A stretch of DNA of 64,000 bases from Candidatus Multivoradales bacterium (GTDB taxonomy: Bacteria; Acidobacteriota; Thermoanaerobaculia; Multivoradales; JAHEKO01), in assembly GCA_965223855.1 (NCBI GenBank), contig CBDCXM010000009.1, forward strand, positions 384,001 to 448,000. Direction: 5' to 3'. The translations under genes were made by a program, and so were the position numbers. Below, piece after piece: positions 1 to 64,000 of the stretch. The notes beneath the pieces were generated by a model. That model did not search any database. It saw only the letters and a list, made by a program, of their open reading frames with translations, and was not told where the DNA came from. The stretch's first letter is position 1. Every line of letters begins with the position of its first letter.

Positions 1-1
1 G

Positions 2-523
2 GTTTCCAACGACGGCGTGTTCTCCGTCCTGCACGACCCCGACATGCCGAAGTGGGAGATGCGTGCCGCCTTCACGGCAACCTTCGACGGCAACAGCGTG
101 CCGCTCGACTTCCGACTCGACGGCCGGTTTCTGAACCGGCCGCCGATGGCGTCGATGGGCGTCGCCGAGGCGGGCACGACGAGCTGGGAGCTCATCGGCG
201 AGGGATGTCCGGTCGCCCAGGAGGAGTCCAAGATCCCGCCGAACCGTCCGGAGGGGCTGGTGCTCGATCTGCGTTCCTTCTCCTACGACAACGACAGCCG
301 CGAAAGCGAGACCCGCTTTCAGGTGAAGTTCCCGCGTGGAGACATCAGCACCGAGCAGTGGGCCAAGTCGAGCGGCGGCAAGTACGAGTACCTGGGCGAG
401 GGCCGTCTCCTCGGACCGGTTCTCTTCGAGGCGGGCAAGGCCCATTCGCTGATGCTGACCGTCACCGATCGCACCGGGGCCAAGGCCCGACAGATCTGCC
501 AGTTCGAGGTTTCGCCGTCATGA
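2..523 (+). CDS. Hypothetical protein, 5'-truncated by the window edge
   Basis: Frame is open from position 2 with GC-typical codons. Its TGA overlaps the next ATG (ATGA 520-523). Confidence 0.7.
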   Translation, partial: VSNDGVFSVLHDPDMPKWEMRAAFTATFDGNSVPLDFRLDGRFLNRPPMASMGVAEAGTTSWELIGEGCPVAQEESKIPPNRPEGLVLDLRSFSYDNDSRESETRFQVKFPRGDISTEQWAKSSGGKYEYLGEGRLLGPVLFEAGKAHSLMLTVTDRTGAKARQICQFEVSPS

Positions 524-1848
524 GCTCACTCCTCTCCCGGATCCACCCTCGCTCCTTCGCGCTGCCGCTCCTTCTCCTCGTCGGCGCAGTCACGCCCGGC
601 TGCGGCTTCTTCATCGACGAGTTCATCCCGCGCGGCCCGTCGCTCGAGTGCACGGCTCAGGTCCGCAGCGCAGACGGCCATGTCGAGACGATCTCCAGCC
701 TCACCCACCCCGACTTCGTGGAGATCGTCACCAGTGGCGGTACCACCGAGACGGCACAGCTGCGCGAGTACTTCCTGTGTGAAGCCGGCAGTTGTCCCGC
801 TCCCGATGCCTGCCCCCGCTTCTCCTCGATCGCCAACGCGGAGGCGGACTGGGAGTCCTGGCTCGGCCTGCGGGTTCGTGGCCAGACCGCCGAGCCGACC
901 TCCGTGTTCGGCCAGTTCGAAGGCCCGTGGTGCCTCGTCCCGGACACGATCGTCTGCACGGAAGCGGCCTTCCAGGAAGGCTACGGCGATTGCGGGCTGC
1001 TCCCGTCCGTCGATCGGTTGCCGATCTGCCCGGACGCTCCGCCGCCACCGCCCGGCGATCCGTGCCTCGAGATCGCCTGCAGTGGTGGCGTACCCTGCAC
1101 CTCGGTCGACTTCGGTGACCTGCCGCTCGGCGGCACGGCGACCGAAACGGTGACCGTGAGCAACTGCGGCGCCACCGCCAGCCCCGATATCGCACTGGTG
1201 CTCGACGGCGAGATCCTGCCGGACCTCGCATTCGGACAGCGCGACTTCGCGGTCACCCGTAACGACTGCCTCCCCGACACCCCGGAAGAGATGCTGGCGG
1301 GCGAGGAGATCCTCACCAACCCGTTGGTCGACGCCGTCAACTCGCGCTGCGAGTTCGACGTCACCTTCGCACCCGAGAACCCGCGCGAGCACGGTGCCGA
1401 GATCGCCTTCCGCAGCGACCTCGACCCGCGCCACCAGATTGTCCTCAGGGGCAACGGCCTCGGCGGAAGCCTCATCTTCGAAGTGCCCGATCTGCCCGAC
1501 CCGCGGGCGATTCCGCCGGCGATCTGCGTCGATGCGGTCGTCGGGAGCTGCACGCGCAGCCGCATCGTCCGGATCACCAACACCGGCCCGGGTGCGGTCA
1601 CGATCACCGACGTCCGTCTCGACCGCGGGGCTCCGAACTGGCAGGTCGTCATGCCGACGGGCGCGGCCCTGCCGGTGACCCTCGGGCCGGCCGATCCCCC
1701 CTTCGACGTCACGGTGCGCTGGTGCACGAGCGCCCCGCCGGAAGAGCTGGACGGTCAGCTGGTCATCGACACGAACTCTCCCGACACCCCGACCTTCCTG
1801 CTCGGGCTCAACCGACAGGGCAGCGGTACCTGCCCGCCCGGAACCTGA
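520..1848 (+). CDS. Cys-rich putative lipoprotein with Ig-like (ASH/choice-of-anchor D-like) domains
   Basis: ATG at 520 is coupled to the upstream stop. Hydrophobic leader ends in VTPGC (lipobox-like). Motifs VDFGDLPLGGTATETVTVSNCG, CEFDVTFAP and VRITNTGPGAVTITDV are Ig-like. Confidence 0.65.
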   Translation: MSSLLSRIHPRSFALPLLLLVGAVTPGCGFFIDEFIPRGPSLECTAQVRSADGHVETISSLTHPDFVEIVTSGGTTETAQLREYFLCEAGSCPAPDACPRFSSIANAEADWESWLGLRVRGQTAEPTSVFGQFEGPWCLVPDTIVCTEAAFQEGYGDCGLLPSVDRLPICPDAPPPPPGDPCLEIACSGGVPCTSVDFGDLPLGGTATETVTVSNCGATASPDIALVLDGEILPDLAFGQRDFAVTRNDCLPDTPEEMLAGEEILTNPLVDAVNSRCEFDVTFAPENPREHGAEIAFRSDLDPRHQIVLRGNGLGGSLIFEVPDLPDPRAIPPAICVDAVVGSCTRSRIVRITNTGPGAVTITDVRLDRGAPNWQVVMPTGAALPVTLGPADPPFDVTVRWCTSAPPEELDGQLVIDTNSPDTPTFLLGLNRQGSGTCPPGT

Positions 1849-1906
1849 CGCCAGGAACCTGGTGCTCGACACCTGACGCTCGGAGCCTGGCGTCGGTATC
1901 CGGGGC

Positions 1907-2317
1907 TCAGCCCAACGCTTCGAGCTGCCGGCGCAGGTCGTCCGGCAGCGGCTTCTTTTCGCCCGTCCGGTAGTCGATCAGCACGACGACTCCCTTACCC
2001 CGGGCGACCGGCTTGTCGGGGGTCGAGGCTCGCGCCGCCCGGTAGTCCATGCCGAAGCTGGTAGTGCCGAGTCTCGAGATCCGCGTGCCGACGACGATCT
2101 CCTCCGGATAATGAACCGCCTCGAGGAAATCGCAGCTCGTGTGGGCGAGGATCGGGCCCGTCTCCGGGGTGCCGTCGGTCGCGAGGCCGAGCTGCCGGAA
2201 GCACTCGATCCTGGCGGTCTCGAACCAGGTGAAGTAGCGCGCGTTGTTCACGTGACCGAGCGCGTCGAGCTCGGACCAGTGCAGGCGGAAGGTGACGGTG
2301 ACCGGAAAGCCGTCCAT
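1907..2317 (-). CDS. Acyl-CoA thioesterase (4HBT/YbgC hot-dog family)
   Basis: ELDALGHVNNARYFTWFETAR signature. Confidence 0.9.
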   Translation of the reverse strand: MDGFPVTVTFRLHWSELDALGHVNNARYFTWFETARIECFRQLGLATDGTPETGPILAHTSCDFLEAVHYPEEIVVGTRISRLGTTSFGMDYRAARASTPDKPVARGKGVVVLIDYRTGEKKPLPDDLRRQLEALG

Positions 2318-2387
2318 CCCGGCATCCTAGCCCGTTCTTCTCAGACGGCAGCGGCCTGATTTCGCCGGTGACGGGCGGCCAACCGGG

Positions 2388-2822
2388 CTACTGCGGCTCG
2401 AGAGGAACGGACTGCCGGTTCCGGCGGCCGCCGCTCTCCCACAGATAGCTGACCATCGCCGGCCTGCCCTGCCATTCGAGCACTGCGACGCGCAGGTCGC
2501 AGCGCCTGACCCTGCGGTCCCGGGTCAGCACCCTCACGGCCAGGGTCGCTTCCGGATCGGGATCGCAGACCAGTCCCGCCAGCCGCCGGGCGAGGACCTG
2601 CCGGCGGTCGTCCGGGTGCACCAGCTCGCCGAAGCTCATCCGCGCCAGCTCGCGCGGTCGGTAGCCCAGATGCTTCGAGACCGCCGGATTGGAGTACCTC
2701 AGAAGGCCGTCCTGCGCCACCAGGATCATCTCGCCGGCATGGTCGGCCACCTGGCGGAACGCGTCGCCCCCTGTGAGCCGGGCTCGGTCGGGGGTCGCTG
2801 TGGCGGCGATCGGAATCGTCAT
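2388..2822 (-). CDS. Stand-alone PAS-domain protein
   Basis: ATG at 2822 with an upstream GGAGGAAGAGGGAG RBS. FRQVADHAGEMILV...YSNPAVSKHLGY...LVHPDDR is a PAS S-box pattern. Confidence 0.75.
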   Translation of the reverse strand: MTIPIAATATPDRARLTGGDAFRQVADHAGEMILVAQDGLLRYSNPAVSKHLGYRPRELARMSFGELVHPDDRRQVLARRLAGLVCDPDPEATLAVRVLTRDRRVRRCDLRVAVLEWQGRPAMVSYLWESGGRRNRQSVPLEPQ

Positions 2823-3054
2823 CTCCCTCTTCCTCCTCGACACTGCTTCTCGCAAGGTCCATACCGACTCAGGCCGGGCTCGCAACTCCCTGACGGGGAG
2901 GCACTTACAGCATCCCGCAACCGTGGCGGCGATCCTCGAGCCTCCCGGCGACCGGGGAGTTCTTCCCCGGTCGAACGGCGCCGGCGCGACCTCGACACCT
3001 GCGACCACAGTGAGCCCCAGCCGGTAAGATCGCCCGGCAGCCCCCTGAGATCCC

Positions 3055-3948
3055 ATGGAACCCGACGCAGCGATCGAAAAGGTCAAGAGCGCACTCGACG
3101 TGCCGCTGTTCTCGATCGCCGGCACCGAGATCACGGCGGCGACCCTGACGGCGTTCTTCCTCATCGTCGTCGCTTCCTTCGTCATCTCGAAGTTGCTGCG
3201 CAAGGGCGTCGAGCGCTTCCTGACGGCGCGCGAGGTCGAAGACCATGGAACCCGTGCGGTCATCTCGCGGCTGCTGCACTACGTGATCGTCTTCGTCGGC
3301 GTCGGCACGGCCCTTCACACGATCGGCATCAACCTGAGCGCTCTCTTCGCCGCCGGGGCACTCTTTGCCGTGGCGATCGGTTTCGCGATGCAGAACGTCA
3401 CCGCGAACTTCGTCTCCGGCGTCATCCTGCTCGTCGAGCGGTCGATCAAGCCGGGAGACGTGATCGAGGTCAACGGCGCCATGGTGCGGGTGCGCGACAT
3501 GGGCATCCGCGCCACGATCGTGCGCACGCTCGACGACGAGGACGTGGTGATCCCCAATTCGGTGCTGGTCCAGGGTGAGGTCAAGAACTTCACCTTTCGC
3601 GACGACCTCTACCGGTTGCGGGTCGAGGTCGGCGTCGCCTACGAATCGGATCTGCACCGGGTGCGGGACGTGCTCGAGGCGTGCACACGCAGCCTCGATT
3701 GGCGCAGCGATCAGAGGGACCCGGTCGTCCTGCTGACCCTCTTCGGCAGCTCCTCCGTCGACTACGAGATCTCGGTGTGGACCGAGAACCCCTGGAAGAG
3801 CCGCTCCGACCGCTCGCGCCTGCGAGAAGCGATCTGGTGGGCGTTCCAGGAAGCGGGCATCACGATCGCCTTCCCGCAGCTCGACGTTCACTTCGACGAC
3901 CGGGAGGGGAAGAGGCCGGACTTGAGAAAGGTGCAGGCCTCGGAGTGA
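3055..3948 (+). CDS. mscS: Small-conductance mechanosensitive channel (MscS family)
   Basis: IGFAMQNVTANFVSGVILLVERSIKPGDVI, VIPNS and GITIAFPQLDVH motifs; three N-terminal TM segments. Confidence 0.92.
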   Translation: MEPDAAIEKVKSALDVPLFSIAGTEITAATLTAFFLIVVASFVISKLLRKGVERFLTAREVEDHGTRAVISRLLHYVIVFVGVGTALHTIGINLSALFAAGALFAVAIGFAMQNVTANFVSGVILLVERSIKPGDVIEVNGAMVRVRDMGIRATIVRTLDDEDVVIPNSVLVQGEVKNFTFRDDLYRLRVEVGVAYESDLHRVRDVLEACTRSLDWRSDQRDPVVLLTLFGSSSVDYEISVWTENPWKSRSDRSRLREAIWWAFQEAGITIAFPQLDVHFDDREGKRPDLRKVQASE

Positions 3949-5012
3949 ACCGCCGGCGCCGCAGGCGAAAGTCCGCCCCGGGCTCCCAGCCAGGGCACAT
4001 CGCACTCGAGCCGGACGCAGGCGAGGTTTCGATGAGCCTCATCGGTTACCGCGGCGAGCGAATCGCCGAAGTCGAGACCGTGGATCTCGCCGATGTCCGC
4101 GACTACCTCGACCGCTTCGACGTCACCTGGGTCAACGTCGATGGCCTCGGCGACGGCCGGCTCCTGCACGAGCTGGCGGAGCTCTTCGGCATGCACGCCC
4201 TGGCGCTCGAAGACGTCGTGCACGTAGGCCAGCGGCCAAAGGTCGAGATCTACGAAGAGGATCTCTTCATCGTCGCCCAGATGGTCTCGCTCGATGATCG
4301 TTCCACCGCCTCCGAGCAGATCAGTCTCTACCTCACCGACCGCTGCGTCATCACCTTCCAGGAGCGGCCCGGGGACTGTCTCGAGCCCGTACGGCAGCGA
4401 TTGCGAGCCGGCCATCGACGGCGGCTGCGGGAGCGGGGCCCCGACTACCTCGCCTACGCCATTCTCGACGCGGTCATCGACCACTACTTCCCGACCCTCG
4501 AGGAGTTCCAGGACCGGCTGGAAGCGTTCGAGGAGCGCCTGCGCGAAGGGGTCGAGGATCCGCACGACGAGATCCGAGGCACCCGACGCGACCTGCAGAC
4601 GCTGCGCCAGGCGATCCAGCCGACCCGCGACGCGACCCGCCTGCTGGCGGCGACCGAGCTGCCGCGAATCACCGCCGAGACTCAGACCTTCCTGCGCGAT
4701 TGCCACGACCACGTGCTCGAGGCGGTCGAGCAGCTCGAATCGTGCCGCGAGATCGCCTCCGGGCTGATGGACCTCCACCTCGCCGCAGAGAGCCATCGGG
4801 CCAACGAGACCATGAAGGTGCTCACGCTGGTGGCGACGATCTTCATGCCGTTGTCGTTTCTTGCCGGCGTCTACGGCATGAACTTCGACTCGTCGCTGCC
4901 GGGCAACATGCCCGAGCTGTCGATCCCTTACGGCTACGTCGGCCTGCTCGGCATCATGCTGGTGCTCGCAGTCCTGATGCTGATCTTCTTTCGCAGGAAC
5001 CGCTGGCTGTGA
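3945..5012 (+). CDS. corA: Magnesium/cobalt transporter CorA
   Basis: GTGA overlap with the mscS stop. LALEDVVHVGQRPK, NETMKVLT and YGMNF (GMN signature); two C-terminal TMs. Confidence 0.93.
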   Translation: MNRRRRRRKSAPGSQPGHIALEPDAGEVSMSLIGYRGERIAEVETVDLADVRDYLDRFDVTWVNVDGLGDGRLLHELAELFGMHALALEDVVHVGQRPKVEIYEEDLFIVAQMVSLDDRSTASEQISLYLTDRCVITFQERPGDCLEPVRQRLRAGHRRRLRERGPDYLAYAILDAVIDHYFPTLEEFQDRLEAFEERLREGVEDPHDEIRGTRRDLQTLRQAIQPTRDATRLLAATELPRITAETQTFLRDCHDHVLEAVEQLESCREIASGLMDLHLAAESHRANETMKVLTLVATIFMPLSFLAGVYGMNFDSSLPGNMPELSIPYGYVGLLGIMLVLAVLMLIFFRRNRWL

Positions 5013-5136
5013 CCGCTCCCCGCGGGAACCAGCCGAGCCTGTGCGGAGTCGAAGCCGACGCAGTTGTGCCGAGCGACCTGAGACCGCTTCCAACGACACC
5101 GAACCCGAATCCCGAGCCAACCCTGGAGACCGACCG

Positions 5137-6477
5137 ATGATCCGCAACCTCTCCCGCACGCTCCTCAGCCTCGCAGTTTTCGCCCTCACGGCCGTCCATG
5201 CAGGAGCCGACGACTGGCCGCAGTGGCGCGGCGCCGACCGCGACGGCAAGTCGGCCGAGACCGGGCTTCTCCAGAGCTGGCCGGAGGGCGGCCCGCCGCT
5301 CGCCTGGACGGCGGAAGGGCTCGGAAGCGGCTTCTCGAGCCTCTCGGTCGCCGACGGTCGCATCTATACGCTGGGCGACCTCGAGGACTCGCAGTACGCG
5401 ATCGCCCTGAGCGAAGAGACGGGCGAGATTCTCTGGAAGACCGCCATCGGCCCGTCGTGGGAGGACCGATTCCTCGGGCCCCGCTCGACGCCGACCATCG
5501 ACGGCGACCACGTCTACATCATGAGCACCGAGGGCGACGTGATCTGCCTCGAGGCCGCGACCGGCACCGAGAAATGGCGCCGCAGCCTGCCGAACGACTT
5601 CGAGAGCAACATGATGCAGGCGATGGGGTCGACCGACTGGAAATACTCGGAGTCGCCGCTGGTCGACGGCGACCGGGTGATCGTCACCCCGGGGGTCACG
5701 CCGGCAGCGCTGGTCGCGCTCGACAAGGCCACCGGAGAGACGATCTGGCAGGCGCCGATCGGCCGCATCGGCTCGGCGGGCGCGCACGGCGCCGGCTACT
5801 CGTCGGTGGTGGTCTCGCACGGCGCCGGCGTCAAGCAGTACGTGCAGCTCATCGGCCGCGGAGTGATCGGCATCGAAGCCGAGAGCGGGCGCCATCTGTG
5901 GGGATACAACAGGGTGGCCAACGACATCGCGAACATCCCGACTCCGATCGTCGACGGCGACCATGTGTTCGCGACCACCGGCTACGGCACCGGCGCGGCG
6001 CTGATCCGAATCGTCCCGGCCGAGGAAGGGAGCGAGGACGCCGAGGAGGGAAAGCTCGCCGCCGAGGAGGTCTACTTCCTCGAAGCCGACACCTTCCAGA
6101 ACCATCACGGCGGCGTCATTCTCCACGATGGCTATCTGTACGCGGGCACCGGCCACAATCGGGGGTTCCCGGTGGCGGTCAAGCTGGACGACGGATCGGT
6201 GGCCTGGGGGCCGGAGCGCAACGACGGCAGCGGCTCGGCTGCGGTGGCCTACGCGGACGGGCGGCTCTATTTCCGCTACCAGAACGGGGTGGTGGTGCTG
6301 ATCGAGGCGACGCCGGACGAGTATCGGGAGCACGGCTCGTTCGAGATTCCCGAGGTCGAGCACCCGAGCTGGCCGCATCCGGTGATCTCGGACGGCAAGC
6401 TCTATCTGCGCGAGCAGGACAAGTTGTATGTCTACGACGTGCGGGCGCCGGTGACGGAGGCGGCGGGAGCCTTCTGA
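5137..6477 (+). CDS. Secreted PQQ-like beta-propeller repeat protein
   Basis: ATG at 5137, signal peptide ending AVHAGA, DWPQWRG start, repeated LDxxTGxxxW blades, C-terminal WPHPVISDGKLYLR. Confidence 0.88.
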   Translation: MIRNLSRTLLSLAVFALTAVHAGADDWPQWRGADRDGKSAETGLLQSWPEGGPPLAWTAEGLGSGFSSLSVADGRIYTLGDLEDSQYAIALSEETGEILWKTAIGPSWEDRFLGPRSTPTIDGDHVYIMSTEGDVICLEAATGTEKWRRSLPNDFESNMMQAMGSTDWKYSESPLVDGDRVIVTPGVTPAALVALDKATGETIWQAPIGRIGSAGAHGAGYSSVVVSHGAGVKQYVQLIGRGVIGIEAESGRHLWGYNRVANDIANIPTPIVDGDHVFATTGYGTGAALIRIVPAEEGSEDAEEGKLAAEEVYFLEADTFQNHHGGVILHDGYLYAGTGHNRGFPVAVKLDDGSVAWGPERNDGSGSAAVAYADGRLYFRYQNGVVVLIEATPDEYREHGSFEIPEVEHPSWPHPVISDGKLYLREQDKLYVYDVRAPVTEAAGAF

Positions 6478-6559
6478 GGCTAGTCACCTGGGGCCGGGCG
6501 GGCCTTCGATGAGGAGAGGAACTCGGGTATTTCGAGCGGGGCCTTGCGCCGCTAGAGCC

Positions 6560-6730
6560 GGTCTCTGAGGAGCGTGGAAGCCGCGCCCGAGGGGGACGGC
6601 GCGCGTCAGGGGTGGGAGAACCCTCGACGCGCGCTCGCTCGCCTGCGCCGGGTACCCGCTCGATAGAAGGACGGCTTTCGGGGCTTGGCGAGAGCCCCCT
6701 CGGGCCCGGCTTCCACGCTCCTCAGAGACC
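6560..6730. repeat. 171-bp element with 36-bp terminal inverted repeats (MITE-like or structured repeat)
   Basis: 6560-6595 GGTCTCTGAGGAGCGTGGAAGCCGCGCCCGAGGGGG matches the reverse complement of 6695-6730 at 35/36. Internal hairpin GCGCGCGTC...GACGCGCGC. Lies between convergent genes. Confidence 0.75.
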
Positions 6731-6773
6731 TACCGCCCTTGTTCTTGCGGACCTCCCTTCGGCCCTAGGCCTG

Positions 6774-8090
6774 TCAGGGGGCGGCTTCGGCAACCGTATC
6801 CGCCTCCTCAGCAAGACAATAGAGAGAAGAGGATCCTCGGAGGTAGAGCTCGCTTCCCGCGAGGGCGGGCGAAGCGGCGAAGTCCTCGTCAAGCTGGTTC
6901 TCGGCCAGTACTTCGAACTCGGGGCCGGTGCCGAGGACGACGGTCGTGCCGCCGCGGCCGACGATGTAGATGCGGCCGTCGGCGGCCACGAGGGAGGAGT
7001 AGACGCCGTCGATCCCCGGCAGGCGGACGGGGCCGAAGCGCTTCTCGCCGGTCTTCGCGTCGAGGCTCGTGAGGATGCCGGTGTTGACCTTGAGGAAGTA
7101 GAGCTGGTCGCCGTAGAGGACGGGTGACGGGACATAGGGAGTGTCTTCGTCGTACGACCAGGCGAACTCGTCTTCGGTGCCGGCGGCCTCGGGCCGGATC
7201 GCCTTGAAGGCGGCGCCGCGGAAGCCGCTGGTGGCGTAGACGAGGCCGTTTGCGTAGATCGGCGACGGCACGACGTTGACGGTCTGGCCGCCGACCGCCC
7301 AGCGCTCTTCGCCGGTCGCGAGGTCGTAGCCGCGCACGGCGCCGGTGGCGCTGACGACCACCTCGGTCACGCCGTCGCGCTCGATGACGATCGGGGTCGA
7401 CCACGAGGTGACCTCTTCGCGTTCGTGGCGCCAGCGCTCCTCGCCGCTGGTCTTGTCGAAGACGACGAGGAAGGAGTCGCCCTCGTGATCCCAGTTGAGG
7501 ACGAGCGCGTCGCCCGCGAGCACCGGCGACGAGCCTTCGCCGAAGCCGCGGCGGGTGGCCATGTCACCCAGGTCCTTCGACCACAGAAGGTCGCCCTCGA
7601 GGTCGTAGACGTAGGTGCCCAGCGAGCCGAAGTGGGCGACGAGGACCTCGCCGTCGGTGACCGGCGAAGCCGACGCCCAGGAGGCGTCGGTGTGGGTCCC
7701 CTCGTGCGGTTCTTTCTCGATCGGGACGTGCTCCCACGTCTTCTCGCCGGTCGCCCGGTCATAGGCGAGGACGGTCATCCGCAGCGGGCCGTCGGGAGCG
7801 ACGCCGCGCTGGCCTTCCTGCGGCCCGCTCGGAGCCCGGGTCGGCACCGCGGTGACGACGTAGACGCGCTCGCCCCAGACGATCGGCGAGCCGTGGCCGT
7901 AGCCGGGGATATCGGCCTTCCATCGCACGTTCCTCTCCTCCGACCACTCGAGCGGCGGCTCGGCGTCGGGAGCGGCGCCGCTGGCGAGCGGGCCGCGCCA
8001 CTGCGGCCAGGCGGCCTCTCCGGCTGCGGCGAACGTCGCCGGCGTGAGCGCCAACGCGAGAAGAGCTGCAGTGACTCTGTTCGGTGCCAT
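6774..8090 (-). CDS. Secreted PQQ-like beta-propeller repeat protein
   Basis: ATG at 8090, signal peptide, WPQWRGP, SPIVWGERVYV, YDLATGEERW, ASPALAGSELYLRG. Confidence 0.88.
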   Translation of the reverse strand: MAPNRVTAALLALALTPATFAAAGEAAWPQWRGPLASGAAPDAEPPLEWSEERNVRWKADIPGYGHGSPIVWGERVYVVTAVPTRAPSGPQEGQRGVAPDGPLRMTVLAYDRATGEKTWEHVPIEKEPHEGTHTDASWASASPVTDGEVLVAHFGSLGTYVYDLEGDLLWSKDLGDMATRRGFGEGSSPVLAGDALVLNWDHEGDSFLVVFDKTSGEERWRHEREEVTSWSTPIVIERDGVTEVVVSATGAVRGYDLATGEERWAVGGQTVNVVPSPIYANGLVYATSGFRGAAFKAIRPEAAGTEDEFAWSYDEDTPYVPSPVLYGDQLYFLKVNTGILTSLDAKTGEKRFGPVRLPGIDGVYSSLVAADGRIYIVGRGGTTVVLGTGPEFEVLAENQLDEDFAASPALAGSELYLRGSSSLYCLAEEADTVAEAAP

Positions 8091-8235
8091 CGGGAAGACC
8101 TCCACATGGTGAGTGAATCGGACGGCGATCGTACCGTGCCGATTCGTCGTGGCTGCGGCACGGGTACACTGCACCTCCCATTCCGGGCGCGGTCTGCGGA
8201 ACCGACTGCGCTCCTGCGGGAGAGGAGACGAATCG

Positions 8236-8787
8236 ATGGCAACTGCTCAGAGTTCCGGCCTCGCGTGGCTGGTCTTCGTGTTCATGACCGTGGCGTCTTG
8301 GGGCGTCTACGGGATCTTCCTTCACAACGGCCAGACGGCGATGGGCGACCCGGTCAACGGGCGCTACAAGGCGTTCCTCTTCGTCGGCGTCGCCTACTTC
8401 CTGACCGCGGTGCTGGCGCCGCTCGTGCTACTGAAGCTCCGCGGCGCCGAGTGGGCGATGCCCGCCTCAGGCATCACCTGGTCTCTGGTGGCGGGGATCG
8501 TCGGCGCCGCCGGGGCGTTCGGCGTGCTGCTCGCCTTCGGCGCCGGCGGCACCCCTGCTTCGGTGATGTCGCTCGTCTTCGCCGGAGCGCCGGTCGTCAA
8601 CGCGATCGTCGCTCTGACCTGGCATCCGCCGGCCGGAGGCATCGGCTCGATCCGCTGGCCGTTCTTTGCAGGCATCGTGCTCGCCGCGCTCGGGGGCTAC
8701 CTCGTGACGGTGTTCAAACCGGCACCGGGACCGGCTCCCGGCTCCCCACCGAAAGCGCCGACCGAGGTCGCCTCGCAGCAGAAATAG
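8236..8787 (+). CDS. Small multi-pass membrane protein (EamA/DMT-like)
   Basis: ATG at 8236 after an AGGAGA RBS. About 5 hydrophobic helices; SWGVYG and VMSLVFAGAPVVNAIV motifs. Confidence 0.75.
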   Translation: MATAQSSGLAWLVFVFMTVASWGVYGIFLHNGQTAMGDPVNGRYKAFLFVGVAYFLTAVLAPLVLLKLRGAEWAMPASGITWSLVAGIVGAAGAFGVLLAFGAGGTPASVMSLVFAGAPVVNAIVALTWHPPAGGIGSIRWPFFAGIVLAALGGYLVTVFKPAPGPAPGSPPKAPTEVASQQK

Positions 8788-8824
8788 CCGGCGGTCGATG
8801 CCGGTCCGCATGCGGCGAGCCGCC

Positions 8825-8833
8825 TGCTAGAAT
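8825..8833 (+). promoter_or_regulatory. Extended -10 promoter element
   Basis: TGCTAGAAT (TGn-TAnnAT) about 80 nt upstream of the 8911 operon start. Confidence 0.5.
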
Positions 8834-8910
8834 CGGGCAGGTCGCTTTCCCCGGAAGACGCATCCGCGCCCTCCGAATCCACACCTCCAAGAGCCCACAA
8901 GGAGTCGCAC

Positions 8911-11121
8911 GTGCCAGCACGAATCAGGACGCTCTTTCTCTTCGCTACGGCGCTCGCGGTCGCCTCGACCACCGTCGCCGGTGACTGGACCCACTGGCGG
9001 GGACCGACCCGCAACGGCGTCTCCCCGGAGACCGGCTTGCTGGAAGCCTGGTCGGCCGAGGGGGAGAACCTGCTGTGGAGGGTCGAGGACTTCATCGGCC
9101 GCTCGACGCCGGTGGTGTTCGGCAACCGGGTGTGCGCCAACGGGCGCGCCGGCGAGGGCGCCGAGCGGCAGGAGATGGTCGCCTGCTTCGATGCCGAGAC
9201 CGGCGAGCGGCTTTGGGAGCGACGGTTCAACGTCTTCCACACCTCGGTGCCGTGGACCCGTGTCGGCTGGGCCAACATCACGGCGGATGCGGAGACCGGC
9301 TATCTCTACGTCCAGGGGGTGGGCGGCCTCTTCCACTGCCTCGACAGTGCCGACGGCAGCATCGTCTGGTCGCGCAACCTGATCGAGGACTTCGGCTTCA
9401 TGGAGGGCTACGGCGGGCGCACCCAGACGCCGGTCGTCGACGAAGACAGGGTCATCGTGACCTTCGCCAACACCAGCTGGGGCGACGAAGGCAGGCCGCT
9501 CCACCGCCTGCGCGCCTTCGACAAGCGGACCGGGGAGCAGCTCTGGGTCGCTTCGCCCGCCAACTCGATGGCCGACAAGAACAGTCAGTCGACGCCGGCG
9601 ATCGCCGTCATCGGCGGGCGGAGGCTGGTGATCCAGGGCAACGGCGGCGGCTGGATCTACGCCGTAGAGGCTCGGACCGGCCGCGAGGTGTGGGGTTTCC
9701 ACCTCAGCCAGCGCGGCATCAACACCTCGGTGCTGGTGGAAGGCACGACGGTCTATGCCATGCACAGCGAGGAGAACGTCGACGAGGGGACGATGGGCCG
9801 AGTGGTGGCGATCGACGCCACCGGTTCGGGCGACGTCACAGCGACCCACGAGCTGTGGCGCTCCGACATCGGCGCCGGCTTCACATCGCCCGCTCTCGCT
9901 GACGGCAAGCTGTTCGTCGTCGACAATTCCGCCAACCTCTACGCCCTCGACCCGGAGACGGGAGAGGAGCTGTGGGAGCTCAACGTCGGTCGTGTCGGCA
10001 AAGGCTCGCCCGTGTGGGCGGACGGCAAGATCTACCTCACCGAGGTCAACGGCCGCTTCGCCATCGTCGATGCGAGCGGCGAGGAAGGGACTCTTCTCGA
10101 CCTCGAGCAGCTGCGCGTCGGGCGCCGCCGGCCGGAGATCTACGGCTCACCGGCGATCGCCAACGGGCGGATCTACTTCACCACCGACGCCGGGCTCTAC
10201 GCACTCGGACAGGGCGACCCGAGCCCGGCGGCGACGGTAGAGCTCGACCTCGAGGAGCCGTCGATCCCCTCCGACACCGCCGCCGCCACGATTCGCGTCG
10301 TCCCGGGCGACCTCCAACTCGCCTTCGGCGAGACGGCCAGCTTCCGGGTGGATGCCTTCGACGAGCTCGGCCGTCGGCTCGGCTCGCGCCAGGCGGAACT
10401 CGCGGTGGAGGGCATCGAAGGCTCGATCGACGGTGACACGCTCACGGCAGGTTCACTGCCGGGCACCGGATCTGTCGTCGCCACCTTCGACGACATGACG
10501 GCGAAGGCCCGGATCCGCGTGGTCCCCTCGATCCCGTTCTCGGAGGACTTCGAGGGTACCGAGACCGGCTCCCGCCCCGGTTACATGCTCGGCTACCTCG
10601 CCCGCTTCGCCGTCGCCGAGCACGACGGCAGCAAGGTGCTCGCCAAGGGGCCGTCGCCGGTCAAGATCCACCGCCACATCACCTTCCTCGGCGCGCCGTG
10701 GCATGACAACTACACCGTCGAGGCGGACCTCAAGGCCGACGCCGAGAACCCCGAGAATCCCGATCTCGGGCTCATCAACGGCGGCTACACCATGGAGCTC
10801 CTCTCGATCGGCGCCCGTCCGGGTGCCCCTCCGGGGCCGAAGCTCCAGGTGCGCTCGTGGCAGGCGGGGCTGCGCATCGCCACCGATATCGAGTTCGACT
10901 GGACACCCGGTACCTGGTACCGGATGAAACTCCGTGTCGATCAGCAGGAAGACTCGGCGCTCATCCGCGGCAAGGTGTGGCCGCGTGGCGAGGACGAGCC
11001 GGCCGACTGGTCGATCGAGGTCACCGACGCACTGCCGATTCTCTCCGGCGCCGCCGGGATCTCCGCCTACTCCCCCTCTTTCGTCTACTTCGACAACTTT
11101 CAGGTGAGTGAGAACGAATGA
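8911..11121 (+). CDS. Secreted PQQ-like beta-propeller protein with Ig-like linker and C-terminal concanavalin/DUF1080-like beta-sandwich
   Basis: AAGGAG RBS and GTG start, signal peptide, DWTHWRGP, many propeller blades. C-terminal PFSEDFE...WYRMKLRV...GKVWPRGEDEP...YFDNFQV. Confidence 0.85.
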   Translation: MPARIRTLFLFATALAVASTTVAGDWTHWRGPTRNGVSPETGLLEAWSAEGENLLWRVEDFIGRSTPVVFGNRVCANGRAGEGAERQEMVACFDAETGERLWERRFNVFHTSVPWTRVGWANITADAETGYLYVQGVGGLFHCLDSADGSIVWSRNLIEDFGFMEGYGGRTQTPVVDEDRVIVTFANTSWGDEGRPLHRLRAFDKRTGEQLWVASPANSMADKNSQSTPAIAVIGGRRLVIQGNGGGWIYAVEARTGREVWGFHLSQRGINTSVLVEGTTVYAMHSEENVDEGTMGRVVAIDATGSGDVTATHELWRSDIGAGFTSPALADGKLFVVDNSANLYALDPETGEELWELNVGRVGKGSPVWADGKIYLTEVNGRFAIVDASGEEGTLLDLEQLRVGRRRPEIYGSPAIANGRIYFTTDAGLYALGQGDPSPAATVELDLEEPSIPSDTAAATIRVVPGDLQLAFGETASFRVDAFDELGRRLGSRQAELAVEGIEGSIDGDTLTAGSLPGTGSVVATFDDMTAKARIRVVPSIPFSEDFEGTETGSRPGYMLGYLARFAVAEHDGSKVLAKGPSPVKIHRHITFLGAPWHDNYTVEADLKADAENPENPDLGLINGGYTMELLSIGARPGAPPGPKLQVRSWQAGLRIATDIEFDWTPGTWYRMKLRVDQQEDSALIRGKVWPRGEDEPADWSIEVTDALPILSGAAGISAYSPSFVYFDNFQVSENE

Positions 11122-12593
11122 ACCGCAACAGCCTCTTCGTCGTCGCCGCTCTCGCGGCTCTGATCGCTCTTCCCGCCATCGCCCAGGACGCGGCGATGTT
11201 CGGCAACGGCCCGCAGCGCAACATGACTTCGGATGCCACCGACCTTCCCACCGAGTGGGACCTGGGGAGCGGCAAGAACGTGCTGTGGAAGCAGCAGCTC
11301 GGTTCGCAGTCCTACGGCGGTCCGGTGCTCTTCGACGACCGCATCTACGTCGGCACCAACAACGAAGCCGAGCGCAACCCGGCGATCACCGGCGACCGCG
11401 GGAACGTGATGGCGTTCAACGCCACCACCGGTGAGTTCCTGTGGCAGGCGGCTCACGCCAAGCTGACCTCGGGCCGGGTGCATGACTGGCCGCTCCAGGG
11501 GGTCTGCGCGGCGCCCTACGTCGAGGGCGACCGCCTCTGGTACGTGTCGAACCGTGCGGAGATCATCGCCGCCGACGTCGACGGCTTCCGCGACGGTGAG
11601 AACGACGGACCGTACACCTCGGAGGAGCACAGCTCCGAGATCGACGAGGATGTGATCTGGAAGGTCGACATGATCGGCGATCTCGACGTCTTCCCGCACA
11701 ACCTGGCCGTCGGCAGCCCGCTGGCTGTCGGCGACAAGCTGTTCATCGTCACCGGCAACGGCGTCGACGAGGGACACATCAACATCCCTTCGCCCGACGC
11801 GCCGAGCTTCCTCGCCGTCGACAAGAACACCGGCGAAGTGCTGTGGACCTCGGACGCACCGGGGCCGAGCATCCTCCACGGCCAGTGGTCGAACCCGGCC
11901 TACGGAGTGATCGGCGGTACGCCTCAGGTGGTCTTCCCCGGCGGTGACGGCTGGCTCTATTCGTTCCACCCCGACTCCGGCGAGCTGCTGTGGAAGTTCG
12001 ACTGCAACCCCAAGGACTCGATCTGGGAGCTCGGCGGCATGGGGACGCGCAACGCGATCATCTCGACGCCGGTGATCCACAACGACCGCGTCTACCTCGG
12101 CGTCGGCCAGGATCCCGAGCACGGCGAAGGGGTCGGCAACTTCTGGGTGATCGACGCGACGAAGCGCGGTGAGCTCGGTGCGGACGCGGTCGTGTGGCAT
12201 CGCGGCGGGGAAGAGTTCGGCCGCACGATCTCGACGGCGGCGATCCACGACGGCATCGTCTACATCGCCGACCTCTCCGGCTTCCTCTACGCCCTCGATG
12301 CCGACACCGGCGAGCACTACTGGACCTACGACGCCTTCGCGGCGGTGTGGGGCTCGGCGTTCGTCGCCGACGGCAAGGTCTACCTCGGTGACGAGGACGG
12401 CGACATCGTGGTGCTCGAGGCCGGCAAGGAGATGAACCTGATCGCCGAGACCAACCTCGGATCGGCGGTCTACACGACGCCGGTGGCGCGCGACGGCACG
12501 CTCTACATCGCCAGCCGCAACATGCTCTTCGCCTTCCAGGAGGGGGCGATGCTCGAGGCCGCCGAGGGCGGCGAAACAGCAGCGGCGCCGTGA
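11118..12593 (+). CDS. Secreted PQQ-like beta-propeller repeat protein
   Basis: ATGA coupling, signal peptide, MFGNGPQRN, NVLWKQQLGSQSYGGPV, LYALDADTGEHYW blades. Confidence 0.88.
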   Translation: MNRNSLFVVAALAALIALPAIAQDAAMFGNGPQRNMTSDATDLPTEWDLGSGKNVLWKQQLGSQSYGGPVLFDDRIYVGTNNEAERNPAITGDRGNVMAFNATTGEFLWQAAHAKLTSGRVHDWPLQGVCAAPYVEGDRLWYVSNRAEIIAADVDGFRDGENDGPYTSEEHSSEIDEDVIWKVDMIGDLDVFPHNLAVGSPLAVGDKLFIVTGNGVDEGHINIPSPDAPSFLAVDKNTGEVLWTSDAPGPSILHGQWSNPAYGVIGGTPQVVFPGGDGWLYSFHPDSGELLWKFDCNPKDSIWELGGMGTRNAIISTPVIHNDRVYLGVGQDPEHGEGVGNFWVIDATKRGELGADAVVWHRGGEEFGRTISTAAIHDGIVYIADLSGFLYALDADTGEHYWTYDAFAAVWGSAFVADGKVYLGDEDGDIVVLEAGKEMNLIAETNLGSAVYTTPVARDGTLYIASRNMLFAFQEGAMLEAAEGGETAAAP

Positions 12594-13666
12594 GCGATCT
12601 CGCCTCCAGGGTCGAGGCTGCTCGGGAGCAGCTCGACGCTCACGTGCGCGACACGGTCGCCTGGCACTTCGACCCGGAGACCGGCTGCCCGTTCTGGCTC
12701 GACTTCGCCTCGAAGCTCGACTTCGATCCGCGCGAACGGATCCACGGCTACAAGGATCTCGCGGTCCTGGGACACTTCGAGGACGAGTGGCTCCGCGGCG
12801 GCCCGATCCGCCGCTGGGTGCCGAAGGGGCTGGCCGACAAGCCGCTCTACGTCTTCGAAACCGGCGGCTCCACCGGGCTGCCGAAGTCGCGCGTCAACAT
12901 CGAGGACTTCCAGACCGACTACGAGCTCTTCAGCGACACCCTTTCCGACGAGACCTTCCCGAAGGGCGCCGACTGGTTGATGCTCGGCCCCACCGGGCCG
13001 CGTCGGCTGCGCCTCGCGATCGAGCACCTCGCTCAGCACCGCGGCGGCGTCGCCTTTCACGTCGACCTCGACCCGCGCTGGGTCAACAAGCTGATCAAGG
13101 CGGGCAAGCACCAGGAGATGCAGCTCTACAAGGAGCACGTCATCGACCAGGGCTTGAAGATCCTGCGCGCCCACGACTCGGTCGAGTGCCTCTTCACGAC
13201 GCCGAAGCTCCTCGAGGCGCTGTGCGAGAAGATCTCGCTCACCAAGGCGGGCATCAAGGGGATCTTCTGCGGCGGCACCGAGATGAACGCCCAGTTCCAC
13301 CGCTTCGCCCGCGAGGAGCTGGTGCCGGGGATCGACTTCCAGCCGACCTACGGCAACACGTTGATGGGCCTCGCCTGCAACAAGCCGTTCGAGCTCACCG
13401 AGAACTACGAGATCACCTACTACGCCCCGGCGCCACGTGCGATCTTCGACATCGTCAACCCCGACGACCCGACCGAGACCGTCGGTTACGGCGAGACGGG
13501 GCGCGTCATGCTGACGACGCTCACGAAGGAGTTCTTCATGCCGCGCTTCCTCGAGCGCGACGAGGGCGAGCGGGCGGAGCCGACCGACCGGTTCCCGTGG
13601 GACGGGGTGACGAACCTGAGGCTCTTCCAGCGGTTGGAGAGTTCGGTGGTGGTGGGGGTGTACTAG
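12590..13666 (+). CDS. EhpF/GriC-like truncated adenylate-forming enzyme (arylcarboxylate reductase component)
   Basis: WHFDPETGCPFW, FETGGSTGLPK (A3-like loop), PTGP, DLDPRWV, GGTE, YGNT, ETGRVMLTTL...ERD match the recalled EhpF pattern. At 358 aa it lacks the ANL C-terminal lid. Confidence 0.8.
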   Translation: MSDLASRVEAAREQLDAHVRDTVAWHFDPETGCPFWLDFASKLDFDPRERIHGYKDLAVLGHFEDEWLRGGPIRRWVPKGLADKPLYVFETGGSTGLPKSRVNIEDFQTDYELFSDTLSDETFPKGADWLMLGPTGPRRLRLAIEHLAQHRGGVAFHVDLDPRWVNKLIKAGKHQEMQLYKEHVIDQGLKILRAHDSVECLFTTPKLLEALCEKISLTKAGIKGIFCGGTEMNAQFHRFAREELVPGIDFQPTYGNTLMGLACNKPFELTENYEITYYAPAPRAIFDIVNPDDPTETVGYGETGRVMLTTLTKEFFMPRFLERDEGERAEPTDRFPWDGVTNLRLFQRLESSVVVGVY

Positions 13667-13693
13667 GAGTTGAAAGTCCCCAGGGCGCCGGAA

Positions 13694-13757
13694 ACTACTA
13701 GAAATCTGTAGTTTTCCGTCAAGCCGGCATAACGTAACTACAGTTTTACTGTAGTAT
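13694..13757 (+). promoter_or_regulatory. Twin palindromic operators ACTAC-N9-GTAGT and -10 box of the abiE promoter
   Basis: IR1 13694-13712 (extends to AAACTAC-N9-GTAGTTT). IR2 13737-13755 (ACTACAGT-TTT-ACTGTAGT). TAGTAT at 13752-13757 overlaps IR2. Confidence 0.75.
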
Positions 13758-13763
13758 GGCGTA

Positions 13764-14351
13764 GTGGCACAACAGCGGATCGACCGGCGGAGGACCCTCG
13801 CCAACCTCGCTGGTCAACAGAAGGGCTACTTCCTGGCATCCCAGGCCGTCGATGCCGGCTACAGCTATCAGGCCCAGAAGTACCACACGGATCGAGGCAA
13901 CTGGATTCGAATTGATCGAGGCCTATACCGGCTTCGAGACTGGCCTGTCGGCCCATACGACGATCTGGTCCGCTGGTCACTGTGGAGCCGAGGCCGCGCT
14001 GTCATCTCGCACGAGACGGCACTCGACGTCCACGATCTCGGTGACGTCAACCCCAGTCGCATCCACCTGACCGTCCCCTCGACCTTCCACGCCAGGTCGG
14101 CTCAGGTGCACCTCCATCGCGCAGACCTCGACCCGTCCGACATCAGCGAACACGACGGATATCGAGTCACCACGCCCCTCAGGACCCTGCTCGATGCGGC
14201 TGTCAGCGATCTCGACCAGGACTACCTCACAGGCGCCGTCGACGATGCCCGTTCCCGCGACCCGACCATCGCTCCCAGGCTTCTCCGGATCGCAGATGCG
14301 TTCGGGCCTCGCGCTGCCCTCCGTATCGAGAGAGCCCTCGCCGAACTGTGA
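13764..14351 (+). CDS. abiEi: Type IV toxin-antitoxin antitoxin, AbiEi-like
   Basis: LAGQQKGYFLASQA...GNWIRIDRGLYRL (wHTH), VISHETALDVHDL, RVTTPLRTLLD. Confidence 0.88.
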   Translation: MAQQRIDRRRTLANLAGQQKGYFLASQAVDAGYSYQAQKYHTDRGNWIRIDRGLYRLRDWPVGPYDDLVRWSLWSRGRAVISHETALDVHDLGDVNPSRIHLTVPSTFHARSAQVHLHRADLDPSDISEHDGYRVTTPLRTLLDAAVSDLDQDYLTGAVDDARSRDPTIAPRLLRIADAFGPRAALRIERALAEL

Positions 14352-15214
14352 CCGCCTACGCCACTGCCGCCGCTCTCCGCCAGGCGATCGAAGAGCGTCT
14401 TCGCCATCGGTCCGAGACCACGGGAGAGAGTCTCGATCGTCTGCGACGCAGGCTCGTCTTTGAACGCCTGCTGGTTCGACTCCAGGAGTCTCAGCCTGGG
14501 AGCTGGATCCTGAAAGGAGGGATGGCGCTCGAACTTCGGCTTGGAGATCGAGCCCGAGCCACCAAGGATCTCGACCTGGCGCTACGAGAGAGCGAACCGA
14601 CGGAAGAACTCGTGCTCACGAAGCTGGCGCAAGCAATCCAGATCGAAGTCGATCAAGACCGATTCGAGTTCGAGATTCGCGGCATCCGGAGCATGGCGCC
14701 CCATGTCTCTCCCGACACTGTCTGGCGAGTCAACCTTCTCGCGAAGCTGGCAGGGCGGGAGTTCGGCTCGATCCGCGCCGACATCGTTACGCGAACCGAC
14801 GAGATCGCGTCAACCGAGACTTTTCTGCCTACGCCCACCCTGGACATCCCCGAGTTGCAGACTCGCGAAGTGGAGATCGTCGATCCGAAACAGCACTTTG
14901 CAGAGAAGCTCCACGCGGTCACTCGTTCCTTCGCCAACCGACCCAACACGCGCTCTCGAGACCTGGTCGATCTGGTTCTGTTGATCGAGAACGGCCTACG
15001 CGCCGATCAACGGCTCGCCAAGACACTCGCGCACGTCTTCGACCACCGCGGCACTCACTCTCTGGAGGGCCCTTTGCCCGAACTCCCGGAGAGCTGGCGC
15101 CCGGAGTTCGACAGAGCCGTTCGAGACTTGCAACTCGGACCCAAGAGCCTCGATGAGGCCGTCGAACTCGTCGAGACCTTCCTGAGTCGGACTTTCTCCA
15201 ACCCCGAAGGGTGA
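14348..15214 (+). CDS. abiEii: Type IV toxin, AbiEii/AbiGii nucleotidyltransferase
   Basis: WILKGGMALELR...RATKDLDL, FAEKLHA, RSRDLVDL; GTGA-coupled to the antitoxin. Confidence 0.9.
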   Translation: MTAYATAAALRQAIEERLRHRSETTGESLDRLRRRLVFERLLVRLQESQPGSWILKGGMALELRLGDRARATKDLDLALRESEPTEELVLTKLAQAIQIEVDQDRFEFEIRGIRSMAPHVSPDTVWRVNLLAKLAGREFGSIRADIVTRTDEIASTETFLPTPTLDIPELQTREVEIVDPKQHFAEKLHAVTRSFANRPNTRSRDLVDLVLLIENGLRADQRLAKTLAHVFDHRGTHSLEGPLPELPESWRPEFDRAVRDLQLGPKSLDEAVELVETFLSRTFSNPEG

Positions 15215-15244
15215 GTCCGGCCGGCAAGGCTCGACTCGCCCGAG

Positions 15245-18097
15245 CTACACCGGATAGACCTTCAGTACCTCGTCCCCGTAGTGGTTGATCACCTTGACGG
15301 CGATCTTCCCTGACTCGGGCTTGTCGAACGGGCGACTCTCGGTCCGGTAGAGGGTCGACCAGGCGTCCTCGTCGATCTCCGCCTTGAGCGCCTTCTTGAG
15401 CTTCTCGTAGGGCTTGTCGGCGCCGGTGAAGTAGGCATGACGGACGAAGAAGCTCTCGCCGTTGTAGTCGGTATCGAGGAACCAACAGGCGATCTCGTCG
15501 GTGGTGCTGGAGCGGATCTCGCCAGTGGTCGGGTCGTAGACGTCGAGACCGTGGATCTCGACCTGCATGCGGCCGCCCTCGACTTCGCGCAGCTCGATGT
15601 CCGGCTCGCCGAACACCATGAAGAGATTGCCGGCGCCGGTCTTCTTGAGGAGTTCCTCGCCCATCGAGAGATCGGGGTTCATCCGCACCAGCAGCACCGG
15701 CAGCTTGCCGTACTGCTTCGAGGCTTCGGCGATGAAACCTCGTTCCGCAGTCGCTCCTTCGGGTGAGATCGCCTTCGCCTTCTCGCTCGCGTGGGCATCG
15801 AAGGCGAAGCCGAGTACCAGCAGCAGGTCGAAGCCGACCCCCGCCACCGCCTCCTTGGCCGCCCCTTCGATCTGATCCTTGCCGACCGTACCGTGCTCGG
15901 GGCCGATCGCGATCGCCACGCGCTTTCTCTTGCCGTCGGCGTCCTCGTACTCGCCCGCCGCCTGCACCCAGGCGCCGGCGAACGGCTCGACGAAGTCGAA
16001 CTCGAGCCGCTCCTCGCGGCGGGTGTTCTGGACCCCGGCCTTCCGCAGATTGTCGAGGATCATCGACTCGAACCCCTCGCCGCCGCGCTCGGCGGCCGCC
16101 GCCCGGCGTTCCTCGCCCTCCCCCGCCGGGCGTTCGGCCGACGGATCGAGCAGGCGGTGGGGGGAGAGGCTCTCGACCGTGAACGGGCCAGTCACCCGCA
16201 CCGCGCCCTTGTCTTCGTAGGGGCGGTCGACCAGCAGCTCCTGGTCGGCACGGCGGGCGATCGAAGCGTCGATCTCCTCTTGGCGGCGGCGGCGGAGCTT
16301 CCACCACGCCTCGTGCGCCTCGGTCGCCTCCTGCGGCCAGCCGGCGTCGGGTTCGCGCGGAATCTCCCACTCCTCCCACGACTGCTTCGCCGCCTCGTTG
16401 AGCGCCGCGCGCAGGGGCTCCAGCTCCTGCTGGTGGCGCTCCCAAATCTCGTCGATCTCCTCGTTGTTGGCGATCGCCTTCAGGGTGATGTGGGGGACGC
16501 GCTCGTAGACGAAGCCCCTCCGCACATCGCCGCCGTACTCGGGCTCGGCGCCGGAGGCGTCGAGCGGGCGACCGGTGATCTCCGCCTCCTTCGCTGTACC
16601 CTCGGGGGTGTCGGCGAGCAGGTAGTACGGGTACTTCGCCGTCATCAGGCGGGTGCGGGCCAGCGCAAGGGCGACGCGTGAGGTGTCGATGGTAATCCAG
16701 CGGCGGCCCCATTGCTCGGCGAGGAGAGCGGTCATCCCCGACCCGCAAGTCGGATCCAGAACGAGGTCGCCAGGGTGGCTCGCCATGAGAAGACACCGCT
16801 CGATCACCTCAGGTTGAGTTTGAACTACGTACACCTTGGCTGCGGACTTACCGGCCGTATCACCCCATAGATTGGTCCGCGGAGTGAACGCAAAGTCGTC
16901 ATGGAAACGCACAAACCACGGTGGGCCTCCGCGACTCTCGAGTCGTCCAGCGCGCTCGAGCCGATCAAGGCCGTCCAGGGTGGTCTTCCAGTGGGCGTTC
17001 CTCCCGGGATTGAACTCTGCACCGCGCCAGGAGAATCCTTGAGCGGTCTTGGCAGCGCCAGCTGAGTTCAACTTGGAGAGAGCGTAGATCCTCGCTCCTT
17101 TGGGAAGCCGGTCGGGGTTCGACTTCTCATTTCCGCGGACTGGCCTTCGCACACCTTCGTGCTCGATCCCCCACGATCCTCCGGCCGTCCCGCTCATCCA
17201 AGCAGCCTGCCGCCTCCTGCGCCAAAGTTGGTGGTACGCGGCTTGGTCGGCTCTCTTCGAGTACCAGACGACGTAGAACACACCATCGTCCAGCAACTTG
17301 CTGGGCGTAGCCGTCTTCTTGACGCTGATCAGAGAAACGCAGTTCTCGCTACCGAACACCTCGTCCAGTAGAGCCCTAACGAGGTGGACGTTCTCGACTC
17401 CAATCTGGACGAAGACAGAGCCCGTCTCAGTGAGCAGCTCTCGCGCCACCACCAACCGATCCCTCAAGTACGCCAGGTACGAGTGAATCCCCAGCTCCCA
17501 CGTATCCCGGAACGCCTTCACCTGCTCCGGCTGCCGCGTCGCGTCCCCCGCCTTGCCGTCCTTGACGTCACGCTTCCGCGTCGAAACCTGCCAGTTCGAC
17601 CCGAACTTGATCCCGTAGGGCGGGTCGAGATAGATCGTCTGCACCTTCCCCTTGAGCCCCTCCTTCTCCGCCAGGCTCGTCATCACCATCAGCGAGTCGC
17701 CGAGGATCATCCGGTTCGACCACTTCTCGTCGTGCCGGTAGAAGTCGATCCGCTTGTCGAAGTCGTCGAGCGCGTCGAATTCGGCGAAGAGCATCTGCTC
17801 CGGCTCGGGCTCCCCTTCCCGCGCCGTGTCGCGCAGGTTCTCCACCAGCGCCTGGGGATGGACCTTCTCCTGGATGTAGACCGGCACCACCGGCACCGCG
17901 AGGTCGGCGCGGTCCTGCTCGTCTTTGCCCTGCCAGACGAGCTGCGGGTCGAGCGACGGGTCGCGCGGGTAGAGCAGGTGCTCGCGCCCCTCTTCGTCCT
18001 CGGCGACGAAGGCGGCGAGCTCCTCGGTGGGGATGTTGGTGCGGGCGTCCTGGTGGTGGATCGCCTCGACGGACTTCTCCTTCTTCTTCTTCGCCAT
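15245..18097 (-). CDS. mod: Type III restriction-modification N6-adenine methyltransferase (Mod, beta class)
   Basis: NRMILGDSL, KVQTIYLDPPYG (motif IV), LVLDPTCGSG (motif I), C-terminal KIAVKVINHYGDEVLKV. Confidence 0.92.
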   Translation of the reverse strand: MAKKKKEKSVEAIHHQDARTNIPTEELAAFVAEDEEGREHLLYPRDPSLDPQLVWQGKDEQDRADLAVPVVPVYIQEKVHPQALVENLRDTAREGEPEPEQMLFAEFDALDDFDKRIDFYRHDEKWSNRMILGDSLMVMTSLAEKEGLKGKVQTIYLDPPYGIKFGSNWQVSTRKRDVKDGKAGDATRQPEQVKAFRDTWELGIHSYLAYLRDRLVVARELLTETGSVFVQIGVENVHLVRALLDEVFGSENCVSLISVKKTATPSKLLDDGVFYVVWYSKRADQAAYHQLWRRRRQAAWMSGTAGGSWGIEHEGVRRPVRGNEKSNPDRLPKGARIYALSKLNSAGAAKTAQGFSWRGAEFNPGRNAHWKTTLDGLDRLERAGRLESRGGPPWFVRFHDDFAFTPRTNLWGDTAGKSAAKVYVVQTQPEVIERCLLMASHPGDLVLDPTCGSGMTALLAEQWGRRWITIDTSRVALALARTRLMTAKYPYYLLADTPEGTAKEAEITGRPLDASGAEPEYGGDVRRGFVYERVPHITLKAIANNEEIDEIWERHQQELEPLRAALNEAAKQSWEEWEIPREPDAGWPQEATEAHEAWWKLRRRRQEEIDASIARRADQELLVDRPYEDKGAVRVTGPFTVESLSPHRLLDPSAERPAGEGEERRAAAAERGGEGFESMILDNLRKAGVQNTRREERLEFDFVEPFAGAWVQAAGEYEDADGKRKRVAIAIGPEHGTVGKDQIEGAAKEAVAGVGFDLLLVLGFAFDAHASEKAKAISPEGATAERGFIAEASKQYGKLPVLLVRMNPDLSMGEELLKKTGAGNLFMVFGEPDIELREVEGGRMQVEIHGLDVYDPTTGEIRSSTTDEIACWFLDTDYNGESFFVRHAYFTGADKPYEKLKKALKAEIDEDAWSTLYRTESRPFDKPESGKIAVKVINHYGDEVLKVYPV

Positions 18098-18232
18098 CTA
18101 CGTTCTCTTTCCGGAGGGTTGCCGGGTCATACCCAGACTGTGCGAACTGCTGTCGGCGCGCGTCCAGCGGCCCGTTTCGGCAACTGGCGGATGGACAGTG
18201 TCTGAAGAAGCTGTAGCTCTCCGGTCCGTCAA

Positions 18233-18303
18233 GGGCGGCGAAGGGGTTTCTCTGCCCGGGGCCAGGTCGGGTATGGCCGGGCAGAGAAAGGGCTTCGCCG
18301 CCC
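18233..18303. repeat. Long imperfect hairpin between res and mod
   Basis: 27-nt arms 18233-18259 and 18277-18303 pair at 24/27. Enclosed by an 11-bp IR, CGCGCGTCCAG (18157-18167) and CTGGACGCGCG (18312-18322). Confidence 0.6.
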
Positions 18304-18330
18304 TGAATCCTCTGGACGCGCGAACGATGG

Positions 18331-21300
18331 TCACCGCTCGCCTCCGCCAAGCCAGTCCAGAATCGCCTGCTTCCCCTGCCAGGGGTCGGTGATCTCCAAG
18401 AAGCCCCAGCGCCCGAGACGCGCGTTGTTGACCGCCGGCACCCAGAGCGACTTCGCGGTATCGACCTTCACCTGCTTGTCCTTGCGCCTCTCGCCGCTGA
18501 CTTCGAGGACGAGGTGCAGGGGGTCGTCGTGGCCGCCCCCGTCGTCGATGCGGGCAATGAAGTCGGGCACATAGCTACGGGTGATGCCGCCGTCCGAGTA
18601 GGGGATGGTGAAGCCGAGGTTGTCGTTCTTGACGTACGCCTCGACCGGGTCGAGCTTCTCCAGACTCTGCGCCATCTTCTGCTCCCACGACTCGGTGTCG
18701 GCGACGACGTGGGAGACGTGGCACTTCTCCGGGTCCGTCACCCACACCGGCCGCCGGGTGTCGAATTCGACCCAGCGGGTCGAACCCTCCGGCTCGAAGC
18801 GCCGCAGGATCGGCAGCAGCACCGCGTCGTCCGCTGCGGCGCGGACGATCGAGCGGTAGATGCGGCCGGCCGCCTGGTGAGAGAGTTCGGAGAGCAGCAG
18901 CAACTGGGGAAAGACGTCGTCGGAGAGCACGAGACACTGTTCGCGCCACCGGCGGGCGATGGCGAGGATCTCCGGGAATCGCCACGCCTGGACCGTCTCC
19001 GGCGCGACGTCGCCATCCTCCTCCTCACCCTCGACGCCGCCGCGGAAATAGCGCTCCAGCACCCGGCGGGCCAGTTGGAAATCGACCTCGGCGAGGCGGC
19101 GCGCCTTGAGGTCGTCGAGCGTGTGGATGGCGCTCTCGCCGACGATCGGCGCGTTCTCGACCTCGGTCGGCACGTCGCGAGTCGACAGATGGAGCACGGC
19201 GCCGTCGTCGAACTGCGCCTCCAGTCGCTCGGACGGCAGCTCCCAGCGGTAACCCTCGAGGCGGGGGAAGGCGATCTCGCACTCGGCACGATCGGGCAGT
19301 GCCCTCACATGAGTCGGCTCGACGTCCGGCTTCGGATCTTCGATCGAGCCCGAGGTGGGGATGAACGAGAACGGCACGCCGTAGACCTCGGCGTACTCGG
19401 GGCTGAACTTCCTCTTCTCGTTGAGGGCGTAGCTGCGCCGTCTCAAGCCGCGGCCGATCACCTGCTCGCACAGGAGCTGAGTGCCGAAGGCGCGCACACC
19501 GAGGATGTGGGTGACGGTGCTCGCGTCCCAACCCTCGGTGAGCATCGACACCGACACCACGCACCGCACCCCCTCGCCGAGCTTGCCTTTCTTGCCGACG
19601 GTGTTCATCACCTCGCGCAACAGGTCGGAGTCGGTGAGCTGGTCGGGGTCGCGACCGGGGAAGCGTGCGCGGAATTCGTCCTTCCACTCCTCGATCTCGT
19701 GCGCCATCAGCTTCTTGAACGCCGGCGCGAGGGCGTCGCCCGATTCGAGCTGCTCGCTGTCGATGAGCACCGTGTTGGGGCGCGCCCGCCAGCGGGCGGG
19801 GGAGCCGGCTTCGACGTTGTCAAAGAGCGCCAGTTTGCCGGGGACGAGGACCGATTCGCCCTTCCTGACCTGTTTCTCCCAGCCGGAGATGTAGTCGTAG
19901 ACGAGCTTCGACACCGCGGTGTTGTTGCAGACGACAATGAAAACCGGCGGCGTCGAGCCTCCGGAGCGCTCCTTCTCCCCCGCCTCCCAGGCGGCGTAGT
20001 GCTGCTCGTAGTGTCCGTAGAGGCTCTGGAGCGCCCCTTCCAGCTCAGCCGGCAGGTCGGGTTCAGTCGGAGTGGCGCCGGCGGTGCGCCCCTTCTTCGG
20101 CAGGTCGTCGCGGATCTTGGACCACAGCTCCCGGTAGGTCGGCAGAGGGCCGGTCATCGAGTCGTCCGCCACCGGCACGCGCGGCACCTTCACGAGCCCC
20201 GCCTCGATGGCATCGATGAGCGAGAAGTCGGACACCACCCAAGGGAAGAGCGTCCCTTCCGAGTAGCCGGAGCCCTTGAGGAAGAACGGCGTCGCCGAAA
20301 GGTCGTAGATCGCCCGGATACCGATCTTCTTCTGGATCGCTTCGAGACCGGAGATCCAGACGTGCGCCTTCTTGCCTTCGCGCGTCGCCTCGGCGCGCTC
20401 GTCGCGGGTGAGCTTCTCCTTCTTCGCGGACTCCTTCGGCCGGTAGCAGTGGTGCGCCTCGTCGTTCAAGACGACGATGTTCTTCTTGCCGCCGAGATCG
20501 CGCAGCACGCGGCGCACCATCTGGTCGGGAGTCTCGAGGAACGGGCTCTCTTCGCTCCCCCGGGTGAGGATCGCCTTGGTCAGCCGCGCGGCGTCGCCGG
20601 TGTCGCGGCGGATGAACCTGTGGAAGTTGACGATCTCGATCTTCGCCCGATGGAGCTGACCGCGCAGCTCGGGCGGCACCAGGTTCCACCTGCCGCCGTA
20701 GTAGTTCTCGGCGTCGCCCGGCAGCAGCACTCGCAATCGGTCGCGCACGGTGATGCCCGGGGCGACGACGAGGAAGGCGTCGGAGAAGCGCTTGTCCTGC
20801 GGGTTGGCGATTTTGTTGAGCGCCTGCCAGGCGATGAGCATCGCCATGATGAGCGTCTTGCCGGAGCCGGTCGCCATCTTGAGGGCGAGCCGGTAGAGGC
20901 CGGGGTTGGCCCCCTCGTTGGCCTCACGCAGCTCGTTCTCGATCCAGGCGTCCCCTTCCCTCCTGGCCGCCTCGGCCAGGTAGATCGCCGTTTCGAGCGC
21001 TTCGCGCTGGCAGAAGAAGAGGCGCGGCTCGCGGCCGGTGTCGTTCCAGTGCTCGAGCAGCCGGCGGGTGGTCGGCGTCACCCCCGGATAGTCGCCCTGG
21101 CGGAAGCGGGCGACGCGGGCGCGAACGCGGTTGATGAAGGCGTTCTCCTCGACCCGGTCCGAGGTCCATTGGGTCTTCTCGAGCTGGAGCTGCTTCTTTC
21201 CCTTCTTCTTCGTCGGCGCGATCGGAATGAAGTACGCGCTGGTGCGCCGTGACTCGACAATCTCGTCGGTGATTCCGTCTTCGCCGAAGCGGAAGTGGCG

Positions 21301-21357
21301 ATCCGGCTCCTCGTAGGGGGTGTTGAGGATCGGGTTCGGGATCGTGGTTGGGGGCAT
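18331..21357 (-). CDS. res: Type III restriction endonuclease Res subunit (SF2 helicase plus PD-(D/E)xK nuclease)
   Basis: Start MPPTTIPNPILNTPYEEP. KMATGSGKT (Walker A), LNDEAHH, LSATP, MLTEGWD, EQVIGRGLRR; C-terminal YVPDFIAR...LVLEVSG. Confidence 0.92.
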   Translation of the reverse strand: MPPTTIPNPILNTPYEEPDRHFRFGEDGITDEIVESRRTSAYFIPIAPTKKKGKKQLQLEKTQWTSDRVEENAFINRVRARVARFRQGDYPGVTPTTRRLLEHWNDTGREPRLFFCQREALETAIYLAEAARREGDAWIENELREANEGANPGLYRLALKMATGSGKTLIMAMLIAWQALNKIANPQDKRFSDAFLVVAPGITVRDRLRVLLPGDAENYYGGRWNLVPPELRGQLHRAKIEIVNFHRFIRRDTGDAARLTKAILTRGSEESPFLETPDQMVRRVLRDLGGKKNIVVLNDEAHHCYRPKESAKKEKLTRDERAEATREGKKAHVWISGLEAIQKKIGIRAIYDLSATPFFLKGSGYSEGTLFPWVVSDFSLIDAIEAGLVKVPRVPVADDSMTGPLPTYRELWSKIRDDLPKKGRTAGATPTEPDLPAELEGALQSLYGHYEQHYAAWEAGEKERSGGSTPPVFIVVCNNTAVSKLVYDYISGWEKQVRKGESVLVPGKLALFDNVEAGSPARWRARPNTVLIDSEQLESGDALAPAFKKLMAHEIEEWKDEFRARFPGRDPDQLTDSDLLREVMNTVGKKGKLGEGVRCVVSVSMLTEGWDASTVTHILGVRAFGTQLLCEQVIGRGLRRRSYALNEKRKFSPEYAEVYGVPFSFIPTSGSIEDPKPDVEPTHVRALPDRAECEIAFPRLEGYRWELPSERLEAQFDDGAVLHLSTRDVPTEVENAPIVGESAIHTLDDLKARRLAEVDFQLARRVLERYFRGGVEGEEEDGDVAPETVQAWRFPEILAIARRWREQCLVLSDDVFPQLLLLSELSHQAAGRIYRSIVRAAADDAVLLPILRRFEPEGSTRWVEFDTRRPVWVTDPEKCHVSHVVADTESWEQKMAQSLEKLDPVEAYVKNDNLGFTIPYSDGGITRSYVPDFIARIDDGGGHDDPLHLVLEVSGERRKDKQVKVDTAKSLWVPAVNNARLGRWGFLEITDPWQGKQAILDWLGGGER

Positions 21358-21504
21358 GGATCGAGTTTGCGGAATCGCAACGAGGAAGTCTCGTTGGCGT
21401 TTCGGCACATCGGCAACCGAAGAAGAGCTTGCGGCGAAGCTAACAAAGGGCCGCTCACCGCGTAAAGAAGAGTGCTGCGTGGCGACGGCTCGCGGCTCCG
21501 CGAC

Positions 21505-21513
21505 TGCTACCAT
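21505..21513 (+). promoter_or_regulatory. Extended -10 element upstream of the griD-like gene
   Basis: TGCTACCAT about 60 nt before the ATG at 21573. Confidence 0.45.
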
Positions 21514-21572
21514 CGCCGACCCGGGCATCCGGCCGGGTACCCTCTTCTCCCCATACTCGAGGTCGATCACCG

Positions 21573-22997
21573 ATGCTCCATATCCCTCTGCTCCGCGCCG
21601 GCAAGCCCTATCGCAGCCTCGCCGTCCGCACGCTGACCGACATCCGCACCGGCGAGCCGGTGGTGGAGGTCTCGCAGGCCAACGCCGGGCTGCTGGCCCG
21701 CGATCTGACGCGCGCGGCGGAGAACCAGCAGCGGCTAGAGCGGCTCTCGGTCGACGAGCTGCTCGACATCTGTTCGCGAGCCGCCGCGGCGCTGGCGGAA
21801 GACGAACTGCCGATCGGTGACGAGATGCAGTCGCCCGAGCGCTACCTCGAGCAGGTTTCGGCCACCACCGGCCTGCCGCAGGCGATGGCGCGTGCCAATC
21901 TCGGCAAGGCGAAGTTCGTGCTCGAGGAGATGCGCACCGTCCTTGGCGGTCTCACCCGCGGCCTCGACGCCGACATCCTCGACCGTGGCTACGGCGAGCA
22001 GGACGGGCGGATCCTCTCCTACCGCCGCGAGACGCCGGTGCTCGGCGCGGTGCTGCCGTCGAACTCGCCCGGCGTGCACTCGCTGTGGCTGCCGGCGATC
22101 CCGATGAAGGTGACGCTGGCGCTCAAGCCCGGGCGGATGGAGCCGTGGACGCCGTATCGCATCGCCCAGGCGTTCATCGCCGCCGGCTGCCCGCCCGAGG
22201 CGTTCGGCTTCTACCCGACCGACCATGCCGGCGCCGGCGAGATCCTGCAGCGCTGCGGACGGTCGCTGCTTTACGGCGACGCCGCGACGGTCAAGCCGTG
22301 GGAGGGCGACCGCCGCGTGCAGCGCCACGGTCCCGGGTGGAGCAAGGTCGTGCTCGGCGAGGACGGCGCGGTCGACTGGGAGGAGCACCTGCCGCTGATG
22401 GCCGACTCGGTGGCCGCCAACGGCGGGCGTTCCTGCGTCAACGCCTCGGGCGTCTGGACTGCGGCTCAGGGACGCGAGATCGCCAAGGGGCTCGCCGGCG
22501 CGCTGGCGAAGATCGAAGCGCTGCCGCTCGACCATCCCGAGGCCCGGCTCGCCGCCTTCCCGAGCATCGAAGGCGCCCATCAACTCTCCGACTACATCGA
22601 CGCGCGACTGGCGATCCCCGGTGCTGAGGACGTGACTGCCTCCTACCGCGACAGCCGGGTCGTCGAGGTCGACGGTTGCGCCTTCGTCCTGCCGACCGTC
22701 GTCTACTGCACCGACCCGGAGCACCCGCTGGCGCGGGCCGAGTTCCTGTTCCCCTTCGTCAGCGTCGTCGAGCGGCCGGCGGGCGAGCTGGTGGCGGATC
22801 TCGGCGAGTCGCTGGTGGTGACCGGCCTCACCGAGGACCCGGCGCTGCGGCAGCAGCTCCTGACGGCGCCGCACGTCGAGCGCCTCAACCTCGGCGCCCT
22901 CGGCACCCACCAGGTCGCCTGGGACCAGCCGCACGAAGGAAATCTCTTCGAGCTGCTCTACCGGCAGCGGTCGTTCCAGGCCGCCGCCGCGGTCTGA
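21573..22997 (+). CDS. EhpG/GriD-like aldehyde-dehydrogenase-fold acyl reductase
   Basis: LPSNSPGVH, LKPGRMEPWTP, HGPGWSKV in place of the canonical ELGGK, NGGRSCVNAS catalytic Cys, EFLFPF, QPHEGNL. Confidence 0.8.
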   Translation: MLHIPLLRAGKPYRSLAVRTLTDIRTGEPVVEVSQANAGLLARDLTRAAENQQRLERLSVDELLDICSRAAAALAEDELPIGDEMQSPERYLEQVSATTGLPQAMARANLGKAKFVLEEMRTVLGGLTRGLDADILDRGYGEQDGRILSYRRETPVLGAVLPSNSPGVHSLWLPAIPMKVTLALKPGRMEPWTPYRIAQAFIAAGCPPEAFGFYPTDHAGAGEILQRCGRSLLYGDAATVKPWEGDRRVQRHGPGWSKVVLGEDGAVDWEEHLPLMADSVAANGGRSCVNASGVWTAAQGREIAKGLAGALAKIEALPLDHPEARLAAFPSIEGAHQLSDYIDARLAIPGAEDVTASYRDSRVVEVDGCAFVLPTVVYCTDPEHPLARAEFLFPFVSVVERPAGELVADLGESLVVTGLTEDPALRQQLLTAPHVERLNLGALGTHQVAWDQPHEGNLFELLYRQRSFQAAAAV

Positions 22998-23025
22998 GCG
23001 CGGATCTCGACGGGTCGAAGCGACG

Positions 23026-24291
23026 ATGAGCGTTCCCGAGGGGCCTGTATCCGGGGGCCCGGTTTCCGAGGACTCGGCGTCCAGTGATCCGGGGCCCGAC
23101 AGCTCGGGGCTCGAGCCCACTGCGAGCCCTGCGGCGGCCAGCTCGCTGGACCCGCTCTCGGAGTGGACCCGTCGCGTTGGCGGAATCGAGGTGCGCTTCG
23201 GCGAGGGGCGGCTGGCGGAGCTCGGCGAGGCGGCCCGCGAGTTCACCCGGACCCGCGTCCTGCTCGTCACCGATCCGGGGCTGGTGGCGGCCGGCCATCC
23301 GGCGCGCGCCGAGGAGGCGCTCACCCGAGCCGGTCTCGACGTGACGACGTTCTCCGCCGTCAATGCCAACCCGACGGAGGAGGACGTCGCTGCGGGAACC
23401 GAAGTCGCTCGCGGGCGGTCTATCGAACTGATCGTCGCCCTCGGCGGCGGCAGTGCCATGGACTGCGCCAAGGGAATCAACTTCCTGCTGACCAACGGCG
23501 GGCGGATGGAGGACTACTGGGGTCGCGGCAAGGCGACGCGGCCGATGCTGCCGTCGATCGGCGTGCCGACGACCGCCGGCACCGGCAGCGAGGCACAGTC
23601 CTACGCCCTCATCACCCACGCCGAAACCCATCGCAAGATGGCCTGCGGTGACGAGAAGGCGCGCTTCCGGGCGGTCATCCTCGATCCGTCGCTGCTGCCG
23701 ACGGCGCCACGCGCGATCGCCGCAGCCGCCGGCATGGACGCCCTGTCGCACGCGCTCGAGAGCCTCGTCACCACGGCGCGCACCGAGCGCTCCGGCGAGC
23801 TCTCGCGCCGCGCCTGGGAGCTGCTCGCTCCGGTCACCGACCGTCTCGACCCGGGCGACTCCACAGGGCGACTGCTGGCCGACCGCTCCGACCGCGGACC
23901 GGCCGCCCTCGGAGCCTTCCTCGGCGGCGCCGCCATCGAGCAGTCGATGCTCGGTGCGGCCCACGCCGCCGCCAACCCGTTGACCGCCCGTTTCGGGGTA
24001 CCCCACGGCGAGGCGATCGGCCTCACCCTGGCGCCGGTGATCCGGGCGAACCGCGAGGTTGCCGAGGTGCTCTACAGGACCCTCGACCCGGGCGGCGCCG
24101 AGGCGCTGGCGACCCATGTCGAGACGACCCGCGACCGGCTCGAAATGCCGCAGTCGCTTTCGGTGTTGGGCATCTCGAAGCACGATCTGCCGGAGCTCGC
24201 GGCCGCTGCGACGCTCGAATGGACCGGCACGTTCAACCCGCGGCCGCTCGAGGCACAGGACTTCGAGGAGATCTATGAACAGGTTTTCTAG
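23026..24291 (+). CDS. Iron-containing alcohol dehydrogenase
   Basis: ALGGGSAMDCAK, PTTAGTGSE, GMDALSHALES, GAAHAAA, PHGEA. The low-complexity N-terminus makes the start uncertain. Confidence 0.9.
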   Translation: MSVPEGPVSGGPVSEDSASSDPGPDSSGLEPTASPAAASSLDPLSEWTRRVGGIEVRFGEGRLAELGEAAREFTRTRVLLVTDPGLVAAGHPARAEEALTRAGLDVTTFSAVNANPTEEDVAAGTEVARGRSIELIVALGGGSAMDCAKGINFLLTNGGRMEDYWGRGKATRPMLPSIGVPTTAGTGSEAQSYALITHAETHRKMACGDEKARFRAVILDPSLLPTAPRAIAAAAGMDALSHALESLVTTARTERSGELSRRAWELLAPVTDRLDPGDSTGRLLADRSDRGPAALGAFLGGAAIEQSMLGAAHAAANPLTARFGVPHGEAIGLTLAPVIRANREVAEVLYRTLDPGGAEALATHVETTRDRLEMPQSLSVLGISKHDLPELAAAATLEWTGTFNPRPLEAQDFEEIYEQVF

Positions 24292-25393
24292 ACCGATCGC
24301 CGCCACGATCGTGCTGCTCGCCGCAGGGGCGTCCCGGGCAACCGCGGCCGACTGGCCGCTCTTCCGCGGCGACTCCGCCCTCACCGGCGTGGCTCGCGAG
24401 GTGCTCGCTCCGCCGCTCGACGTCGTGTGGAGCTTCACCATCGACGAAGGCTCGGAGTCGAGCCCGGCGATCGCCGGCGACCGCGTGTTCGTCGCCGGTC
24501 TCGACGGCGTGCTCCGCGCCCTCTCTCTGGCCGACGGGACCGAGCTGTGGAGCTACGCCACCGAGGACGAGATCAAGTCGTCGCCGTCGGTCTTCGGCGA
24601 CACGGTCTACATCGGCGACGAGGGGGGCGTCTTCCACGCCGTCGACGCCACCAACGGTGAGAAGCGGTGGAGCTACGCCACCGACGGCGGTGTGATCTCG
24701 TCGGCCAACCAGGTCGGCGACGTCGTGCTCTTCGGCTCCTACGACCAGTACCTCTACGCCCTCGATGCCGCGACGGGCGAACTCCGATGGCAGGTCGAGA
24801 CCGACGCCCAGGTGCATGCCACCCCGGCGGTTCACGACGGCCTCGCCTACATCGCCGGTTGCGACGGCCAGTTCCGGGGCATCCGGCTGGCCGACGGCGA
24901 GCAGGCGACGACCATCGGTCTCGGCGGCTACGTCGCCGCCAGCCCGGCGATTCTCGGCGAGCGCGCCTTCGTCGGCAGCTTCGAGAACGAGGTGCTGGGA
25001 CTCGACCTCGGAACCTCCGAAGTCGTCTGGCGTTACCGCCACCCCGACAAGAGCTTCCCCTACTACGCCTCGCCGGCGATCACCGACGAAGTGGTCGTCA
25101 TCGGCGGCCGGGACAAGTTCGTTCACGCCATCGACCCCAAGAGCGGCGAAGCGCGCTGGACCGTCGCCATGCGGGCCCGGATCGACGTCTCGCCGGTGAT
25201 CTCGGGCGAGTTGGTCTACGTTGGCGACAAGTCAGGCGACCTGCTGGCGCTGTCGCTCGCCGACGGCGGTGAAGTGTGGCGCTTCGAGACCGGCGAGGCG
25301 CTCGGCACCTCACCGGCGCTCGCAGACGGTAGGCTGGTGGTCGTGACTCTCGACGGAACCGTCCTCGCTTTCGCACGTAAGAAGACACCATGA
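24275..25393 (+). CDS. Secreted PQQ-like/BamB-like beta-propeller protein
   Basis: ATG at 24275 after a GAGGAG RBS, signal peptide, DWPLFRGD, very regular SSPA...LYALDAATGELRW blades. Confidence 0.88.
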   Translation: MNRFSRPIAATIVLLAAGASRATAADWPLFRGDSALTGVAREVLAPPLDVVWSFTIDEGSESSPAIAGDRVFVAGLDGVLRALSLADGTELWSYATEDEIKSSPSVFGDTVYIGDEGGVFHAVDATNGEKRWSYATDGGVISSANQVGDVVLFGSYDQYLYALDAATGELRWQVETDAQVHATPAVHDGLAYIAGCDGQFRGIRLADGEQATTIGLGGYVAASPAILGERAFVGSFENEVLGLDLGTSEVVWRYRHPDKSFPYYASPAITDEVVVIGGRDKFVHAIDPKSGEARWTVAMRARIDVSPVISGELVYVGDKSGDLLALSLADGGEVWRFETGEALGTSPALADGRLVVVTLDGTVLAFARKKTP

Positions 25394-26724
25394 CCGAGCC
25401 CGAACCGGCAACCGCCGGCACCCCCTCCGCAGAGACCGAAGTCGGCAGCGTCTTCGTCTCCAACTACCCGCCGTACTCGGCGTGGAGCCGCGACCACCTG
25501 CCGGAGCTCGACAGGGTGCTGGCCGCTCCGCCCCGGCCCGACACGCCGCTCGGCCTCTACCTCCACATCCCGTTCTGCCGCAAGCGCTGCAAGTTCTGCT
25601 ACTTCCGGGTCTACACCGACAAGAACTTCAACGAGATCGGCGCCTACGTCGACGCCCTGGCGCGCGAGATCGAGCTCTACGCGCCGTCTCCGGCGATCGC
25701 CGGGCGCAAGCCGAAGTTCGTCTACTTCGGCGGCGGCACACCCTCCTACATCAGCGCCAAGCAGCTGGTCGCTCTGGTCGAGCGGGCCCAGCGCGCGATT
25801 CCCTGGGACGAGGCCGAGGAGGTGTCGTTCGAATGCGAGCCGGGGACCCTCTCCGAGGGCAAGGTCGAAACGCTCAAGGAGATCGGCGTCACTCGACTGT
25901 CGCTGGGCATCGAGAACTTCGACGACGAGATCCTGCGCGAGAACGGCCGAGCGCACCTGTCGCACGAGATCGACCGCTGCCTGCCGTGGATCGCCGCGGC
26001 CGACTTCGACCAGCTCAACATCGATCTGATCGCCGGCATGGTCGGCGAGCGCTGGGAGACCTGGCGCGAGACGGTCGCCCGCACCGTCGATCTCTCACCC
26101 GACAGCGTGACCATCTACCAGATGGAACTGCCGTTCAACACCCGCTACTCCGGACGCCTCCTCGAGGAGGGGACGCTCGACGTGCCGCTCGCCACCTGGG
26201 ACGACAAGCGGGCGTGGCACGACTTCGCGATCGAGGAGCTCATCAAGGCGGGCTACGAGATCTCCTCCGGCTACACGATGGTGAAGTCGAAGGCGCGCAC
26301 CCGCTTCGTCTACCGGGACTCGGTGTGGGAGGGGTGCGACCTGCTCGGCACCGGCGTCGCCTCGTTCTCGCACCTCTCGGGCGTGCACTTCCAGAATCTC
26401 GACGGCTGGGGGGAGTACCTCGCCACCGTCGGCGAAGACCGCCTGCCGCTCGGCCGCGCGCTGCCGACGACCGAGCGCGACCGGCTGGTGCGCGAGACGA
26501 TCCTGCAGCTCAAGCGCGGCCGGCTCGAGACGGCGCCGCTCGAAGCGAAGTTCGGGGTTTCGATCGCCGAGACGTTCGCCGAGCCGCTCGCAAAGCTCGC
26601 CGCGGACGAGATGCTCCAGGTCCACGACGGCGCCATCGAGCTGACCCGCAGGGGGCTCTTGCGCGTCGACTCTCTCCTTCCCGCTTTCTACGACGACTCC
26701 CATCGGGGACGTCGCTACACCTAG
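25390..26724 (+). CDS. HemN-like radical SAM enzyme
   Basis: LYLHIPFCRKRCKFCYF (CxxxCxxC), YFGGGTPS, RLSLGI, NIDLIAG, HemN-type C-terminal LTRRG. Confidence 0.9.
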   Translation: MTEPEPATAGTPSAETEVGSVFVSNYPPYSAWSRDHLPELDRVLAAPPRPDTPLGLYLHIPFCRKRCKFCYFRVYTDKNFNEIGAYVDALAREIELYAPSPAIAGRKPKFVYFGGGTPSYISAKQLVALVERAQRAIPWDEAEEVSFECEPGTLSEGKVETLKEIGVTRLSLGIENFDDEILRENGRAHLSHEIDRCLPWIAAADFDQLNIDLIAGMVGERWETWRETVARTVDLSPDSVTIYQMELPFNTRYSGRLLEEGTLDVPLATWDDKRAWHDFAIEELIKAGYEISSGYTMVKSKARTRFVYRDSVWEGCDLLGTGVASFSHLSGVHFQNLDGWGEYLATVGEDRLPLGRALPTTERDRLVRETILQLKRGRLETAPLEAKFGVSIAETFAEPLAKLAADEMLQVHDGAIELTRRGLLRVDSLLPAFYDDSHRGRRYT

Positions 26725-26734
26725 AGGACTTCAC

Positions 26735-28849
26735 ATGCACCACTTCCTTCTCGCGCCGCGGCGCGGAACGCTCTACCTCTTCGCGCCGATCCTCCTGGCC
26801 GCGCTGTCGATCTCTCCCGGTCTCTCCGCTCAGGAGGCCGATGCCGACGACGAGGACACGTCAACGGTCGAAGAGACGATCGACGTCACCGACTCGCTCC
26901 CCTTCCTGCCGACCTCGAACACCGTCGCCTCGAAACTGCCGACCGAGCTGACCTGGACGCCGGCCAACATCGGCGCCGTCAGCGGCACGCTCTTCGAGCA
27001 GCAGGGCGCCGACGTGCTCGGCGACGCGCTCGCCAACGTCAGCGGCGTCAACGTCCAGACCGGCTCCGGAGTGTTCGACTACTTCGTCCTGCGCGGCTTC
27101 GATTCGCTCACCAGCGGGCTGATCCTCACCGACGGCGCGATCGAGCCGGAGACGACCTTCTACCAGCTCTACGACGTCGAGCGGGTGGAGGTGTTCAAGG
27201 GGCCGGCCGGCTTCCTGTACGGCAGCAACCCGCTGGCGGGAGTCGTCAATCTGGTGCGCAAGCGCCCCGTGCCGCATCGGTTCGCCAACTTCGCCGTCGA
27301 GGGCGGCAGCTTCGGCTCTCGCGAGGCGTCGATCGACTTCAACCACGGCAGCGACGAGGGGGCGACCCGATTCCGCCTCAACGGCCTGTGGCGCGAGAGC
27401 GACGGCTACCGCGACGGCCGCGATCGTGAGGTGGTGGCGATTCACCCGACGCTCAGCTGGCGGCCCGACGACCGCCAGCAACTGACCTTCAGCTTCGAGA
27501 GCCTCGACTCCGACTACCGCCCCGACGCCGGGTTGCCGCTCCTCGACAACCAGCTGCCCGACGTTCCACGCGAGCGCTCCTACGCCTCGCCGTTCGACCT
27601 CTCGACGCAACAGGTGACGCGCGGCCAGGTCGACTACGACCGGCAGCTCGACGAGCGCTGGTCGCTGCGCGACAAGCTTTACTACCGCGAGCTCGACTGG
27701 CAGACCCGTGGCACGCTCATCAACGGCGTCCTCGACCTCGGCTTCGGCGATCCGTTCGTCTTCCGCACCCTCTTCGACCTCGACGACCGGCAGACCTTCG
27801 TCGGCAATCAGTTCGAGGTGCTCTTCGCGAGCGAGCGCCATCAGCTGATGGCCGGCGTCGAGATCGGCGACTACGCCGACGACTACACCCTCGACGCCTC
27901 GTTCCTCGACCCGATCGGGCTCTTCATGCCGATCGAGAATCCGGGCGGCGTCCCGATCCCGATCCCGGGCCAGGCGATGAGCGGCGACACCGAGACCCGT
28001 GTCATCGCCCCCTACGTCGTCGATCAGATCCAACTCTCCGACCGCGCCCGACTGACCGTCGGCGCGCGCTTCGACTCGATCGAGTTCGAGGACACGGTCA
28101 GCGGCACCAGCCGCAGCGACGGCGAGCTGAGCCCGCTCCTCGGACTGGTCGTCGCCACCGGCGACGAGTCGTCGATCTACGCCAACGCCGCGCGCTCCTT
28201 CTCGCCCGCCTCGCCGCGGGTGATCGGCGACCGGGAGCCCGAGGAGGGGACGCAGTTCGAACTCGGCTTCCGCCATCACTTCGCCGGCGGCAGGGTTCGA
28301 ACCGTCGTCGCCGCCTATCAGCTCGAACGCGAGAACATCGCCATCCCCGACGACAACGGCTTCACCCAGCAGGCGGGCGATCAGCGCTCCCAGGGGATCG
28401 AGGCGGAGTTCGGCGGCGACTTCGGCTGTGGCATCAACGGCACGTTCTCCTATGCCTACACCGACGCCGAGCTGACCCGGTTCAGCGAGGCGATCTTCCT
28501 CCCGGAGCCGCCGTTCGTGCTCGTTCTCGACCGATCCGGCAACCGTCCGGCGTTTTCGCCCGAACATATGTTCAGCGGCTGGTTGAGCCGCAGGTTCGCC
28601 GGCAACTGGACCGTCGCCGGCGGCGTGCGCTGGCTCGACGACCAGTTCATCGCCGAGGACAACGCGGCGGTGATCGACTCCCACACGGTGGTCGACGCGA
28701 TGGTGGCCTACGACTTCGACCGCTGGAGGATCGCGCTGGACCTCGACAACCTGACCGACGAAACCTACGAGACCCGCGGTTTCGGCTCCTTCTCGGTAAT
28801 CCCGGCGGAGCCGTTCTCCGCGAGCGTGAGGGTCGAGCTCCGGCGCTGA
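26735..28849 (+). CDS. TonB-dependent outer-membrane receptor
   Basis: VEETIDVT TonB-box-like segment, plug VERVEVFKGPAGFLYG...GVVNLVRK, terminal DNLTDETY beta-barrel end. Confidence 0.92.
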   Translation: MHHFLLAPRRGTLYLFAPILLAALSISPGLSAQEADADDEDTSTVEETIDVTDSLPFLPTSNTVASKLPTELTWTPANIGAVSGTLFEQQGADVLGDALANVSGVNVQTGSGVFDYFVLRGFDSLTSGLILTDGAIEPETTFYQLYDVERVEVFKGPAGFLYGSNPLAGVVNLVRKRPVPHRFANFAVEGGSFGSREASIDFNHGSDEGATRFRLNGLWRESDGYRDGRDREVVAIHPTLSWRPDDRQQLTFSFESLDSDYRPDAGLPLLDNQLPDVPRERSYASPFDLSTQQVTRGQVDYDRQLDERWSLRDKLYYRELDWQTRGTLINGVLDLGFGDPFVFRTLFDLDDRQTFVGNQFEVLFASERHQLMAGVEIGDYADDYTLDASFLDPIGLFMPIENPGGVPIPIPGQAMSGDTETRVIAPYVVDQIQLSDRARLTVGARFDSIEFEDTVSGTSRSDGELSPLLGLVVATGDESSIYANAARSFSPASPRVIGDREPEEGTQFELGFRHHFAGGRVRTVVAAYQLERENIAIPDDNGFTQQAGDQRSQGIEAEFGGDFGCGINGTFSYAYTDAELTRFSEAIFLPEPPFVLVLDRSGNRPAFSPEHMFSGWLSRRFAGNWTVAGGVRWLDDQFIAEDNAAVIDSHTVVDAMVAYDFDRWRIALDLDNLTDETYETRGFGSFSVIPAEPFSASVRVELRR

Positions 28850-28880
28850 TACGAGAACACGAGACACGAGTGAGATCGCC

Positions 28881-30119
28881 ATGAAGACGAACTACGACGC
28901 CGTCGTCATCGGCGGCGGCCCCGCGGGCTCGACCGCCGCCACCGTGCTGGCCCAGCACGGCCGCAGCGTCGCTCTCTACGAGCGCTCGGCGACCCCGCAA
29001 TTCAAGGTCGGCGAGTCGCTGATGCCGGCGACCTACTGGATCTTCGAGCGCCTCGGCGTGCTCGACAAGGTGCGCGCGACCTCGTTCCCGCAGAAGCGCA
29101 GCGTCCAGTTCGTCAACTCCGACGGCGACGAGTCGAAGCCGTTCTACTTCCACGAGTTCCGCGACGAAGAGAGCTCGCAGACGTGGCAGGTGAAGCGCAG
29201 CGAGTTCGATGCGCTGCTCGTCGACAACGCGCGCGAGCACGGTGTCGATGTCGCCTGGGGAACGGCGGTGCGAGAGGTGCGCTTCGACGGCGAACGCGCC
29301 GTCGGCGTCACGATCGACCGCGACGGTGAGCCGATCGACGTCGATGCCGGCGTCGTGATCGACGCGAGCGGCCAGAGTGCGTTGATCTCGCGTCGCCTCG
29401 GCCTGCGCGAGTTCGAGCCGAACCTGCGCAACGTCGCCTACTACTCACACTTCGAGGGAGCGCGACTCGACGAGGGGATCGACGGCGGCGCGACGATCAT
29501 CTTCCGCACCTCCGACAGCAAGGCGTGGTTCTGGCTCATCCCGCAGCCGGACGGCATCGCCAGCGTCGGTGTCGTCGGCGGTGTCGATCACCTGGTCGAG
29601 GGACGCGGCGGCGATCCTCAGAAGGTGTTCGAGGAGGAGCTGACGCGTTGCCCGCGGCTCGCCGAGCGGCTGACCGAGGCTCGGCAGACGATGGAGATGA
29701 AGGCGATCCGCGACTTCTCCTACCACTCGCGCCACGCCGCGGGAGACGGCTGGGTGCTGGTCGGTGACGCCTTCGGCTTCATCGACCCGATCTACTCGAG
29801 CGGCGTCTTCCTGGCGATGAAGTCGGGCGAGATGGCCGCAGACGCGATCCAGGAGGCGCTCGCGGCCGACGACACCTCCGCCGCCCGGCTGGGAGCGTTC
29901 GAGAGCGAGCTGCGGCGCGGCACGGAGGCGCTTCGTCAGCTCGTCTACGCCTACTACGACCCGGACTTCTCCGTCGCCGAGTTCCTCGGCCGCTATCCGC
30001 GCTTCCGCAAGGACCTGACCGAGATGCTGATCGGCAACGTCTACCGGGTGCCGATCGACGACTTCGTCGCCGCCCTCGTCGAGCATCGCGAACACACCGC
30101 CGCCGGGGTCGCTTCTTGA
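28881..30119 (+). CDS. Flavin-dependent halogenase-like oxidoreductase
   Basis: GGGPAG, KVGESL, FPQK, WFWLIP (WxWxIP), GDAFGFIDPIYSSGV. Confidence 0.85.
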   Translation: MKTNYDAVVIGGGPAGSTAATVLAQHGRSVALYERSATPQFKVGESLMPATYWIFERLGVLDKVRATSFPQKRSVQFVNSDGDESKPFYFHEFRDEESSQTWQVKRSEFDALLVDNAREHGVDVAWGTAVREVRFDGERAVGVTIDRDGEPIDVDAGVVIDASGQSALISRRLGLREFEPNLRNVAYYSHFEGARLDEGIDGGATIIFRTSDSKAWFWLIPQPDGIASVGVVGGVDHLVEGRGGDPQKVFEEELTRCPRLAERLTEARQTMEMKAIRDFSYHSRHAAGDGWVLVGDAFGFIDPIYSSGVFLAMKSGEMAADAIQEALAADDTSAARLGAFESELRRGTEALRQLVYAYYDPDFSVAEFLGRYPRFRKDLTEMLIGNVYRVPIDDFVAALVEHREHTAAGVAS

Positions 30120-30304
30120 GTCGCGGCCGCGGCCTCTGGATCGCGGCGATCGTGCTGGCGGTGCTGCGCGCCGACCTGTGGTGGTGGCACGAGCCGAGGC
30201 TCGTCCTCGGACTGCCGATCGGCCTCGCCTACCAGGTCGGCTTCTGTCTTCTCGCCGCCGGCGTCATGGCGCTGCTGGCGCGACGACTGCTGCCTGAAGC
30301 ATGA
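30116..30304 (+). CDS. Small two-helix membrane protein (DUF3311-like symporter partner)
   Basis: TTG start coupled on both sides; DLWWWHEPRLVLGLPIGLAYQ; directly precedes an SSS gene. Confidence 0.75.
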   Translation: MSRGRGLWIAAIVLAVLRADLWWWHEPRLVLGLPIGLAYQVGFCLLAAGVMALLARRLLPEA

Positions 30305-31761
30305 CGCTGGCGATCATCGCCGGCTATCTGCTGCTCGTCCTCGGGGTCGGGTGGTGGAGCTCGCGCGCCTTCCGCGGCACGGGCGAGGACTACTTCGTCG
30401 CCACCCGCAGCATCGGCGCGTTACTGCTGCTGGCGTCGCTCTTCGGCACCAACATGACGTCGTTCTCGCTGCTCGGCGCCTCCGGCGAGGCCTACCGGCG
30501 CGGCATCGGAGTCTTCGGCCTCATGGCGTCTTCGACCGCGCTGGTGGCGCCGCTGGTGCTGCTCACCCTCGCTCCGCGCGCCTGGGAGCTCGGCCGCCGC
30601 AACGGCTATCGCACCCAGGTCGAGCTGGTGCGCGATCGCTGGGGGTCGGACACCCTGGGGACGGTGCTCTTCGCCTTTCAGGTGGTCCTGCTGGTGCCGT
30701 ATCTGATGATCGGCATCAAGGGGGGCGGCATCACCCTCGCGCAGATCACCGAGGGAACGGTGCCCGAGTGGGGAGGCTCGCTCGTGATGGTGCTGGTGGT
30801 GCTCGCCTACGTCACCATCGGCGGGCTGCGCGGCACCGCGTGGGCGAACGCGCTGCAGACGATCGTCTTCATGACCCTGGGCGCCCTCACGTTCGTGATC
30901 GTGGTGCACAACTTCGGCGGGCTCACCGCCGCCTTCCAGCGGGTCGCCGAGGCCGAGCCGGCCCTTCTGGTGCGCGGCGAGCGGATCACGCCGGCCGAGT
31001 TCCTCGGCTACCTGGCGGTGCCGCTGTCGGCGGTCGGGTTCCCGCACCTCTTCCTCCACTGGCTGACGGCACGCGATCGGGCGAGCTTCCGGCTGCCGGT
31101 GATCGCCTACCCGCTGTGCCTCGCCGCGGTGTGGCTGCCGAGCGTGTCGATCGGCGTCCTCGGGGCGGTCGACTTCCCCGGCCTCGAGGGGCCGCAGTCG
31201 AACTCGGTGCTGATCCTGATGATCGGCGAGCACGCGCCGGCGGTGCTGGCCGGCTTTCTCGCCGCCGGCGTGCTCGCCGCGGTGATGTCGTCGCTCGACT
31301 CACAGAGTCTCGCGCTCGCCAACATGTTCACGCGCGACGTCGTGAAACACTACCGGGGCGGCCTGAGCGACCGACTCGAGGTGCTCGCCGGCCGCGGTTT
31401 CGTGGTGCTGGTGCTGGCCGTGACCTTCGTGCTCTCCATCGTCGTCGACCGCAGTCTCTTCCGCCTCGGCGTGTGGTCGTTCAGCGGCTTCGCCGCGCTC
31501 ACCCCACTGATGGTGGGCGCGCTCTTCTGGCGTCGCTGCACCCTCGCCGGTGCCGCCGCCTCGCTCGCCGCCGCCATCGGCACCTGGAGCGTCTTCTTCG
31601 CCCAGGGCCACGACGTTCCCGGGTTCAAGGTCGCCGGAGTGCCGCCGGTGGTGATCGTCCTCGGCGCAGCGGCCGTCGCGCTCGTCGCCGGCTCGTGGAT
31701 CGGACGCACCGGAGACGAGCGCGTCGAGCGCTTCTTCCCGGCGGACGGAGATCAGGTTTGA
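30301..31761 (+). CDS. Sodium:solute symporter (SSS) family protein
   Basis: EDYFVATRSIG, YVTIGGLRGTAW, AAVMSSLDS; about 13 TM helices. Confidence 0.92.
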   Translation: MTLAIIAGYLLLVLGVGWWSSRAFRGTGEDYFVATRSIGALLLLASLFGTNMTSFSLLGASGEAYRRGIGVFGLMASSTALVAPLVLLTLAPRAWELGRRNGYRTQVELVRDRWGSDTLGTVLFAFQVVLLVPYLMIGIKGGGITLAQITEGTVPEWGGSLVMVLVVLAYVTIGGLRGTAWANALQTIVFMTLGALTFVIVVHNFGGLTAAFQRVAEAEPALLVRGERITPAEFLGYLAVPLSAVGFPHLFLHWLTARDRASFRLPVIAYPLCLAAVWLPSVSIGVLGAVDFPGLEGPQSNSVLILMIGEHAPAVLAGFLAAGVLAAVMSSLDSQSLALANMFTRDVVKHYRGGLSDRLEVLAGRGFVVLVLAVTFVLSIVVDRSLFRLGVWSFSGFAALTPLMVGALFWRRCTLAGAAASLAAAIGTWSVFFAQGHDVPGFKVAGVPPVVIVLGAAAVALVAGSWIGRTGDERVERFFPADGDQV

Positions 31762-31774
31762 GGGGGGAGCGGGC

Positions 31775-33094
31775 ATGAGGATCGCCTACATCGCCGCCGG
31801 CGCCGGGGGGATGTACTGCGGCAGCTGCCTCCACGACAACGCGCTCGCCGCCGCCCTGCAGCGCGCGGGTCACGACGTGGCGCTCCTGCCGACCTACACG
31901 CCGCTCAAGACCGACGAAGCGAACGTCAGCGACGAGCGGGTCTTCTACGGTGCGCTCAACGTCTACCTGCAGCAGAAGTCGAAGCTCTTCCGCCGCACCC
32001 CGCGATTTCTCGACCGGCTGCTCGACAGCCGGCGACTGCTCGGCTGGATCTCGAAGCTCGGTGCCTCGACCGACCCGAGCGAGCTCGGCGACCTGACGCT
32101 CGACATGCTGCGCGGTGAAGAGGGGGCGCAAGCCAAGGAGCTCGATCGCCTCGTCACCTGGCTGGCCGACGACTACCGCCCCGAGATCGTCGTCCTTACC
32201 AACTCGCTGCTGCTCGGTCTCGCGAAGCGTCTCAAGGAGACGCTGGGTGTGCCGGTGGTGGTCGTCCTCCAGGGAGAGGATCTCTTCGTCGACGGTCTGA
32301 AGGAGCCGTTGCGCGAAGCGGTGCGCGCCGAGATGCAGCGCCGCGCCGCCGACCCCGACCTGTTCCTCGCACCGAGCCGCTACTACGCCGGCCTGATGGC
32401 CCAGCGGCTCGCCGTTGCCGAGCAGCGGATCGCCGTCGTGCCGCTCGGCATCGAGCTCACCGACTATCGCAAAGCGCCGCCCCGGGAAGGGCCGCCGACG
32501 ATCGGCTTCCTCGCCCGCAACGCGCCGGAGAAGGGGCTCCACAACCTGATCGAGGCCTTCGTCACCCTCGCCGAGCGGGACAAGACGCTGCGCCTGCGGA
32601 TCGCCGGCTACCAGAGTGCGGTCGATCGCGACTACATCGACGAGCAACGACGGACGGTGCGCGATGCCGGTCTCGACGACCGGGTCGAGTTTCTGGGGGA
32701 GATCGACCGCGACGCGAAGCTCGCCTTCCTGCACTCGATCGATCTGCTCTGCGTGCCGACCACCTACGCCGAGCCGAAGGGGCGCTTCGTGCTCGAAGCG
32801 ATGGCGAGCGGCGTCCCGGTGCTCGTTCCCGACCATGGGTCGTTCCCGGAGCTGATCGAATCGACCGGCGGCGGCGCCCTGTGCGAGCCGCAGTCTCCGA
32901 CCGCGTTGGTGACGTCTCTGGAGGCACTCCTCGCCGACCGGGACGAGCGGGGGCGGCTCGCCGCTCGCGGGCACGAGTCGGTGCATCGCGACCGCGGCGC
33001 CGACGCCATGGCCGTCGCCACTGCCCGGGTCCTCGAGGCGCTGCTGACACAGGCGGCTCCGGAGGCGGAGCTGCCGGTGGAGAAGAGCGCTTGA
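31775..33094 (+). CDS. Glycosyltransferase family 4 protein with an N-terminal CxxC
   Basis: GAGGMYCGSCLHDN, PEKGLHNL, EPKGRFVLEAMASGVPV (Ex7E). Confidence 0.88.
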   Translation: MRIAYIAAGAGGMYCGSCLHDNALAAALQRAGHDVALLPTYTPLKTDEANVSDERVFYGALNVYLQQKSKLFRRTPRFLDRLLDSRRLLGWISKLGASTDPSELGDLTLDMLRGEEGAQAKELDRLVTWLADDYRPEIVVLTNSLLLGLAKRLKETLGVPVVVVLQGEDLFVDGLKEPLREAVRAEMQRRAADPDLFLAPSRYYAGLMAQRLAVAEQRIAVVPLGIELTDYRKAPPREGPPTIGFLARNAPEKGLHNLIEAFVTLAERDKTLRLRIAGYQSAVDRDYIDEQRRTVRDAGLDDRVEFLGEIDRDAKLAFLHSIDLLCVPTTYAEPKGRFVLEAMASGVPVLVPDHGSFPELIESTGGGALCEPQSPTALVTSLEALLADRDERGRLAARGHESVHRDRGADAMAVATARVLEALLTQAAPEAELPVEKSA

Positions 33095-33525
33095 GCGAGC
33101 CGATCTCGGAGTTCCGGACCCGCCGCCGGGTCGAATTCGCCGACACCGATCTCGCCGGCCTGGTGCACTTCGCCCGCTTCTTCGTCTTCATGGAGACCGC
33201 CGAGCACGAGCTGCTGCGCTCACTCGGCACCGAGGTCCACCGCCAGTGGGAGGGCCACGAGATCGGCTGGCCGCGGGTCAAAGCGACCTGCGAGTATCGC
33301 AAGGCGGCGCGCTTCGCCGACGTGCTCGACATCACCGTCACGATCGCCCGCAAGGGCGAGCGGTCGATGACCTACCGGATCGAGTTCAGCCGCGACGGCG
33401 AGCGGATCGCGGTCGGCGAGACGACCGCTGTGTGTTGCGTCGTCGACGAGCCCGGCGGTCCCCGCTCGATCCCGATCCCCTCCGATATCGCCGATCGGCT
33501 GGTGGAGACGGGGAGTTCCGCGTGA
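33091..33525 (+). CDS. Acyl-CoA thioesterase (hot-dog fold)
   Basis: TTG start overlapping the upstream TGA; RVEFADTDLAGLVHFARFFVFMETAEH. Confidence 0.88.
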   Translation: MSEPISEFRTRRRVEFADTDLAGLVHFARFFVFMETAEHELLRSLGTEVHRQWEGHEIGWPRVKATCEYRKAARFADVLDITVTIARKGERSMTYRIEFSRDGERIAVGETTAVCCVVDEPGGPRSIPIPSDIADRLVETGSSA

Positions 33526-34196
33526 GTCGCCTGGTGCTGGAAGCGGTGACCAAGACCTTCGGCGACGGGCCGACGGCCGTGGAGGTGCTGCGCGGAGTCG
33601 ATCTCGCCCTCGACGCCGACGACAGCGTCGCCGTCACCGGGCCGTCGGGCTCCGGCAAGAGCACGCTGCTCCACATCGTCGGCACCCTCGAGGCACCGAC
33701 GTCGGGGCGGGTCGTCCTCGACGGCGAGGACCCGTTCACCCGTCGCGATACGGAGCTGGCGCGCTACCGCAACCGCACGGTCGGCTTCGTCTTCCAGGAT
33801 CACCACCTGCTCCCCCAGTACACCGTGCTCGAGAACGTGCTGCTGCCGACCCTCGCCTTCCCGCCGGCCGACGAGGAGGCTGAAGATCGGGCTCGCGAGC
33901 TCCTGGAGCGGGTCGGCCTCGGACACCGGCTCGGGCATCGCCCGGCGGAGATCTCGGGCGGCGAACGGCAGCGTGCCGCGGTGGCGAGAGCGCTGGTGCA
34001 GCAGCCGACGCTGCTCTTGTGTGACGAGCCGACCGGGAATCTCGATCACGCCAACGCCATGTCGGTCGCCGATCTGCTGCTCGAGCTGCAACGCGAGATG
34101 GAGGCGCTGCTGGTCGTCGTCACCCACAGTGACGAGCTGGCGGCGCGCTTCGCTCGTCGGGTCCGGCTCGCCGAAGGCCGATGCGTCGCAGCCTGA
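33522..34196 (+). CDS. ABC transporter ATP-binding protein (LolD/MacB-like)
   Basis: GTGA coupling; GPSGSGKST, ISGGERQR, LLCDEPTGNLD, VTH. Confidence 0.93.
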   Translation: MSRLVLEAVTKTFGDGPTAVEVLRGVDLALDADDSVAVTGPSGSGKSTLLHIVGTLEAPTSGRVVLDGEDPFTRRDTELARYRNRTVGFVFQDHHLLPQYTVLENVLLPTLAFPPADEEAEDRARELLERVGLGHRLGHRPAEISGGERQRAAVARALVQQPTLLLCDEPTGNLDHANAMSVADLLLELQREMEALLVVVTHSDELAARFARRVRLAEGRCVAA

Positions 34197-37100
34197 CCCA
34201 CTACCGGCGCACTCATCTCGCCGTCCTCGCCGCCGCTGCGGTGACGACCGCGGTCCTCACCGGTGCCCTGCTGGTCGGCGACTCGCTACGCGGCAGCCTG
34301 CGCGAGCTCGCCCTCGGCCGGCTCGGTAAGGTCGACTGGGCGGTCCTGGCGGAGCGCCCGTTCCGGCAGCGGCTCGCCGGCGAACTGGCGGTTCTCGACG
34401 GTGTGACGGCAGTCCCCGCTCTGACGGTCCGCGGTTCGGCGACCGCCGCCGAAAGCGGCGCCCGAGCCAGCACCGTGGCGCTGTGGGGAGTGCCCGAGAG
34501 CTTCGGCGAGCTCCAACCTGAGCTGGCCGCTCTCGATCTCGCCGCACGCAGCGGACCCTTCCCGTCGGCCGCCGTCAGCCACGCCCTCGCGACCGAGCTG
34601 GGAGTCGAACCCGGCTCCCAGCTGGTGCTTTCGTTCCAACGGCCGAGCGACGTACCACGCGAGACGATCGTCGGGCGCGACGACACCGACGACACCATCG
34701 AGACGCTGCGCGTCACGGTCACCGACGTCCTTCCCGATCGTGGCGCAGGCGGCTTCGGCCTCGAGCCGAGTCAGGGCAGGCCGCTGACGGTCTACGTCGC
34801 TCTCGACAGGCTCCAGCGCGCGCTCCTCGGCCGCGGCTCCGACCGCGTCAATGCAGTCCTCGGGGCCGGTGGCACGACGCAGGCCGTCGAGGCCGCGTTG
34901 CCGGGGCTCCTCGACCTCGACGACCTCGGTCTGAAGCTGCGCCAAGCTCCCGAGGCGGTGACGGTGGAGAGCCGACAGTTCGTCCTCGATCCACAGCGCG
35001 AGGCGGCCATCGAGGAGGCGGCGCGGAGCCTGGGTTCGCCGACGATGCCGGTCCTCACCTACATGGCGAACGCACTGAGCGCAGGGGAACGCTCGGTGCC
35101 CTACTCGACGATCTCGGCGCTCGACGCTCCCGGCGATCCGGCACTGGGCAGGCTGACTCTCGTCGACGGCCGATCCGCCCCCCGGCTCACCGACTCGCAG
35201 ATCCTGCTCGACGCCTGGAGCGCCGCCGAGCTCGAGGCGGAACCGGGCGACACCGTGACGGTCGAGTACTACCAGCTCGGAGCGTTCGACGAGCTGACGA
35301 CCGTCGAACATGCCTTCGAGCTCGCCGGGATCGTCGCCATGGAAGGGCTGGCGACCGACCGCGACCTCACGCCCGAGTTCCCGGGCATCGAGGACGCCGA
35401 CGACATCTCGGCCTGGGATCCGCCCTTCCCCGTCGATCTGGACACGATCCGACCGCAGGACGAAGCGTACTGGGACGACTACCGGGCCGCCCCCAAGGCA
35501 TTCGTCGGCCTCGAGCTCGGCAAGCGCCTGTGGCAGAGCCGCTTCGGCACCCTCACCGGACTGCGGGTCGGCCTGGGGGCGAGCCAGCCGGACTGGGAGG
35601 ACGCGGGCGTCGGTGCCTTCACCGCCGCGCTCGTAGAACGCCTCTCCCCCGCCGCCGCCGGCTTCGGCGTCCACCCGCTGCGCGATGCCGCCACCCGGGC
35701 GGCGAGCGGAGCGACCGATTTCGCCGGACTGTTCCTGGGTTTGAGCATGTTCCTGATCGCTTCCGCGGCACTGGTGGTCGGCCTGGTGTTCCGGCTCGGC
35801 GTCGAGCAGCGGGCGCGCGAGATCGGCCTGCTGCGCGCGGTCGGCTTCCCCGCCGGCCGGGTGCGACGGCGCTTCCTCGGCGAGGGGCTGGCGATCGCCG
35901 CCCTCGGCGCCCTCCTCGGCAGCCTCGGAGGAATCGCCTACGCATGGGCGCTGCTGGCGGGGCTGCGCACCTGGTGGCTGCCGGCGATCGGCGAGCCGGT
36001 GCTGTTCCTTCATCTGCGAGCGGTAACGCTCGTCATCGGCGCGCTCGCCGCCATGGCGGTCATCGCAGTCGCGATCCTCGCCGCGCTGCGACGGCTCGGA
36101 CGCCAGTCGACGGTCGGCCTGCTCGCCGGCAGCGTCGCCGGCGCGCGGCCGAGCGGCTCGCGCAAGCCGCTGCTGGTGGCTGCCGCGGCTCTCGGGCTGG
36201 CCGTCGCGGCGACCGCTTTCGCCGCGACCCTCGATGCACGTGAGGCGGCGGGTCTCGCCTTCGTCGTCGGTGCGCTGCTACTGGTCGCCGGTATCGCCGC
36301 CTTCGCCTGGAGGAGCGGCCGCGCGGCGACCTCCCCCAATCGCCTCGGTACCGGCAGCACCTTCGCCGTGGCGGCCCGCGACAGCGCTCGCTCCCGCGGC
36401 CGCAGTCTTCTGAGCGTTGCACTCATGTCGTCGGCGGCGTTCGTCATCGTGGTCGTTGCCGCCAACCGTGTGCACGCCCCCGTCGACGTCCGCGAGCGGA
36501 CTTCGGGCGCAGGCGGTTTCACCCTCGTCGCCGAGGCCGACGTACCGATTCTCGGCACCCTCGAGGGCGAGGGAGAGGCGGTGGCGACGCTCCTCGACGG
36601 CGTCGAGACGGTGCCGTTCCGCCTGCTGCCGGGCGAGGACGTGTCGTGTCTCAACCTCTACAAGCCGGAGCGGCCGCGCCTGCTCGGCGTACCGCCGGCG
36701 ATGCAGGAACGGGGCGGCTTCACCTTCCAGCAGACGAGCGTCGAGACCGAGGATCCGTGGTCGCTCCTCGACCTCGAGCTCGAGGACGGGGTGATCCCCG
36801 CCTTCGGCGATGCGAACTCGGTGCTTTGGATCCTCCACTCCGGCCTCGGCCAGGACCTCGAGCTCGAGAACGAGCGTGGGGAGCCGATCCGGCTGCGCTT
36901 CGTCGGTCTGCTGTCGAAGAGCGTCTTTCAGAGTGAGGTGCTGATCGGCGAGGAGGCGTTCCGGCGCCACTTCCCGAGCCGCTCCGGCTACGCCTGGTTC
37001 CTGCTCGATGCGCCGCCCGATCGCGCACCGCAGCTGGCGACCGATCTCGAGCAGCAGCTCTCGCGCCACGGCTTCGACGCGGTCTCGACCGCCGAGCGGC

Positions 37101-37507
37101 TGGCGGCTTTCCAGGCTGTGGAGTCGACGTATCTGTCGACCTTCCAGACCCTCGGCGGGCTAGGGCTCATTCTCGGCACTCTGGGGCTCGGCATCGTCCT
37201 GTTGCGCAACGTCCTCGAACGGCGCGCCGAGCTGGCGACGCTGCGCGCCATCGGCTACCCGCGCGCCCGGCTGCAGCGGCGGGTGCTGGCGGAGAACGCC
37301 TACCTGCTACTGATCGGGCTCGGTATCGGCACCGCAGCCGGAGCGATCGCCGCCGCCCCCCATCTGGCGCTCGCCGGCGCCGCGCCGCCGTGGCTGCCGC
37401 TCGCCGCCACCCTCGGTGCGATCTTCATCGTCGGCATGCTCTCGAGCCTGATGGCGGTGCGGGCCGTGGCGAAGATGCCGCTCGTGGGATCGCTGCGCGC
37501 CTCCTAA
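34181..37507 (+). CDS. Large ABC transporter permease (duplicated FtsX/MacB type)
   Basis: TGALLVGDSLRGSL; two FtsX-type blocks (EQRAREIGLLRAVG, ERRAELATLRAIG); large periplasmic loops. Confidence 0.88.
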   Translation: MRRSLTHYRRTHLAVLAAAAVTTAVLTGALLVGDSLRGSLRELALGRLGKVDWAVLAERPFRQRLAGELAVLDGVTAVPALTVRGSATAAESGARASTVALWGVPESFGELQPELAALDLAARSGPFPSAAVSHALATELGVEPGSQLVLSFQRPSDVPRETIVGRDDTDDTIETLRVTVTDVLPDRGAGGFGLEPSQGRPLTVYVALDRLQRALLGRGSDRVNAVLGAGGTTQAVEAALPGLLDLDDLGLKLRQAPEAVTVESRQFVLDPQREAAIEEAARSLGSPTMPVLTYMANALSAGERSVPYSTISALDAPGDPALGRLTLVDGRSAPRLTDSQILLDAWSAAELEAEPGDTVTVEYYQLGAFDELTTVEHAFELAGIVAMEGLATDRDLTPEFPGIEDADDISAWDPPFPVDLDTIRPQDEAYWDDYRAAPKAFVGLELGKRLWQSRFGTLTGLRVGLGASQPDWEDAGVGAFTAALVERLSPAAAGFGVHPLRDAATRAASGATDFAGLFLGLSMFLIASAALVVGLVFRLGVEQRAREIGLLRAVGFPAGRVRRRFLGEGLAIAALGALLGSLGGIAYAWALLAGLRTWWLPAIGEPVLFLHLRAVTLVIGALAAMAVIAVAILAALRRLGRQSTVGLLAGSVAGARPSGSRKPLLVAAAALGLAVAATAFAATLDAREAAGLAFVVGALLLVAGIAAFAWRSGRAATSPNRLGTGSTFAVAARDSARSRGRSLLSVALMSSAAFVIVVVAANRVHAPVDVRERTSGAGGFTLVAEADVPILGTLEGEGEAVATLLDGVETVPFRLLPGEDVSCLNLYKPERPRLLGVPPAMQERGGFTFQQTSVETEDPWSLLDLELEDGVIPAFGDANSVLWILHSGLGQDLELENERGEPIRLRFVGLLSKSVFQSEVLIGEEAFRRHFPSRSGYAWFLLDAPPDRAPQLATDLEQQLSRHGFDAVSTAERLAAFQAVESTYLSTFQTLGGLGLILGTLGLGIVLLRNVLERRAELATLRAIGYPRARLQRRVLAENAYLLLIGLGIGTAAGAIAAAPHLALAGAAPPWLPLAATLGAIFIVGMLSSLMAVRAVAKMPLVGSLRAS

Positions 37508-37513
37508 CGACCT

Positions 37514-38839
37514 TCACGGGTGAGCGCCTCCCGGGCCGTCGCCGGCCTCGTCGACTCGAACGGCGTCTTCGACGCCCGCACGATGGTCGGGAATCAGGTC
37601 GGTCAGAACGAGGACGACGGCGACCTCGGCCCCGTCACGGGCGTAGACGAGACTCACCTCACCGTCTCCGAGGAGCCGGGCACGCGCGCCTTCGAAGTCC
37701 GCTCCGGTCACGGGCCGGTCGTCGATCCTGATGAGCACGTCCCCAGGCTCGAGACCCGCCTGATCGGCCGGTGAGCCGGCGATGATGCCCTCGATCTTCA
37801 AGGTGTCGGCGGGAGTCAGCCTCAGGCCGGAGCGATCGAAGCGAAACTCGTCCTCGAACCGGCCGTTGGGAACGAGGAGCATCCTGTCGTTGAAGTAGTC
37901 CATGGTCGTCGTGAACCGACTGAGCACCCCGGTGCCCAGATTCCCGCCGACACCGGAGAGGCCGCGAGGATTCTGATGATCCGGGGAGGGGAAGGAGGTA
38001 ACGACTCCTTCCATCGCTGCGCCCGCAATGTCGAGCTTCGCGATCCGCCCCACATGGCCATGAAGGAGCCCGGAGATGCCGCGTCCGACGATGGCAGCGG
38101 GACTTCCCGCCGGCACCTGCAGGCCTTCGACCTCCTCGGTGTAGAGGGACAGGGCGTGCGAGGCGCCGAGGTCCACGTGCACTCGAGTGGCGATCGGGCC
38201 GCCCCCGTACGGAGTCACAGTGACGGTCGTGTAGGGCACGCCGCCCTGGAACTCGAGAGAGAGCTCGAGGGCTTCCGCCGGCTTCTCGTGGAGCTCGGGC
38301 TCATGAAGTCTCATGACGCGACTCTCGAAGTCCAGCTCGACGACGAATCTCGACAGCAGCGAGGCGCCGACGATGCCTTCGTGGTAGCTCCCGATCCCCA
38401 GATCGGGCAGGACGAGGATCGGCAAGCCGGCGAACCGGGCGCCGCCGACATCGAAGGACTCCCTCGGCGCGACCTTGACGGCGAACTGATCGCCCGAGCC
38501 GCCTGCTCCCCTGGCGCTGGTCTGCATCGACGGATCGAGGGTCAGGCCCAGCGCAGCCACGCGGGGCCCGTCGTAGAGCGCGAGCCCCGGTGTCGGGAAG
38601 CCGGAGTCGAGCACCACCTCGAACGCGGAGCTGCCGTTGACCGAGACCGGGATGACGATGTGATGGTTCCTCAGTTCGAACGGCACGGCGAGAATCTCGG
38701 CGCCCGGGGAGTCGGTGGCGGCGGTCGCACCCCCGGCCGGAGGTCGGCATCCCGAAGGGACGACGGCGACCAGGGCGAGGAAGCCGACGAAGGTGGTCCT
38801 CCCGACGAAGCTCTCGGGCCGGGTCGAGGATCGAGTCAT
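37514..38839 (-). CDS. Aspartyl protease (two retropepsin-like lobes) with C-terminal PDZ; probable lipoprotein
   Basis: ATG at 38839; VVPSGC leader; VVLDSG and HVDLGAS catalytic-type motifs; GSPADQAGLEPGDVLIRID PDZ. Confidence 0.82.
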   Translation of the reverse strand: MTRSSTRPESFVGRTTFVGFLALVAVVPSGCRPPAGGATAATDSPGAEILAVPFELRNHHIVIPVSVNGSSAFEVVLDSGFPTPGLALYDGPRVAALGLTLDPSMQTSARGAGGSGDQFAVKVAPRESFDVGGARFAGLPILVLPDLGIGSYHEGIVGASLLSRFVVELDFESRVMRLHEPELHEKPAEALELSLEFQGGVPYTTVTVTPYGGGPIATRVHVDLGASHALSLYTEEVEGLQVPAGSPAAIVGRGISGLLHGHVGRIAKLDIAGAAMEGVVTSFPSPDHQNPRGLSGVGGNLGTGVLSRFTTTMDYFNDRMLLVPNGRFEDEFRFDRSGLRLTPADTLKIEGIIAGSPADQAGLEPGDVLIRIDDRPVTGADFEGARARLLGDGEVSLVYARDGAEVAVVLVLTDLIPDHRAGVEDAVRVDEAGDGPGGAHP

Positions 38840-39201
38840 CGCGCAACCCCGTCCTGGAGCGCACGGCGCCTCAGGACGGCGAGGCCGGCCGACAGCAGCA
38901 ACGCGAGGAGCGCCGCCCCGGGAGGCATCTCGCCGGCGATCAGGTGAGACCCGACCGCTCCGAGCATGATCACCCCGATCGACGTCGCCCCGTAGAGGCT
39001 GGTGCGCGGCCACAAGGCGAGAAGGCCGCCGACGACCTCGGCGACGCCGACAAGGGGGACCATTACGAGCGGCAGGCCCAGATGGCCGAACATGGCCTGG
39101 AACATCGGAGCGGCGAAGAACTTCTGGCTACCGGCGAGCAGGAACCAGAGCCCGAGGACGGTCCCCAGGACGATCGTCGTGATGCGTAGCGGTCGATTCA
39201 T
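38836..39201 (-). CDS. DoxX family membrane protein
   Basis: FLLAGSQKF, VGVAEVVGGLLALWPRT, MLGAVGSH. Confidence 0.85.
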   Translation of the reverse strand: MNRPLRITTIVLGTVLGLWFLLAGSQKFFAAPMFQAMFGHLGLPLVMVPLVGVAEVVGGLLALWPRTSLYGATSIGVIMLGAVGSHLIAGEMPPGAALLALLLSAGLAVLRRRALQDGVAR

Positions 39202-39312
39202 GTGTTTCCCCCAGGTGGGTCGCGGTTGGTACACTGGAATAACGGCAAGTGACCTAACGTCACATTACATTACTACGGCCCACCGCTTGCTCGGTTTCAT
39301 GGGGAATCCACA

Positions 39313-39630
39313 GTGAGCTCCGAAACGCGCCTTTCTCAGCTGCAGTTCCTGGTTCTCGGGAGCCTTCTCCAGGGTGAGCGACCCGGTCGTGAGGTTCGTG
39401 AGGAGCTTGCCCGCTTCGGCGTCAAGCGGTCGGGGCCTTCCTTCTACCAACTCATGTCCCGGTTGGAGGAGGGGCGGCTGGTCGAGGGTCGCTACCGGCA
39501 GCGCATCGTCGACAGCCAGATCATCCGCGAGCGCAACTACCGGCTCACCGCCAAAGGGCGCAGCGCCTGGGACGGGTACCGTCGCTTCAACGAGAGCATC
39601 ATCGCCGAGTTCGGCCCGTCCAATGCCTGA
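39313..39630 (+). CDS. PadR family transcriptional regulator
   Basis: SGPSFYQLMSRLEEGRLV...RNYRLTAKG winged-helix pattern. Confidence 0.85.
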   Translation: MSSETRLSQLQFLVLGSLLQGERPGREVREELARFGVKRSGPSFYQLMSRLEEGRLVEGRYRQRIVDSQIIRERNYRLTAKGRSAWDGYRRFNESIIAEFGPSNA

Positions 39631-39943
39631 CCCGCCGCGTTGGAATCGCTGGCTGACCGTCCTGGGGAGCCTGCTCCCCGTTCGCATCCGCGAGCGGGTC
39701 TTCGAGCCCGCCTGCTATGACCTCGCCGGAAGGTTGCTGCGAAGCAGCGACTCCACGAGATTTCTCGGCCCGAGGATCCTCGTCATCCTGCTGTACGTCG
39801 CCACGGCCAACTTCCCCCGCGTCCTGTTCGAGGATCGGCGCCCGAGTCGGCTGGGCGTGCTCGTCGGCTCCCTGGTTCTTCTGAGCTTCGCTTTGCTCGT
39901 CGGACTCAGAATCGCCCTTGCCGGCAGGTACCCGGCCTACTGA
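39623..39943 (+). CDS. Small membrane protein coupled to PadR
   Basis: ATG at 39623 overlaps the padR end; RERVFEPACYDL followed by two hydrophobic segments. Confidence 0.65.
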   Translation: MPDPPRWNRWLTVLGSLLPVRIRERVFEPACYDLAGRLLRSSDSTRFLGPRILVILLYVATANFPRVLFEDRRPSRLGVLVGSLVLLSFALLVGLRIALAGRYPAY

Positions 39944-41246
39944 CCCCGGCTGACTCGCGCTCCCCTGCGCCCGAACCGCGCGCGGACGCCGCCCCCTCGA
40001 GTACCAGCGACGGCCAGGCCGGATCGCCGTCGTTCGGCGCCGGCTCGACCCCCAGCACCGCTGCCATCAGGTTGTAGATCTCGACGCTCTCGAAGCGCTC
40101 GATCGTCTCGCCGCTGCGAAACGACGGTCCAGCGGCGACGAACAGGCCGTGCATCCGCGGGTCGGCCGGATCCTGGCCGTGGTCGCCGGCGATGACGCCG
40201 TGGCTCTCGAGCCGCGAGCGCAGCATCGCCTCCCAGCCGACGCTCGGCACGCCGATGATCGGCGCCACCCGCGGGCTGTCACGCAGGTGGTAGCGCTCGG
40301 GGATCTCGTCGCGCTCGTAAATCGTGAGCTCCGGATGCGCTCCGCGCAGCGTCGCCAGCAGCAGCTCGTGACGGCCCTCGTCGGGGAAGATCTGGACGTA
40401 GGCTCCGGACTCGAACAGCTCCCCCTCCCGGAAGTCGACGTAGTCGTCGAGCAGCACCAAGTGGTCGGGGTCGATGTCCGCCATGCCGTGATCCGAGGTC
40501 AGGATCAGATCGACCGCGCCTTCCAGACCGCGCTCCTCGATGCCCGCCAGCAGATCGGCGAGCCGGGCATCGACCCCGGCCACCGCGGAGCGGGTCTCGG
40601 GTGCCTCGGCGCCGTAGTGATGACTGACGTCGTTGGGATGCTCGAAGTAAAGGGTGATCACCCGCGGCCGCGGCTCGGCGTCGAGCCACTCGAGCACCTG
40701 CTCGACGCGGCGCTCGAACGAGAAGTCCTTGTCGAAGCGATGCCAGTGGCTCGGCCGGTGGCCGGCGATCTCGGTCTCGGTGCCGGGCCAGAACATCGCC
40801 GCCGCGGGGAGGCCGTTCTTCTCCGCCGTCACCCAGATCGGCTCGCCCCCCCACCAACGCGGGTCTTCGACCGCCGAGCGGTCGGAGAGGTGGAACTCGC
40901 CGCCGATCGTCGCGTCGCGCATGTTGTTGGAGACGATGCCGTTATGCCCCGGATAGAGCCCGGTGACGAGCGCGTAATGACACGGGAAGGTCTTCGACGG
41001 GAACACCGGGATCAGCCCCTCGGCGCGCACGCCTCGCTCGGCGAGCGTTCGCACGGTCGCCGCCTCCGGCCAGTCGACGTAGTCCCAGCGGAAGCCGTCG
41101 AAGGAGATCAGGATCAGAGTGGTGTCGGTTGCCTCGGGACGCCCCGTCCCACCGACCTCGGGAGGCGGCGCCGTCGCACAGCCGACGAGCAGCAGCACGA
41201 GGACCCACAGTGCCGATCCTCGAACTCTCGGGGGGCGCGAGACCAT
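39906..41246 (-). CDS. Nucleotide pyrophosphatase/phosphodiesterase (alkaline phosphatase superfamily) lipoprotein
   Basis: LLVGC lipobox; ISFDGFR, PSKTFPCH, HGIVSN-like HNGIVSN, SDHGM, GDHG. Confidence 0.9.
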   Translation of the reverse strand: MVSRPPRVRGSALWVLVLLLVGCATAPPPEVGGTGRPEATDTTLILISFDGFRWDYVDWPEAATVRTLAERGVRAEGLIPVFPSKTFPCHYALVTGLYPGHNGIVSNNMRDATIGGEFHLSDRSAVEDPRWWGGEPIWVTAEKNGLPAAAMFWPGTETEIAGHRPSHWHRFDKDFSFERRVEQVLEWLDAEPRPRVITLYFEHPNDVSHHYGAEAPETRSAVAGVDARLADLLAGIEERGLEGAVDLILTSDHGMADIDPDHLVLLDDYVDFREGELFESGAYVQIFPDEGRHELLLATLRGAHPELTIYERDEIPERYHLRDSPRVAPIIGVPSVGWEAMLRSRLESHGVIAGDHGQDPADPRMHGLFVAAGPSFRSGETIERFESVEIYNLMAAVLGVEPAPNDGDPAWPSLVLEGAASARGSGAGERESAGVSRPGTCRQGRF

Positions 41247-41400
41247 GCCCGGATGTTAGCCCGACGACGTGACGCTGCGTAGACGCGTCCTCCGGCGGCA
41301 CCGTACCTCTACTCCGAAGCATCCTCGACGGACACGAGCTCCCGCCTGGCGCTCCGCCGTGTCCTCAGTCAGCCCACGAACTCAACCGAAGGAGACTCCG

Positions 41401-41937
41401 ATGGTCGCGAAAACCGCGCTTTCCACCCTGACCCTGGTCGTACTGACCGCCCTTCCGCTGGCGGCGGACGAGACCCCGTCGCGACCCGCCGACGACGGCG
41501 CCAACGTCCGCTTCACGCTCTTCGTCGAGGATTCCGGCGAATCCGCCGCCCTCCCCGGCAGTGAAGTGAGCGCCGTGGCCCTCGAGGGGCGCTGGGCGCG
41601 GATCCAGTCCGGCTGGCGCGTTCCGTTCCCCGTGACCGTGCTCGCCACCAACGCCTCAGGCGACGGACCCCTGACGACCTACAAGTACAACGACGTCGGG
41701 CTGGCGGCCTCGATCACCGGCCGCGGCGTCGCCGGCGGCAGAGTGCACGTCCGGGGAGAGATCGAGCTCAGCGCCGTCGGAGAACCTTCGGAAGACGGCC
41801 GGGGCCTCCCGGTCGGAAACTTCACTCACGACTTCGAGGTGATGGTGTCCGCCGGTCAGCGCCTGACCCTGGTCGAGGTTCCGCAACCCGCCGGCGGACG
41901 GCTCGCCGTGGCACTCGAAGCGACCCTCGAGCGCTAG
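41401..41937 (+). CDS. Secreted hypothetical protein with a secretin-like beta segment
   Basis: AAGGAG RBS, signal peptide ending PLAA; IQSGWRVPF...YKYNDVGL. Confidence 0.65.
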   Translation: MVAKTALSTLTLVVLTALPLAADETPSRPADDGANVRFTLFVEDSGESAALPGSEVSAVALEGRWARIQSGWRVPFPVTVLATNASGDGPLTTYKYNDVGLAASITGRGVAGGRVHVRGEIELSAVGEPSEDGRGLPVGNFTHDFEVMVSAGQRLTLVEVPQPAGGRLAVALEATLER

Positions 41938-41975
41938 CCCGACCTTCTCACCGCCGGGAGGACCTGTCGCCTCTG

Positions 41976-42035
41976 CCTCTTGACTTCGTGTCGTCTTCAC
42001 ACTTAAGCTTAGTGTGATCGAGACACGAAGAGAGG
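41976..42035 (+). promoter_or_regulatory. Palindromic promoter/leader region
   Basis: TTGACT (41980) - N18 - TAAGCT (42004). Nested IRs CTTCGTGTC/GACACGAAG and CACACT/AGTGTG centred on the -10. Confidence 0.45.
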
Positions 42036-42111
42036 AGGCCGCCGATGCCATCGCCGGACACCGAGTTCTGACCGCTTGTCATCCCATCGACTTCAGGACA
42101 GGAGACGACTC

Positions 42112-42348
42112 ATGAACACCCACCACGGTGAAGCCACTTCCAACGCTCGCGAGCGCAGCCGGCGCGCGACCGATACCGCAGCCCTTCGGCGGGCGGAGCG
42201 GACCGACGATCGACTCAAGGCCGAGAGGCTGCAGCTCGCCCGCCGCATCGAGCGTCGGCGCGAGCGGGTCTGCGGTCCAGTCAGTGGAGCGGGAAGCTCG
42301 GCGACGAGCGGCCCGATCGAGGGCCGCCATCCCACGGACTCCGACTAG
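42112..42348 (+). CDS. Small basic hypothetical protein
   Basis: AGGAGA RBS before ATG 42112; Arg-rich helical sequence; no recognised family. Confidence 0.45.
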   Translation: MNTHHGEATSNARERSRRATDTAALRRAERTDDRLKAERLQLARRIERRRERVCGPVSGAGSSATSGPIEGRHPTDSD

Positions 42349-42407
42349 AGCTTCGGGTCGGGGTCGCTGCGGCCAACCGCCACCCGCGGCCCCGACCAAC
42401 TCCCCCC

Positions 42408-44195
42408 TCACCCACCGGCACTTCCCCCGGTCGGCTCGCGCAACTGCTCGACGATCTCCTGCAGGTGCGACGGCGGGGCCGGGGTCAGACGGCTGACGAG
42501 GACGGTCACCGCCAGATTCACCAGCATGCCGACGATTCCGATCCCTTCGGGACTGATGCCGAAGAGCCAGTTCCCGGCGACGTTGAGCTCCGGCGCGACG
42601 AACTTGAAGTAGAGGATGTAGCCGGCGGTGAAGCCGATGCCGGAGAGCATGCCGGCGATCGCCCCCTGGCGGGTCGTCCGCCGGTCGAAGATGCCGAGCA
42701 GGATCACCGGGAAGAAGCTCGAGGCGGCGAGGCCGAAGGCGAAGGCGACCACCTGGGCGACGAACCCGGGGGGCCGGATGCCGAAGTAGCCCGCCACCAC
42801 CACCGCGGCGCAGGCGGCCACCCGCGCCCAGCGCAGCTCCTCGCGCTCGCTCATCTGCGGGCGCAGGATGCGTTTCACCAGGTCGTGCGACACCGCCGAC
42901 GAGATCACCAGCAGCAACCCCGCTGCGGTCGAGAGCGCCGCGGCGAGCCCTCCCGCCGCCACCAGGCCGACCACCCAGGCGGGCAGGTTGGCGATCTCCG
43001 GATTGGCGAGCACCATGATGTCGCGGTCGACGTAGAGCTCGTTGGCGTTCGAGCTCGGCGCGTTGTCCAACCGGCGGGGCCCCGGCCCGGTGTCCTCCGC
43101 GTCGACGAAGGTCGGCTTGCCGTCGAACGGCGCCCCCGGCCGATACTGAATCCGCCCGTCGCCGTTCTTGTCCATCCACGCCAGGAGCCCAGTCTGCTCC
43201 CAGTTGCGGAACCACGGCGGCGCCTCTTCGTAGGCGGTCCCTTCGAGAGTCTGGATGAGATTGGCGCGGGCGAACGTCGCCACCGCCGGCGCGGTCGTGT
43301 AGAGCACGGCGATGAAGGCGAGCGCCCAGAATGCGCTCCAGCGCGCCGCCCGCACCGTCGGCACGGTGTAGAAGCGGACGATCACGTGCGGCAGTCCCGC
43401 CGTACCGGTCATCAGAGCGAGGGTGATCGCCAGCACGTCGATCATCGACTTCTTGCCGGCGACGAAGGCCGCCGTGTACTCGGGAAAGCCGAGGTCGCGA
43501 TGGATCGCGTCGATCGCCTCGAGCAGGTAGCGCCCCGCGTTCGGTCCCTCGACGACCGCCGAGCCGAGGCCGAGCTGAGGGATCGGATTGCCGGTGATTC
43601 GAATCGAAATCGCCACCGCCGGGATGAGATAGGCGACGATCAGCACCCCGTTCTGCGCCACCTGGGTGTAGGTGATGCCGCGCATCCCGCCGAGGGTGGC
43701 GTAGACCAGCACCAACAACGTGCCGATCACCACGCCGGTCGTGATGTCGACGCCGAGGAAGCGGGAGAACACGACGCCGACCCCGCGCATCTGGCCGGCG
43801 ATGTAGGTAAAGGAGACGAAGATGGCGCAGAACACCGCCACCAGCCGCGCACCGCTCGAGTCGTAGCGGTCGCCGACGAAGTCCGGCACCGTGAACTTGC
43901 CGAACCGTCTGAGGTACGGCGCCAGCAGCAGCGCCAGCAGTACGTAGCCTCCGGTCCAGCCGAGCAGGTAGACCGAGCCGGTGTAGCCCATGAAGGAGAT
44001 CAGCCCCGCCATCGAGATGAACGACGCCGCGCTCATCCAGTCGGCACCGGTCGCCATACCGTTGAGGACCGGCGGCACATGGTGCCCGGCGACGTAGAAG
44101 CCCGAAGTGGTGCTGACCCGGCTCCAGATGCCGATGCCGATGTAGGTGCCGAAGGTGAGGAGCACCCAGAAGTAGGTCCAGCCGAGGAGACTCAC
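42408..44195 (-). CDS. actP: Cation/acetate symporter (ActP-like, SSS family)
   Basis: NGMATGADWMSAASFIS, GTAGLPHVIVRFYTVP, DIMVLANPEIA, FAFGLAASSFFP. Confidence 0.9.
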   Translation of the reverse strand: MSLLGWTYFWVLLTFGTYIGIGIWSRVSTTSGFYVAGHHVPPVLNGMATGADWMSAASFISMAGLISFMGYTGSVYLLGWTGGYVLLALLLAPYLRRFGKFTVPDFVGDRYDSSGARLVAVFCAIFVSFTYIAGQMRGVGVVFSRFLGVDITTGVVIGTLLVLVYATLGGMRGITYTQVAQNGVLIVAYLIPAVAISIRITGNPIPQLGLGSAVVEGPNAGRYLLEAIDAIHRDLGFPEYTAAFVAGKKSMIDVLAITLALMTGTAGLPHVIVRFYTVPTVRAARWSAFWALAFIAVLYTTAPAVATFARANLIQTLEGTAYEEAPPWFRNWEQTGLLAWMDKNGDGRIQYRPGAPFDGKPTFVDAEDTGPGPRRLDNAPSSNANELYVDRDIMVLANPEIANLPAWVVGLVAAGGLAAALSTAAGLLLVISSAVSHDLVKRILRPQMSEREELRWARVAACAAVVVAGYFGIRPPGFVAQVVAFAFGLAASSFFPVILLGIFDRRTTRQGAIAGMLSGIGFTAGYILYFKFVAPELNVAGNWLFGISPEGIGIVGMLVNLAVTVLVSRLTPAPPSHLQEIVEQLREPTGGSAGG

Positions 44196-44539
44196 GCCGG
44201 CCCCTCGTCCGTAGCGGCCCCGGAATCGCCGGCGCTCGCCACCTCTTCTTCCTCAGTCGGAGCGAACCGGCGCTCGAGACGCTCCATCCAGCGCGCGTAG
44301 ACGAAGATCAGAAGGACGAAGACGTAGATCGCACCCTGCTGCGCGAACCAGAAGCCGAGCGGATAGCCGCCGAGGCGGAACCGGTTGAGCGGCTCGACGA
44401 AGACGATCGACGCCAGCACACCGACCAGCAGCCAGACCGTCAGCAGGATCGCAATCGCCCGCAGGTTGGCGCGCCAGAAGGCGCGCGCACCGACCGCTCG
44501 GTCGTGCGCCGCCTCGTTCGTAGCTCGATGCTCGGTCAC
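44192..44539 (-). CDS. DUF4212 symporter small subunit
   Basis: FWRANLR...GYPLGFWFAQQGAIYVF; coupled to the actP-like gene. Confidence 0.88.
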   Translation of the reverse strand: MTEHRATNEAAHDRAVGARAFWRANLRAIAILLTVWLLVGVLASIVFVEPLNRFRLGGYPLGFWFAQQGAIYVFVLLIFVYARWMERLERRFAPTEEEEVASAGDSGAATDEGPA

Positions 44540-44599
44540 GGTAGCCGGGCGATGCTACCGGAGCCCCGGTTCCGCCAGAGCCCTGGAAGAGCTGTACTT

Positions 44600-44710
44600 C
44601 TAGAAGAAGAGTGACAGCACGCCGAGAATCGCCAGACCGATCAGCAGCATGAAGCAGCCACAGCCGCAACCGCACAAACCACCGCATCCACCGTCGTCGC
44701 CCCAGATCAT
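44600..44710 (-). CDS. 36-aa Cys/Gly-rich single-helix membrane peptide (not in the ORF track)
   Basis: Manual translation MIWGDDGGCGGLCGCGCGCFMLLIGLAILGVLSLFF*; AGGTAGAGG upstream; fits the intergenic gap. Confidence 0.6.
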   Translation of the reverse strand: MIWGDDGGCGGLCGCGCGCFMLLIGLAILGVLSLFF

Positions 44711-44775
44711 GCCTCTACCTACGCAGGAACCGGCGGAAGGATTCCACCTACGCGCATGCTAGCGTCCCTCGCCCG

Positions 44776-46350
44776 ATGCCTCTTCCAACCGCCACACCGG
44801 CTGCCAGTGCCGCCGAGCGCCGTGCGGCACTGTTGTTCGGCACCGCCCTGGCCGCCTGGGTCGCGCAACGCGTCGCGACCGTGTGGCCGTTCTCGACCGA
44901 CGACGCCTACATCACCTTGCGCTACGCCCGTCACTGGGCGAGCGGCCAGGGCCTGCTGTGGAACGTCGGCGAGGCCCCGGTCGAGGGCTACTCCAACTTT
45001 CTCTCGCTGACCCTGGCGACCGCGAGCCTTCGCCTCGGCATCGACCCCTTGCTCACGCTCAAGAGCCTCGGCGTCCTCTCTCTCTTCGTCGCCGGCGCCC
45101 TCCTGTGGCGGCAAGCGCGTCGCTGGGCCGGGCCGCTCGGCGCGCTGGCGGCGCCGGCCGCCCTGTCGGCCCTCACCGGCACAGTCTGGTGGAGCGTCAG
45201 CGGCCTCGAGACCACCCTCTACCTGGCGCTCGCCCTGCTGGCGATCACCTTCTTCCAGGCCGGTTGGGAGCCGACATGGAGGCAGAACGGGGAGCCGAAG
45301 CGCGGGCCGCTGATCGCCGCCGCCCTCTGCGCGCTGCTCGTCGCACTCACCCGCCCCGAGGGGCTGCTGATCGGCGGCGTGCTCGGCCTCTTTGCCCTCG
45401 TCACCCTGCGAAAGGCGAACCTCCAGGAAAGCGCCGACCGGCGGCGGCTGGCGGCGCTCGCTCTCTTCGCCGCCGTGGTGCTCGTGCCGTTCGCGCTCTA
45501 CACCGCATGGCGCCTCTCCTACTACGGGCGTCTGTTCCCCAATCCGGTCTACTGCAAGGTGAGCGGAGCGTTCGCGGACCGGACGCTGCTGCGCGACTAT
45601 CTCGGCGCTGCGTGGCCGCTCCTCGTGGCCGCCCTGCCGGCGCTTGTGCCCCGGCGCTTCGACCCCCGCCTGCTCCCCTACCTCATGATCGCCGCGCTCT
45701 ACGGCCTCCTGCTCCGCAACGCCGACCCGGTGATCGCCTACCACCATCGCCACACGCTGCTCGCCCTCGCCCTGCTCGCCGTCGTCGCCGCCGCTGGACT
45801 CGCCTCGCTGTCGCGTGTCGCGAGCGCTCGAAGTTCCCTCGATCGGCGGCTCCTCGATGCAGCCGCGGGCGTCGGAGTGTTTCTCATCGCCGTCTTCGCG
45901 GCGCGTCCGATCGCGGAGCTGGAGGCCGACACCGACCGCTACGTCGATCGGATGCGGGCGCGCTCCGAGGTGGCGGCGTTCCTCGACACCCACCTGCCGC
46001 CCGATGAGGTCTACGCGACCCCCGACGCCGGACTCATCCCCTACCGCACCCCCCACCCGGTGATCGACGCCATGTGCCTCAACTGCCGCGAGGCCACCGA
46101 GCCGCCGATCTCCCTCGACCCCTACCGCTACGGCGCCTGGCTCGTCGCCCGCAATCCCCGCTTTCTCGTCTCCGTTGTCGACGACCGGCACCGCGTCCGG
46201 ACCGGCTGGGCGATCGGCGCCCTCAGCCTGACGCCCCAGTTCCCGCTGGCCTACCGCGAAGTCGCGTTCTTCGAGACGACGACGCCCAATCTCCATTTCG
46301 CGGTGTTCGAGCGCCGGCCGGACTGGCCTCCCGCGAAAGAGGGCAGCTAG
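44776..46350 (+). CDS. Polytopic GT-C fold membrane glycosyltransferase-like protein
   Basis: DDAYITLRYA...GLLWN...VEGYSNFL, SGLET, TRPEG, YYGRLFPNPVYCK. Confidence 0.78.
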   Translation: MPLPTATPAASAAERRAALLFGTALAAWVAQRVATVWPFSTDDAYITLRYARHWASGQGLLWNVGEAPVEGYSNFLSLTLATASLRLGIDPLLTLKSLGVLSLFVAGALLWRQARRWAGPLGALAAPAALSALTGTVWWSVSGLETTLYLALALLAITFFQAGWEPTWRQNGEPKRGPLIAAALCALLVALTRPEGLLIGGVLGLFALVTLRKANLQESADRRRLAALALFAAVVLVPFALYTAWRLSYYGRLFPNPVYCKVSGAFADRTLLRDYLGAAWPLLVAALPALVPRRFDPRLLPYLMIAALYGLLLRNADPVIAYHHRHTLLALALLAVVAAAGLASLSRVASARSSLDRRLLDAAAGVGVFLIAVFAARPIAELEADTDRYVDRMRARSEVAAFLDTHLPPDEVYATPDAGLIPYRTPHPVIDAMCLNCREATEPPISLDPYRYGAWLVARNPRFLVSVVDDRHRVRTGWAIGALSLTPQFPLAYREVAFFETTTPNLHFAVFERRPDWPPAKEGS

Positions 46351-47306
46351 CCCGACTCGGCGCTGTCGGTGGGGGCCGCTGGTTCCTGCTTCACCGGCTC
46401 GAGCGTCCGCAGATACTCGTAGATCGCCGCCAGGTCCTCGTCCGTCATACCGGCGTAGCGCGACCAGGGCATGACGGTGTTGATCCTGTCGCCCGGGATG
46501 CGACTGCCCTCGGGCGGGGCGAAGGAGCGGAAGACGCCGATGAAGTTCTCCTGCGACCAGGCGCCGATGCGGTTCGACGGATGGGGAGTGAGGTTCTCGG
46601 AGAGCACCCGTTCCTCCGTGCCCCGCTCTTCCGTGCCGGGAATGCGGAAGCTGCGGCCGCCGCTGTAGTCCGCTCGATGGCAGAAGCTGCATTCGGCGAC
46701 GCCGGCGAGGTAGCGGCCGTACGCCACCCGATCGGTCGGGTCCACCGGCTCGGGAGCCTCGTACGGCTTCGGCAGCAGGCGGGCGAGGAGACGGAAGGCG
46801 AAACCCTCCTCCGGCTTCGGCGGTGTGTGCTCGATCGCCGGCATCACCCGGAGATAGGCGACGATGGCGGCGACGTCGGCCGGCGCGAGGCGGGCGTAGC
46901 TGTCGTAGGGCATGAACGGGTGGAGCGCCCTGCCGTCGCGGCCCACCCCGGCGGTGATCGCGCGCGCGATCTCGCCGTCGCTCCATTCACCGAGCGCCGC
47001 CGGGGTGATGTTGGCCGACCAGGTCTCCGGCCGCAGCACCCGCAGCGGCGCCCCCTTGCCCTCGGTGCCGGGCACCACCGGACCGCCGTAGAAGTCCCAG
47101 TTGCGCTCGGAATGGCAGTCGAGGCAGTTCGCCACGTTCTCGACCAGGTAGCGCCCTCGCTCGACATCGCCTCTCGGGAGGCGGTCGGCGACCTCCTCGG
47201 CCGGGCTGACGCGAGGGAAGAAGAGCAGGGCCGCCCCCAGCGCGAGGCCGACGACCGCGGTGAACGCCAGCACCAGCACCTTCAGGACCGACAGCAGCTT
47301 TCGCAC
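46347..47306 (-). CDS. Membrane-anchored diheme cytochrome c
   Basis: GTG at 47306 after GAGGAG; N-terminal TM; CLDCH and CSFCH; NITP/NLTP and MPY/MPW axial Met motifs. Confidence 0.9.
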   Translation of the reverse strand: MRKLLSVLKVLVLAFTAVVGLALGAALLFFPRVSPAEEVADRLPRGDVERGRYLVENVANCLDCHSERNWDFYGGPVVPGTEGKGAPLRVLRPETWSANITPAALGEWSDGEIARAITAGVGRDGRALHPFMPYDSYARLAPADVAAIVAYLRVMPAIEHTPPKPEEGFAFRLLARLLPKPYEAPEPVDPTDRVAYGRYLAGVAECSFCHRADYSGGRSFRIPGTEERGTEERVLSENLTPHPSNRIGAWSQENFIGVFRSFAPPEGSRIPGDRINTVMPWSRYAGMTDEDLAAIYEYLRTLEPVKQEPAAPTDSAESG

Positions 47307-47388
47307 GGCGGGACTCCTCGTCGAAACGGCTCCGGGGGACTCCGGGCCGAGCGGCGAAGCTAGCGAGGTCCGTCGCGGATGTCCTGAA

Positions 47389-48786
47389 TCAGTTCTTAAG
47401 CGTGCCGATCGCCGCTTTCCGGTGGCGGCGCGGCTCGTCGCGCATCGCCACCAGCAGCTCGTCCGGTCCGGCATGGCCGGCCAGCCACAACCCCGCCACG
47501 GAGGTTGCGACCCGCGGCACGAGGGGCGAGCCGGTGCCGAGGTCGGCTGCAGCCACCGAACGGACTTCGTCGTCGACCAGGTAGTGCAGTCGATCGCCGT
47601 CGATCGACCAGAACGGGTAGCTGCCGCGGCTGGTGGAGACCCTCGCCGGAGCGCCACCCGTCGCGAGATCGACGACGTAGACCTCCGGATCGCCGTCGAT
47701 GTCGGACACGAAGGCGACCCTGCGACCGTCGGGCGAGAGCGCACCGAACGCCTCGTGGCGGTGGGTTCGCACGATCGGCGTCGGCAGCCAGCTCCCGTCG
47801 GCCAGCCGCCGCAGCCGCCACAGATCGAAGCCGGTCTCGGGGTGATGCTCCGAATAGACGAGGGTCGCACCGTCGCGTGACCACGACTCCGGGTACTGAT
47901 CGAAAGGCGCATCGAGCAGCAGCTGCGAGGGCCCGCCCGGCTCGACGGCCCTCAGGACGAGATCGAAGGAGTCGCCCCGGCGCTGGGCCATGGCGAGCCT
48001 CGACCCTCCGGGCTGCCAGACGGGATCGGAGAACGAGCCTCCGGTCGCGATCCGATCGAGCCGGCCCGTGCGGGGCTCGGCGACCCAGACGTCCGACCGG
48101 CCGCCCTCGGTCATCGAGAATGCCATCCGGCCGCTGAGCGGATCGATCGAGAGATCGTTGAGAGGCAGCGACGGAATACGGAAGGTCTCGTGCTCCGGGC
48201 CGCCGAGAGAAACCGTCGCCAGCCGATAACGCGGCCGCTCCTTCGGCTCCGGTACCGCGGCTTCGGGAGTCCGGGTATCGGAATCGGTCGACATGTCGAG
48301 CGCCGGCGCCGCCGCGACCCCAACTCCGGCCCTTGCCCCAGCGGGATCTCCATCGCGAAGCGAGGTCGCTCCCCAGGCGAACAGAATCAGAGTCAACGAG
48401 GCCGCCAGGGGCAGTCGCCACGGAAGGCGCCGGCGAGCGGTCGACGAACGAGGCCTACAGACGGGAGCGACGAAGCGATATCCCCTGCGATGAACGGTCT
48501 CGATGTAGGTCGGTTGTCGCGCGTCGTCGTCGAGCTCCTGCCGCAACCGGCTCACCGCCTCCGACAGGGAACCGTCCGAGACGAAGGCGCCCTGCCAGAT
48601 GTCGTCGACCAGACGGTCGCGCGACACCGTCTCCCCCGGGCATTGCAGCAGCCCTTCGAGCAGGCGGATCGAACGATCCGGCAGCTCGATCGCCGTCCCA
48701 TCGCGCGAAAGCACCCGCTCTCCCCGGTCGAATCGGAACGGCCCGAACGCGACGGGATCCTCGGGAGGGGCGGAGTGCGCGGACAT
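47389..48786 (-). CDS. CadC-like winged-helix transmembrane regulator with TolB/PD40 propeller
   Basis: FGPFRFD...LRQELDDDARQPTYIETVHRRGYRFVAPV, a TM, then WSRDG and LSPDGRRVAFVS repeats. An alternative start exists at 48837. Confidence 0.85.
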   Translation of the reverse strand: MSAHSAPPEDPVAFGPFRFDRGERVLSRDGTAIELPDRSIRLLEGLLQCPGETVSRDRLVDDIWQGAFVSDGSLSEAVSRLRQELDDDARQPTYIETVHRRGYRFVAPVCRPRSSTARRRLPWRLPLAASLTLILFAWGATSLRDGDPAGARAGVGVAAAPALDMSTDSDTRTPEAAVPEPKERPRYRLATVSLGGPEHETFRIPSLPLNDLSIDPLSGRMAFSMTEGGRSDVWVAEPRTGRLDRIATGGSFSDPVWQPGGSRLAMAQRRGDSFDLVLRAVEPGGPSQLLLDAPFDQYPESWSRDGATLVYSEHHPETGFDLWRLRRLADGSWLPTPIVRTHRHEAFGALSPDGRRVAFVSDIDGDPEVYVVDLATGGAPARVSTSRGSYPFWSIDGDRLHYLVDDEVRSVAAADLGTGSPLVPRVATSVAGLWLAGHAGPDELLVAMRDEPRRHRKAAIGTLKN

Positions 48787-48840
48787 CGGTATCGGTGGTA
48801 CGAAGAAGAGAAGAGCGGAGTTGCCCGATCTCCGCACCGA

Positions 48841-49203
48841 TCAGCCGCGCTTGCGTGCCACCGCCTCGGTCATCACCTTGCGGAGGCTCTCCAGTGGCAG
48901 CTCGTCTCCCGGCGCGAAGCGCAGCACGCACTTGCTCTGCGGGATACCCGCCAGCTCGTCCGCGAACTCTGCCAGAAGGCCGAGAGTCAGCACGTAGAGG
49001 TTGACCTGCTTCTTATTGGCCGAGAGGGCGAACAGGCTGCCGTCGAGATCGTAGGCGATCGTTCCCCACTTGACGGAGACCTCGGCCTCCGGAACCAGCT
49101 CTTCGATCAGACCCTTGAGGGCACCGAAGTGGGGCCGGTGAGCCTCCGCGAGGGAGCCCTCCAGCTCGGCAATCTCGCTTGCGACGTCGGCATCCATCTT
49201 CAC
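48841..49203 (-). CDS. DUF1801 (YdhG-like) protein
   Basis: VPEAEVSVKWGTIAY, KQVNLY, SKCVLRF. Confidence 0.78.
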   Translation of the reverse strand: MKMDADVASEIAELEGSLAEAHRPHFGALKGLIEELVPEAEVSVKWGTIAYDLDGSLFALSANKKQVNLYVLTLGLLAEFADELAGIPQSKCVLRFAPGDELPLESLRKVMTEAVARKRG

Positions 49204-49352
49204 GATCCCTCTCGACGCTCCCGGCGGAGCGCCCTCACTCTCTCAAGCTCTCGATCGCTCGCCTTCCTCGTCTCCGAGCGAAGCTGACCCGGTCGGTCGG
49301 CGCGCAGCCGACCGCGAGGACTGGTCCTCAGCTCAGCGACAGCCGACTCGAC

Positions 49353-49991
49353 TCAGTCGACGTCGAACTCCATCAGCTCCACCGGCACGACCACGGTGCC
49401 CGAAACCCGCACCATGGCGTTCTGGCCGGCGACATTGTTGAATGGCGATCCGAAGGCATTCGCCGCCGTCACCGCATGGAAGCCCTGGCCGTTGGTCGAA
49501 GCGCTCCGCATCCCGACCGCGTCGGCCGACGAGACGTAGTTGCTCGACGCCAGCACGATCCCCATGAAGACCGACGGCACCGGTGCCGCCAGAGCGAAGG
49601 TGTTGAACTGATAGGGGACCTGACTTCCGGCGTACGCGACGCCGTAGATGCCGGTATTGGCCGTGTTGAGGATCGCCAGCACCGGGAAGGTGGCATCCTG
49701 CCCGCCCCAGTAGGCGGCGATTGCCGTGACGGTGCCCGGAGACAGCGGCGCGCCGCTGCGGCTGTCGAAGCGGTTGCCGATCAGCAGAGCCGGTCCCGGC
49801 AGCAGCGAGTCCGCGGGCGTGCCGGGGTCGTACTGGACGGTGCCGGTGCCGAGCTTCTTGGTGTCGCTCGCCTGGCCCGAGCCGTCGCGGCCGACCCAGC
49901 CCTGCCCCTCGGCCGGAGCCGCGAGATGGAACGAGGTGACGAGCAGCGCACACAGGAAGACGATCGACTTCATTGCCGGAAAAGCTCTCAT
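49353..49991 (-). CDS. Secreted hypothetical protein ending in a PVEL-type C-terminal motif
   Basis: GGAAGGAG RBS, ATG at 49991, signal peptide, C-terminus VVPVELMEFDVD. Confidence 0.75.
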   Translation of the reverse strand: MRAFPAMKSIVFLCALLVTSFHLAAPAEGQGWVGRDGSGQASDTKKLGTGTVQYDPGTPADSLLPGPALLIGNRFDSRSGAPLSPGTVTAIAAYWGGQDATFPVLAILNTANTGIYGVAYAGSQVPYQFNTFALAAPVPSVFMGIVLASSNYVSSADAVGMRSASTNGQGFHAVTAANAFGSPFNNVAGQNAMVRVSGTVVVPVELMEFDVD

Positions 49992-50152
49992 GGGGTTCTC
50001 CTTCCAGACGGCCCTGCCCGCATGACACCGGTCCCGGCAGCGGCTCACTCTCGTAAGTGTTGATCTTCAACATCTTATCAGCTCCGCGACCGCTGCCTCC
50101 GATCCGAAGGCCTGGAGACGCCGATCTCCCAGCTCATGAGGACGAGGCGTGC

Positions 50153-50497
50153 CTACCCACGTCGTGCAGTCGGGCGGCGCAGCACATAGACCCACGCCCG
50201 CAGCCGGGAGCCGTCGTCGAGGGTGACCTCGGCTGTGACCCGTTCGTACTCGGCGCCTTCGAAAGCGTCGAGATCCGACCACCGCGAAGCGAGCCCCGAA
50301 GAGGCCAGGACACGGCCGTGGACGCGCTCTCCCTCCGGGTCGAGAGTCAGGGCCGGGTAGCCCAGTACCGCCCCCCAGCCGGCCTCGCGGAGTCGCCCGC
50401 GCACCCACCCCCGCCGCCACTCACCTTCGAGATCGGCGAGCTGGTCGGCGTTCGAGCCACCGGGCTGGAGCGAGCCGTAGACGAAGAGCTGTTCCAT
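50153..50497 (-). CDS. Gamma-glutamylcyclotransferase family protein
   Basis: LFVYGSL, GYPAL, LDAFEGAEYER, AWVY. Confidence 0.88.
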   Translation of the reverse strand: MEQLFVYGSLQPGGSNADQLADLEGEWRRGWVRGRLREAGWGAVLGYPALTLDPEGERVHGRVLASSGLASRWSDLDAFEGAEYERVTAEVTLDDGSRLRAWVYVLRRPTARRG

Positions 50498-50631
50498 CAG
50501 CGAGCCTATTGTGTCGTGGCACCGCCACGCGCGGGCAGTAACATCAGCGGCCGGTCCAGGGACCATCTCCATGCGCGGCGACTCTCTCCGCGTGGCCGCC
50601 AGGGCGGCAACAGGGCAAACAAGGAGGATCG

Positions 50632-53538
50632 ATGGCCGAACTCAGTTCCCTCAACGACGTCTTCCGCTTTCTCCAGCTCCGCGCGAGCGACCCTTCCGAA
50701 GTCGAGGGCCCCGCGATCGACGACACCACCGGGCTTGCAGAAGCGCTCGCCGGCGTCGACGACGCGAGCCACCGGCGCCGGATCGCCCGCGAGGCTCTCG
50801 GCGGCGGCACGCCCCGTGCCGAGGACAGCCCGCTCGGGCGCAGGCTCCTGCCACTCGTGCGGAGACTGACCGGCGGCGGGACCGTTGAGCCCGACGACTT
50901 CGTGGCGGCAGGACCTCTCGCCGCCTCGCGCGAGGGAGCGGCCGCCGTGCGATCGATGTCCGACGCCATCCTCGCCGGCCTCTACTCCGGGCTCGAAGCA
51001 GCGCAGCAGCGCGGCTTCCGGGAACTGGTCGCGGTCTACAAGCTGGCTGTGGCGATGCGACGGGAGCGCGGCCACGTGCTCACAGTCGACCAGGCGCGCG
51101 AGGTGCTCTCGCGGCCGCTGGCCTTTCCGGACTCTCTCGGACGGTCGGCACAACCTCGGGAAGAGCCGCCTGCGGCGCGCGAGCGCGTCGATGACACCGG
51201 GACGGATCGTGGCGCCGTCCGGCGGGGCGATCTGCGCAACGTCGCACCGCCGATGCGGCGCGTCTCCGGGCTTGCCGTCGCGATCGACGAGCTGGTCCGC
51301 ATCGATCGCCACGACAATGTCGTGCAGCCGGCCGACGGCGTCCGCCACCCCTTCGTCCTCACCCCGGAGGCCCGCGCGCGGCTGACCCCCCGGACCCGGG
51401 AGGTGCTCGAGAAGGAGGGGATCGATCTCGGCACGACCCCGATCCACCGCGCTACGGAGGCGCTATCGCTCGCCACCGAGACGGCCCTCGCGACCGAGGC
51501 TCCCCTCCTGCGCTCGACGAGCTTCGTTTCGCACAATCCCGCGCAATCGCAGTCGCACTTCATCGGGCCGCGCTACCGGCCGGCCGGCGTCGCGGATCTG
51601 CTGGTCGTCAAGCAGCAGATCAAGCGTTACGAGGCGGCGGAGATCGCGCACGTCGAGAACGCGCTGGCCGGGGAACGACGCGCCCGCTCTCATCGCAAGC
51701 TCGAGCGCAGCGAGGAGCTGTTCCGTCGCGAGGTCGAGCGCACGACCGAGGAGGAGCACGAGCTCCATTCCGCCGACCGCTTCGAGCTCAACCGCGAGAC
51801 TTCGCGCACGCTGCGCAACGACCAGCAGGTCGGCTTCCGTCTGTCGCTGTCGGGCAAGTACGGCCCGGCGGTCGAGTTCGAGAACGAACTGGCGGTCCAG
51901 AACCAGTCGACCAGCGAGACGGCCGCCAGGAGCGCCAGCCGCTACGCCCGCGAGATCGTCGATCGAACCGTCGAACGGGTCGCCGAGACGGTCAGCGAGA
52001 CCCGCAGTCGCAAGCTCGTCCGTGAGGCGGAGGAGACGAACCTCCACGAGCTCGACAACGAATCGAACGAGCACCGGCGCGGCATCTATCAGTTCCTCGA
52101 GAAGGTCTACGAAGCGCAGGTCTTCAACTACGGCGTGCGCCAGATGTTCGAGTTCATGGTGCCGGAGCCGGCGTCCTACCTGTGGCACCTCGAGGGCAAT
52201 CCCGAGACCGGCCTGCAACTGCCGCAGCCGCCGATCGACCTGAGGAGCGTGCTGCCCGGGCCGCTGGCGCAGCTCGACGCTCTCTATCTGCTGCTCGGAC
52301 CGCTTTACGGCGCCACGGAACTCGATCCGCCGCCGCCGCCGTTTCGCATGGTCTCGGCAAGTGTGCAGCACGGCGAGGAGGACGGCAGCGAAGCCGACCA
52401 GCCGCGCAGCGTGCAGAAACTCGAGCTCTCCATCCCCGATGGCTACGAACCGTGGCGCGGCACGCTGAACCTGTCGCTCCTGAGCGACAACACGTCCGAC
52501 CTCGTCGTGCTCGTCACGATCGGGCACCGGACGATCCGATGGCAGCCCGGCCCAGGGGACGCGGTCGACATCCACAAGGTCGATTTCGCCACCGACCAGA
52601 TTTCGTTCGATCTCTCGGACGATACGCACGAACTCACCTCCGAGAGCAAGCTGCCGGCCACTGCAGTCGTCTACGAGAGCGACAGCTACGCCGTCAGCAT
52701 CACGGTCGTCTGCAAGCGCAGCAGCGAGGCGCTCCAGGCGTGGCGGCTCGCGACCTACGAGAAGCTGCAGGCGGCCTACTCCGATCGGCTGCGCGAATAC
52801 GAGCAGCAGGTCGAGGCGCTCAAGGCAGCCGCCTCCCAGCAGGAGGAGCTCCTCCCCTACGGTGCGCCGCCACCGCAGAACCTCGAGACCATCGCCGGAG
52901 AGCTGCGCAAGCACTGCCTGACGATCCTCACCGGCCAGCGCTTCGAGGATTTCGGCTCGGTGTCCGAGCCGCCGGACGGGCCGCCGCAGTTCGACTTCCT
53001 GCGGGCGGCCGGCGAAGGGAGCATCGTCCGCTTCTTCGAGCAGGCGTTCGAGTGGCACCAGTTGCAGTACGTCTTCTACCCCTACTTCTGGAGTCGCAGG
53101 GAGACCTGGGCCGATCGCTTTCTGCGCCAGGACGCAGACCCGCAGTTCCGGGAGTTCCTGCGCGCCGGCGCCGCAAGGGTCGTCGTCCCGGTTCGCCCCG
53201 GCTTCGAGCCGGCGGTCGCTCACTTCCTCCAGACCGGGCAGCTATGGCACGGCGACGGAGCGCCGCCGGCGATCGGCGACGAGACGTATCTGCCGATCCT
53301 CGAAGAGATCCGCCAGCGCCGCGGCGCACCCGAGGGCGAGATCCCGGTCGGCGAGCCCTGGGAGGTTAGGCTGCCGACGGCTCTCGTCGCCGTGCGCACG
53401 ACCGACGACCTGCCGGCGTGGGAACGGGTCGAAGGTCAGAGTTGGAGCTGGCGGCCCGTCGATCCCCCGCCCACGGATGTGTCGGCAGGCGACGGCACCG
53501 GCGACGCCGGGGACGGCGGCGGCGACGACACGGACTGA
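50632..53538 (+). CDS. Large hypothetical protein, possibly pore-forming-toxin-like
   Basis: AAGGAGG RBS; 968 aa. Blocks GVADLLVVKQQIKRYEAAEIAHVEN and FFEQAFEW...YPYFW...DPQFREFLRAGAARVVVPVRPG. The gene is well supported; the function is inferred. Confidence 0.7.
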   Translation: MAELSSLNDVFRFLQLRASDPSEVEGPAIDDTTGLAEALAGVDDASHRRRIAREALGGGTPRAEDSPLGRRLLPLVRRLTGGGTVEPDDFVAAGPLAASREGAAAVRSMSDAILAGLYSGLEAAQQRGFRELVAVYKLAVAMRRERGHVLTVDQAREVLSRPLAFPDSLGRSAQPREEPPAARERVDDTGTDRGAVRRGDLRNVAPPMRRVSGLAVAIDELVRIDRHDNVVQPADGVRHPFVLTPEARARLTPRTREVLEKEGIDLGTTPIHRATEALSLATETALATEAPLLRSTSFVSHNPAQSQSHFIGPRYRPAGVADLLVVKQQIKRYEAAEIAHVENALAGERRARSHRKLERSEELFRREVERTTEEEHELHSADRFELNRETSRTLRNDQQVGFRLSLSGKYGPAVEFENELAVQNQSTSETAARSASRYAREIVDRTVERVAETVSETRSRKLVREAEETNLHELDNESNEHRRGIYQFLEKVYEAQVFNYGVRQMFEFMVPEPASYLWHLEGNPETGLQLPQPPIDLRSVLPGPLAQLDALYLLLGPLYGATELDPPPPPFRMVSASVQHGEEDGSEADQPRSVQKLELSIPDGYEPWRGTLNLSLLSDNTSDLVVLVTIGHRTIRWQPGPGDAVDIHKVDFATDQISFDLSDDTHELTSESKLPATAVVYESDSYAVSITVVCKRSSEALQAWRLATYEKLQAAYSDRLREYEQQVEALKAAASQQEELLPYGAPPPQNLETIAGELRKHCLTILTGQRFEDFGSVSEPPDGPPQFDFLRAAGEGSIVRFFEQAFEWHQLQYVFYPYFWSRRETWADRFLRQDADPQFREFLRAGAARVVVPVRPGFEPAVAHFLQTGQLWHGDGAPPAIGDETYLPILEEIRQRRGAPEGEIPVGEPWEVRLPTALVAVRTTDDLPAWERVEGQSWSWRPVDPPPTDVSAGDGTGDAGDGGGDDTD

Positions 53539-53549
53539 GACCCCGCGCC

Positions 53550-54617
53550 ATGGCCGACCTCAAGCAGATCGTCTTCGTCCGGGGCACCAAGCAGCCCGAG
53601 CTGACGATGTGGCGCTACTTCCACTTTCACCCGCACGACGAAGTCGACATCGGGCCGGTCCAGCTCGTCTACTTCGACTATCCCGAGAACCAGCTCCTGA
53701 AGTGGAAGCGGTGGAAGCCCGTGCGAGGCAGCAAGCGGGAGGACGTCCTGCCCGACCCGGACAGCGTCGAGGATCTGGAACCTCGGATCGAGTGGCGGAA
53801 CTACGAGGACCAGAAGGTCCAGAGGACGCCGAAGCGAGCTTCGATCGTCGCTCTCTACGACTACGTCAAGGCTCAACCCTCGAAGAGCATCCTGTCGTTG
53901 CAGTTCTTCAGCCACGGATTCTGGAAGGGGCCGATTCTGTGGAACGACGTATCGGAAGACGATGCGGTCGCCGCCATGCCGGTCGAAGAACCGCGCGATC
54001 CACACGACACCGAGCCGCGCGTGCGGGACTTCTACGGTCTCAACCCGCTTGCCGGCACCGACGGTTTTCTCTTCGCCGGCAGCTTCGTCGACGACCCCTT
54101 CGTCAAGCTCTGGGGCTGCGACGCAGCCGACGCCGCCCGTCTCGCCATCAACACGATTCTCGACGAGGACACGTCGACGCGCGAGGGCCGCGTCCGCCGA
54201 CTTCACGACGTCGGTCAGTACCTGGAAGACAGGATCGGCACCACCTACGCCCTTCACCTGGCGGACCTTCTCGGTGTCACCGTCTGGGGGGCACCGCCCG
54301 GCTGGGGGAGCAATCCGTGGTCGGGTCCCGAGAAGCTCGACGACGACACCTACATGGGCAACTTCCCGCCCGACCTGTCGAAAGAGAGATGGTGGCGGAT
54401 GACCACGACCTTCAAACGCAGACACGAGCGCTTCTTTCGCGACGAACTCGAGGCACCGATCGACGCCGCCCGCTACATCGGCTTCAACGTCGGCTGGTAC
54501 CACGATGCCGTGCGGCGCAACCGCGCCGGCAAGAGGGTCCTGGAGGTCACCGATCCCAAGGCCCTCCAGAAGCGCCTCCGCGAGCGCCATCCCTGGCTGC
54601 CTGGCGCAGGCGATTGA
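53550..54617 (+). CDS. Hypothetical protein with a caspase/CPD-like His-Cys dyad
   Basis: ATG at 53550, 11 nt after the upstream stop. LQFFSHG and VKLWGC followed by LADLLGVTVWG. Confidence 0.65.
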   Translation: MADLKQIVFVRGTKQPELTMWRYFHFHPHDEVDIGPVQLVYFDYPENQLLKWKRWKPVRGSKREDVLPDPDSVEDLEPRIEWRNYEDQKVQRTPKRASIVALYDYVKAQPSKSILSLQFFSHGFWKGPILWNDVSEDDAVAAMPVEEPRDPHDTEPRVRDFYGLNPLAGTDGFLFAGSFVDDPFVKLWGCDAADAARLAINTILDEDTSTREGRVRRLHDVGQYLEDRIGTTYALHLADLLGVTVWGAPPGWGSNPWSGPEKLDDDTYMGNFPPDLSKERWWRMTTTFKRRHERFFRDELEAPIDAARYIGFNVGWYHDAVRRNRAGKRVLEVTDPKALQKRLRERHPWLPGAGD

Positions 54618-54666
54618 GGCCGCCGGGGGCAAGAAACCGCCCGGCGACCTCGAGGCTACTGCGACT

Positions 54667-55482
54667 TCAGCGCGTGACCGGCGACAGAAGCTCGGGCTGC
54701 GTCACCAGCTCCCGTACACCGTGGGCCTGGTCCTCTTCGAACACGTTGCCCTCGCACCAGCGCGCGAGCGAGTTGATGTCGAGCTTCGCGCACGCGGGAC
54801 GCACGCTCCACGACACCTGGAGCGGTGAGCAGGCCTCCTCGGTGTACTTCGGCCCGGTCGTCGAGCCTAGGAATCTCGCCGGAGTCCCGGTGCCGGTCGG
54901 CAGCGCCTTCGGCTGGGAGTAGCCGTCGACCTTGCCCTCGGCCTCGATGAAGTCCGCGAGGTCGAGCGCGTCGCTGTCGTTGACGAGCACGAAGACCTGC
55001 GCCTCGACTCTCAGGTTCGGGTTGGCGCACGAGTCGCTGAGGCAGGAACCGAGACCGGCACCCGGCGCGACGTCGCACGACGAGAAGACCCAGTGGAACT
55101 CCACCGTGTCGCCCGGCTTCATGCCGTTGCAGACCTCGCCGGCCGGCGCCGCGAGCTCCGCCGCCGACAGCTCGCTCGTCATGTTGCACTGGTAACCGCC
55201 TCCGACCCCTTCGACGCCCTCACCGGCGTAGATCGAGTAGTCGGCCGCCTTGTGTTCGGCGTTGTTGTGGAAGTGCAGGTTGCACAGGTTGAGCTGCGAC
55301 GACTCCGGCGCCATCGAGAAGACGCGCCCGTTGAGACCTTCGACCTGATCGATGTCTCGAGGCGTCTGTGGGCCGAAGCCCTGACAGTAGCTCGCCTCTT
55401 CGTGGTCGCTCGCGGAAACGGCACCCGGGGCGATCGCCAAGGCAAGTACGGCTGCAAGAGCAAGAAACTTCTTCGTCTTCAC
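54667..55482 (-). CDS. Secreted delta-class carbonic anhydrase (TWCA1-like)
   Basis: AGGAGG RBS and GTG at 55482; signal peptide; GPQTPRDI, LCNLHFHNNAEHK, GDTVEFHWVFSSC, GSTTGP, CSPLQVSWSV. Confidence 0.85.
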   Translation of the reverse strand: MKTKKFLALAAVLALAIAPGAVSASDHEEASYCQGFGPQTPRDIDQVEGLNGRVFSMAPESSQLNLCNLHFHNNAEHKAADYSIYAGEGVEGVGGGYQCNMTSELSAAELAAPAGEVCNGMKPGDTVEFHWVFSSCDVAPGAGLGSCLSDSCANPNLRVEAQVFVLVNDSDALDLADFIEAEGKVDGYSQPKALPTGTGTPARFLGSTTGPKYTEEACSPLQVSWSVRPACAKLDINSLARWCEGNVFEEDQAHGVRELVTQPELLSPVTR

Positions 55483-55691
55483 GGGTTTTCCTCCTGATGG
55501 CTGAATGTTGATTGGATGCACATCTACCCTCCCCGGCGCGACGACCGGGCTCTGCGTCACTGAATGTGTGCTGGATGTACCTCTACCCGGCCCGACATGA
55601 AGCCGGGCAGGCTTTCCTCTACCTGACTCTTCGCAAGTGACCTCGAATCGGTTGCAGCCGGGCCGGTCACCCGCCGTGCTAGCTTTCGATC

Positions 55692-56309
55692 ATGCCCTCG
55701 CCTCCCGGTTCGTCAGGTTCCAGGTCTTCGCTTCCAGAGCCCCTGGAGACCGAGCGGCTCGTGCTCCGGATTCCGCGCGAGTCCGACCTCGACGACTGGG
55801 CCGCTCAGATGGCCCATCCGGAAGCGATGCGATTCCTCGGCGGGCCCCAGGGCCGGGCGGCGGCGTGGCGGCACATGGCGACGATGGTCGGCGGCTGGCA
55901 CCTCAGGGGGTGCGGCTTCTTCTCGGTCCTCGAGAAGGCGACCGGCCGCTGGGTAGGGCGCGTCGGAGCATGGTTCCCGGAGGGCTGGCCGGGCACCGAA
56001 GTCGGCTGGGGGATCTCAGCCGAGGTTCAGCGCCGCGGCTACGCCACCGAGGCGGCCGCCGCCTGCATCGACTGGGCCTTCGAGGCGCTCGGCTGGACCG
56101 AGGTCATCCACTGCATCGACGCCGAGAACCTCCCCTCGATCCGCGTCGCCACCAAGCTCGGCTCGCGCAAGATCGGGCACGAGCCGAATCTCCAGCCTTT
56201 CGGAACGTCGGCCGACATCTACGGGCAGACGCGGGAGGAGTGGGCCGTCCATCGCACGACTCTTCTTGCAGCCCGAGACGCCGGGGACCGCGGTACGCAG
56301 AGCGAGTAG
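55692..56309 (+). CDS. GNAT acetyltransferase (RimJ/RimL family)
   Basis: LETERLVLR, EVGWGI, QRRGYATEAA, NLPSIRVATKLG. Confidence 0.9.
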   Translation: MPSPPGSSGSRSSLPEPLETERLVLRIPRESDLDDWAAQMAHPEAMRFLGGPQGRAAAWRHMATMVGGWHLRGCGFFSVLEKATGRWVGRVGAWFPEGWPGTEVGWGISAEVQRRGYATEAAAACIDWAFEALGWTEVIHCIDAENLPSIRVATKLGSRKIGHEPNLQPFGTSADIYGQTREEWAVHRTTLLAARDAGDRGTQSE

Positions 56310-56394
56310 ACTCGCTTGCACCCCTTGTCGTAGAGCGCCTCGCGCAGCCTTGCTGCCGAGGCGTACAAGTCGTCGGCTTCTCCGGGTTTCCTCC

Positions 56395-59307
56395 GTGATC
56401 GAGCGTCGCGTCCTTCACTTCCGCCTGCTGCACCGACTCGGCGCGGGCGGCATGGGCGTCGTGTTCGAGGCGTTCGACGAGAAGCTGCGCCGAGAGGTGG
56501 CACTCAAATTCCTCGCGCCCGCGCTCTTCGAGGACGAAGAGGCGAAGCGGCGGCTGCTCGCCGAGGCGCGGGCCGCGGCCGGCCTCGACCACCCGTCGAT
56601 CTGCACGATCTACGAGATCGGCGAGACCGAAGACGACGGTCTCTTCATCGCCATGGCTCTCTATCGAGGTGAGGGGCTCGACGAGAGGCTGAAGAAGGGA
56701 CCGCTGCCGATGCGGCAGGCGCTCGGTATCGCCCGGGAGGTGGCGGCCGGGCTCGCCCACGCGCACGGCAGGGGGGTGATCCATCGCGACATCAAGCCTT
56801 CAAACATCCTCCTCGCCGAGGACGGCGGGGTACGAATTCTCGACTTCGGGCTCGCTCGCAGCATCGACGAGGAACGGCTCACCCGTGACGGCCGGATCCT
56901 CGGCACCGTCTCCTACATGTCGCCGGAACAGGTCCGCGGGGCGGCGTCGATCGACCATCGCACCGACCTCTGGTCGCTCGGCTGCCTCCTCTCCGAAATG
57001 CTGGAGGGGGCCGCACCGTTCTCGGCACCGTCGCTGCCGGCGATCGCCGATCGGATCCTGAGAGCCGAGCCTCGGCTTCCCTCCCACCCTCCGTTCGTTC
57101 GCGAGCTCCTGGCGCGCTGCCTCGCCAAGGAGCCCGACGCGAGGCCCGCGACGGCAGAAGCGGTCGCAGCCGCCCTCGATCCGCACGCCGCAGCCCCGAT
57201 CGACGACGAGACCCTGACGGCGGAGATGCCCACAGAGGCCCTGACCGGGAATCCGCCTGCAGAGAGCGACCCGCAGAGGTCTCGTCTCCTGCGACGCCCG
57301 CTGACCTGGGTGGCTCTAGCGTTGCTGGCTGTCGCTGCAGCGGCTCTCCTCTGGCGGCAGAAGAGGGAAGGGGAGCATCGACAGGAGCGGATCTCCGAGC
57401 TCGAGGCCTTCGTCGAGAGCGAGAACTTCGGGGCAGCCTGGGAGCTGCTCGAGGACTTCTCGTCGCCGGATGGAGCGAGCGCCGGAGTCGACGCACTCCG
57501 CACACGGATCGTGCAGGAGGCAAGAATCGACACCGATCCCACCGGCGCGCGGATCGCTTTCCAGCCCTACACGAGCCGGAAGGGTTGGCGGCCGCTCGGA
57601 ACGACGCCCCTCGAGGCCGAGCTGCCGAAAGTGCCTCTGCGTTTCCGCATCGACGGTTCCGGCGGGAGCCGGTTGGAAGTGGCCGCGTCGATCGGTGAGG
57701 CCGCTAGCTGGGCGCTACCGGACGAGCCCGCCCCGGACGGCGCGGTGTGGATTCCCGCCGGCTCCGCCTCGACCCACTGGTTCGCACCCACCCTGATCGC
57801 GGCCGAGGTCGAGGTCCCCGCCTTCTTCATCGACAGCTTCGAGATCTCGAACGCCGAGTATCAGCAGTTCGTCGACGCCGGCGGCTACGGCGAGCCGGGC
57901 TACTGGCCTCCTCTGATCAGAGACGGCGCGACCGTCGCCTGGGAGGAGGGAATCCGGTCGTTCGTCGATCAGACCGGTCGGCCGGGCCCTGCCGGCTGGC
58001 AGGCGGGGCGACACGGGGATGGAGACGGGGCGCTGCCCGTGACAGGCATCTCGTGGTTCGAGGCGCACGCCTTCGCCACCTGGCAGGGTCGCCGCCTGCC
58101 CACCCTTCACGAGTGGCTGCGGGCGGCGGAACTCTCCACCCGGGCCTTCGTCGCTCCAGCGAGCAACTTCGGCGACTCGCTGCTTCCGCGCGACGAGGAG
58201 CGCGGGATCGGCGCGTGGGGGACGCGAGATCTCGCCGGCAACGCCAAGGAGTGGTCGGCCACGCCGACCCTCGCAGGCGAGCGGCTGCTGCTGGGCGGCT
58301 CGTGGTCCGAACCTTCGTACAACTACTTCGCCACCTTCGACGTCCGTTCTCCCTGGGACCGCGATGACGACTTCGGCTTCCGTACCGTGGTGGGAAAGGA
58401 CGGGGAGACCGCGATGCCGGTCGAAGTCAGGCCGGTCCCACCTCCGCCACCGCCGATGGGCGACGAGGCGTTCGAAGTCGTGCGCAGGTTCTTCGACTAC
58501 GAGCGCCGCCCGCTGGAGGTCGAGGCAGGCGACGTCACCGTGAAGGGCGACTGGAAACTCGAGCGCGTCACGATCGACGCCGGCCACGCCGACGAACGAC
58601 TGCCGCTCCTGGTCTTCACACCCGAGGACGCACCCGAAGGGCGTCTGCCGGCCGTGGTGCTCGCCCCGGGCTTGAACGCCGTTCGGGCCAGGAGCAGTGA
58701 GCAGATCGAAGATCTCGTGAGTTTCGATGCCGTCGACTTCCTGATCGCAGGGGGTCGAGTCGTCGTCATACCTGTCTTCCTCGGGAGCTACGAGCGTGAG
58801 AGCGACCTCCAGGCCGACCTCCTCGAGCCGACGGTCCTCCGCGATCACGCCATCGCCTGGGTGAAGGAGACGCGACGCACCATCGACTACCTGGAGACGC
58901 GAAACGACGTCGATGCCGAGCGCATCGCCTTCTACGGCAGCAGCGTGGGAGCCTGCCTGTCTCCCCTCTTCCTCGCAATTGAGCCGAGGTTCGGCGCCGG
59001 CCTGCTTCGGCTCGGGGGACTCTTCCCGGGCGAGGTGATCGCAGAAGAGGCGGCACCCCGGCATTTCGCTCCGCGAGTCCGGGTACCGATCCTCCTGCTC
59101 AACGGGCGCTACGACTCTCTGCTGCCGTTCGAATCGTCCCAGCAGCCATTCTTCGAGCTGCTGGGCACACCCGAAGATCGCAAGCGGCTCGTCCTCTTCG
59201 ACGTCGGGCACTCGGCGCCACGACCGCGCAACCGTGCCATTCGAGAGACGCTCGACTTCCTCGACGAAGTGTTCGGCCCCGTCGCGTCCTCCGTACCCCG
59301 AGGCTGA
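56395..59307 (+). CDS. Ser/Thr kinase - TM - FGE/SUMF1-like - alpha/beta hydrolase fusion
   Basis: LGAGGMGVV, VALK, HRDIKPSN, DFG, YMSPE; TM; FEISNAEY, RLPTLHEW, GNAKEW, GFR; YGSSVG, GRYD, VGH. Confidence 0.9.
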   Translation: MIERRVLHFRLLHRLGAGGMGVVFEAFDEKLRREVALKFLAPALFEDEEAKRRLLAEARAAAGLDHPSICTIYEIGETEDDGLFIAMALYRGEGLDERLKKGPLPMRQALGIAREVAAGLAHAHGRGVIHRDIKPSNILLAEDGGVRILDFGLARSIDEERLTRDGRILGTVSYMSPEQVRGAASIDHRTDLWSLGCLLSEMLEGAAPFSAPSLPAIADRILRAEPRLPSHPPFVRELLARCLAKEPDARPATAEAVAAALDPHAAAPIDDETLTAEMPTEALTGNPPAESDPQRSRLLRRPLTWVALALLAVAAAALLWRQKREGEHRQERISELEAFVESENFGAAWELLEDFSSPDGASAGVDALRTRIVQEARIDTDPTGARIAFQPYTSRKGWRPLGTTPLEAELPKVPLRFRIDGSGGSRLEVAASIGEAASWALPDEPAPDGAVWIPAGSASTHWFAPTLIAAEVEVPAFFIDSFEISNAEYQQFVDAGGYGEPGYWPPLIRDGATVAWEEGIRSFVDQTGRPGPAGWQAGRHGDGDGALPVTGISWFEAHAFATWQGRRLPTLHEWLRAAELSTRAFVAPASNFGDSLLPRDEERGIGAWGTRDLAGNAKEWSATPTLAGERLLLGGSWSEPSYNYFATFDVRSPWDRDDDFGFRTVVGKDGETAMPVEVRPVPPPPPPMGDEAFEVVRRFFDYERRPLEVEAGDVTVKGDWKLERVTIDAGHADERLPLLVFTPEDAPEGRLPAVVLAPGLNAVRARSSEQIEDLVSFDAVDFLIAGGRVVVIPVFLGSYERESDLQADLLEPTVLRDHAIAWVKETRRTIDYLETRNDVDAERIAFYGSSVGACLSPLFLAIEPRFGAGLLRLGGLFPGEVIAEEAAPRHFAPRVRVPILLLNGRYDSLLPFESSQQPFFELLGTPEDRKRLVLFDVGHSAPRPRNRAIRETLDFLDEVFGPVASSVPRG

Positions 59308-59350
59308 CGACGGTCCCGACCCCTTCCGTATCGGGCATTCGTCGACCCCG

Positions 59351-60271
59351 ATGATGGTTGAAGACGGCATGCCCGCCGAAGCGCTGCGACCCGATGACCC
59401 GCCATTGCGAGAGACGCTGTTCTGCGACGCGGATCTCAAAGTGGGCCTCTTTCGGGCCTGCCCGCAGCATCCGCGGTTTCGCGACTCGGGTCCCGCGCGC
59501 CATCACGTGTTCGTCTTCCCCCGGTCGGCGGTCTGGATCAAGCACCCTTCCACTCCGGCCTTCGTCGCCGACGCCAACGTCGCCACCCTCTACAACCGAG
59601 GCCGGCGCTACCGTCGCGAAGCGATCGATCCGCGAGGAGATCGGTCGCTGTGGTTCGCTCCCTCGGAGCGGCGGCTGGCGGAGACGTTCGAGGAGCTGGA
59701 AGTGCCGTGGCGACACGACACTCCCTTTCGCCGGCACGCGCGAAGGGTCGGCGCCCGGGCCTATGCCCTGCAGGCCGCCCTCGCCCGCTACCTGCGCAGC
59801 TCCACCAGCGTCGATCCTCTGGCTGTCGAGGAGACGGCCCTCACCCTGCTCGAGCACCTGATTGCGGACCGGGGCAAAGAGGCGTCGAGCTCGCCGCCGA
59901 GGCGGCATCGGGACCTCGCCGAGGCGGCGCGGTGCGTGATCGACCGCCGATTCGACGAGCGGCTCTCCCTCGGCGCACTCGCCCGCCTCGTGGGCTGCTC
60001 GCCGTCGCACCTGTGCCGGGTCTTCCGTGCCACGGCCGGTCGGTCGATTCACTCCTACCGCGACCAGATCCGGCTGCGCGAGGCGCTCCACCGCCTCGAA
60101 CTCACGGAGACACCGCTGACGGAGCTCGCTCTCGATCTCGGCTACGACAGCCACAGTCACTTCACGGCCCGCTTCAGCGCCGCGTTCGGTGTGCCGCCGT
60201 CGAGCTTCCGTTCGCTGCCGTACGAGGTCTTGCACCACCGCCTGGGCCGACCGCGCCGAGCACGATCCTGA
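59351..60271 (+). CDS. AraC family transcriptional regulator
   Basis: LARLVGCSPSHLCRVF and LALDLGYDSHSHFTARFSAAFGVPPS; start approximate. Confidence 0.9.
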   Translation: MMVEDGMPAEALRPDDPPLRETLFCDADLKVGLFRACPQHPRFRDSGPARHHVFVFPRSAVWIKHPSTPAFVADANVATLYNRGRRYRREAIDPRGDRSLWFAPSERRLAETFEELEVPWRHDTPFRRHARRVGARAYALQAALARYLRSSTSVDPLAVEETALTLLEHLIADRGKEASSSPPRRHRDLAEAARCVIDRRFDERLSLGALARLVGCSPSHLCRVFRATAGRSIHSYRDQIRLREALHRLELTETPLTELALDLGYDSHSHFTARFSAAFGVPPSSFRSLPYEVLHHRLGRPRRARS

Positions 60272-60343
60272 TAGCCGCGGGGCGACAGCGGGTCTAGTGT
60301 TTCGGGAACATCACGAAGACTCCCTCGAACCGGAGGTCGAACC

Positions 60344-60868
60344 ATGACTCGCCATCCAGCTCCCACCCTTTGCGCCCTTCTCGTCGCCCTGATGGCGGCT
60401 TCCAGCGTCGCCGCCCAGACAGCCGCGCCCCCAGCGGGCTGCGAGGACGCCGTCCATCGCCAGTTCGATTTCTGGGCCGGCCAATGGGCGGTCACGGGCG
60501 CCGCCAACGGCAATGTCGCCGGCTCCAACACGATCGAGATCATCCTCGGCGGCTGCGTGCTGCAGGAGAACTGGTCGGGCGCGGGCGGCACCGACGGCAA
60601 GAGCTTCAACTACTTCGACGACGGCCAATGGCGGCAGCTGTGGCTCGACTCCTCGGGCAACGCGCTCGAGCTGGCGGGCAACCTCGAAGAGGGCTCGATG
60701 GTGCTGCGGGGCGAAAGCCCCGCACGCGACGGTGGCACGGCGCAGCACGAGATCCGCTACGAACCGCGCGAAGACGGCACGGTGCGTCAGACCTGGCGCG
60801 CCTCACGCGACGGCGGGAAGAACTGGAACGTGCTCTTCGACGGCATCTACACGCGGGTCGGCGACTAG
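60344..60868 (+). CDS. Secreted DUF1579-like protein
   Basis: GGAGG RBS, signal peptide, RQFDFWAGQW, GCVLQENW, SRDGGKNW...FDGIYTR. Confidence 0.8.
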   Translation: MTRHPAPTLCALLVALMAASSVAAQTAAPPAGCEDAVHRQFDFWAGQWAVTGAANGNVAGSNTIEIILGGCVLQENWSGAGGTDGKSFNYFDDGQWRQLWLDSSGNALELAGNLEEGSMVLRGESPARDGGTAQHEIRYEPREDGTVRQTWRASRDGGKNWNVLFDGIYTRVGD

Positions 60869-60970
60869 GCGGCTCGCCATCGCGCGCCCGGCCGCGGCGT
60901 CTCGGGAGGGGCCGGTGTCGTGAACTGCCCCATAGTCCGCGACCGACAGGGGAGGTAGAACGGATGGGCG

Positions 60971-63900
60971 ATGGAGCGATGGCGCCCTTCCTTCCTGCTC
61001 ACCGTGGCGCTTGCGGGCGCCGTGGCGGTCGGTGCCCAGCCGCCGACCTTCGAGCACGTCGTCATCGACGCCGACAACCCTGACGACCCGCACTGCAAGA
61101 CCCTCGGCGACATCGACGGCGACGGCCTCCTCGACGCGATCGTCGCGAGCTCGTCGGGCGACGGGATGTACTGGTACGAGTATCCCGCCTGGACCCGGCA
61201 CACGATTCGCGCCGCCGGCTCGTGGACGACCGACATGCAGGCCGGAGACGTCGACGACGACGGCGATCTCGATCTGGTGATCCCAGACTCCGCAGCGCTC
61301 AGGTGGTACGAGAACCCTCGCCCCGGCGGTGACCCGCGCACCGACCCGTGGATCGAGCACACGATCGGCGCGTCGGGAGCCGACAACCACGACGTCGAGA
61401 TCGGTGATGTCGACGACGACGGCGACCTAGACGTCGTCTCGCGGCGCAAGAACGGCCAGGGGACCTGGTTCTGGCGCCAGGCGACGCCGACCTCATGGTC
61501 CCGGATCACCGTCTCACTCGAGCACGGCGAGGGGGTCGGGCTGGGCGACCTCGACGGCGACGGTGATCTCGACGTCGCCCAGAACGGCTTCTGGAGTGAA
61601 CAGCTCTCGCCGACGAGCTGGGTCGACCACACGTTCGACACCAACTGGCCGCACGACGTCGGCGTCCTGATGGCGCACGTCGACGGCAACTCGAGTCTCG
61701 ACATCGTGATCGGCCCTTCCGAGAGCTCGGGCCGCCTCTCCTGGTACGAGGCGAGCGACCCGGTCAACGGACCGTGGACCGAACACTCGATCGACCCGAG
61801 CGTCTCCTTCCTCCACACCTTCAAGGCGGCCGACATGGACGGCGACGGAGACCTCGACCTCGTCACCGCCGAGATGCATCAGTCCTCCGACCCGGACGAG
61901 GTGAGCGTCTATCTCAACGACGGCGACGGCCTCGGCTGGAGCCAGCTCGTCGTCGCTCAGACCGGCTCTCACAACGTCCGGGTCGGCGACGTCGGCAACG
62001 ACGGCGACCTGGATATCTTCGGCGCCAACTGGAGCGACAGCGCCCCCAACTCGGCGATCGTCGAGCTGTGGGAGAACCAGAGCGGCCCGCTGCCACTCGA
62101 CCTTTGGCAGCGCCACGTCGTCGAGAGCTCGATGCCGTGGCAGGCGGTCTTCGTCGACGGTCGCGACGTCAACGGCGACGCCCGGCCGGACATCGTCACG
62201 GGTGGCTGGTGGTACCCGAACCCCGGCGACCTCGGCGGCTCCTGGACCCGCACCCCGATCGGCACCGGGCTCGACAACATGGCGGTCGTCCACGACTTCG
62301 ACGGCGACGGTGACCTCGACATCCTCGGCACCGACGGTCGCCCGTCGGGCGAGGACTTCAGCTGGGCCGACAACGACGGTAGCGGCGGCTTCACGGTGCG
62401 CGGGATCACCCATCCGTCCCACGGCGGCGACTTCCTTCAGGGGGCGAGCGCCGGCCAGGTGGTAGCGGGCGCCGCCACCGAGGTGGTGCTGTCGTGGCAC
62501 AACGGCGGCTCCGGCACGGCGATGTTCACGGTGCCCGCCGACCCGACGACCGCGGCGTGGCCGCTCGCGGTGATCAGCGCCACCACCAATCAGGAGGCGG
62601 TGCCGATCGGTGACGTCGACGGTGACGAGGACATCGACATCCACCTCGGCAGCCAGTGGCTGCGACAGGGCGCCGGCGGCGGCTTCGCGACCCGTCCGGG
62701 AGTGCCGCTCTCGGCCGGCGTTCCCGATCGGGTCGTGCTCGGCGACATCGACGGCGACGACGATCTCGACGTGGTGATCGGCGTCGAGTTCGCCGACCGG
62801 CTGGTGTGGGGCGAGAACCGCTCGAGCGGCGGCACCTGGGTCGAGCACGAGATCGCGACCGACTTCGACTACTTCAGCGTCGACACGGCCGACATCGACG
62901 GCGACGGCGACCTCGACGTCGTCGGTGGCGCGCACCTGGGCAACGGCGAGGTGACCGTCTACGAGAACGACGGCAGCGGCGGCGGCTGGACCGCGCACGT
63001 GGTCGACCCCGGAGACAACCCACAGATCGACCATCACGACGGCACCCGTCTCATCGACATGGACCTCGACGGCGATCTCGACATCCTCTCGATCGGCTGG
63101 AACCCGCGCAGCCTCGTCGTCTACGAGAACCTGGCGATCGACGGCGGCGGCGGCGACGTCACCGGCCCGCGCATCGCGGCGGTGCTGGCGGCGGGTGACC
63201 CGACACGGGTGCTCGTGGAGTTCGACGAGCCGGTCGATCCGGCGTCCTCTCAAACCGTCGGCAACTACGCGATCTCGGGCGGCGTCGCGATCTCGGCGGC
63301 CGATCGGCTCGCCAACCGCCGCGTCGTCGATCTCGCCACCTCGCCGCTCAGTGGCGGCCCCGGCTACACCCTGTCGGTCGACGACGTCGAGGACCTCGCC
63401 GGCAACCCGATCCTCCCCAACTCCGAGCACGCCTTCGACTTCGAGCCGATCTCGCCGACCGCCGGCCTCGTCGGCTACTGGCCGCTCGACGAGGGGGTCG
63501 GCACCATGACCGTCGACCGGTCCGGCAGCGGCCGCCACGGCGTGCTCGTCGGCGGTGCCGCCTGGGGCGCCGGCAGCGTGAGTCTCGACGGCATCGACGA
63601 CCACGTCGATCTGGGTGCCTTCGACGTCCCCTCCTCCGAGCTGACGATCGCCGCCTGGATCCACGCCGACGACCTCGACAACTGCAGCGCCAACGACTGC
63701 CGCGTTCTCTCCAAGGCGACCGGGACCGCCGAAGCCGACCACTACTTCATGCTCAGCACCATCGAGACCGGCGGCGAGACCCGGCTCCGGTTCCGCCTCA
63801 AGACCGGCGGCACGACGACGACCCTCGTCGCCTCTTCCGGCGCCCTCGTCGAGGGCCAGTGGATCCACGCCGCCGCGGTCTACGACGGCACAACCATGAG

Positions 63901-64000
63901 TCTCTACAAAGACGGCAACCTCGTCGGCTCCACCGGCAAAAGCGGCACGGTCACCGGCGCTCCCACCGTCCCGGTCTGGATCGGCGGCAACCCCCCCGAC
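60971..64000 (+). CDS. Large secreted FG-GAP/VCBS repeat protein with Ig-like and LamG domains, 3'-truncated (not in the ORF track)
   Basis: Manual translation MERWRPSFLLTVALAGAVAVGAQPP..., many GDxDGDGDLD repeats, VEFDEPVD Ig-like segment, LVGYWPLDEG...LTIAAWI...WIHAAAVYDG LamG; no stop before the edge. Confidence 0.88.
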   Translation, partial: MERWRPSFLLTVALAGAVAVGAQPPTFEHVVIDADNPDDPHCKTLGDIDGDGLLDAIVASSSGDGMYWYEYPAWTRHTIRAAGSWTTDMQAGDVDDDGDLDLVIPDSAALRWYENPRPGGDPRTDPWIEHTIGASGADNHDVEIGDVDDDGDLDVVSRRKNGQGTWFWRQATPTSWSRITVSLEHGEGVGLGDLDGDGDLDVAQNGFWSEQLSPTSWVDHTFDTNWPHDVGVLMAHVDGNSSLDIVIGPSESSGRLSWYEASDPVNGPWTEHSIDPSVSFLHTFKAADMDGDGDLDLVTAEMHQSSDPDEVSVYLNDGDGLGWSQLVVAQTGSHNVRVGDVGNDGDLDIFGANWSDSAPNSAIVELWENQSGPLPLDLWQRHVVESSMPWQAVFVDGRDVNGDARPDIVTGGWWYPNPGDLGGSWTRTPIGTGLDNMAVVHDFDGDGDLDILGTDGRPSGEDFSWADNDGSGGFTVRGITHPSHGGDFLQGASAGQVVAGAATEVVLSWHNGGSGTAMFTVPADPTTAAWPLAVISATTNQEAVPIGDVDGDEDIDIHLGSQWLRQGAGGGFATRPGVPLSAGVPDRVVLGDIDGDDDLDVVIGVEFADRLVWGENRSSGGTWVEHEIATDFDYFSVDTADIDGDGDLDVVGGAHLGNGEVTVYENDGSGGGWTAHVVDPGDNPQIDHHDGTRLIDMDLDGDLDILSIGWNPRSLVVYENLAIDGGGGDVTGPRIAAVLAAGDPTRVLVEFDEPVDPASSQTVGNYAISGGVAISAADRLANRRVVDLATSPLSGGPGYTLSVDDVEDLAGNPILPNSEHAFDFEPISPTAGLVGYWPLDEGVGTMTVDRSGSGRHGVLVGGAAWGAGSVSLDGIDDHVDLGAFDVPSSELTIAAWIHADDLDNCSANDCRVLSKATGTAEADHYFMLSTIETGGETRLRFRLKTGGTTTTLVASSGALVEGQWIHAAAVYDGTTMSLYKDGNLVGSTGKSGTVTGAPTVPVWIGGNPPD

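Follow-up and report, generated by a model that had tools for sequence, protein, structure and literature searches.

A conserved, operon-like gene cluster, in which an EhpF/EhpG-type enzyme pair is encoded together with tailoring enzymes, transporters and secreted PQQ-like beta-propellers, is present in two runs in the genome analyzed here, where a 7.9-kb defence island splits it. The cluster is a real orphan system and widely conserved. The operon probably serves to reduce a carboxylic acid and to tailor it further, and the product would be handed to the secreted propellers. The window, i.e. the whole stretch of DNA that was analyzed, comprises 64,000 nucleotides, and its relevant features are collected in Table 1.

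Table 1. Features of the cluster and of the inserted island (positions in the window).
Feature	Position	Strand	Evidence
Propeller 1, secreted PQQ_2/BamB-like beta-propeller	5137-6477	+	PQQ_2 7e-31; signal peptide from internal Met
Propeller 2, secreted PQQ_2, divergent	6774-8090	-	PQQ_2 7e-21; signal peptide
Small DMT-like membrane protein	8236-8787	+	label read from sequence alone
Propeller 3, secreted	8911-11121	+	PQQ_2 9e-33; signal peptide
Propeller 4, most conserved propeller	11118-12593	+	signal peptide; enzyme-like motifs
EhpF/GriC-type adenylating enzyme	12590-13666	+	ANL core without C-terminal subdomain; 358 aa
Inserted defence island	13667-21572		between EhpF-like and ALDH-like genes; 7906 bases
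AbiEi	13764-14351	+	Pfam AbiEi_4; PADLOC AbiEi 227 bits
AbiEii	14348-15214	+	Pfam AbiEii; PADLOC AbiEii 248 bits
Type III-like DNA methylase	15245-18097	-	Pfam N6_N4_Mtase; PADLOC MTase_III 955 bits
BPTD_3080 restriction endonuclease	18331-21357	-	Pfam ResIII; NF046055 1157 bits (cut-off 800)
EhpG/GriD-type ALDH-fold reductase partner	21573-22997	+	Aldedh 2e-11
Iron-containing alcohol dehydrogenase (Fe-ADH)	23026-24291	+	Fe-ADH 1e-46 and ADH_Fe_C
Propeller 5, secreted	24275-25393	+	Beta-prop_ACSF4 243 bits (cut-off 133); PQQ_2 9e-47; signal peptide from Met at 24275
HemN-like (class C type) radical SAM enzyme	25390-26724	+	Radical_SAM and HemN_C
TonB-dependent receptor, siderophore subfamily	26735-28849	+	plug and barrel; TIGR01783 247.6 bits (cut-off 223.5)
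Flavin-dependent halogenase	28881-30119	+	PDB halogenases 8zop (2e-62), Mpy16, CmlS, CndH, PltA, Bmp2
Small membrane protein, putative DUF3311-like (label of the initial annotation)	30116-30304	+	ORF conserved in G002 and G003
Sodium:solute symporter (SSS)	30301-31761	+	SSF 2e-37
GT4 glycosyltransferase	31775-33094	+	Glycos_transf_1 5e-32
Hotdog (4HBT/YbgC-like) thioesterase	33091-33525	+	4HBT_2 1e-12; TTG start overlaps GT4 stop
LolD/MacB-type ABC ATPase	33522-34196	+	ABC_tran 5e-33; LolD 256 bits, YbbA 203 bits, both under cut-off
1108-aa permease, two FtsX domains	34181-37507	+	FtsX 3e-23, two stretches

The first run (8911-13666, plus strand) consists of propeller 3, propeller 4 and the EhpF-like gene, and the second (21573-37507, plus strand) reaches from the ALDH-like gene through FtsX. 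Four-base start/stop overlaps occur at 11118/11121, 12590/12593, 25390/25393, 30116/30119, 30301/30304, 33091/33094 and 33522/33525. The genes 5' of the first run are propeller 1, propeller 2 and the small DMT-like gene. The initial annotation had counted two runs, but they are one operon that is interrupted here: the EhpF-like and ALDH-like genes abut in three genomes of the same genus (G001-G003), from which the island is missing, and in G001 the EhpF stop overlaps the ALDH start (TGATG). The gene classes it had named were all recovered at or near their proposed positions by Pfam, NCBIfam and PDB comparisons, and Pfam scans of the large ORFs bore out the absence of PKS, NRPS, phz and pqq families.

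The order Prop3-Prop4-EhpF-ALDH-FeADH-Prop5-HemN-(propeller)-TBDR-halogenase-SSS-GT4-TE-(ABC-FtsX) is kept in 14 related genomes of the order and in loci of other phyla. The initial annotation thus withstands the synteny check that it had named, and the grouping of the genes goes beyond chance. Between the radical SAM gene and the TonB receptor, relatives of the same genus have a propeller that is missing from the genome studied here. Orthologs of the small DMT-like gene (81-82%) lie immediately 5' of propeller 3 in G002 and G003, and the gene is found in six further loci, including the short forms L040, L105 and L112. Upstream footprinting in the three same-genus genomes yielded a short GTACAC(T) stretch as the sole shared element, and an Rfam scan of positions 1-42000 gave no match at the gathering score.

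The adenylating enzyme matches the PDB structures of EhpF (3l2k/3hgu, E=1.7e-44, residues 17-358) and shares 31% identity (E=3e-48) with EhpF of a Pantoea plasmid, which agrees with its earlier assignment to the EhpF type; across the order, its identity is 64-88%. The assignment of the ALDH-fold protein to the EhpG type was likewise upheld by its match (27% identity over 414 aa, E=2e-29) to the product of the gene that follows EhpF in the ehp cluster of Pantoea, and both proteins have the motifs GGxxCVxAS and GPGxSKVV in common. The catalytic Cys lies in GGRSCVNASG, aligned with the ALDH active-site Cys, and a His replaces the general-base Glu, as is expected of a reductase. Adjacency of EhpF and ALDH was observed in 16 of the 20 relatives examined as well as in the Pantoea ehp cluster, and the two genes are 7906 bases apart in the window; an EhpF-like match on a Streptomyces plasmid (H8) has no GriD-like neighbour. 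According to the accessible text on GriC/GriD, adenylation is followed by reduction (PMC10179220). Judged by these alignments, the likely reaction of the pair is the activation of a carboxylic acid with ATP, followed by reduction to the aldehyde. An identity as LuxE/LuxC fatty acid reductase was rejected, with Pfam at E<=5 giving AMP-binding and Aldedh only.

Among the tailoring enzymes, the Fe-ADH stays under every NCBIfam equivalog cut-off. The radical SAM enzyme resembles HemN (PDB, 1e-39) and the methyltransferase NocN (4e-28). HemN itself, the oxygen-independent coproporphyrinogen III oxidase, has the motif CxxxCxxCxC with a fourth Cys; the enzyme encoded here reaches 189 bits against a cut-off of 325, carries CxxxCxxCxF (CRKRCKFCYF) and is therefore classed as HemN-like. 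The flavoenzyme, so far described as halogenase-like, proved to be a true flavin halogenase: its GGGPAGS, Lys72 and WFWLIP align with the GxGxxG, catalytic Lys and WxWxIP of the solved enzymes 8zop and 5buk. Only the donor-binding half of the glycosyltransferase matches solved GT4s (PimA, MshA, BshA), and its N-terminal GMYCGSCxHDN motif is invariant in 12 sequences. The thioesterase scores slightly under the TIGR00051 cut-off (66.7 versus 68.7 bits), and the nearest NCBIfam models of the symporter, PanF/PutP/MctP, are all under cut-off. Pumps of the MacB/Lol type are known to take their substrates from the periplasm or the outer leaflet; the product would still have to cross the inner membrane. 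No substrate-supplying genes (chorismate lyase, AHBA synthase, PKS, NRPS) are present within the cluster, and neither a flavin reductase nor a carrier protein or metal-regulatory site was found for it.

All five annotated PQQ-like propellers are present and carry signal peptides. Propeller 1 has a 73% ortholog in the same upstream block of the same-genus genome G002, and orthologs of propeller 2 were detected at 64-71% in G002 and G003; Prop2-like genes also flank the short-form clusters. Propeller 3, with syntenic orthologs at 43-58%, possesses a C-terminal extension of about 300 aa, and the stretch 10201-11121 has no Pfam match. Propeller 4 is 59-73% identical among 29 sequences from several phyla and contains the invariant motifs DWPxQGxC, FPHN, GVDExH, HGxWxN, QDPEHGE and DEDGD, which do not occur in the other four propellers. 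These enzyme-like motifs are new in this analysis, and by them propeller 4 looks the most enzyme-like of the propellers. Its AF2 model (pLDDT 85) is 8-bladed and BamB-like, and in the ESM Atlas it meets other PQQ_2 clusters only. A PQQ-dependent alcohol dehydrogenase was discarded as an identity for the propellers, since all five reach 20-95 bits against the TIGR03075 cut-off of 480 and the model of propeller 4 is closest to BamB. Selenocysteine in propeller 4 was dismissed as well, as the in-frame TGA flags turned out to be terminal stops; in locus L086, the stop is a TAG at an invariant Trp position.

At least 574 species genomes, spread over about eight phyla, contain EhpF-like relatives. 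Within a set of 41 relatives, we found EhpF in 27, propeller 4 in 26, the HemN-like gene in 29, and EhpF together with propeller 4 in 25; one genome (G031) retains all parts, with EhpF 3.4 Mb away from the rest. A short form in Blastocatellia comprises only EhpF-ALDH-GT4-ABC-FtsX plus propellers, and thus the halogenase, Fe-ADH, radical SAM enzyme, TBDR and SSS are inessential to the core chemistry. The recurrent accessory neighbours in 80 loci are mostly lineage-specific (peptidase M19, sulfatase, PhyH, DUF362, LeuRS) and gave no substrate clue. As anticipated, no match to a characterised cluster was found in the literature searched.

The island that interrupts the cluster holds AbiEi with AbiEii and a Mod-type methylase with a BPTD_3080 endonuclease. 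Both of its junctions are spanned by contigs of sequencing run X1, the left one also by X4, and no empty-site form was seen among the X1 and X4 contigs compared with the junctions. The 'joints' listed in this comparison are probably noise, having sides of 20-35 letters only. The G+C content drops to 0.64-0.66 at 12-16 kb. The initial annotation had overlooked the island. Like AbiE type IV toxin-antitoxin systems, it has an AbiEi and AbiEii pair with two inverted repeats before abiEi, and as in type III restriction-modification a large Mod-like methylase stands beside the helicase-type BPTD_3080 endonuclease. In contrast to these systems, it is placed exactly between two normally overlapping biosynthetic genes, and it has no integrase or transposase. 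The insertion would uncouple ALDH and all downstream genes from the upstream promoter in this genome, and a consensus scan of 13500-21700 revealed no sigma-70-like site. In other lineages, the EhpF/ALDH junction repeatedly carries toxin-antitoxin, defence or mobile cargo. This recurrent cargo site is new in this analysis and represents a clean natural case of accessory cargo lodged between conserved, normally overlapping genes.

Taken together, we tentatively favour a make, export, process and recapture cycle for the split conserved cluster, an explanation that we rate at a little below an even chance. The hotdog thioesterase possibly frees an acid from its CoA thioester, which the EhpF/EhpG-type pair would activate and reduce to the aldehyde and the Fe-ADH to the alcohol. 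The flavin halogenase may then halogenate the compound, the HemN-like radical SAM enzyme may modify it further, and the GT4 may glycosylate it. The LolD/MacB-type ABC system could help the product into the periplasm, where four to five secreted propellers might bind or process it. In a metallophore-like manner, the compound or its complex would return to the cell by way of the siderophore-type TonB receptor and the DUF3311/SSS symporter. Gene identities, active-site residues, the conserved synteny, the insertion and the co-occurrence with the propeller family were observed, whereas the class of substrate, the sequence of the steps, which way transport runs and what the propellers do are all inferred here. 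The identity of the EhpF-like enzyme between phyla (70-77%) is unusually high for a secondary-metabolite enzyme and counts against this explanation, as do the missing substrate-supplying genes, the reduced short form, the habits of MacB/Lol-type pumps, the lack of a flavin reductase, carrier protein or metal-regulatory site, the empty Rfam scan and the uncoupling by the island.

Besides its own propellers, the cluster is accompanied by an expansion of PQQ_2 propellers throughout the genome, for the most part where PqqC is absent, which is a new observation; the co-occurrence check named in the initial annotation was thus passed as well. Counting PQQ_2 matches per genome at E<=1e-10 in the 41 relatives, we obtained 10-42 (median 20) for the 27 EhpF-positive and 0-11 (median 0.5, seven zeros) for the 14 EhpF-negative genomes. 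In a phylum sample of 301 genomes, at least 22 first-look propeller candidates, which are not gene counts and come from related, non-independent genomes, were present in 73 of the 73 EhpF-positive and, by hand count, in 22 of the 228 EhpF-negative genomes; no match at all was recorded for 80 genomes. PqqC was detected in 14 of the 301 genomes and in only four of the 73 EhpF-positive ones, and these positives validate the query. It was not found in the cluster's own genome, in a search in which the controls were silent.

These data are what would be expected if the cluster supplied the 'empty' PQQ-like propellers, in the absence of PQQ synthesis, with a periplasm-delivered prosthetic group or ligand such as an aryl aldehyde or alcohol derivative, the TonB receptor serving for salvage. 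PqqU and BtuB are TonB-type salvage receptors for their cofactors. The invariant His/Asp/Glu/Cys motifs of propeller 4 and the weak match of the propellers to the 'acido-empty-quinoprotein' model point the same way. On the other hand, the propellers lie far under the cut-off for true PQQ dehydrogenases, and the model of propeller 4 is closest to the cofactor-less BamB. Moreover, the 22 EhpF-negative genomes are propeller-rich too, one relative (G035) has 11 matches and no cluster, and a glycosyltransferase and an optional halogenase would be odd for a cofactor. We thus regard cofactor supply as rather unlikely. The stronger claim that a previously unknown, periplasm-delivered cofactor from a reduced, tailored carboxylic acid arms a whole family of secreted 'empty quinoprotein' propellers in bacteria without PQQ synthesis is more doubtful still; if true, it would explain the abundance of propellers in cluster-bearing genomes.

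Alternatively, the product could be a secreted halogenated natural product, e.g. an antibiotic or signalling aryl glycoside, with the TonB receptor for self-resistance or uptake and the propellers as accessories. The nearest characterised relatives of the reductase pair belong to antibiotic pathways, the distribution is patchy (48 of the 192 genera in the phylum sample), and clusters with a halogenase and an AMP-binding enzyme are treated as natural-product clusters in the accessible part of a preprint (bioRxiv 10.64898/2026.08.03.742642). However, the very high conservation between phyla, the retention of the cluster within one order (27 of 41 genomes) and the dispensability of the halogenase in many loci argue against this idea, as do the four distinct propeller orthogroups, whose fixed positions argue for a core role. 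We therefore consider it improbable.

The TonB receptor and the monocarboxylate-type (PanF/MctP-like) symporter, together with the lack of an acid-making gene in the cluster, would also fit the import of an environmental carboxylic acid, reduced or detoxified by the cytoplasmic enzymes and handled by the propellers in the periplasm. This appears very improbable, as catabolic routes do not usually spend ATP on reducing an acid to the alcohol, no ring-cleavage or beta-oxidation genes were found, GT4, thioesterase and ABC exporter point to synthesis, and both importers are missing from the short form. There is hardly a chance for a fatty alcohol glycolipid of the envelope, made by LuxE/LuxC-like reduction of a fatty acid, glycosylation and DevA/DevC-like export as for heterocyst glycolipids: although the ABC ATPase scores 158 bits for the DevA family and the permease weakly resembles DevC, the GT4 donor domain resembles the lipid-glycosylating PimA and the short form amounts to reductase, GT4 and pump, the LuxE/LuxC Pfam matches are lacking, the pair falls in with EhpF/EhpG, whose substrates are aryl acids, a membrane-fusion protein is absent and the nearest relatives of the halogenase are phenol- and pyrrole-type enzymes.

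The cluster links secreted propellers with an acid reductase of a rare, two-protein kind. It is an orphan system of 15-19 genes kept in order in mostly uncultured phyla and present in about a quarter of the sampled Acidobacteriota. Solving it would give a function to thousands of 'hypothetical' genes and could reveal a new envelope-directed metabolite, metallophore or cofactor.

Similar loci may be included in the 'Halo_AMP' pseudoclass of clusters from sponge and seawater metagenomes, for which no product is known and whose hosts include Acidobacteriota, Latescibacterota and Poribacteria (bioRxiv 10.64898/2026.08.03.742642). As far as the accessible part of the preprint goes, these clusters share with ours a flavin halogenase, an AMP-binding enzyme, PQQ-like, rSAM, TonB, GT and TE genes and toxin-antitoxin; the class is set by a detection rule, Trp_halogenase and AMP-binding domains close together, and not by homology. 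The same part takes the adenylating enzymes as phenylacetate-CoA-ligase-like, whereas ours is of the EhpF type, and contains no reductase partner, propeller co-expansion or insertion hotspot. Here, Trp_halogenase reaches 104 bits and AMP-binding 26.8 bits, under the Pfam cut-off of 29.9, and the two genes are 15.2 kb apart because of the island.

In metallophore systems whose product matures in the periplasm, e.g. pyoverdine, a single locus combines a cytoplasmic precursor, a MacB-type pump, periplasmic tailoring and a TonB siderophore-type receptor. Our cluster may be likened to them, from its genes alone, by the MacB-type pump, the periplasmic proteins and the siderophore-type receptor, but it lacks an NRPS and an NIS synthetase, a Fur-type site was not found, and the periplasmic proteins are BamB-like propellers. 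The closest known reductase pairs are EhpF/EhpG of the D-alanylgriseoluteic acid phenazine cluster in Pantoea agglomerans and GriC/GriD of grixazone synthesis in Streptomyces griseus. All three pairs consist of an ANL enzyme of about 360 aa without C-terminal subdomain, followed by a Glu-less, Cys-bearing ALDH-fold protein. In contrast to the ehp and gri clusters, ours contains no phenazine or 3,4-AHBA synthesis genes, the identity to EhpF/EhpG is only 27-31%, and the pair is embedded among secreted propellers, a TonB receptor, a radical SAM enzyme and an ABC pump.

The initial annotation had proposed a candidate pathway in which a carboxylate reductase, tailoring enzymes and transport genes cluster with five propellers, and all the gene classes that it listed were recovered in the window with Pfam and NCBIfam. 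As the window is G+C-rich (0.64-0.73), reading frames were picked first by third-position G+C and next by family matches. Most neighbouring cluster genes are joined by 4-base start/stop overlaps, and all five propellers carry an N-terminal signal peptide. No substrate gene was found within the cluster. Propeller 2 and the DMT-like gene diverge, and the interval between them contains a short sequence, GTACAC(T), that three same-genus genomes have in common (8163-8171; L113, L114). Beyond the cluster, the window encodes, on the - strand at 42408-44539, another small membrane protein (DUF4212) paired with an SSS symporter, as well as a delta-class carbonic anhydrase (54667-55560) and a 1013-aa protein (56266-59307, + strand) in which a Ser/Thr kinase domain is fused to an FGE-sulfatase-like one.

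Genes of the cluster and of the island between the EhpF-like and ALDH-like genes (window coordinates)
Feature	Position	Strand	Evidence
PQQ_2/BamB-like propeller	5137-6477	+	Pfam/NCBIfam
PQQ_2/BamB-like propeller	6774-8090	-	Pfam/NCBIfam
Small DMT-like membrane gene	8236-8787
PQQ_2/BamB-like propeller	8911-11121		Pfam/NCBIfam
PQQ_2/BamB-like propeller (propeller 4)	11118-12593		Pfam/NCBIfam
EhpF-like protein, 358 aa	12590-13666		weak AMP-binding match (Pfam)
AbiEi and AbiEii	island	+
Type III-like methylase, 950 aa	island	-
BPTD_3080-family endonuclease	island	-	1157 bits, cut-off 800
ALDH-fold protein	21573-22997		Pfam/NCBIfam
Fe-ADH	in cluster		Pfam/NCBIfam
PQQ_2/BamB-like propeller	24275-25393		Pfam/NCBIfam
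HemN-like radical SAM enzyme	in cluster		Pfam/NCBIfam
TonB-dependent receptor	in cluster		siderophore subfamily, 247.6 bits > cut-off 223.5
Halogenase-like flavoprotein	in cluster		Pfam/NCBIfam
Small membrane ORF + SSS symporter	in cluster		Pfam/NCBIfam
GT4 + hotdog thioesterase	in cluster		Pfam/NCBIfam
LolD-like ABC ATPase + double-FtsX permease (1108 aa)	in cluster		Pfam/NCBIfam

Instead of the two separate runs described initially, the genes form one interrupted operon: the EhpF-like and ALDH-like genes, which flank the island in the window, abut in the same-genus genomes G001, G002 and G003, and in G001 the stop of the first overlaps the start of the second as TGATG. The two genes abut in 16 of the 20 relatives examined, the others being G022 (rearranged), G027, G031 and G038. 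In the complete genome of G031, the EhpF-like gene (C1 4602659) is located 3.4 Mb from propeller 4 and the HemN-like gene (1126936-1132296), with an ALDH-like gene a few kb away on the opposite strand; here, parts of the cluster are kept without physical linkage. In the window, four genes, identified with Pfam, NCBIfam and PADLOC, separate the EhpF-like stop (13666) from the ALDH-like start (21573), and no integrase or transposase is among them. Directly 5' of the abiEi start (13692-13755) are two inverted repeats, AAACTAC-N9-GTAGTTT and ACTACAGT-N3-ACTGTAGT, which resemble putative operator sites for AbiEi autoregulation. Contigs of sequencing run X1 span both island junctions with zero mismatches, and a contig of run X4 (other sample, same study) spans the left one; because these contigs may derive from the assembly's own reads, the bridging rules out a binning artefact at the junctions and shows no more than that.

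Interruption at this junction is recurrent. The gap measured at most 280 bases at 25 and at least 435 bases at 30 of the 55 loci with both genes, which are not independent of each other (16 Poribacteria loci). With looser criteria, it exceeded 400 bases at 33 of 61 loci; for other cluster junctions the corresponding counts were 11/47, 15/50, 6/35, 2/22 and 1/22. At the 16 Poribacteria loci (L048-L050, L055-L064, L067, L068, L078), a Vgb-lyase/SGL-like propeller gene of about 230 aa lies between the pair, a possible lineage-specific component of the system. Pfam was run on 57 of the 81 insert ORFs and PADLOC on 28; among the 30 long gaps, at least 11 contained toxin-antitoxin, defence or mobile genes: ParE-like (L059, L063), Gp49/HI1420 (L064), PIN (L089), RHH (L084), AbiEi (L082, L085), PDC-S01/DUF4143 ATPase (L072, L077, L086), a NucC-like nuclease with an IS630 transposase (L085) and a methylase fragment (L068). 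Toxin-antitoxin genes in such clusters are also remarked on in the available part of a preprint (10.64898/2026.08.03.742642).

The EhpF-like protein aligns to the solved EhpF structure along almost its entire length (E=1.7e-44). After the ehp cluster (phzA/B, D, E, F, G), a Pantoea agglomerans plasmid carries an AMP-binding gene and, overlapping it, one of the ALDH family; the window pair is 31% (EhpF-like) and 27% (ALDH-like) identical to their products. In the ALDH-like protein, the catalytic Cys is retained (GGRSCVNASG), the general-base Glu of ordinary ALDHs is replaced by His, and the Glu-less GPGxSKVV motif is shared with EhpG. In the accessible text of PMC10179220, GriC adenylates and GriD reduces 3,4-AHBA. 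Neither LuxE nor LuxC was matched by the pair in Pfam, even at E<=5.

Among the tailoring enzymes, the flavoprotein is a true halogenase, with matches to 8zop, Mpy16, CmlS, CndH, PltA and Bmp2 (E 1e-50 to 1e-62), and its catalytic Lys and WxWxIP align with those of solved halogenases. The HemN-like radical SAM enzyme scored below the NCBIfam thresholds for HemN, HutW and HemW and lacks the fourth Cys. Likeness of the GT4 to solved enzymes is confined to the donor (C-terminal) half; its N-terminus (31775-31850) carries GMYCGSCxHDN with two Cys, invariant in all 12 aligned orthologs and unlike the acceptor-side loops of the matched structures.

The EhpF-like gene was present in 27 of the 41 genomes of the order (64-88% identity). 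The order Prop3-Prop4-EhpF-ALDH-FeADH-Prop5-HemN-(propeller)-TonB receptor-halogenase-SSS-GT4-thioesterase-(ABC-FtsX) was seen in 14 genomes, with unrelated genes, e.g. LeuRS, MgsA and glutaminase, interposed at varied points. The propeller between the HemN-like and receptor genes occurs in most relatives, including G002 and G003 (L117 10940-12085; L118 9933-11093); in the window only 10 bases (26724-26735) separate these genes, and the best match in this genome lies about 2.8 Mb off, with 48% identity. A protein search returned at least 8000 EhpF-like homologs, many 75-80% identical and labelled hypothetical. GTDB species genomes yielded 588 candidate stretches, 574 of them confirmed, in Acidobacteriota, Latescibacterota, Poribacteria, Calditrichota, Gemmatimonadota, Planctomycetota, Verrucomicrobiota and unclassified bins. 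A quick tree of 77 EhpF-like rows had three clades: the "short form" of Blastocatellia, a group of Planctomycetota, Verrucomicrobiota and Bryobacteraceae, and a long form of 55 rows with five phyla mixed. Acidobacteriota required at least four label changes on this tree, a pattern that fits inter-phylum transfer of the long form without proving it. The short form comprises EhpF-ALDH-GT4-ABC-FtsX and propellers; from this content, reductase, GT4, pump and propellers look like the core. Among cultured bacteria, Schlesneria sp. T3-172 (L043) has at least the core of EhpF, ALDH and propeller genes.

Within the 41 genomes, propeller 4 and the HemN-like gene matched the phyletic pattern of EhpF. EhpF and propeller 4 occurred together in 25 genomes, EhpF without propeller 4 in two incomplete ones (77% and 62% complete) and propeller 4 without EhpF in G040. 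The suggested correlation with propeller-paralog number was borne out: the 27 carriers had 10-42 PQQ_2 matches per genome (median 20), and the 14 genomes lacking the gene had 0-11 (median 0.5). In a phylum sample, the gene was found in 73 of 301 genomes (48 of 192 genera), the unpublished G062 being counted as one negative. As only nine candidates per genome were scored, first-look candidate numbers were used instead: at least 22 occurred in 73/73 carriers vs 22/228 non-carriers (the latter hand-counted), and 80 genomes had zero propeller matches. PqqC was present in 14 of the 301 genomes and in only 4 of the 73 carriers; the propeller and PqqC numbers serve as proxies, and related genomes do not count as independent. 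Across phyla, propeller 4 shares 59-73% identity, and it has long invariant polar motifs absent from the other four propellers. Its model is an 8-bladed propeller (pLDDT 85) with BamB as nearest solved structure, and tetrathionate hydrolase and PQQ dehydrogenases ranked below. In a Latescibacterota genome (L086 8536-9954), TAG replaces an invariant Trp codon of propeller 4, which may reflect a pseudogene or a sequencing error.

Taken together, the cluster most likely encodes a cytoplasmic pathway that would be based on the two-protein acid reductase, with the secreted propellers handling the tailored product and the TonB receptor recapturing it. The boldest reading that the co-occurrence data allow is that the cluster would make a periplasmic prosthetic group or ligand for the secreted propellers in bacteria without PQQ synthesis. 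A characterised cluster with the same architecture was not found in literature searches. The available part of the preprint (10.64898/2026.08.03.742642) describes, without a product, a "Halo_AMP" pseudoclass that holds PQQ-like, rSAM, TonB, GT, TE and toxin-antitoxin genes.
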